Shown one piece after another: positions 1-28,612 of a stretch of DNA of 28,612 nt. Made by a program: the position numbers and the translations under genes. Source of the stretch: a virus (taxonomy: Duplodnaviria > Caudoviricetes); IMG/VR virus record IMGVR_UViG_3300039076_000040, positions 1 to 28,612 of that record. One strand, written 5' to 3'. The stretch's first letter is position 1, and each line of letters begins with the position of its first letter. The notes under the pieces were generated by a model. It was given only the letters and a program-made list of their open reading frames with translations. It had not been told where the DNA came from and made no database searches.

Positions 1-2014
1 AATCCTCATCGTTCCAATCTGCAAAGAAGTGACGACCGAACTCATCCTGCGGTGTGAAGTGCATATTATAATGCTGATGCAACTCCAACTCCCACTTACG
101 TCTTGCGAATGAGTTACCGGCTCCCTTGATTGCGTAGTTCGTAGTGATGGCTACCTTGGGTGACTTACTGAATGGTATCTTAATAGCGTCCTTGTTCTTC
201 TTCTCAAGCGTTAGTCCCTCCGTAATGACAGAGAACAATCGCTCGAAGTCAAAGTATCGTTTAACGTCATCAAAGCATAGTATCTGTGTGTCTGCACTAA
301 GTAACTGATATGGGAAAGACTTCTCAAATGCGAACGCCTTACCATCAATCACCACTAGCTTCTTCATTTGACTCAATGCGTTCATGAATAGACCCTTACC
401 CGTACCACCCTCAGGGTTGTCACTGATGACCTCATCGTTTAGGATGACAGCCGGACAGAACGATAGGTTCTTGTACCCGTGCATAAGGAATCCAATCGTG
501 CTCTCCATGGTAGCTACTCGGTACTCATCGTTACCACAGATGTTCGAGATGAATTGAACATAGTCACACTTGTCAGTGATGTCGCAGATGTTAAAGCTTC
601 TATCAATCACGTGTTCCTTCCATACGTATCCACCTAAGTCCAAGTAGTCAATCGTCTTGATCTCTCCCTTGGATATGTGAACAGCGCAATTCCTGTAGTA
701 CAGGTAAGCTGAGTCCTTGGTGTCCTCGATGAAGTAGATATCAATCGTTGCCAACATAGACAAGAACTCTTCCTTAAAGAATCGTGTGTTGTCCGCGAAG
801 TAGTTGTATAGGCTTATGTCGTCAAGGTTAATTAGATAGTCAAGGATAAAGTCCTTTATCTCCTTCTCCGACGTGTGGTCTATCAAGTTGTTCGTTACCT
901 TCACGAACACGTAGTTCTTACCACCTTCCGGGCAGTACTTGTAGAACCCATTGTCTTCCAAGAACTGCTTGAATAGTATGTGTACTACCTTGATGATTCC
1001 CTTGTCGTTCTTTGACCAAAATGTAGAGTTAGCGTTCTCCTCCTCTACCTTGTTCAGAACTGAATCGATTGTCTCCGTATCCAAATGGGAATCTTGTAGT
1101 TGAATACGTATCTCCTTTTTTGAGACACCACGTCTTAGCTTGGCTTTTATTTGGTTTACTCTCTCCTCGTCCTCGTAGTACTTTGTGCCGAAGTTAGCTG
1201 TGTTCTTGTACGCTGAGTCAATTGTCGTTGCAATCTCAGCTAACGTGAAGTCTTTTGTAGCGAACTGATTAAGTACGTACGATGCAAGGCTCTTGTTGAC
1301 ACCGAAGTCATTGAACGCCATCGCTAGGATGTACGCGTTGTGATTGCGTTGTCCCTCAACCATCGGGTGCTTCTTCTCCCACCACTTGATTAGTATCTCG
1401 ACTACCTTGTTCTCATCGGTGATTGGAATGGTAGCCGTGTCTCTAAACTTTGTTACCTCTTGGTACTCAGGTTCCTCGATGATGTCCCATACAGATGAGT
1501 TCTCGTTCACGAAGATTAACGGGTCGTACGACTCGTAGCATACGCGACTAATGTTCTTTGATGTCTTATCGAAGTATGGTGAGTCAAAGTACTTCTCTAG
1601 GCTGTTGAAGTAGTTAGTGTGATTCTCAGGATCCTTAGGAACCTTTACCAATACCTTTAGTCCGTTACCTGATGGTGATATGAACACTGAGTACACGTAC
1701 TTGTTCTTTGAGATTTGCTCCTTGTCCTGAAGTAACTCCTTTTGTTTTTGGTACCCATCGAAGTCCAAGCAGATGAGTCCGCTGTGTTCCACCAAAGAGT
1801 TGTCTGTACGCTTCGTAAAGGTACCACTGAAGCAAACTGCAGGTAAAAGCTTTTTAAGGTCGTTACGCACGTCCTTACGCTTCTCTGTGCGTATCTTCTT
1901 AACCAAGTCCTTGGACGCACCACTCTTCACCCTATCAAGGATGTTCTCTACATCTCGGTAGAAAGGAGTGTCGGTTTCCTTAATATTTTTGAATATTGTT
2001 ATAGTATATGTCAT
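1..2014 (-). CDS. Primase-helicase: N-terminal BT4734/VirE-N-like primase domain, PriCT-like region, C-terminal SF3/D5-like P-loop helicase (3' end runs off the window)
   Basis: Not in the ORF track because it has no stop in the window. Manual translation from ATG 2014 gives MTYTITIFKNIKETDTPFYRDV...KLLPAVCFSGTFTKRTDNSLVEHSGLICLDFDG (VirE-N-like), Walker A NPEGGTGKG, Walker B ILCFDD and motif C AITTN...RR. Confidence 0.85.
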   Translation of the reverse strand, partial: MTYTITIFKNIKETDTPFYRDVENILDRVKSGASKDLVKKIRTEKRKDVRNDLKKLLPAVCFSGTFTKRTDNSLVEHSGLICLDFDGYQKQKELLQDKEQISKNKYVYSVFISPSGNGLKVLVKVPKDPENHTNYFNSLEKYFDSPYFDKTSKNISRVCYESYDPLIFVNENSSVWDIIEEPEYQEVTKFRDTATIPITDENKVVEILIKWWEKKHPMVEGQRNHNAYILAMAFNDFGVNKSLASYVLNQFATKDFTLAEIATTIDSAYKNTANFGTKYYEDEERVNQIKAKLRRGVSKKEIRIQLQDSHLDTETIDSVLNKVEEENANSTFWSKNDKGIIKVVHILFKQFLEDNGFYKYCPEGGKNYVFVKVTNNLIDHTSEKEIKDFILDYLINLDDISLYNYFADNTRFFKEEFLSMLATIDIYFIEDTKDSAYLYYRNCAVHISKGEIKTIDYLDLGGYVWKEHVIDRSFNICDITDKCDYVQFISNICGNDEYRVATMESTIGFLMHGYKNLSFCPAVILNDEVISDNPEGGTGKGLFMNALSQMKKLVVIDGKAFAFEKSFPYQLLSADTQILCFDDVKRYFDFERLFSVITEGLTLEKKNKDAIKIPFSKSPKVAITTNYAIKGAGNSFARRKWELELHQHYNMHFTPQDEFGRHFFADWNDED

Positions 2015-2019
2015 CTTAG

Positions 2020-2145
2020 TGTCGATTTTATGTCGTTTTCAAATTATAAATCCCTTTATAAATAAGGGTTATGTCGATTCTGTCGATTTTTTCTCCTCGT
2101 ATATAAGAATAAAAAAATATTATATATTTAAATATATATATAGTA
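2020..2145. promoter_or_regulatory. Origin-like element A: four TGTCG(A/T) boxes, central palindrome, AT-rich tract
   Basis: Boxes at 2020, 2031, 2072 and 2081; CCCTT-N7-AAGGG lies between the pairs, followed by an (AT)n-rich tract. Immediately upstream of the primase-helicase. Confidence 0.6.
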
Positions 2146-2185
2146 TAGGGAGGGGTCTTTTGCTTTTATTTAATTATTAGGGGTT

Positions 2186-2211
2186 AAAAAAGGGGAGCGT
2201 TAACTCCCCTT
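2186..2211 (-). terminator. Rho-independent terminator after SSB
   Basis: Minus strand AAGGGGAG-TTAACG-CTCCCCTT followed by a T-run. Confidence 0.8.
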
Positions 2212-2232
2212 GACTAATTGATAATCAAATGG

Positions 2233-2532
2233 TTAGAATGGTAATTCATCCTCGTCTTCCTCTGTTACCTGAGGCGTATTACTGACAGACGGCTTCTTAG
2301 ATTCGGCATTTGAGTTGTTTGCCTTGCCCTCGTACGTGTCTAACTCAAGGTATGGGTTACCACTACGACCTGTCTTAGCATCTAGGTTTACCCACCCGTT
2401 CTTCTCGTTCTGACGTAGGAATGCGATAGCCTCGTCTACTTTGATTGATAGTCTACCGATCACGAAGTCCGGTGCATCTTCTCTTCGCTTGAAAATAAAT
2501 CCGTCTGCGAATACTTTTTCTTTTTGTTCCAT
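2233..2532 (-). CDS. ssb: Single-stranded DNA-binding protein (phage type)
   Basis: Small beta-rich domain, disordered linker and acidic C-terminal tail EEDEDELPF, within the recombination/replication operon. Confidence 0.65.
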   Translation of the reverse strand: MEQKEKVFADGFIFKRREDAPDFVIGRLSIKVDEAIAFLRQNEKNGWVNLDAKTGRSGNPYLELDTYEGKANNSNAESKKPSVSNTPQVTEEDEDELPF

Positions 2533-2550
2533 TGTATTTAATTTAATTGA

Positions 2551-2667
2551 TTACTTAAAAAATGTTTGTTGTATCAACGCGCCAACAACTAACGCTATAC
2601 TAATTACTACGACAGCTCCCGTTACATAGAAGGAGAACTCTTCTTTCTGTCCTTGTCTCCAACTCAT
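2551..2667 (-). CDS. Small single-TM membrane protein (38 aa)
   Basis: Manual translation MSWRQGQKEEFSFYVTGAVVVISIALVVGALIQQTFFK; fills the gap between neighbours. Confidence 0.55.
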   Translation of the reverse strand: MSWRQGQKEEFSFYVTGAVVVISIALVVGALIQQTFFK

Positions 2668-2668
2668 C

Positions 2669-2893
2669 TTACCAAGATTGTACGTTTGTTATGCAGTAGT
2701 CACTTCCGGGATGAGCGTTCATCCAATCCCCTTCACTTAGGTAGAACGTCTTGTTGTTACCCGAACAACTATTCCTAATTACTATGGAGTAGTCTGCTAC
2801 GTTATCACTTTGAATTACACCGCAGTTGCAGTTCTCTTTTGTGCAAGACATCATCGTCAATGTGATTCCCACGATTAAAATTAATTTTTTCAT
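2669..2893 (-). CDS. Small Cys-containing lipoprotein
   Basis: Signal peptide MKKLILIVGITLTMMSC with a lipobox Cys, plus four further Cys. Confidence 0.7.
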   Translation of the reverse strand: MKKLILIVGITLTMMSCTKENCNCGVIQSDNVADYSIVIRNSCSGNNKTFYLSEGDWMNAHPGSDYCITNVQSW

Positions 2894-3054
2894 TGTTCTT
2901 GTTGTTTAATTAGTTCAATTGCCTTTTGGAATCCGTGTTTAAATCCATACTCAGTATCATCTTGTGCTGTTGGATATATTGAATGATTCTTAGCAAATTC
3001 TTCAGCCAAATTCTCAATATCAATACTTTCTAACCATTCTACCGCTGTTTTCAT
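2890..3054 (-). CDS. Hypothetical protein, MKTAVEWL...KQQEQ type (54 aa)
   Basis: Manual translation; ATGA overlaps with both neighbours. Confidence 0.65.
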   Translation of the reverse strand: MKTAVEWLESIDIENLAEEFAKNHSIYPTAQDDTEYGFKHGFQKAIELIKQQEQ

Positions 3055-3287
3055 TGTTCTTGTTGTTTAAGTTGTAGCAAATGTTCTTTAACTAAAAACT
3101 CATAATGAAAAGGCAAATCCATTTTAAAGTGTTCAAATACTTCTAAAACTTCTTCCTCACTATACATTTTTTTAGATTGCCATTCAGCACCTGCTATAAA
3201 ATCTTGTTTATGTGCTTCTTGAAAAACAGGAGCAGTACTTCTTTTTGAATATTCCTCAGCAACTTGTTCTATTGTTTTCTCTTTCAT
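3051..3287 (-). CDS. Hypothetical protein (FIAGAEWQ...MYSEEEV motif, ends KQQEQ)
   Basis: ORF track 78 aa; translationally coupled. Confidence 0.7.
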   Translation of the reverse strand: MKEKTIEQVAEEYSKRSTAPVFQEAHKQDFIAGAEWQSKKMYSEEEVLEVFEHFKMDLPFHYEFLVKEHLLQLKQQEQ

Positions 3288-3360
3288 TGTTCTTGTTGTT
3301 TAGTTATCATTTCTATTTAAGATATGTGGTAAAAATTGCCACTTATTCTTGATTGATTTG

Positions 3361-3468
3361 TTAATCATACTCTTCGTTCTTGTACCTCTCCATGATAAAT
3401 CTCCATGACCTAATCATCTTGAGATGTCGTCTGTGCAATATCTTTTGCATTGGCGTTCTTAGTACCAT
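3361..3468 (-). CDS. Small basic hypothetical protein (35 aa)
   Basis: MVLRTPMQKILHRRHLKMIRSWRFIMERYKNEEYD; start overlaps the nuclease stop (TAATG). Confidence 0.4.
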   Translation of the reverse strand: MVLRTPMQKILHRRHLKMIRSWRFIMERYKNEEYD

Positions 3469-4202
3469 TAGTCTAGGGTCTCGTCAATGTAGTGGTTGTC
3501 TACCTCGTCCAACTGATCGTCTCCGAAGTACGTGTCGTACACCTCAATCGCCTTCTCTACTTTTCTCTCACCACCCAACAAGAAGTTCTCTGTTGGTCTG
3601 AAGATTCCCAATTGACCCGTTAGCTTGTCAATCACAAAGAAGATTAACGGCTTACCGAATAGCTGTTGGTAGATGTACGCTTGGCTGTCGTAGTTGTATG
3701 CCTTCGCTGAGTACTTGAACTTATGGATGTCGCTCGTTGTCTTTAGGTCTATGATGACCTCGTCTGTTACGATGTCAGCCTTACCCTTCCACATACGACC
3801 TTTAATCTCTCCGATTGCGGGTTGCTCGTACACATTTCCATCCTTGTATATCTCGTCAAAGAAGTAGATGTTTTGCTTCATGACTGATGCCAATCGCTCC
3901 ATCTCCTCCTTCTCGCTCTGTAGCATACAGAATGGGATGTTGTTCTCTGCGCAATAGTCCTTGTACAACTTTGTGTTGCGCGTAGATGCCTCAACGAAGT
4001 ACGCGACCTCTGCCTTGTCAGGCTCAATCAACAACTGATGAAAGTATCTGCCCTCTGCAAAGTTTTTGTTGTCCTCGCGTGTTACCCCAAACTCCCTTGG
4101 GTTGCGAAGTAAGACACCGATGTCTGAGTTGGATAGGTACTTCTTTCCCTCTCCACCATAGTACTCGTCATCGTTACGTAGGATGTCAATTACGCTCTCC
4201 AT
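3468..4202 (-). CDS. RecE/exonuclease VIII-like PD-(D/E)XK nuclease (DUF3799-like)
   Basis: YLSNSDI, G..FH..L.EP, KGKAD...IIDLKTT and Y.YD.QAYIY motifs; adjacent to the annealing protein. Confidence 0.8.
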   Translation of the reverse strand: MESVIDILRNDDEYYGGEGKKYLSNSDIGVLLRNPREFGVTREDNKNFAEGRYFHQLLIEPDKAEVAYFVEASTRNTKLYKDYCAENNIPFCMLQSEKEEMERLASVMKQNIYFFDEIYKDGNVYEQPAIGEIKGRMWKGKADIVTDEVIIDLKTTSDIHKFKYSAKAYNYDSQAYIYQQLFGKPLIFFVIDKLTGQLGIFRPTENFLLGGERKVEKAIEVYDTYFGDDQLDEVDNHYIDETLD

Positions 4203-4828
4203 TACTTGAACATATTTTGAATCATCTTACGTGACAGAGCTGACAGCAAGTACTTACGACCTATCTGCTTAACTATCTTGTCCTCACCCAACGCCTTGTT
4301 TGCGTTGATGTACTCCTCAATCTTAGCGAACTCAGGTGTGTTCGGTTTAAGGATTGGCAACTGCGGTTCGTCATCCTCTTTCTTCTCACTATCAACCTTC
4401 TTCTTTGACACAGATGGCTTAGCCGTAGTTAACTCAGGCATATCCTCACCTGTCCACAACTGAAGTCCTAGTCCATGCATAGCGATTGCCTTAGCAGTCG
4501 AACGTTGGATAGCCTTGTTCACGTCCATGGACGTTAGCTTGTCTAATCTAATTGACTGATTACGGAAGTCCATGATTGGTAGGTAGTCGATGTTCTCCAT
4601 CCCCTCCACCTCAACACCAACCTTCACGTATGCTGTGTTGCCATCTGTGAAGTAGTTTAGGTTTGTGTCAGGATTCTCATAGATGATTCTCTTTGCTGTT
4701 GGATAGTTCTCCTTAAGAATCTCCCATGCGTAAGACCACGATAGGTACTTGACGTTACCCTTTGTTTCGATTTTTTCTCGGATGTCTACTGAAGACAGCA
4801 CTCCGAATACTGATTTTTGCTTTTCCAT
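4202..4828 (-). CDS. Sak-like (DUF1071, Rad52-type) single-strand annealing protein
   Basis: YLSWSYAW, LPIMDFRN and DVNKAIQRSTAKAIAMHGLGLQLW.GED motifs. Confidence 0.85.
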   Translation of the reverse strand: MEKQKSVFGVLSSVDIREKIETKGNVKYLSWSYAWEILKENYPTAKRIIYENPDTNLNYFTDGNTAYVKVGVEVEGMENIDYLPIMDFRNQSIRLDKLTSMDVNKAIQRSTAKAIAMHGLGLQLWTGEDMPELTTAKPSVSKKKVDSEKKEDDEPQLPILKPNTPEFAKIEEYINANKALGEDKIVKQIGRKYLLSALSRKMIQNMFK

Positions 4829-4846
4829 TTGTATTTGATTTAGTTG

Positions 4847-5143
4847 TTAGATTACTCTGTTAATTGTGTTGATGATTGAGACGATGTCTCTGTCCTCGTT
4901 CATGCGCTGTTGCATCTGCTTAACGCCATGGATGATGGTGGTATGAGATACGGACACACCACGCTCAAGAAGGTATTCTTGGATGGTTGTGTAGCGCATA
5001 TCTCTGTTTACGCATAGGAAGTATAGTAACTGCCTAGCGTCCACAACACTACGCTTCTTGCTCTTAGCGAACATATCTTGCTCACTAATCTCGAATAGCT
5101 TCGTGATTGACTTGATGAATTGATTAAAGATTTGTTTTTTCAT
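4847..5143 (-). CDS. Stand-alone DnaA C-terminal (domain IV)-like HTH protein
   Basis: KSKKRSVVDARQLLYFLC...SHTTIIHGVK matches the DnaA domain IV signature (R...ARQ..MYL...DHTTV.H). ATG 5143 is preferred because the longer start overlaps the promoter. Confidence 0.7.
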   Translation of the reverse strand: MKKQIFNQFIKSITKLFEISEQDMFAKSKKRSVVDARQLLYFLCVNRDMRYTTIQEYLLERGVSVSHTTIIHGVKQMQQRMNEDRDIVSIINTINRVI

Positions 5144-5155
5144 TTGATTTGTTGA

Positions 5156-5163
5156 CAAATATA
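5156..5163 (-). promoter_or_regulatory. Bacteroidota -7 promoter element for the replication/recombination operon
   Basis: Minus strand TATATTTG, 12 nt upstream of ATG 5143. Confidence 0.6.
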
Positions 5164-5178
5164 GTTAATAAGATTGAT

Positions 5179-5406
5179 TTATGTGCAATTGTTTAAACTT
5201 TTTTCGCACTGAAGTAGATCATTGTACTTGACGTACACAAATCCTTCATGGATAATCTTCTTGCAGTTATCCCATTTGTATTCGTGTTGATATTCTACTT
5301 CCATTTCCTTAGCTTTTTGAAATTCATTGAATAGTAAACGCATCCTGTCAACACCTAAACATTGTGTCATGACATCCTCTAAGTACTCTACTGCTGTCTG
5401 TTTCAT
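5179..5406 (-). CDS. Hypothetical protein (MKQTAVE type)
   Basis: ORF track; N-terminus resembles that of 2890..3054. Confidence 0.7.
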   Translation of the reverse strand: MKQTAVEYLEDVMTQCLGVDRMRLLFNEFQKAKEMEVEYQHEYKWDNCKKIIHEGFVYVKYNDLLQCEKSLNNCT

Positions 5407-5549
5407 ATCTCTGTTACTTTAAATTTACCCATGTCATAGCCTCCCTTAATTAGAAGCTCAGACTTCATCCAATATGCTAATGACCTATTGTTAAACGTCC
5501 ACTCTTGGATTACTTTCTTTCCGATTTGATATATTAGCTTGTATCTCAT
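5403..5549 (-). CDS. Hypothetical protein (48 aa)
   Basis: MRYKLIYQIGKKVIQEWTF...; ATGA overlap with the downstream gene. Confidence 0.6.
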   Translation of the reverse strand: MRYKLIYQIGKKVIQEWTFNNRSLAYWMKSELLIKGGYDMGKFKVTEI

Positions 5550-5559
5550 ATCCTATTAT

Positions 5560-5961
5560 TTATCCGTATACTACCTCGCCTAACGCCATGTACTGAAAGC
5601 ACATATCCGATGATATTGCGTCACCTTGCTCGGCTATCTCATCGAACAACGCCCATCCATCGCCCTCGTCTACCATCTTCTGCAGTCCACTCATAATTGA
5701 CTCCTCGTTGATAACTCCGATTGGCTCATCGTTCTCCATGTCCTCTATGTCGTGTATCTCTACACTCACACCCTTGTCAATGATAGCCTTGGCGAATGCG
5801 ACAGAGAAACAATCTTCCTCGTCTACACTCACAGCATCCCGTACCTTTTTATAATTGTCAGGATTGATGTAGTACCAATAGTTGCTACCACCCTCTAACG
5901 CAGTTACGAATATGGTCTCCAATACGTCTCTGCTTACTTCTCTTTGAATGTTAATTTTCAT
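5560..5961 (-). CDS. Acidic hypothetical phage protein (ALEGGSNYW...YMALGEVVYG)
   Basis: ORF track 133 aa, very acidic, in a tight operon. Confidence 0.75.
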   Translation of the reverse strand: MKINIQREVSRDVLETIFVTALEGGSNYWYYINPDNYKKVRDAVSVDEEDCFSVAFAKAIIDKGVSVEIHDIEDMENDEPIGVINEESIMSGLQKMVDEGDGWALFDEIAEQGDAISSDMCFQYMALGEVVYG

Positions 5962-6199
5962 TTGATTTAAATTTTTCGTTATACAATACTAGGCTTATCT
6001 CTAACCACTCTGATATCACCTCTTCCGGTGCATTCGCCTTCATTAAGTTCTCTGTGATGTACCCTACACACTCTAGTGCGCACTCAGTCGCCATGTCAAG
6101 ACTCATCTTCTCTCCTCGCTTGGTCTCTATCTTTAGAAATGAGAAACGTAGGTCGAACACCTTGCGCTCAATTGCTTTTTGTCGCTCAGTTTTTTCCAT
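5951..6199 (-). CDS. Hypothetical protein
   Basis: ORF track; overlaps neighbours in the operon. Confidence 0.65.
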   Translation of the reverse strand: MEKTERQKAIERKVFDLRFSFLKIETKRGEKMSLDMATECALECVGYITENLMKANAPEEVISEWLEISLVLYNEKFKSNEN

Positions 6200-6395
6200 T
6201 GTACAAATGATTTAAGTATTTTTCTTTCTTTCCGGTGAACTTACCATGCCAATCGACTATGGGCTTAACTGATGCTAGTGATGGCGTGTGTACACGTGGT
6301 ACGGGCTTGGCTTCGCATGACTTCAGTACGAACCAAGCTAAGCCGATACCTGCAAATAGGTACACGACTCTTTCTAAATTTCTATTTAGTTGCAT
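6186..6395 (-). CDS. Small membrane protein
   Basis: N-terminal hydrophobic segment VVYLFAGIGLAWFVL. Confidence 0.65.
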   Translation of the reverse strand: MQLNRNLERVVYLFAGIGLAWFVLKSCEAKPVPRVHTPSLASVKPIVDWHGKFTGKKEKYLNHLYNGKN

Positions 6396-6425
6396 TTTAT
6401 TTGATTTAAATTGTTAATAAATATA

Positions 6426-6620
6426 CTACATTTCTCGCACGGGAACAAAGACCTTGATGCCTCTTTCGTTCACCTCATGATCCAATGGGAACGCATCAAA
6501 TGAGTCCATTAAAATTTCCATGAAGACCTCACGTCTCTTGCTTGGTAGGTATAACATTCGGTCAATCACCTCTTGGATTACCTCTTTTCTATTCTGTTCT
6601 GTTAATGGTAGTGTGTACAT
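6426..6620 (-). CDS. Hypothetical protein
   Basis: ORF track; A-rich leader. Confidence 0.6.
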   Translation of the reverse strand: MYTLPLTEQNRKEVIQEVIDRMLYLPSKRREVFMEILMDSFDAFPLDHEVNERGIKVFVPVREM

Positions 6621-6621
6621 A

Positions 6622-6780
6622 TTATTTTGTTTTAGATTCTTTAATACCCGATGCCTCTAGTAACTCTAGGTCATCCTTGTCAATATACTTTGCTAGGCTC
6701 TGTAACTCTATCAACTCGCCTATGCTTATTCTCTCTGCCCTAAGTTCTTGTCTTAGGTACTCTAGTCTCTCGTTATACAT
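6622..6780 (-). CDS. Hypothetical protein (52 aa)
   Basis: MYNERLEYLRQELRAERISIGELIELQSLAKYID...; fills the gap. Confidence 0.65.
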   Translation of the reverse strand: MYNERLEYLRQELRAERISIGELIELQSLAKYIDKDDLELLEASGIKESKTK

Positions 6781-6791
6781 ATTGTTTTGTT

Positions 6792-7010
6792 TTAGTTTAT
6801 ATACTCATCTTGGTCTAACTCCGGCATTCCCTCGTACCAATAGTCCGGGCAGTCAGACTCAGCGAACGTACTCTTACACTCGTAGCAGTCCACGTACTCG
6901 TCCTTCATGCGCACAAGTAATATCGTACCACAATTCCCACAGGTAACCATGTTGATGTTTGCCTTGTATCTTATCTCATCCATGAGATTTAGTTGTTCTC
7001 TTGCTGTCAT
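6792..7010 (-). CDS. Zinc-ribbon protein
   Basis: CGNC...CYEC...DCPD motifs. Confidence 0.7.
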   Translation of the reverse strand: MTAREQLNLMDEIRYKANINMVTCGNCGTILLVRMKDEYVDCYECKSTFAESDCPDYWYEGMPELDQDEYIN

Positions 7011-7032
7011 GTTGTTTCGTTTATTTCGTTTA

Positions 7033-7548
7033 TTAAAGTACTCTGTTTCTTATTAACTCAAGGAAGTGAGGCTCTGATACCAACTCCTCAATCGTCTCAT
7101 ACGCCTTGCCAAGATAATTGTATCGGTAGTTTAGTTTAACACCTCGTGAGTATGTGTTCCCGAATGAATCGTTCACGTCATTTTTCTTAATGATTACAAC
7201 CTCTACATTTACACAATCCTCGTGGTGTGTTGATGAACGCTCATCTCGTCTAATGAGTACACTCGGTAGGTCGTAGAAACGATTCTCTTTACCATACTTT
7301 TGAACTGATGCCCTAGGTAAGTCTGCTTGGAATAGCTTTACTAAACGTCTTGCCTCTTCGTTCGCAATTTCATCCCACGCTAACGACTCTGCTTCTTCTT
7401 GTAGCTTGTATCGTTTGATTTCATTTGTCTTATCTTTCAGCGCATCCACGTTGATTAGACTGAACGTCGTACTTGGTTTGTGCATTGCCTCAATTCTATT
7501 GAACTCGTTTACTAATGCATCAATGATTTGTTGTTGGTTAGTTGTCAT
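7033..7548 (-). CDS. Hypothetical protein
   Basis: ORF track 171 aa. Confidence 0.75.
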   Translation of the reverse strand: MTTNQQQIIDALVNEFNRIEAMHKPSTTFSLINVDALKDKTNEIKRYKLQEEAESLAWDEIANEEARRLVKLFQADLPRASVQKYGKENRFYDLPSVLIRRDERSSTHHEDCVNVEVVIIKKNDVNDSFGNTYSRGVKLNYRYNYLGKAYETIEELVSEPHFLELIRNRVL

Positions 7549-7727
7549 TTTGTTTTGTTTTTTAGGTAGTTATTAATTTTAATTATCATCTTCTCGTACG
7601 ATGTCTCCGTGTCCAAGTGACTGAACGTCCCGAATATCGCCTCATCGAATAGGTAGGCAACTGATGTTGTTGCCCCACCTTCTTGCATGGTCTCAATTAT
7701 CTTGAATCCTTTATACATTGCTTCCAT
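7545..7727 (-). CDS. Hypothetical protein
   Basis: ORF track; ATGA overlap. Confidence 0.6.
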   Translation of the reverse strand: MEAMYKGFKIIETMQEGGATTSVAYLFDEAIFGTFSHLDTETSYEKMIIKINNYLKNKTK

Positions 7728-7741
7728 TGTCGTTTAGTTTA

Positions 7742-8101
7742 TTAAAGTTCTGCAGTAAATTCACAATATCCTTGTACGTTTAGGCATTCAAGTATCTTTT
7801 GCCCTAGCTTGTAGTCTGCGTAGTCACGTAGTTTTCTTGAATCAATACCATTCTCAGTTAACATATCATCGCTATACGAGGTATTCGCATTGAAGAAATT
7901 TTCCAACTTTTGTAGATCTTCGCCTAACGCCTTTTCTATTCTCTTTAATTCAGACTCAATACCTTGCTTGTCATCTTCACAGAACAAATACTCTATGTAA
8001 TCCGGAACTCGTCCCGTTACACCAAATCTATCTGCTGAGTTACTTGGTTGGACGGCAAACCAAAATTTGCCGTCTATGTCACCACTATAATATCTTCCCA
8101 T
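7742..8101 (-). CDS. Phage hypothetical protein (MGRYYSGDIDGKFWFAVQPS)
   Basis: ORF track 119 aa with an A-rich leader. Confidence 0.75.
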   Translation of the reverse strand: MGRYYSGDIDGKFWFAVQPSNSADRFGVTGRVPDYIEYLFCEDDKQGIESELKRIEKALGEDLQKLENFFNANTSYSDDMLTENGIDSRKLRDYADYKLGQKILECLNVQGYCEFTAEL

Positions 8102-8113
8102 GTTTTCTATTTT

Positions 8114-8290
8114 TTAGTTGTTTAATATTTCTTCTAGTCTAAATTCATCTTCATTGTATGGAATCTCTCCATTAGCCTCTCTCTCGGCATTGGTTTCTTG
8201 TAGCCATTTGTGAAAATTACTTGTCGTAATTTCATACTCATCTTTACCTCCATATAGTTGGTCGATGTAATATACATTGTACATTGTCAT
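8114..8290 (-). CDS. Acidic hypothetical protein (58 aa)
   Basis: MTMYNVYYIDQLYGGKDEYEITTSNFHKWL...; flanked by identical 18-bp leaders. Confidence 0.6.
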   Translation of the reverse strand: MTMYNVYYIDQLYGGKDEYEITTSNFHKWLQETNAEREANGEIPYNEDEFRLEEILNN

Positions 8291-8314
8291 GTTTTCTATT
8301 TTTTAAAGTTTAAA

Positions 8315-8599
8315 TTAATTATTGTATTCGTTTCCCTCTGCATCGTACCACTCGTCGTCAATATCGTAGAAGTCCCACTCCGTGTAGTAGTACATATCTT
8401 CCCGGTAGAAGTAGTTCATCAACTCTGCATCGTCCTCAATATCTTTTGAACGTTTGCCGTTTGAATCCTCCCAATCTAATCCACGTAGGTGGTCAATTAG
8501 GTGTTTCTCTTCGCTGAAGCATAGTTCTCCGTCACCGAATACGTATCCTTCGTTCATGCCTTTTCCCGTAGCATCACAACGTCTTGCAAATTTTTCCAT
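8315..8599 (-). CDS. Acidic hypothetical protein (ARRCDATGKGMNEGY...YYTEW)
   Basis: ORF track 94 aa. Confidence 0.75.
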   Translation of the reverse strand: MEKFARRCDATGKGMNEGYVFGDGELCFSEEKHLIDHLRGLDWEDSNGKRSKDIEDDAELMNYFYREDMYYYTEWDFYDIDDEWYDAEGNEYNN

Positions 8600-8600
8600 T

Positions 8601-8837
8601 TTAGTTTTGTTTTAATCGTTCGTTAATCGCCTTCTGTATTCCATGTGGGATATGGTCTAACATAATCCCGAGGTGGTCACCCTCTTTAATCTCCGTTCGG
8701 TCACCTATGTACATATTGAATCCTAGTCCCTCGGCACTCATGCCAAACACGTCATCACCAATAAAAATTGTGTATCGGTCATAGGTCTCACCTAGGTTGT
8801 CATAAATTACAACGTTCGCTTCCTTTCTCACTATCAT
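8601..8837 (-). CDS. Hypothetical protein (YDN.GET.DRYT motif)
   Basis: ORF track 78 aa. Confidence 0.7.
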   Translation of the reverse strand: MIVRKEANVVIYDNLGETYDRYTIFIGDDVFGMSAEGLGFNMYIGDRTEIKEGDHLGIMLDHIPHGIQKAINERLKQN

Positions 8838-8848
8838 CGCTCTTTGCT

Positions 8849-9025
8849 TTAATTTAATAACTCTGACATATGCAACGGAACAACGTGTAATTCGCCCGTA
8901 TCAGCGCATCGCACAATGTACAATCTCGTACCACTTACTTGTCCGATTAACTCGTAGTAACCCGTCAATATTGAATGCATCCCGTCAATCAATATCGTAT
9001 CTCTTTCTTGTAATTCAATTAGCAT
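8849..9025 (-). CDS. Hypothetical protein (58 aa)
   Basis: Manual translation MLIELQERDTILIDG...; fills the gap. Confidence 0.55.
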   Translation of the reverse strand: MLIELQERDTILIDGMHSILTGYYELIGQVSGTRLYIVRCADTGELHVVPLHMSELLN

Positions 9026-9030
9026 CTTGT

Positions 9031-9156
9031 TTAGATTTTAGTTATTGTTAATACCTCGAATCCTTCGTAGGACATGAGCCAAATTACCTTTGACTCGTTC
9101 CACGCTTCTACAATAAATAATTCTCCGGTTTTTGTTTTAACTCTGTACTTTGTCAT
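9031..9156 (-). CDS. Hypothetical protein (41 aa)
   Basis: MTKYRVKTKTGELFIVEAWNESKVIW...; fills the gap. Confidence 0.5.
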   Translation of the reverse strand: MTKYRVKTKTGELFIVEAWNESKVIWLMSYEGFEVLTITKI

Positions 9157-9168
9157 GTCGTTTGTTTT

Positions 9169-9588
9169 TTAAAATTCGAAATCGTTTAACTCTTTAATAT
9201 ATATCTTCTCGTAGCGCGTGAATCTACCTAATGGTTTATCAATACGTACACTGAACTCGTCCGTATCAAAGTAATTCCCTTGCGCCAATCTACCATGGAT
9301 TGCGTTACGCGTTATCTTGAATAGGTCTACCAACCAATCCGATGCATACTTGAACTTTAGTTCCCATACACCATCTACGTTTAGTTCCATGTAAGGCTTT
9401 ACCTTGTCAAAGAAATACTTGTCCGGAGTGATGTCGTAGAACTCCTTAAGGAAATATTTCCACAATTCCGGTTTTGTTTCTATCCTATTGCACCATTGCG
9501 CACATTGTGTTGACCATGCGTTGTCAATAATCATTGCGTTTCCATCTTGTATCCAAGATTCGAATCCTTCTAATTCAAATGTTTTCAT
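9169..9588 (-). CDS. Hypothetical protein
   Basis: ORF track; ATG 9588 (MKTFEL) preferred because of its AAATAAACAAC leader. Confidence 0.7.
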   Translation of the reverse strand: MKTFELEGFESWIQDGNAMIIDNAWSTQCAQWCNRIETKPELWKYFLKEFYDITPDKYFFDKVKPYMELNVDGVWELKFKYASDWLVDLFKITRNAIHGRLAQGNYFDTDEFSVRIDKPLGRFTRYEKIYIKELNDFEF

Positions 9589-9598
9589 GTTGTTTATT

Positions 9599-9805
9599 TT
9601 AAATGTTGTTAATTTCCTCATCAATCAAATTGTTAATCAATTCAATTATTTTAAACTTATTCTTTTCAATCACATTGTTAAGAAACTCATGTTGGTCATC
9701 TATGCGAGATAACACAATTACTTGGTCATTGCCAAGTAAGTTATCAATCCTTCTTTGAACGTCATCTGCGCTCCATTCGAATGCTACATTGCTTATTGTT
9801 TTCAT
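9599..9805 (-). CDS. Hypothetical protein
   Basis: ORF track 68 aa. Confidence 0.65.
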   Translation of the reverse strand: MKTISNVAFEWSADDVQRRIDNLLGNDQVIVLSRIDDQHEFLNNVIEKNKFKIIELINNLIDEEINNI

Positions 9806-9808
9806 TGT

Positions 9809-10504
9809 TTAGTGGTTTAAAATGTAAATACTCTTCTTTCCTTTTCCTTCTGTTCCCGAACACAATCCACATTTAGAACATGAACTTTTGTATCCGGATT
9901 CCTTTGATGCAGGACAATTAACATACTCGTCTAACTTTGTCTCCGTAGCTACGTATGAGCGCCATCCTTCGCTTGATGCGTTTTGTTCCTCTTCTGATGT
10001 GTGAACAGATGCCATGAAAAACTTACTTAACTCTTTCTTCTTTGTCCATTGATGCGTATATCCCGTCCAATTTTGTGATGCGCTCACCATCCCCTCAATT
10101 AACTCTTGTGGATGCAAACTAGGCTCACCATACGTTCCGAATCGGATGAACTTTTTTGCGCTCATGCTAACGATTACAGCACCGATATACTCATCGTATT
10201 CCGGCACATCGTCCCATGTAGCAAACTCATTCTTGATTGATTTCAACATGGATTTGAATCCGACGTACTGATTGAACTTGTGCGTATAACATTTCCCGAA
10301 TTCGTTAAACGGACAATCCAAACAATTCGTATCTGCATGACTGAAAAACTCGCGCATCCCGTTCAAATCCTTTTCGAATTGTGAACGTGAAAAGGTATAC
10401 GTTTGAACTATCTTGCGTCCCTTGTCTGCTTCAATCTTGTCGTTTGTAGTGTTACCTAATCTGAATACTTGTAACGTTTCCTTGTGTTTGAATACTAATC
10501 TCAT
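9809..10504 (-). CDS. Cys-rich putative Fe-S/metal protein, gp88/radical-SAM-like
   Basis: CxxCx7CY cluster, RFGTYGEP, WTGYTHQW, FMASV and a C-terminal CPA...CxxCxxC cluster. The family assignment is from memory. Confidence 0.55.
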   Translation of the reverse strand: MRLVFKHKETLQVFRLGNTTNDKIEADKGRKIVQTYTFSRSQFEKDLNGMREFFSHADTNCLDCPFNEFGKCYTHKFNQYVGFKSMLKSIKNEFATWDDVPEYDEYIGAVIVSMSAKKFIRFGTYGEPSLHPQELIEGMVSASQNWTGYTHQWTKKKELSKFFMASVHTSEEEQNASSEGWRSYVATETKLDEYVNCPASKESGYKSSCSKCGLCSGTEGKGKKSIYILNH

Positions 10505-10528
10505 GACTTATGCTTTAAATGGTTTATA

Positions 10529-10687
10529 CTATTTCTCTGTCGCTACCAATCCTAGCATGAATATACTCACGAAGATTGCAAAGCTGAACATTCCAAAATG
10601 CTCCCATGTTTGACATTGAGTCAATCCAAGAATGGAGGTCAATGCCGTAATGATTAATGCTGATGTGATAAGGTTGTTTGTTCTCAT
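10529..10687 (-). CDS. Small two-TM membrane protein (52 aa)
   Basis: MRTNNLITSALIITALTSILGL...FGMFSFAIFVSIFMLGLVATEK. Confidence 0.6.
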   Translation of the reverse strand: MRTNNLITSALIITALTSILGLTQCQTWEHFGMFSFAIFVSIFMLGLVATEK

Positions 10688-10688
10688 C

Positions 10689-11006
10689 TTAATTGTTTTT
10701 AATTGCGTTAACTAATGCGCGTTTGATGTAGGTCAAATCGCTTTTTAAATGTGATAATCCGTTGAATGAATACACGTCATCCTTGTTCACGTTGTATCGC
10801 TCCTTCGCGATGAAATCGTACTGAGATTTTGATGCCGTTTCAATGGTCACGAACTGATTCTTAACTACGATTGGCTTTAGGTTAATGATGTTGGGAAATG
10901 TTCCACCTCCGTACGTGTAAGCCGTTAACTCCAACTCGTTCGCTTGTTGGATGAGCGCATTAATCTCGTCAATGCGCTTTGTCAATTGTGTTGATACCTT
11001 TTTCAT
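10689..11006 (-). CDS. Early hypothetical protein
   Basis: ORF track 105 aa; preceded by tRNA-like element 1. Confidence 0.75.
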   Translation of the reverse strand: MKKVSTQLTKRIDEINALIQQANELELTAYTYGGGTFPNIINLKPIVVKNQFVTIETASKSQYDFIAKERYNVNKDDVYSFNGLSHLKSDLTYIKRALVNAIKNN

Positions 11007-11029
11007 TGCTATTTGATTTTAAAGTTTAG

Positions 11030-11073
11030 AAGCATGGAGGGAAATCGAATCCCTCCGTGAACCATTCATGCTT
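11030..11073 (-). ncRNA. tRNA-like element 1 (acceptor stem plus T-arm, no anticodon)
   Basis: AAGCATG-aatggttcacg-GAGGGA-TTCGATT-TCCCTC-CATGCTT. Confidence 0.65.
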
Positions 11074-11245
11074 ATTTGTTTGATTCTAATATCTCCCTTG
11101 CATCATTCAATGCGCGGTAGTAGTTATCATACGTAGTTCTTACGCTTCCCAACTGCTCTTGGAATTTCTCCGTTTGTTCGCTGTCATCTAACATATTTGC
11201 GTAGGATAACAAGGTCTCGATTAATTTGATTTGTTCTTTTGTCAT
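11072..11245 (-). CDS. First early protein (57 aa)
   Basis: MTKEQIKLIETLLSYANMLDDSEQTEKFQEQL...; lies between tRNA-like elements 2 and 1. Confidence 0.65.
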   Translation of the reverse strand: MTKEQIKLIETLLSYANMLDDSEQTEKFQEQLGSVRTTYDNYYRALNDAREILESNK

Positions 11246-11269
11246 GACTATTTGGTTTTAAAAGTTAGC

Positions 11270-11317
11270 CCATGTGGTCGGTATCGCTCCGATTGAATGT
11301 ACGTTACATCCACATGG
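11270..11317 (-). ncRNA. tRNA-like element 2
   Basis: CCATGTGG-(ATGTA acg TACAT)tcaa-TCGG-AGCGATA-CCGA-CCACATGG, giving 8+4 = 12 bp stacked to a 7-nt loop. Confidence 0.6.
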
Positions 11318-11330
11318 TTGTTTAGATTGC

Positions 11331-11388
11331 ACCACGCTTATAAAGATGGAATCGAACCATCACAATCTGTATACATCCAAAGCATGAC
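11331..11388 (-). ncRNA. tRNA-like element 3
   Basis: CATGCTT...GATGG-TTCGATT-CCATC-TTTAT-AAGCGTG: a canonical T-arm inside an irregular closing stem. Confidence 0.55.
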
Positions 11389-11483
11389 CGGATTTCTGTT
11401 TTTTAATTCGCTACACAATCAATTTAATTGCGCTTGATTTCGCTTTGTTGGGGTTTGTCCCGTAGGCAATGCTTATTACATGA

Positions 11484-11511
11484 TGAGAAAGAACGTCGGT
11501 CTCGTTTGACC
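11484..11511 (-). promoter_or_regulatory. boxB-like hairpin plus boxA-like antitermination signal
   Basis: GGTC-AAACGA-GACC then CGTTCTTTCTCA (cf. rrn boxA TGCTCTTTAACA), directly after the predicted TSS. Confidence 0.5.
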
Positions 11512-11518
11512 TTCGGTA

Positions 11519-11551
11519 CAAAGGTAATGCATAATACTTGAATAAAACAAA
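11519..11551 (-). promoter_or_regulatory. Major early promoter (Bacteroidota sigma-A type)
   Basis: TTTG-N21-TACCTTTG, with AT-rich sequence upstream. Confidence 0.8.
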
Positions 11552-11689
11552 TGCAATTCTTGAATTATTTTTGTTCAATGCTCTGTATCCCTTTACCAAC
11601 AAGGGATTCACGAGTTAAAAAAAGTTTAAAGTTTTTTATTCATTAGGTTATAAAGGGGATTGATTCACCTCATTTGATTAGTAAGGATA

Positions 11690-11965
11690 GAAATTCGAGG
11701 GGAGGTTATGCGCTATCTCTTTCCGTGTACCAAACGTGTACCAACGACGTAGCCAAGGAGATACCAAATCCTAGGGGGATACGCGCAAACGTAGGTGCAA
11801 CAAGGGATGCAGACGGACGGCATGACCATGTGCGCACCTAGTCCCTAGGGGAAAAGCCAAAAAATGTCCAAGGAAATCGCCTTTTTGACCCCCCACCCCC
11901 TTTAAAAAAAGTCGTTTCCGATCCGGGGCCGAGCGCGTCAAACGTGGTACAACCCCAACACTACA
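11690..11965. other. GC-rich non-coding strand-switch region, candidate genome terminus/packaging site
   Basis: No credible ORF. Contains GTGTACCAA x2, CCTAGGGG x2 and GACCCCCCACCCCC-TTTAAAAAAA, and lies between divergent promoters. Confidence 0.4.
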
Positions 11966-11984
11966 CTTATCTGATATTATTTTT

Positions 11985-11992
11985 TACCTTTG
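11985..11992 (+). promoter_or_regulatory. -7 promoter element
   Basis: TACCTTTG 15 nt upstream of ATG 12008. Confidence 0.6.
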
Positions 11993-12007
11993 TAAAAACT
12001 TAAAGAT

Positions 12008-12226
12008 ATGATGAACAAGAGAGGAAACTTAGACGGGCTAGAGGTTCGTAACGGAAGATTGATTAACAACGCGCCTGATGGTATGACCGGCATCCAAAAG
12101 TTAGCCATGATGAAGAAGGCAAGGTACGTTGAAGAGAAGACCATGATCATGGAGAACGCGATGTACAGAGCAGAGATGCGTTCTGAGATGATGGAGCCAA
12201 TGAAGGGTAAGAGTTGTTGTGACTAG
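12008..12226 (+). CDS. Met-rich hypothetical protein, monocistronic
   Basis: ORF track; has its own promoter and terminator. Confidence 0.7.
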   Translation: MMNKRGNLDGLEVRNGRLINNAPDGMTGIQKLAMMKKARYVEEKTMIMENAMYRAEMRSEMMEPMKGKSCCD

Positions 12227-12249
12227 TCTTTTTTTACAATTTTTTAGAG

Positions 12250-12278
12250 AGGGGAGTTTTTTTAATTCCCCTTTTTTT
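12250..12278 (+). terminator. Rho-independent terminator
   Basis: AGGGGAGTT...AATTCCCCT followed by a T-run. Confidence 0.75.
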
Positions 12279-12286
12279 ATGTTCTC

Positions 12287-12460
12287 TGTCGATAATTGAC
12301 ATAATTATTAATTTTTATGTCGAGAGAATGTCAACTAAAGTATTGATAATCAACTTACTGTCGATAATGTCGATTTTATCTTCTAATTCTAGTGAGAAAA
12401 AAATATATATTATATAAATATATATATATATATATAGAGAAAATAATTTTGTCAATTGGC
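12287..12460. promoter_or_regulatory. Origin-like element B: TGTCGA boxes, TTGATAATCAA palindrome, (TA)n tract
   Basis: Boxes at 12287, 12318, 12329, 12359 and 12368; AT-only run ~12397-12436. Confidence 0.6.
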
Positions 12461-12474
12461 AGTTAAAACTTTTT

Positions 12475-12505
12475 TTTGTTTATTTAGATAATAGTTCTAT
12501 CTTTG
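12475..12505 (+). promoter_or_regulatory. Sigma-A promoter driving a short non-coding transcript
   Basis: TTTG-N19-TATCTTTG. Confidence 0.7.
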
Positions 12506-12509
12506 TAAT

Positions 12510-12573
12510 GCATTATTGCTTTTGCGTTTGGTTTTAGGGGAGAGGGTATCATTTAAGTATGGTACCCTTTTTT
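12510..12573 (+). ncRNA. Candidate ~64-nt small RNA
   Basis: Bounded by a consensus promoter and the terminator AGGGTATCAT-ttaagt-ATGGTACCCT plus T-run (12543-12573). Confidence 0.55.
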
Positions 12574-12735
12574 ATTACACCAACATTTGCCACTATTTTA
12601 AATTAGTGTCTAAAGTTTGCATACTATAATGTGCATAATGTCCGTCATAAGGGGCAAAAACACATTATAATGTGCATTTTAACGTACATTATACTTAATT
12701 GCGGTGTAAATCACTTAATATTCCCATTTAATTGT

Positions 12736-12743
12736 TATTTTTG
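12736..12743 (+). promoter_or_regulatory. -7 promoter element for groEL
   Basis: TATTTTTG 23 nt upstream of ATG 12767. Confidence 0.5.
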
Positions 12744-12766
12744 TGTAATAATTAATCAAATTAAAT

Positions 12767-14377
12767 ATGCAAGGACAAGGTTATATGCCGAAGGATTTAT
12801 ACTTCGAGGAGGAGGGAAGACGTAAGTTAATCTCCGGTGTTAAGAAGATGGCAGCAGCTGTCAAGAGTACGTTGGGCCCTCACGGGAACACGGTACTAAT
12901 AGAGTCACCACACCACACACACGGTATTACGGTAACAAAGGATGGAGTAACGGTAGCAAAGGCTATCGAGCTAATGGATCCTGTGGAGAACCTGGCGGTT
13001 AAGATGATGAAAGAGGCATCTGACCGAACGGCTACTACAGCGGGTGACGGAACGACTACGGCCATCGTGTTAACTGAGGCCATGGTGTTAGGTGGTATGG
13101 AGCTAATCAAACCTGAGCACAACAGAACTCAGGTGTTAAGGCACATGACAGAGATAAGTGACTTAGTAGTTGAGCGTCTTAAGAAGAAGAGCAAAAAGGT
13201 CACTACGGGTATGCTAGCGGACGTTGCTACCATCTCTGCGAACAACGACAGGACCATTGGTAAGATAATCGCTGACGTGTACAAGGACGTGGGTAAAACG
13301 GGTATCGTAACGGTTGAGAAGTCTCAGTCGACTACAACATACGCTGAGACCACAGACGGACTACGTGTACAGAGGGGATACCTGTCACCGATGTTTATCA
13401 ACAATCAGGAGAAGGATGAGTGTGTCTTTGACGACACACTTGTATTGGTCTCTGACATGGAGATAGGAAACATCCTACAGATAGAGGCTGTGTTAAAGCC
13501 ACTCGTTAAGGACGGGAAGAAGCTTTTGATCATCGCGCCTTGTTCTACGAACATGACAAACACCCTATCTGCTAACGTAGTTAAGAACGGACTAAAGATA
13601 TGTGCTATCCAACCACCGAACTTCGGGTACAAACAGCACGAGCTGATGCAGGACATCGCGGTAAGTGTTGGTGCTACCTACTTCAGTGAGAAGACGGGTG
13701 ACGACTTGAGCCATATGACGTACGCGGACTTGGGTCATGCGGGTAAGGTAATCGTTGGACGAGACGAGACCATCATCATGACGAGTGATGTGAAGGCTGA
13801 CCAAGCAGAGATAGACGAGAGAGTCGCTCAGCTGTGGAAGGCTAACGAGGCAGCTACGAAAAAGAACGACAAGGACTTCATCTTGGAGCGAATTGCGTCC
13901 CTAACGGGTGGAGTTGGTGTCATCTTTGCGGGTGGAAACACTGACTTGGAGCAAAAGGAGCTGTACGACAGGATTGACGACGCGGTTTGCGCGGTACGTT
14001 CAGCCTTGGAGGAAGGAATTTTGCCGGGTGGTGGTAAAGCCTTGGGAGAAATGAACATATTCGAGGGCTTAGGCTTCGCAACCGACACGGAGGAGAAGGT
14101 AATCGCTGCTAAGATCATGCAGTTGGCTGTAAATATGCCACTGATGCAGATCCTTAAGAACGCGGGCGTACCATTTGAGGACGTAGCGGACTGTATGGTG
14201 AACGATGGCTTCGGATACAACGTAAAAACCGGTGAGAAGGGTGACCTAATCAAGATGGGCGTAATCGATCCGTTAAAGGTAACACGCTCTGCACTGCAAA
14301 ACGCGGTAAGTGTAGCGGTTACGATACTAAGTACTAACGCTATCGTCACGATGGCACGAACAATCGGTGTAGAATGA
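12767..14377 (+). CDS. groEL: Phage-encoded chaperonin GroEL (Cpn60)
   Basis: AVKSTLGPHG, VTKDGVTVAK, AGDGTTTAIVL, ERIASLTGGV, EEGILPGGG and GVIDPLKVTRSALQNAVSVA motifs. Confidence 0.97.
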   Translation: MQGQGYMPKDLYFEEEGRRKLISGVKKMAAAVKSTLGPHGNTVLIESPHHTHGITVTKDGVTVAKAIELMDPVENLAVKMMKEASDRTATTAGDGTTTAIVLTEAMVLGGMELIKPEHNRTQVLRHMTEISDLVVERLKKKSKKVTTGMLADVATISANNDRTIGKIIADVYKDVGKTGIVTVEKSQSTTTYAETTDGLRVQRGYLSPMFINNQEKDECVFDDTLVLVSDMEIGNILQIEAVLKPLVKDGKKLLIIAPCSTNMTNTLSANVVKNGLKICAIQPPNFGYKQHELMQDIAVSVGATYFSEKTGDDLSHMTYADLGHAGKVIVGRDETIIMTSDVKADQAEIDERVAQLWKANEAATKKNDKDFILERIASLTGGVGVIFAGGNTDLEQKELYDRIDDAVCAVRSALEEGILPGGGKALGEMNIFEGLGFATDTEEKVIAAKIMQLAVNMPLMQILKNAGVPFEDVADCMVNDGFGYNVKTGEKGDLIKMGVIDPLKVTRSALQNAVSVAVTILSTNAIVTMARTIGVE

Positions 14378-14616
14378 GAGAGTCAATATTAGAAGCGTAT
14401 CCTGAGGATGAGTTCTTGTTCGCGTTAGGACTAGACGATGCTATTATCGGAGTGGAGCAGATGACCTTAAAGGTTGTATACTCCGAGAGTGAGTGCATTA
14501 GGATATACCAAGAGCAGGGTATGTCGTACACAGAAGCTGTAGATTTTTTTGAGTTTAATGTAAAAGGTGTGTACATGGGAGATAAGACTCCCGTGTTCGT
14601 AGATGACAAAATGTAG
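14374..14616 (+). CDS. Acidic phage protein (GLDDAIIG...FFEFNVKGVYMGDKTP)
   Basis: ATGA-coupled to groEL. Confidence 0.8.
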   Translation: MRESILEAYPEDEFLFALGLDDAIIGVEQMTLKVVYSESECIRIYQEQGMSYTEAVDFFEFNVKGVYMGDKTPVFVDDKM

Positions 14617-14617
14617 T

Positions 14618-14875
14618 ATGAAAGCAATCGGAAAAAATTTAGTGATTAAGACTGTAGAGGAGGAGATTAAGACCTCCTCCGGTCTACTCTTGTCGGGAGA
14701 GGACTCCAATCAGATGAGGTATAAGAAGGCTGTTGTCGCTGTCGCGGGTACGGACGTGAGTGCTATTGGCACGGGCGACTACATCTACTACGACAAGTCA
14801 AACAGCTTTACGATGGTCATCAACGATGAGCAGTACACAATAATTCAGGAGAGAGACGTGGTGGTTGTACTATAG
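14618..14875 (+). CDS. groES: Co-chaperonin GroES (Cpn10)
   Basis: MKAIGKNLVIK, mobile loop EIKTSSGLLL, VVAVAG, GD and YTIIQERDVVVVL; start set at ATG 14618. Confidence 0.9.
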   Translation: MKAIGKNLVIKTVEEEIKTSSGLLLSGEDSNQMRYKKAVVAVAGTDVSAIGTGDYIYYDKSNSFTMVINDEQYTIIQERDVVVVL

Positions 14876-14880
14876 TACAA

Positions 14881-15324
14881 CTACTCTGTCTCATTTTTTA
14901 GCTTGTTGGCCTTGATCTCCTCGTTCATAGAGATGATCATGTTGCGGTACACCTTATCGCTGTAGCTAACGTTCCTTTTAAACATCGGGTTAAAGTTCTC
15001 GTGTGTGGCAATCTCCTCACCGTTGAGCTTCTTATAAACAACCTCCAACATCTTCTTAGTCTTTTGCGGCAAGTGGTATAAGTTCTTACGCGGGCCGCTT
15101 CCCTTTCTAAAGACTGCGATCCAACCATCACGTAGTAAGTTATCAAATCTGTTCTTGTTCCACGGGAAGACTTGGTTAAACTCAAGGAACCTGTCTTTAC
15201 TGAAGTAGCTCTCTGACTTGAGGAACAGTAGCATCTCTAGCTCTGCCTGTGTTAGTCCGTACTTGGCCTTTACGTAATACTTTACTATACGCCAATATTT
15301 TAGGTAGTCGTTCTTTTTTTCCAT
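14881..15324 (-). CDS. Putative winged-helix DNA-binding protein
   Basis: KYGLTQAELEMLLFL...FDNLLRDGWIAVFR...LYHL resembles MarR-type wHTH; the only minus-strand gene in the right arm. Confidence 0.6.
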   Translation of the reverse strand: MEKKNDYLKYWRIVKYYVKAKYGLTQAELEMLLFLKSESYFSKDRFLEFNQVFPWNKNRFDNLLRDGWIAVFRKGSGPRKNLYHLPQKTKKMLEVVYKKLNGEEIATHENFNPMFKRNVSYSDKVYRNMIISMNEEIKANKLKNETE

Positions 15325-15338
15325 TAGATATAATTTAT

Positions 15339-15346
15339 TACTTTTG
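15339..15346 (+). promoter_or_regulatory. -7 promoter element
   Basis: TACTTTTG upstream of ATG 15373. Confidence 0.55.
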
Positions 15347-15372
15347 TAAAGTTAATTATTAAAATATATAAG

Positions 15373-15843
15373 ATGGCAATGAAAGATTATAATAGCAGTA
15401 ACTTTAGAAATACTGTTATTGACCGTTTAACAGGAAAGTTTGGAAAAGGTGACGGACCCGGTGACAAGTTAAAAAAAGAAGGTCAGAAGATGAAGGCTGA
15501 AGGTCAGAAGATGAAGGCTGAAGGTCAAGCTATGAAGAAACTTGGTAAGCAATCTATCAGTCCTGCAAAAGGAATGTATGATGAGCTTGATACTAGAACA
15601 AAAGCTTCTCAAATTAAAATGCGTGAAACAGCATCTTTAGCACCTATTAAAGGGACTGAATTATCTCCAAAAAATAGAACTGCAGCAGAGCAAAGAATTC
15701 TTGACAAGGATATGGCTATCATTAGAGCTAAAGAAGCGGCAGCTAAAATTAAAGCTCAAAAAGAAGCAGCTGTTTTAGCAGCTGATAAGAAAAAAGCAGC
15801 TGATATGAGAAAAAAAGGCGGTTATAGTAAAAAAGGATTTTAA
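15373..15843 (+). CDS. Lys/Ala-rich basic protein with EGQKMKA heptad repeat
   Basis: ORF track; 21-bp tandem repeat at 15478-15537. Confidence 0.75.
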   Translation: MAMKDYNSSNFRNTVIDRLTGKFGKGDGPGDKLKKEGQKMKAEGQKMKAEGQAMKKLGKQSISPAKGMYDELDTRTKASQIKMRETASLAPIKGTELSPKNRTAAEQRILDKDMAIIRAKEAAAKIKAQKEAAVLAADKKKAADMRKKGGYSKKGF

Positions 15844-15868
15844 GAAGTAATAATTAAATAAATATACA

Positions 15869-16006
15869 ATGGCAACAAAGGCAACACCAAGTTTACCGGC
15901 AGCTTCAAGATTGAAGGGCCCAACAACAACAAACAAATCAGCTGTTAAAGCTAAAGGCGCGATGGGTAAATCATCTAAGAAGATGATGGGAAAAAAAGCT
16001 TGCTAA
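15869..16006 (+). CDS. Small basic peptide (45 aa)
   Basis: MATKATPSLPAASRLKGPTTTNKSAVKAKGAMGKSSKKMMGKKAC; no acidic residues. Confidence 0.6.
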   Translation: MATKATPSLPAASRLKGPTTTNKSAVKAKGAMGKSSKKMMGKKAC

Positions 16007-16015
16007 GAAACTATC

Positions 16016-16354
16016 ATGCCAAAGGACGCTTGTTATAAGAAAGTAAAGGCATCGTACGATGTGTTCCCCTCAGCAAGGGCCTCTCAGGCTATCGCTAAGT
16101 GCAGGAAATCATCGGGTGTGGTCAGAAAGACTAAGGCCGGAACGGATCTTAAAAGATGGCAGTCTGAGAAGTGGCAAGATACAAAGACAGGAAAGGCTTG
16201 TGGGGCCGGGGGTAAGAACGAGTACTGCCGGCCAACAAGACGAGTATCTAAGGATACGCCTAAGACAAAGAGTGAGATATCACCCTCAAAGTTGGCTGCC
16301 AAGAAGGCTGAGAAGTCAAGAGTTGGTATGGGGAACAGGGTTAAAAAAGTATAA
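16016..16354 (+). CDS. Basic phage protein (KDACYKKVK...PSA.AS; LKRW..EKW; YCRP)
   Basis: ORF track; motifs recognisable as a widespread phage family (DUF5872-like, from memory). Confidence 0.75.
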   Translation: MPKDACYKKVKASYDVFPSARASQAIAKCRKSSGVVRKTKAGTDLKRWQSEKWQDTKTGKACGAGGKNEYCRPTRRVSKDTPKTKSEISPSKLAAKKAEKSRVGMGNRVKKV

Positions 16355-16356
16355 CG

Positions 16357-16632
16357 ATGGCAAAGACAGCAGCGTGGGCACGTAGTGAGGGCAAGTCAAA
16401 GACAGGTGGCCTAAACGCAAAGGGTGTAGCGTCTTACAGACGTGAGAACCCGGGGTCTAAATTAAAGATGGCGGTTACGACTAAGCCATCAAAGCTTAAA
16501 CCGGGGAGTAAGGATGCGAATAGACGCAAGTCATTCTGCGCTAGATCCGCGGGGCAGATGGCTAAGTTTCCAAATGCTGCAAAAGATCCAAATAGCAGAT
16601 TAAGACTAGCAAGAAAAAAATGGAATTGTTAA
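16357..16632 (+). CDS. Basic phage protein (GGLNAKG...RRKSFCAR...KWNC; DUF6321-like)
   Basis: ORF track; motif recognition from memory. Confidence 0.8.
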   Translation: MAKTAAWARSEGKSKTGGLNAKGVASYRRENPGSKLKMAVTTKPSKLKPGSKDANRRKSFCARSAGQMAKFPNAAKDPNSRLRLARKKWNC

Positions 16633-16643
16633 AAACAAATATT

Positions 16644-16820
16644 ATGATGAATAGAGAATATCCGTTAGCACCTACATACTTTGGAGACAAGGAGACAAGG
16701 ATGAAGAAGAAGGCTGCAAGAAAAGAGAACCGAGAGATCAACAAGGCTGAGAGAAAGATGAGTAAGAGCACAGGTCTTGAGTACGAGCCTAAGGTTCGAA
16801 AAAGAGACATGAAGCCATGA
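16644..16820 (+). CDS. Small basic hypothetical protein
   Basis: ORF track, start trimmed to ATG 16644. Confidence 0.6.
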   Translation: MMNREYPLAPTYFGDKETRMKKKAARKENREINKAERKMSKSTGLEYEPKVRKRDMKP

Positions 16821-16936
16821 AGAAGATAATCAAGAAGGCTGCAAAGTTCGAGTCTAAGAAATCCTTGGATGGAGCTATGAAGTTCTTGAAGGGAAATGTT
16901 AGCAAGGCAGTTAAACCTAAAAATAAACTAAAATAA
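16817..16936 (+). CDS. Small Lys-rich peptide (39 aa)
   Basis: MKKIIKKAAKFESKKSLDGAMKFLKGNVSKAVKPKNKLK; ATGA overlap. Confidence 0.55.
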   Translation: MKKIIKKAAKFESKKSLDGAMKFLKGNVSKAVKPKNKLK

Positions 16937-16940
16937 TCAG

Positions 16941-16948
16941 TACCTTTG
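16941..16948 (+). promoter_or_regulatory. -7 promoter element giving a probably leaderless mRNA
   Basis: TACCTTTG-TGTC-ATG. Confidence 0.55.
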
Positions 16949-16952
16949 TGTC

Positions 16953-17171
16953 ATGGAACTAAGAACGGTTGTTACAGGCGTAAGACGCGATAGCATTGGG
17001 TTGGGTGACACGATAGAGAAGTTCACGAGGGCAACAGGCATTAAGAAGTTTGTTGACACGGTATCTGATCTAACAGGGGTTGATTGCGGATGTTCCGGTA
17101 GAAAGGAATCCTTAAACGATCCAAACATATTAGTAAATAAATTATTCTATAATAAAAACAAAGACAAATGA
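16953..17171 (+). CDS. Phage protein (GLGDTIEK.T.ATGIK...DCGC..RK..LN)
   Basis: ORF track; recognisable small phage motif. Confidence 0.75.
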   Translation: MELRTVVTGVRRDSIGLGDTIEKFTRATGIKKFVDTVSDLTGVDCGCSGRKESLNDPNILVNKLFYNKNKDK

Positions 17172-17950
17172 GTCAAATTAACGTAGACATCGTAGCACCA
17201 TTTACATCAGGATCTGATTTTGTTACAGTAAATTCAATGAATGTTGCTTATACATCAGCAGGTACTATTCAATTAGTAAATGGGACTTGGCCTGATAAAT
17301 CACCCGCTGTAAATTCAATTGTAATTGGACAAGGTGCAGGAGTAAGCGCATATAGTAACAACAATGTACTTATTGGTGGAGACGCAGGTGGTGTACTTAC
17401 ATCAGCAGGTAACTTTAATGTATTTGTTGGAGAAGGTGCAGGAGGAGCAGTTACATCAGGAACTACTAATACTTTTATTGGGAAGTATGCAGGATGGTCT
17501 CCTTTGAGTACTACAACAGGTAGTAATAATATTTGCATTGGTAATCAATCTAATGCAGCATCAGCATCTGCGAGTAACTCAATTACATTAGGTAACTCAT
17601 CTATCACATCTCTTCGTTGTGCCGTTACATCCATCACATCTTTGTCAGATGCACGTGATAAAAAAGAGGTAAAAGACTTAAACGTAGGTCTTGAGTTTAT
17701 TGATGGTCTTCGCCCTGTAACATTTGTTTGGGATGACAGAGACGAGAATGGTAAACATGACATCGCTGACTTTGGATTCATTGCTCAAGACTTGAAAGCT
17801 GCTGAAGATTCAGTAGATATGTCTGAGGTACTTAAGTTAGTTTACGATGAGAATCCTGAGAAATTAGAAGCATCATATGGTAAACTAATTCCTATCTTAG
17901 TTAAAGCTATTCAGGAGCTATCAGCAGAAGTTAAACAATTAAAAAAATAA
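17168..17950 (+). CDS. Short fibre/spike with C-terminal intramolecular chaperone (peptidase S74) domain
   Basis: Gly/Asn beta-roll repeats (N..IG..AG), then SDARDKK...LRPVTFVW...GFIAQD...Y..LIPILVKAIQEL coiled coil. Confidence 0.85.
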   Translation: MSQINVDIVAPFTSGSDFVTVNSMNVAYTSAGTIQLVNGTWPDKSPAVNSIVIGQGAGVSAYSNNNVLIGGDAGGVLTSAGNFNVFVGEGAGGAVTSGTTNTFIGKYAGWSPLSTTTGSNNICIGNQSNAASASASNSITLGNSSITSLRCAVTSITSLSDARDKKEVKDLNVGLEFIDGLRPVTFVWDDRDENGKHDIADFGFIAQDLKAAEDSVDMSEVLKLVYDENPEKLEASYGKLIPILVKAIQELSAEVKQLKK

Positions 17951-17956
17951 ATAGTA

Positions 17957-18247
17957 ATGGCAACAGTACCATCAGGAACGCAGTTTATAGGATTAGCTGC
18001 TAACTATTCAATTCCTGAACTACGTTCAGCTTTAATTAACGCTCAAAGTGGAGCATACACAATTGAAGACATTTCAAACGCAGTAGGGGGCGGAGGAATT
18101 GAGGCAAATGGATTTACAATCGTAGGCCCATTGATGGCAAATATTACACTTCCTGAGAATGCAACTGTAAACTTTACAGGCCCTCTATCAATGGGAGCAG
18201 GTTATGTATTAACAGTGCCTACAAGTACAACTTTAAATATTTTATAA
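17957..18247 (+). CDS. Virion decoration/fibre-like protein, anchor family member 1
   Basis: N-terminus shared with 18249 and 19185; beta-rich C-terminus. Confidence 0.7.
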   Translation: MATVPSGTQFIGLAANYSIPELRSALINAQSGAYTIEDISNAVGGGGIEANGFTIVGPLMANITLPENATVNFTGPLSMGAGYVLTVPTSTTLNIL

Positions 18248-18248
18248 T

Positions 18249-18905
18249 ATGGCAACGATACCATCAGGGCAGAAGTTTCACACGGTAGCAAGTACTGTAG
18301 TGACAACAAATTTAGGCTCAGCTTTAGCTAACGCACAGCGTGAGATTTTTACAATGCAGGACATCATCGACACTACACCTTCAGGCATTCATGTTTTAGT
18401 TAAGCCGAAAGCAGGTAATTACATAACTGCTATGATTGGTAATGGTGGGTTCGGTGGATTCGCTCAGCAAATTGCTAACTCGATTCAATTAATACCTTTT
18501 ATACCAAGTCAAACAATTTCATATACATCTTTAGCAATAAATATCGTGTCGCCATCAGCAGGAGCCTTGGGAAGGATTTTGATTTACTCAAGTTTAAATG
18601 GGCTACCCACTACTAAATTGTATGAGAGTGCATCACTTGACCTATCAACAGGTGGATATAAAACCGCAACAATATCAGGAAATTTTATTAAGGGTACTAC
18701 TTATTGGCTCGGTGTTCAAAGTAATAGTTCATCCGTATACTTCGATGGTTATCCATCAAATAGTATGTTAGCTTTAACCTATAATGGAACTACGCCTTCC
18801 GCAATATTAGTAAGCGCAGCAATCGGTTCAGCACCTACGACTATATCTCCTGCATCAACAAGTTATATAGATAGTCAAACTACTGCTATTATTAACATAC
18901 TTTAA
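18249..18905 (+). CDS. Virion decoration/fibre-like protein, anchor family member 2
   Basis: Shared N-terminus; Ser/Thr/Gly-rich beta-sandwich-like domain (IY..NGLP..L, G.TYWLG). Confidence 0.75.
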   Translation: MATIPSGQKFHTVASTVVTTNLGSALANAQREIFTMQDIIDTTPSGIHVLVKPKAGNYITAMIGNGGFGGFAQQIANSIQLIPFIPSQTISYTSLAINIVSPSAGALGRILIYSSLNGLPTTKLYESASLDLSTGGYKTATISGNFIKGTTYWLGVQSNSSSVYFDGYPSNSMLALTYNGTTPSAILVSAAIGSAPTTISPASTSYIDSQTTAIINIL

Positions 18906-18914
18906 ATAATAACC

Positions 18915-19070
18915 ATGACACAAGTAAGAAACGAAATCTACAACGACAACGGAATAGTTGAAGTAGTATTTATTGAGGTTAATCTACCAACACAAGAAGA
19001 ATTGATTGCTCAAAAAGAAGCACAGCTTCTTGCAATGTATAATGAATTAAAAGCTCTTAAAGGAGAGTAA
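18915..19070 (+). CDS. Small coiled-coil protein (51 aa), possible fibre chaperone
   Basis: MTQVRNEIYNDNGIVEV...QEELIAQKEAQLLAMYNELKALKGE. Confidence 0.65.
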   Translation: MTQVRNEIYNDNGIVEVVFIEVNLPTQEELIAQKEAQLLAMYNELKALKGE

Positions 19071-19120
19071 TAAGTATATTTACATTAAACATTATTTAGT
19101 GATTCCAAAATAAAGTAATC

Positions 19121-19172
19121 GAGCCACCCTAATCAGGTGGCTTTTTCATTTTAAAATAATCCTTATATTTGT
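19121..19172 (+). terminator. Terminator plus -7 promoter module, copy 1
   Basis: GAGCCACC-ctaatca-GGTGGCTT-TTT, then TATATTTG (19164-19171). Confidence 0.75.
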
Positions 19173-19184
19173 AAAAAAAAAGAT

Positions 19185-19661
19185 ATGGCAATTATAGCAA
19201 ACGACACGCAGTTCATCGGAATTGCACCAAGCATTGACCTGACAGGCAAAAAGTCAGCAATCTTAAACGAGCAGACAGAGCCGGTAACTATGGCGGATAT
19301 CATCGAGACAGTTGGTGGTGGGCCAAGCTACTTAGTGTACACTGCTTTATTAACTCAGAGTGGAACTAGTGCTCCTGTAGCTACTGTATTAGAAAATACT
19401 TTAGGTGGAAATCCTGTTTGGGCAAGAGGAGGACAAGGAAGTTTTAATATAACACTTTCAGGTGCATTTCCTATTGGAAAAACTATTATTTTTCTAACAA
19501 TACGTGGTGATGATGCAGATGGAAGAATAATAGCAGAAATTAATTATAATAGTTCTCCCAATGCAAATCAAAGAGGATTTGTTTTTAAAAATGCTTCAAC
19601 AAATTTAAATGCAGATGGTATAGGAACTCTTTCTAGTATTGAAATCAGAGTATACCCATAA
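19185..19661 (+). CDS. Virion decoration/fibre-like protein, anchor family member 3
   Basis: Shared N-terminus; YLVYTALLTQSGTSAP...LENTLG...IEIRVY domain. Confidence 0.8.
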   Translation: MAIIANDTQFIGIAPSIDLTGKKSAILNEQTEPVTMADIIETVGGGPSYLVYTALLTQSGTSAPVATVLENTLGGNPVWARGGQGSFNITLSGAFPIGKTIIFLTIRGDDADGRIIAEINYNSSPNANQRGFVFKNASTNLNADGIGTLSSIEIRVYP

Positions 19662-19683
19662 ATAAATAATTACACAACAATAC

Positions 19684-19735
19684 AAAGCCACTTTCACAGG
19701 TGGCTTTTTTGTTTTAAAATATTGCTTATCTTTGT
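19684..19735 (+). terminator. Terminator plus -7 promoter module, copy 2
   Basis: AAAGCCAC-tttcacag-GTGGCTTT-TTT, then TATCTTTG (19727-19734). Confidence 0.75.
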
Positions 19736-19752
19736 CTTATAAATAATTTGAC

Positions 19753-20223
19753 ATGGCATATCAAAAACTGCAGACAAGCACAGCATTAAACATAGTAACA
19801 TCTGATAACGCAAATATTCCCTTTCCTAATGTAGTAGCATCGGGTACAAGTGATACTGTTACAGCTAATCAACTTAATGATACAACGGGTACGTTCGTAA
19901 CATCAAACGTACAGACAGGTGACGTGGTTGTTAACCTAACAACAAACCAATCTGCTACCGTAGTAAGGGTAATTGACGAGGACAACTTGGTAATGAACGC
20001 CAATATCTTTTTAGCATCAGGTGATGACTTTGTTATCTACACAAACAATAACAAGGAGGCCTGTGTTCTATACATTGGAGCAGGTGGAACTCTTAGAGTC
20101 TTGACCGCTTCAAACAACGACGTTACGTTCTTCGGGATCTTAGGTGGATCATTTTTACCTGTACAGGTACTAAAGGTGTTCCAAACAGGCACATCAGCAT
20201 CTGAGATTGTAGCTCTTTGGTAA
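19753..20223 (+). CDS. Virion structural protein
   Basis: C-terminal LYIGAGGTLRV...GSFLPVQVLKVFQTGTSASEIVALW, typical of small phage spike-base/adaptor proteins. Confidence 0.75.
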   Translation: MAYQKLQTSTALNIVTSDNANIPFPNVVASGTSDTVTANQLNDTTGTFVTSNVQTGDVVVNLTTNQSATVVRVIDEDNLVMNANIFLASGDDFVIYTNNNKEACVLYIGAGGTLRVLTASNNDVTFFGILGGSFLPVQVLKVFQTGTSASEIVALW

Positions 20224-20224
20224 G

Positions 20225-20368
20225 ATGATTACAAACGGTATACAGATAACAAACGAGATTGGGATAACGGGTGAGAGCTCGATATCTCCAATATTCCCTG
20301 ACGAACGTGTGACGGACGACGGGATTAATCGTTATACAGACGACGGTCAAGAACGCATAATAGACTAA
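20225..20368 (+). CDS. Small acidic protein (47 aa)
   Basis: MITNGIQITNEIG...RVTDDGINRYTDDGQERIID; fills the gap before fibre 1. Confidence 0.6.
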   Translation: MITNGIQITNEIGITGESSISPIFPDERVTDDGINRYTDDGQERIID

Positions 20369-20370
20369 TC

Positions 20371-22239
20371 ATGGCAGGTATCAAGATAGTTAACTTACCG
20401 GCATTAGGCAGGAACTTAGCGTCCACTGACCTATTTGAGCTCTCGTTAGCGGGTGGCACGGGTAGTCGCAAGATTACAGGTCAGGAGATCATCAGTGCAA
20501 TCCCGTCGGGAATCACAATCGGTACGACTGCAATCACTTCGGGTACTGTTGGACGTGTATTGTTTGAAGGTACGGGAAATGTAGTGCAAGAATCAGCTAA
20601 CTTGTTTTGGGATAATACGAACAAGCGTTTAGGGATTGGAACGAGTAGTCCAAGCACAACATTAGTTCTACAACAAGACGGAAGTTCATTTATTAGATTA
20701 GTTAGAAATTTATCCACTACTGAATTTGGTATGTTTATTACCAATGTAAGAAATGGCGCGGGTAATGCGGGAGGTGTTTTCACTGCTAACAACTTTGAGT
20801 TTAGGGATAGCGTAGGTACAACTGCTTACCTAACAATTAACGCGGGCAACGTCCTAATCAACACCACCACAGACGCAGGATACAAGCTAGATGTGAACGG
20901 TACTGCGAGGGTGAGTAGTTATTTACATTGTTTTGGCGATGTTTACGCTCAACGTGGTACTAATATGATAGGCTTGACAAATTGGAGTGTAAATAGTAAC
21001 AACCCTACTTTATATGCTCAAACTGATATTTACATAAGCCCAAATATTGGTAATGCTTTTATCTTTAAAAACACGGGAAACTTACTAATAGGAACAACAA
21101 CCGATAATGGTTATAAACTTGACGTTAACGGTACTGCGAGAATCAATTCAATTAACATTGGACTTGGAGCGGGACAAGTTATATCAAATACCGCTATTGG
21201 ATTAAATGCATTAATTACAAATACTACGGGTGCAAATAATACAGTTTTCGGATGTGTTGCAGGAAGGTCAAATATAGATGGAAGTAACAATACTTTTATC
21301 GGTCGAGCATCGGGAGAAAATAATACAAGTGGTGGAAACAATACATTTCTTGGAGCGGTGGCGGGTACTGCGAATTCATCGGGAGGTAACAATGTTTCCA
21401 TTGGTAGAGAAACGGGTTCTGTAAATACTACGGGTAGCCTAAATACTTCCATTGGAACTAGAGCGGGTAATTCAAATACAACGGGTTCAAATAATATTTT
21501 TATTGGTTACTTATCAACGGGCGTTTCAGCAACGGAATCAAATAGAACTTGGATAGGTAATTCAACAACTGCAACAACTTGGTTAGCGGGCAACGTCCTA
21601 ATAGGAACAACAACCGATGCGGGTTATAAGCTTGACGTTAACGGTGATACTAAAACTTTAGGTCTATTAACTGCCTACGGAATTTCAACCAACTTAAGTG
21701 ATATGGCAATCTACAATACAACCAATAACACGGGTTTTATAAGATTTATCACACAAACTGCTAGTGCTCAAGCTGAAAGAATGAGAATAGCTAACACGGG
21801 AAATGTTCAGATAGGAACAACAACCGATGCGGGTTTCAAGTTAGATGTGAACGGTACTGCGAGGTTTATTGGTAATGTTTTTTTACCAACAGATATATTA
21901 ATTGGTTCGGGTTCAAGTACGTCTGTTTGGAATAGAATAATGCTTTATGATAGTGGAAATGGTTCTATTAACATAACAATGCACAATCCCGCTTGGTATA
22001 TTAGGCACAATGCAAATATGAGTATGAATGGTGCTATGCAAGTAGGAAGTAATACTTCTGCAGTCGCATCCGCTGTATTACAAGCAACGTCAACCACACA
22101 AGGCTTCCTACCTCCACGAATGACACAGGTACAGAGGAACGCTATCGCATCTCCGGCTATAGGTCTTGAGATCTATCAGACAGATGCAACAGAAGGAAAG
22201 TATATTTATAAATCGTCCGGATGGACATATATCGGTTAA
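20371..22239 (+). CDS. Modular fibre/receptor-binding protein 1
   Basis: 622 aa, G/T/N-rich; four GNV.I.TTTD.G.KLDVNG repeats; C-terminal GFLPPRMT domain. Confidence 0.85.
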   Translation: MAGIKIVNLPALGRNLASTDLFELSLAGGTGSRKITGQEIISAIPSGITIGTTAITSGTVGRVLFEGTGNVVQESANLFWDNTNKRLGIGTSSPSTTLVLQQDGSSFIRLVRNLSTTEFGMFITNVRNGAGNAGGVFTANNFEFRDSVGTTAYLTINAGNVLINTTTDAGYKLDVNGTARVSSYLHCFGDVYAQRGTNMIGLTNWSVNSNNPTLYAQTDIYISPNIGNAFIFKNTGNLLIGTTTDNGYKLDVNGTARINSINIGLGAGQVISNTAIGLNALITNTTGANNTVFGCVAGRSNIDGSNNTFIGRASGENNTSGGNNTFLGAVAGTANSSGGNNVSIGRETGSVNTTGSLNTSIGTRAGNSNTTGSNNIFIGYLSTGVSATESNRTWIGNSTTATTWLAGNVLIGTTTDAGYKLDVNGDTKTLGLLTAYGISTNLSDMAIYNTTNNTGFIRFITQTASAQAERMRIANTGNVQIGTTTDAGFKLDVNGTARFIGNVFLPTDILIGSGSSTSVWNRIMLYDSGNGSINITMHNPAWYIRHNANMSMNGAMQVGSNTSAVASAVLQATSTTQGFLPPRMTQVQRNAIASPAIGLEIYQTDATEGKYIYKSSGWTYIG

Positions 22240-22256
22240 CAATAAAAAATAAAACA

Positions 22257-22529
22257 ATGGAAACAACAACACCACAAGGAGGAATTGCTATCGTACCGGT
22301 AGTATACCCACTAAACGAAGGGACAGCGACTTTTATGTCTGTCTTAGTTCTTAACTTCCCAACGGACGCAGTTACTGCTACAACTTATTGGCAGTTGCTT
22401 ACAGATGAGGGCAAACAATTGGCTCAGGGTAACTATACCTTGACTGAAGAAGAGTTTGCAGCTTGGGGAACAGACAATAGCTACGTCAACCAATGTGTTG
22501 CAGATGCTATCGGAGTAGTAATCATTTAA
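22257..22529 (+). CDS. Small acidic fibre-associated protein/chaperone
   Basis: GNYTLTEEEFAAWGTDNSYV; start trimmed to ATG 22257. Confidence 0.7.
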   Translation: METTTPQGGIAIVPVVYPLNEGTATFMSVLVLNFPTDAVTATTYWQLLTDEGKQLAQGNYTLTEEEFAAWGTDNSYVNQCVADAIGVVII

Positions 22530-22539
22530 TCTATATATC

Positions 22540-22701
22540 ATGAATCAAATCGTTTTAAATCAAGAGAACTTAGCAAAGTTAGAGTCATTCATTCAAGAGA
22601 TGCCTGTAAAGTACGGTCTTCCACTTATTCAGTTCCTTAACGAGCTTGCTAAAGAGCAAGGCGGAGAGCCTGAGGCGTTGGAGACTGAGACAGTCGGATA
22701 A
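22540..22701 (+). CDS. Small helical protein (53 aa), fibre-associated
   Basis: MNQIVLNQENLAKLESFIQEMPVKYGLPLIQFLNEL... Confidence 0.65.
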   Translation: MNQIVLNQENLAKLESFIQEMPVKYGLPLIQFLNELAKEQGGEPEALETETVG

Positions 22702-22712
22702 AAAAAACAAAC

Positions 22713-24287
22713 ATGGCAGGAATAAAGATCGTCAACCTACCCGCAGTAGGTAGGGATTTAATTAGTACGGACCTCTTTGAGCTATCCTTAGTGGGTGGCT
22801 CAGGGAGCCGTAAGATTACGGGTCAGGAGATAATGAATGCGTCCAAGCTAAACGTAGGAGGCACCCCCATTATCAATGGTACCGTAGGACGTATCTTGTT
22901 CCAAGGCGCATCAGACACCTTAGGCGAGTCCGCTAACCTATTTTGGGATAATACGAATAGTATATTGCAAATAACAAAGGCTTTAGGTGCTACTATGCGT
23001 TTGAATTGTACTTCATCAAATCCATCTAAATTTCAATTTACGCAAGAATTAAGTGTTGGTGTTCCAACTGAAATTGGTTTTATATCTAATCAGTTTGGTA
23101 CGGGAATGATACTTCAATCTTTTAATAGTCTTTACTTTAATGCTAACAATGCTGAAAAAATGCGAATTGTTAGTGGTACGGGCAACGTCCTAATCAACAC
23201 TACCACAGACGCAGGATACAAGCTTGACGTTAATGGTACTGCGAGGGTGCAAGGGAAACTTACCGTATCAACGGGAGGAATGGATTTAACGGGTACGCTA
23301 ACAAATTATAGCGGTTATCAAGGTTATGGACAGATGCAATTATTTAGCGGTTCTGCGTTTCAAATGTTTAACTCTGCTAATAACTCAAAAATATCTTTTC
23401 AATATACAACTGCAACGGGATTAAGTTTATCAATAAACCCCGAAAATTTGAGTGGCATTCTAAATGGGTTAGCAATTGGTCCTTCGTTAGTAGCTTCGGC
23501 TAATAATAATGTATTAGTTGGATTAGATATTACACCTACGTTCACTAATGGTGCATTTACGGGGGTAACTAACTTAGGTTTAAGAATGCAAAATGGAGTA
23601 GCAGTATTTGGTGCATCAACTTATACAACATTATTATATAGTGAAATACCAAAATTGTTTGTTAATGGTGGAAGTAATTTATTAGGAACTACATCAATAG
23701 GACCAAGTCGTATTTATTTTAGTGGTAATAATATTACTTGGGAAAGCACGGGAATAACAAATAATACACCCGAATGGAGAGCAGATGCTAGTGGTATTAA
23801 ATTTGGAAACTATTTAACTTTACCATTAAGAATATCAATAGGAGGAACTGAAAATGCAAGGTTTTTCTCAACGGGTAACGTAGCTATCGGAACAACAACC
23901 GATGCGGGTTTCAAGTTAGATGTTAACGGTACTACTCGATTAAATGGAAATTTAACTTTCCAAAGTTCAGCTTGGGTTTTAGATAATGTGAATGCGGTAA
24001 TGTACCGAACTAGTTTTAATACTGAATCTATTGCGTTTAATGGAAGTAGAATAACTTTTACCGATGCTAATGGATTCGTGTTTAATAGTACAAATGCGGG
24101 GGCAACATTAACTGCATCATCAATTCTAGACATTCAATCCACTACAAAAGGCTTCCTACCTCCGCGAATGACGAACGCACAACGCACAGCCATAGCTAGC
24201 CCGGCTGTTGGACTGATTGTATACTGTACTGATGTTACAGAGGGGTTATGGATTTACAAATCATCAGGATGGACATTTATAGTATAA
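22713..24287 (+). CDS. Modular fibre/receptor-binding protein 2
   Basis: 524 aa; N-terminus paralogous to fibre 1, two repeats, same C-terminal domain as fibre 1. Confidence 0.85.
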   Translation: MAGIKIVNLPAVGRDLISTDLFELSLVGGSGSRKITGQEIMNASKLNVGGTPIINGTVGRILFQGASDTLGESANLFWDNTNSILQITKALGATMRLNCTSSNPSKFQFTQELSVGVPTEIGFISNQFGTGMILQSFNSLYFNANNAEKMRIVSGTGNVLINTTTDAGYKLDVNGTARVQGKLTVSTGGMDLTGTLTNYSGYQGYGQMQLFSGSAFQMFNSANNSKISFQYTTATGLSLSINPENLSGILNGLAIGPSLVASANNNVLVGLDITPTFTNGAFTGVTNLGLRMQNGVAVFGASTYTTLLYSEIPKLFVNGGSNLLGTTSIGPSRIYFSGNNITWESTGITNNTPEWRADASGIKFGNYLTLPLRISIGGTENARFFSTGNVAIGTTTDAGFKLDVNGTTRLNGNLTFQSSAWVLDNVNAVMYRTSFNTESIAFNGSRITFTDANGFVFNSTNAGATLTASSILDIQSTTKGFLPPRMTNAQRTAIASPAVGLIVYCTDVTEGLWIYKSSGWTFIV

Positions 24288-24290
24288 GAC

Positions 24291-25871
24291 ATGGCAGGAA
24301 TTAAAATAGTAAACTTACCCGCGTTAGGCAGAAACTTAGCGTCAACAGACCTATTCGAGCTGTCATTGGCAGGGGGTACCGGTAGCCGTAAGATCACCGG
24401 ACAAGAAATTATCAGTGCAATCCCATCGGGAATCACAATAGGAACGACTGCAATCACATCGGGTACTGTTGGACGTGTATTGTTTGAAGGTACGGGAAAT
24501 GTAGTGAGTGAATCGGCTAACTTGTTTTGGGATAATACGAATGTAGCATTACAATTAGGAACAACCTCAACACGCATATTTACTTTTAGACCACAAGATA
24601 CTACAAGTATTTATGGTAATTCATCTTCAATTAGAGGAGGACAAAGTGGAAGAATTGATTTTTGTAGTGCAACTGATTTAACACACATTTCAGATGGTAG
24701 AATTTTATTAAGTGTAGGAGCAAGCGTCAATGGTCCTTACTTACAAATCGGAGCAACAAATATTGTATTTGCTATTGCAGCAGCTGAAAGAGCAAGATTC
24801 GCAGCAACAACGGGTAATTTCCTAATCAACACCACCACAGACGCAGGATTCAAGCTTGACGTTAATGGTACTGCGAGGGTGAGTGGGAATACTACTATTT
24901 TGACAAATGGTGGTAGGTTAACTTTGCAACAAAGCATTTTGGGTACAGCATTTAATGGAATAAATTTTAATGACTTCTCGGGAGCTATAAATTCATCAAT
25001 ATTAAATAACCAAAACACGGGAGAATTTAGAATATATACGGGTGCTTCGTATTTTCCTACGTTCTACTCAAATAATGCCGAGCGAATGCGTATTGATACT
25101 TCGGGTAACGTAGGTATTGGAACGAGTACGCCGCAATATAAATTTCACGTTAATGTAGCAGACGTAACATACTCTACAATATTTAGTTCAACAACGGGTA
25201 GCGTTCGTTTTTTACCATATTTATCTTCCGTATATGGTGCAAATATATCAACCTTAAATGCGGGACAAACCGCACAAATACCTTTATCTTTAAGTGCCAA
25301 TAAGTTTATTTTTGAGAATGGCAACGTCCTCATCGGAACAACAACCGATGCGGGTTTCAAGCTTGACGTTAATGGGACTGCGAGGGTGCAAGGTCGTCTT
25401 CAGATAGGCACTCCTTCTACAACGGGTGAAGTTTTTGCAAATGGAAATACTACTCTAAGTATTGGAGGAGGGCAAATTACAAATGCAATTACATTTAGTC
25501 AAATAAATGACGGAAGAATCCCTATTAATAATGCGGAAGGCTCATTAGCATTAATGACTATTAGTCAGCGTAATATTGGTGGTGGCAATGGTTTTGGCAA
25601 TGTTATAAGAATGACGGGTGCTGTTGAAAATACTATAAATACAAATACATTCAACAATATTCAAACAAACACCGTTATAAATACTTCGGGTGGTACAACA
25701 ATTTATCGAGGTTTTTATCACAATCCAACATTAACCGCAACGGTAGGGGTTACGCACTATGCCTTCCATTCCACAAGCGGACGAGTAAGACTCGAGGGTC
25801 TGCCTACCTCACCTGCGGGACTTAGTGCAGGGGACTTATATAATAACTCAGGAGTTTTAATGATAGTATAA
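24291..25871 (+). CDS. Modular fibre/receptor-binding protein 3
   Basis: 526 aa; first ~83 aa almost identical to fibre 1, two repeats, different C-terminus (LPTS.AGL..GDLYNNSGVL). Confidence 0.85.
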   Translation: MAGIKIVNLPALGRNLASTDLFELSLAGGTGSRKITGQEIISAIPSGITIGTTAITSGTVGRVLFEGTGNVVSESANLFWDNTNVALQLGTTSTRIFTFRPQDTTSIYGNSSSIRGGQSGRIDFCSATDLTHISDGRILLSVGASVNGPYLQIGATNIVFAIAAAERARFAATTGNFLINTTTDAGFKLDVNGTARVSGNTTILTNGGRLTLQQSILGTAFNGINFNDFSGAINSSILNNQNTGEFRIYTGASYFPTFYSNNAERMRIDTSGNVGIGTSTPQYKFHVNVADVTYSTIFSSTTGSVRFLPYLSSVYGANISTLNAGQTAQIPLSLSANKFIFENGNVLIGTTTDAGFKLDVNGTARVQGRLQIGTPSTTGEVFANGNTTLSIGGGQITNAITFSQINDGRIPINNAEGSLALMTISQRNIGGGNGFGNVIRMTGAVENTINTNTFNNIQTNTVINTSGGTTIYRGFYHNPTLTATVGVTHYAFHSTSGRVRLEGLPTSPAGLSAGDLYNNSGVLMIV

Positions 25872-26365
25872 TGAAAGAAAAAATAACCATATTTATCGTA
25901 GCGTTCGTGTCTATTTTATCACCGGTAGAGCTGTCGGTGATCTGCCTAATGGGTATCATCTTTATTGATACCATCGTAAAACTAATCTCACTTAAGTATA
26001 TCGCTAAGAGAGATAATAGAAAGTATAGAGATGTATTTGAGTCTAAGATGCTTAGACGTGGTTATATATTTAAGTCACTTGGATACGCGTTCTTAGCAGT
26101 CCCATTATTTCCACTTGACTACTACGTATTGACACCATTCTTGGATGTCGTTTTAAAAGCATTAGACTACGATATCTTACTTAATAAAGCTGTTTTTACA
26201 AACGGTATATTGATCATATTCTCAATTATTGAGCTTGCGTCTATCAATGAGAATTGGTTTGACATCTCAGGAAACAATGTACTAAGTGGTGTTTGGTTGA
26301 CTGTTAAAAAGATCCGTAGAGCTGCAGAGGGTGTAGCAGAGACATACAGAAACATAAAGAAATAA
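25871..26365 (+). CDS. Holin
   Basis: 3-4 TM segments, SKMLRRG..K, E..SINEN and a basic C-terminus; precedes the lysin candidate. Confidence 0.75.
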   Translation: MKEKITIFIVAFVSILSPVELSVICLMGIIFIDTIVKLISLKYIAKRDNRKYRDVFESKMLRRGYIFKSLGYAFLAVPLFPLDYYVLTPFLDVVLKALDYDILLNKAVFTNGILIIFSIIELASINENWFDISGNNVLSGVWLTVKKIRRAAEGVAETYRNIKK

Positions 26366-26367
26366 AA

Positions 26368-26943
26368 ATGGTTCGTACATTCAAAGATATAGAGCTCTTA
26401 GATAGAGTCAAACAACTCGACTCTTATAAAGAGATACCTACCGGCTATTGGCTATTGGGTGTTAGGTCTAAAGAAGACACACCAAATAAGTTTGACGATA
26501 AGATATACCTATTCAAGGGCGAAGAGTTCATAGAGGTAACAACAGCTACAACCAATCCGGGAACACCTACACTAAATCAATTTGAGAAGGTTAATAACGA
26601 TGGTGCTGCTATAGTTAAGTCTGATGAGTGGTACTACAAGCTTTGGAAGTACGGAAAGCACAACGGGAAGGTAGAGGCATTGCTTCAACTAGGTAGCAAG
26701 ATAAAAGTATACCGTGATACCGACAAAGACGTTAAGTCTGAGGAACAGGGTAAGCTACAAGAAGGATACTACGGTATCAACTTCCATCCTAACACTTATA
26801 ACCTAGATGGTGTATCAGGAGATAGTATTGGATGGTACTCAGCCGGATGCCAAGTGGTAAACAACTTGACTAAGTACAAGACCATGATCAGGTTATTGAA
26901 GACTGAGAAGTTAGTTACTTACTGCTTAATAAATGAGTTCTAA
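26368..26943 (+). CDS. Putative endolysin with L,D-transpeptidase (YkuD)-like His/Cys motif
   Basis: GINFH-x17-SAGCQV; positioned between holin and spanin. Confidence 0.6.
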   Translation: MVRTFKDIELLDRVKQLDSYKEIPTGYWLLGVRSKEDTPNKFDDKIYLFKGEEFIEVTTATTNPGTPTLNQFEKVNNDGAAIVKSDEWYYKLWKYGKHNGKVEALLQLGSKIKVYRDTDKDVKSEEQGKLQEGYYGINFHPNTYNLDGVSGDSIGWYSAGCQVVNNLTKYKTMIRLLKTEKLVTYCLINEF

Positions 26944-27224
26944 TGAGAAACAAACTAGCAGGTACCAAGACAGGTACATCGAAGACAGCTAAGTACTACC
27001 AAGGTAATACGGAGGCGCGTAAGAAGAAATTAGCTTACGACTCTAAGTACCAAGACACTCCGTCAAGACAAAAGTATAGAGCGGAGCTACAAAAAATAAA
27101 TAGAGAGAAGGGTACGCACGGAAATGGAGACGGAAAGGACGTAGCACATACCTCAAAGACCAAGACCCGTATGCAAGCTCAATCTAAAAACCGCGCTGAT
27201 AAGAAGCGCTCATTCTTTAAATAA
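26943..27224 (+). CDS. Basic protein with degenerate HNH-like C-terminus
   Basis: GDGKDVAH...KNRA; Lys/Arg-rich. Confidence 0.65.
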   Translation: MRNKLAGTKTGTSKTAKYYQGNTEARKKKLAYDSKYQDTPSRQKYRAELQKINREKGTHGNGDGKDVAHTSKTKTRMQAQSKNRADKKRSFFK

Positions 27225-27670
27225 TGAAACGAATTGCGCTCATATTTGTTACAGTGCACCTATTATTTTCGTGCTCTGCAAGATATCATCTTAATAAGGC
27301 TATTAAGAAGGGTTATAAGTGTGAGGAGGTATCTGATACAATCAAGATAACATCAGTAGACTCGTTCCCTGTCATCGTACACGACTCAATCGTTTGGGAG
27401 AAGGTAATCATTCAAAAGGATACAATCATTCGTAACAAGACATCCTACGTACCTAAGACGAGATTTGAGACACGCATTGAATATAAGTACAAGACAAAGT
27501 ACATAAAAGCTGAAGCTCAAAAGGTTAAGTATCAAAATAAATACATAACAAAGTACAAAACTCGTTGGTTATTCGTAATATTGTCTTTTATATTAGGTTT
27601 TTTATTAAGAGTATCACTAAGCGAAACATTCCGTAGTAGAGTCAGTCTACTTTTTAATTTATTTAAATAA
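27224..27670 (+). CDS. Unimolecular spanin candidate
   Basis: N-terminal lipobox LLFSC, beta-rich DT/DS repeats and a C-terminal TM WLFVILSFILGFLL. Confidence 0.65.
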   Translation: MKRIALIFVTVHLLFSCSARYHLNKAIKKGYKCEEVSDTIKITSVDSFPVIVHDSIVWEKVIIQKDTIIRNKTSYVPKTRFETRIEYKYKTKYIKAEAQKVKYQNKYITKYKTRWLFVILSFILGFLLRVSLSETFRSRVSLLFNLFK

Positions 27671-27675
27671 GATTT

Positions 27676-28612
27676 ATGGGTAAAAAAATGGGTCGTCCTG
27701 TAGTAAGTAAGGGTGTTCCTAGGGTTAGGCTTAATCCTCAGGAATTCGATTTGATAAAACAGTTCAGGGCAATTAAGGACAAGTCCAATGAGATGGGTCT
27801 TAACGAAAACGATGTAAAGCATGGTTGGATTAAGACAAAGGACGCATCACTATTCTTTGCCAACCCATCCTTTAACTCCGGTAAAGAACTAGACCTAGAC
27901 TTCGAGAAGATACTCGAGAGTGCTCCCAAACTAAACATAGAGAAGGTAGGCAAGAAGGTCTACGATGGAGAGTTTGACAAGCTAGTATTTACAGACGTAC
28001 ACATTGGTATGGACGCTAGCGACAAAGGGCGTTCGTTGTACCCAACAGAGTGGAACGAGGACATACTATTCGAGCGATTGGAGAAGATGGTGTCCTACAC
28101 ACTAGCCAAACAGAACAGCAACGTGCTTTACCTGCTTGACCTAGGAGACTACCTAGATGGGTTCAATGGTCAGACTACACGTGGTGGTCACTCACTGCCT
28201 CAGAACATGAGCAATCAAAAAGCGTTTGACGTAGGCTTTACGTTTAAGTCAATGCTAATAACGTACCTAGCACCATTCTACGACACCATTCACGTGCGTA
28301 ATATCTGTAACGATAACCATGCCGGAGACTTCTCTTACTTCGTAAATCAGTTCTTTAAGAAGTACATCGAGAGAGACCTAAAGAATGTTAAGGTAACCAA
28401 TCAGACACAGTTTATTGATTACGAGATAATTGGAAACTACTGCTTTGTTACTACTCACGGAAAGGACACGCACAATTTAAAGTTCGGTTTTAAACCTAAG
28501 ATTGACCCCGGGCAAATCAATAGGATTATAGGATACCTAAACACTAACCAACTACTTAATAAAGGTTACGAGATAATCTTTGAGAAGGGTGACAGCCACG
28601 TGTACCTATTTG
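27676..28612 (+). CDS. Calcineurin-like metallophosphoesterase (runs off the window)
   Basis: Manual translation: FTDVHIG, DLGDYLDG, NDNH, THG and GDSH motifs. Confidence 0.8.
   Translation, partial: MGKKMGRPVVSKGVPRVRLNPQEFDLIKQFRAIKDKSNEMGLNENDVKHGWIKTKDASLFFANPSFNSGKELDLDFEKILESAPKLNIEKVGKKVYDGEFDKLVFTDVHIGMDASDKGRSLYPTEWNEDILFERLEKMVSYTLAKQNSNVLYLLDLGDYLDGFNGQTTRGGHSLPQNMSNQKAFDVGFTFKSMLITYLAPFYDTIHVRNICNDNHAGDFSYFVNQFFKKYIERDLKNVKVTNQTQFIDYEIIGNYCFVTTHGKDTHNLKFGFKPKIDPGQINRIIGYLNTNQLLNKGYEIIFEKGDSHVYLF

Follow-up and report, generated by a model that had tools for sequence, protein, structure and literature searches.

Near-absence of CCAG/CTGG from a GroEL-encoding phage genome and its probable link to a small phage-lineage nuclease

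Phage T4 degrades the host chromosome with endonucleases II and IV and spares phage DNA containing hydroxymethylcytosine; T4 tells self by base modification, and its enzymes have other folds. In the phage group described here, the discriminator would be a purged 4-bp word instead of a modified base. The restriction-modification systems of chloroviruses and marseilleviruses resemble the action predicted for a small protein of this group, hereafter NUC, in that the virus carries a short-site endonuclease directed against host or competitor DNA; in the cited part of that report (10.1101/2019.12.21.884833), a cognate methyltransferase provides protection, whereas none was found adjacent to NUC and the absence of sites apparently protects. 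NixI of PLE, according to the sections of its report drawn on here (PMC9410903), resembles NUC as a small nuclease of a mobile element with a motif preference, and PLE1 lacks the motif; unlike the 4-bp site predicted for NUC, the NixI motif is 8 bp long and rare, and its target is the helper phage. PLE2 and PLE10 contain the NixI motif, and the same sections report sequence-independent protection. Restriction-site avoidance by virulent phages, in the cited portion of Rusinov et al. 2018 (PMC6286503), is a genome-wide loss on both strands through synonymous change, as is the case here; what differs is that the asymmetric word follows one phage gene and the state of that gene's active site, not a known host system. 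Palindromic purges are also present in this clade, as in classical restriction-site avoidance, and the halovirus Hardycor1 has CCAG at 0.11 (PMC7911831). The literature searched (REBASE, subscription journals and supplements lay outside its scope) contained no precedent for self-purging with a phage nuclease.

Elemovirus, Callevirus (Pervagoviridae) and Maribacter phage Panino have Flavobacteriia hosts and capsids related to that of the phage studied here (41-54% identity), and elemoA and phi38:1 are likewise annotated with GroEL/GroES. Unlike this phage, these cultured relatives are without a CCAG purge, and cultured Flavobacteriia relatives keep the word (153/182, 222/286 and 112/224). No NUC homologue was found among cultured phages. 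A host search gave no assignment, its matches being short contigs from taxonomically mixed MAGs that are likely mis-binned phage.

Depletion of CCAG/CTGG in the window

The window, the whole stretch of 28,612 nt that was analysed, has a GC content of 39.9% and belongs to a phage genome of ~64 kb that encodes GroEL and has Flavobacteriia podoviruses as relatives (Table 1). Exact counting finds CCAG 0 times and CTGG once, against 107.8 expected for both strands under a maximal-order Markov model (Poisson p 1.7e-45), and the z-score of -12.5 is the lowest among all tetramers in the window. The initial annotation had reported, from a manual scan, a near-absence of this word with a single CTGG in groEL, an expectation on the order of 100 at ~38% GC and an abundance of neighbouring words. 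The computed values agree on all of these points: CCAA (122), CCAT (113) and CCAC (74) are plentiful, as are CTGA (105), CTGT (94) and CTGC (86). Codon usage does not explain the loss: when the synonymous codons of 52 hand-picked ORFs (23,349 bp of the window) were shuffled 300 times, 102 sites were expected vs 1 seen, with CCAG and CTGG each depleted in all three frames. GATC (34 observed/107 expected) and CTAG (54/85) are depleted in part only.

The purged word is exactly CCAG, because the 69 residual sites across 73 purged relatives show every flanking base. A longer or degenerate motif is ruled out, since residual contexts in the main clade reveal none, and CCWGG/Dcm is rejected as the sole target, the depletion reaching beyond CCWGG as had been claimed at first. 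One relative (G059) retains a separate CCAGG purge (0/54).

Over 17,551 bp, the window aligns at 86.5% identity to a complete record, G001, which contains 0 CCAG/CTGG vs 263 expected. GroEL, which served as clade marker, is 99% identical at the amino acid level to that of L001/G001. The codon at the sole CTGG is a synonymous Leu codon, CTG in the window and CTA in G001, L002 and L003, which suggests that this site was likely regained recently. Within the structural region, PHROG matches were obtained for the 260-, 156- and 622-aa ORFs, and by eye the 524- and 526-aa ORFs are similar to the 622-aa ORF. The NUC locus lies beyond the window, ~5.4 kb past its left end by G001 gene order (position 1 of the window aligns to G001 44573, and NUC occupies G001 38759-39172).

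Table 1 Features of the window
Feature	Position	Strand	Basis
Whole fragment, CCAG/CTGG-purged on both strands	1..28612	.	Counts and codon shuffles
Primase-helicase-like gene (BT4734-like_N, DUF5906), truncated by the window's left end	1..2014	-	
Recombination module: genes for an exonuclease VIII-like and a Sak-like annealing protein	3468..4828	-	phrog_412, phrog_659
groEL chaperonin	12767..14377	+	phrog_5725, E 5e-134
Sole CTGG, within a CCTGG in groEL	12992..12995	+	Exact count
groES co-chaperonin	14603..14875	+	phrog_3188, E 9e-14
Structural genes, including tail spike/fibre-like ones, likewise without CCAG	17168..25871	+	
Endolysin-like gene through to a metallophosphoesterase-like gene that runs off the right end	26368..28611	+	phrog_33083, phrog_704

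Distribution and properties of NUC

NUC is a 137-aa PD-(D/E)XK protein of PF24579 (PDDEXK_14)/phrog_7141, with 29.2 bits to PF24579 (cut-off 25) and phrog_7141 matches for 28/52 alignment rows. These families are labelled only as putative endonuclease or unknown function, with no specificity given. PF24579 holds 2,339 proteins at E<=0.001; the family search missed G001 itself, and a profile from our own NUC alignment was used instead. Residues E12, D34, D36, E51 and K53, the catalytic motif, are invariant in 52 rows, which are NUC sequences picked as intact. The structure model (pLDDT 90.8) shows the PD-(D/E)XK alpha-beta core of restriction-like nucleases. Its best VIA match is Hjc (Z 11.1, rmsd 2.5, 104 aligned residues); Hjc/Hje-type chains score Z 11.1/10.2/9.5, and NhoI and I-Ssp6803I each score 7.8. 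Fold neighbours include NhoI and DpnI, which are modification-dependent. Foldseek against the PDB gave nothing at E<=0.001 (best 3.9e-3, Hjc), and no sequence relative was found there. Hjc-like Holliday-junction resolvases cleave as dimers, recognising junction structure largely independently of sequence, and with such a role a purge that follows a single tetramer would not be expected. Homing endonucleases of the I-Ssp6803I type have long and rare targets and move into empty alleles; the target predicted for NUC is 4 bp, the NUC locus is constant, and clean empty alleles exist. PADLOC returned no convincing match, and the NUC profile hit 0/401 cell genomes sampled from the phylum of G063 in a search that had no positive control.

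NUC is the last gene of a replication-side operon and overlaps the stop of the upstream gene. Its position was read for 85 of 89 genes, and all 85 sit no more than 1.5 kb from where the giant gene ends. NUC identity follows helicase identity with rho 0.55 (non-independent pairs), and the G001 protein is closest to that of L198 (77%), a pair that are not nearest neighbours by helicase. No linked cognate methyltransferase, which defines Type II restriction-modification, was found for NUC in the searches run: PF01555 was present in 1/29 records and PF00145 in 0/5 records searched, a crude methylase motif scan flagged just 1/84 intact-NUC loci, and none is evident in the G001 ORF list.

The comparison across related phages proposed by the initial annotation covered 166 sequences after two duplicates were dropped; these tips are related to each other and were picked by anchor searches (best 80 matches each), and L231 was scored intact by eye. 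CCAG was at observed/expected <=0.13 in 82/84 sequences with an intact E-x-K, and at 0.38-1.14 in 75/77 sequences without NUC. Where the catalytic lysine is lost, the ratios are 0.05, 0.26, 0.48, 0.67 and 0.72, most of these sequences having regained CCAG. Among records at least 90% complete, 16/41 carry NUC, and 24/25 of the NUC-less complete-record set are unpurged, judged by locus counts. In the helicase tree, CCAG comes back in nine cases where NUC was lost or inactivated within carrier lineages (G033, G005/G006, G043, G003, L124/125, the L129 group, the L119 group, G002 and L253/254), and GATC or CTAG is still zero in several of these lineages. Metagenome loci (n=80, from genomes partly overlapping the other set) contain 7 CCAG sites vs 4,020 expected, and three whole records lack the word completely (0/263, 0/350 and 0/305).

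The two unpurged intact-NUC sequences belong to a variant clade that purges only CCAGY. In six loci of this clade, where K replaces the conserved R55, the base after CCAG is A 81, G 32, C 2 and T 0 times, so only CCAGR is retained; R55 loci (n=46) contain 3 CCAG sites altogether. The shift to CCAGY is one evolutionary event.

Because the purge follows NUC presence, catalytic integrity and sequence variant, the purging agent is more likely a nuclease of the phage lineage than a restriction, BREX-like or toxin system of the host, although the host may contribute. The initial reading of strong selection on an asymmetric 4-bp site is supported, motif-specific mutagenesis is not, and the host system proposed as agent gives way to a likelier phage nuclease. 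A VRR-NUC-like gene was rejected as the agent because it is found in purged and unpurged genomes alike. Shielding of unpurged genomes by a phage methylase was also rejected, only G003 having two C5-methylase-like ORFs, and inspection of NUC-less loci by eye showed no other kind of nuclease gene where NUC would lie.

The window's genome itself has probably lost NUC recently. Run X1 contains 99% of the words sampled from the window, and one of its contigs skips exactly the 399 bp of NUC with the same junction as G033; its depth matches (10.7 vs 10.4), and it likely belongs to the window's genome. X1 contigs cover the G001 primase part poorly, and none bridges the window to the NUC locus. The clean deletion on this contig suggests that the purge in the window is probably a legacy. 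Three other discordant cases are G012, a complete genome without NUC yet with CCAG 0/270; L453, with a dead-looking active site yet 0/64; and G005, with a dead allele and a ratio still at 0.05. Recent NUC loss, calibrated on the window alone, fits these as well.

Explanations for the purge

With moderate confidence, we favour the reading that NUC cuts or nicks CCAG/CTGG and shreds host DNA, that the phage escapes by having purged the word, and that the window's purge is a legacy of recent loss. NUC, as the last gene of its operon, would be produced in the middle phase and would cleave or nick DNA at CCAG/CTGG. The host chromosome would be its main target, serving nucleotide salvage and shut-off; CCAG occurs every 55-321 bp in 19 samples of Bacteroidota-side cell genomes, so the target is plentiful. 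Phage DNA would be spared through the absence of CCAG, without a methylase, and the window's lineage would have dropped NUC recently with the purge persisting.

A host defence (Type IIS/IIG/III restriction or phosphorothioate) could instead target CCAG, with NUC trailing host range or cutting host-modified CCAG; tied in this way to host range or marks, gene and purge would decay together after a host switch. We consider this unlikely, although it accounts for purged genomes without a working NUC (G012, L453 and likely the window). Host range is confounded with NUC, since carriers purge some palindrome far more often than non-carriers (73/84 vs 25/77), but palindromic purges persist where CCAG returns. 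Candidate host marks exist: the cited part of PMC10689673 describes CCAG-specific methylation in H. pylori A45, with a signal also in T. phaeum; phosphorothioate and BREX type 4 motifs in the papers covered are C*AG, C*CA and C*CGG, with CpsCAG/CCpsAG mentioned once, for gut microbes; and NhoI and DpnI, as fold neighbours, would suit cleavage of modified DNA. However, one specificity would be needed across the hosts of phages of 32-49% GC with differing palindromic purges, and Type I or III sites are not systematically avoided in the cited portion of Rusinov et al. (PMC6286503). In addition, NUC-less tips that fall outside the carrier clade are never CCAG-purged, whereas some purge GATC, CATG, CTAG or CCGG, and the cultured Flavobacteriia relatives are unpurged.

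Somewhat less probable still is that NUC cuts CCAG but pays off by killing co-infecting phages or mobile elements, or by selfish self-maintenance. Hosts shared with carriers would keep NUC-less relatives purged, which would explain G012 and the window without very recent NUC loss. Clean loss of NUC as a cassette and the NUC similarity of G001 and L198 agree with this, and the cited parts of the reports above propose marseillevirus restriction-modification for competitor exclusion and have NixI acting on ICP1. Against it, an enzyme with a 4-bp site would strike the host chromosome, by far the larger target, at every infection, CCAG is regained in most loss lineages, and NUC keeps one locus and correlates with the helicase in identity.

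Motif-specific mutagenesis without selection (e.g. 5mC deamination or a DNA-modifying toxin) is largely refuted and very improbable: CCCG/CGGG is enriched in the window (117 vs 57), but the loss in whole records is essentially complete, compensation is distributed over CCGG, CCCG, GCAG, CCTG and CCAA, the deamination product CTAG is lower in purged genomes, and many routes yield the regained sites of G033.

A second nuclease family and distant relatives

A second PD-(D/E)XK-like family accompanies a CATG purge in 55/55 loci (GC 25-48%), with 3 CATG sites vs 1,636 expected. It shows no profile similarity to NUC and was not found in G012 or the other stored loci except L074; CATG is also purged without it in 33/84 NUC carriers and 4/77 non-carriers. 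At the sequence level, this family appears to be an independent parallel to NUC and CCAG.

We put it at slightly better than even that several mutually unrelated families of restriction-like endonuclease, each solitary and without a methylase (CCAG, a CCAGY variant, CATG), occur in aquatic phages, and that these phages tell self from non-self by site purge alone. If so, the usual interpretation of absent phage words would be reversed, with self/non-self discrimination achieved without modification, and part of the apparent host-driven restriction-site avoidance, palindromes included, would be self-avoidance. The specificity of an enzyme could be read straight off the word that is absent from the genome encoding it, giving a mining rule (an absent word plus a small nuclease gene predicts the site) and a testable specificity for the uncharacterised PF24579. 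CCAG to CCAGY would be a natural specificity change within one clade, and NUC, with only 137 aa and a predicted asymmetric 4-bp site, might serve as a nickase or cutter tool.

Among the matches listed, 24/30 distant NUC relatives miss the E-x-K motif yet keep open frames, which hints at a non-catalytic role. Loci were found for neither P0181 nor P0204 among these relatives, and a search with P0149 returned only ordinary intact NUC loci, 8 of them new and all with 0 CCAG.

Depletion of CCAG and CTGG in the window and its relatives

The window contains no CCAG and a single CTGG against 107.8 sites expected under a Markov model, and the counts made by eye in the initial annotation proved exact on the computed recount. 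Synonymous-codon shuffling of 23,349 coding bases gives an expectation of 102 sites, so the counts are far from a codon-driven null; sites are depleted in all frames. The depletion is a real feature of the window, in which GATC (34 observed of 107 expected) and CTAG (54 of 85) are only partially reduced.

Genes in the window specify a primase-helicase-like protein, exonuclease VIII, Sak, GroEL/GroES, tail fibres, and an endolysin-like protein. Among complete genomes, the closest relative is G001 (64,114 bp), which matches the window at 86.5% identity across 17,551 aligned bases and has no CCAG where 263 are expected. The capsid protein of G001 resembles those of Maribacter phage Panino (54% identity), Flavobacterium elemo phages (46%), and Cellulophaga phi38:1 (41%), from which we infer a Bacteroidota host. 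These cultured relatives are unpurged (222/286, 153/182, and 112/224 observed/expected in the first 50 kb of each). Among the best 80 of 382 loci retrieved with GroEL as anchor, 73 have an observed/expected CCAG ratio of at most 0.13 and 7 lie at 0.53-0.87, while the palindromes purged vary by lineage. In 19 samples of cell genomes (one 213-bp piece dropped), CCAG stands at 0.52-1.18 of expectation.

Features located in the window and in related virus records and loci
Record	Position	Feature	Observation
Window	11245-12767	Region with few genes	Coding strand and GC skew flip; possible origin or genome end
Window	12992	CTGG	Only site in the window
Window	14881-15324	Lone minus-strand gene (phrog_17028) in a plus-strand block	MW202828 homologue annotated as repressor; kept in 6/6 complete relatives compared
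Window	20371-25871	Three paralogous tail-fibre-like genes	N-termini near-identical; internal motifs repeated
G001	38759-39172	NUC (P0001)	137-residue ORF
G003	51793-52464	C5-methylase-like ORF	NUC allele of this record dead
G003	60278-60952	C5-methylase-like ORF	As above
G006	57,000-69,453	End region rich in CCAG	Strand-biased, in contrast to the remainder; perhaps of foreign origin or recently acquired
L074	13244-13618	Second PD-(D/E)XK-like family	

A phage-encoded nuclease-like protein associated with the purge

Gene-content comparison singled out one ORF in G001, which encodes a protein (NUC) matching the profile PF24579 (PDDEXK_14). Its structural model (pLDDT 90.8) has a PD-(D/E)XK fold, and its best fold match is Hjc (Z 11.1); NhoI and I-Ssp6803I score Z 7.8, where values below 8 are weak. 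Proteins close to it in structure come from uncultured phages and are uncharacterised. NUC was found in none of 401 sampled cell genomes. Many distant relatives (P0123-P0272, open frames of 120-135 residues) lack the E-x-K active site and often the N-terminal helix, and may possibly have been repurposed as DNA-binding proteins; this counts against a nuclease role.

Among the 80 best helicase-anchored loci, the five with NUC have CCAG ratios of 0, 0, 0, 0.23, and 0.44, and the 75 without it range from 0.38 to 1.14, save L118 at 0.19. Of the best 80 of 117 NUC-anchored loci, 78 lie at or below 0.13; the two exceptions (0.67 and 0.72) lack five residues and have arginine at the position of the catalytic lysine. 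In a pooled set of 166 sequences (duplicates L117 and L210 dropped, L231 classed as intact by eye), 82 of the 84 with intact NUC are purged. Five that have lost the lysine show ratios of 0.05, 0.26, 0.48, 0.67, and 0.72, and the 77 without NUC show 0 (one), 0.19 (one), and 0.38-1.14 (75). A whole-record check of 41 near-complete genomes confirmed NUC absence in 25, 24 of them unpurged. A metagenome set of 80 loci, partly the same genomes as the earlier sets, holds 7 CCAG against 4,020 expected.

In G057 and G058, unpurged records with intact NUC, the residual CCAG is almost wholly CCAGR (following base A 26, G 24, C 5, T 3 in G057; A 21, G 18, C 0, T 0 in G058). Six loci of this clade, two of which are these same records, carry lysine at the conserved R55 together with nearby changes, and the following base is A 81, G 32, C 2, T 0; the other 46 new loci have 3 CCAG sites altogether. 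As far as sequence comparison goes, this apparent shift in specificity, though one event, ties NUC sequence to the motif.

Loss of NUC, proposed mechanism, and alternatives

On a helicase tree (FastTree, 140 tips, some supporting nodes weak), we counted nine NUC losses or inactivations nested among carriers with CCAG returning. In G033, which is 83% identical to G001 and cleanly lacks NUC, CCAG has reached 38/161, and the regained sites are spread over the record and arose by many substitution routes. One nested loss, G012, shows no return (0/270; its tree sister is just 72% alike), and L453 has a dead-looking NUC yet CCAG at 0/64; for both, recent loss is the sole account we can offer.

In the window's own genome, NUC would sit ~5.4 kb past the left end of the window. 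Run X1 contains 99% of the words sampled from the window and is perhaps its source, and is therefore not independent of it. One X1 contig, equal in depth to the contig that matches the window, leaves out precisely the 399 bp of NUC, and its junction is the one found in G033. Since no X1 contig bridges to the window, we estimate it very likely, rather than certain, that the window's genome lacks NUC. About one in three control-tetramer sites is different in the window and in G001; on that basis, our estimate is ~9 regained CCAG had the window's branch been free, and one is seen, a derived synonymous change. This suggests selection along most of the branch, so that either NUC was probably lost recently or the window's lineage is kept purged by carriers in the same host.

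We consider it fairly probable that NUC itself drives the purge, as a nuclease aimed at the host chromosome. NUC, likely expressed together with replication genes, would cut or nick unmodified CCAG in the host chromosome, predicted to occur every 50-300 bp; selection would weed out phage mutations that make a new CCAG, and sites would drift back once the gene dies. NUC is predicted to work like virus-encoded restriction enzymes, but, unlike in a Type II restriction-modification system, no partner methylase was found with methylase profiles on subsets of the records or a crude motif scan of intact loci. We found no precedent for such self-purging by a phage's own nuclease in the literature searched, which lacked most subscription journals.

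The initial annotation had proposed selection by a host system against an asymmetric 4-bp site. The selection holds, but the purge tracks a phage gene, and we regard as unlikely that host defence is the driver and NUC merely follows host range, even though palindromes are purged more often by NUC carriers (73/84 versus 25/77 non-carriers, a comparison confounded by host range) and G012 and L453 are purged in the absence of a working NUC. The host may instead mark CCAG, with NUC cutting the marked DNA. Slightly more doubtful still is that competitor exclusion or selfish maintenance is the main role of NUC. Motif-specific mutagenesis, also suggested initially, is highly improbable because compensation is spread over several neighbouring words and CTAG is not enriched.

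A second family and other missing words

Another small PD-(D/E)XK-like phage protein, present in L074 and in loci L465-L519, accompanies a purge of CATG: all 55 viral loci with this family are purged (3 sites versus 1,636 expected over 622 kb, GC 25-48%), and just one of them has the GroEL marker of the window's phage family. No profile similarity to NUC was found, and the second family is a parallel to NUC, independent of it. CATG is also purged in loci that lack this family, and a crude scan found methylase-like motifs in 15 of the 55 loci, which suggests that host restriction contributes there too. The family came to light in a search for longer NUC forms, as a PD-(D/E)XK-like domain joined to a dead-looking NUC. 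P0122 and P0138 are fusions of the second family to NUC (dead-looking in P0122), and could represent genuine replacements or chimeric assemblies.

Further asymmetric words are missing in some records and are candidates for more phage nucleases or host enzymes. CGACG is absent (0/29, 0/18, 0/37) from some of the records G010, G059, G061, and G012; CACTG stands at 0/32 in G061 and 1/39 in G012, ACGGG at 0/49 in G061, and CGTC at 3/61 in G012. GACC is absent in L506, L508, L510, and L512.
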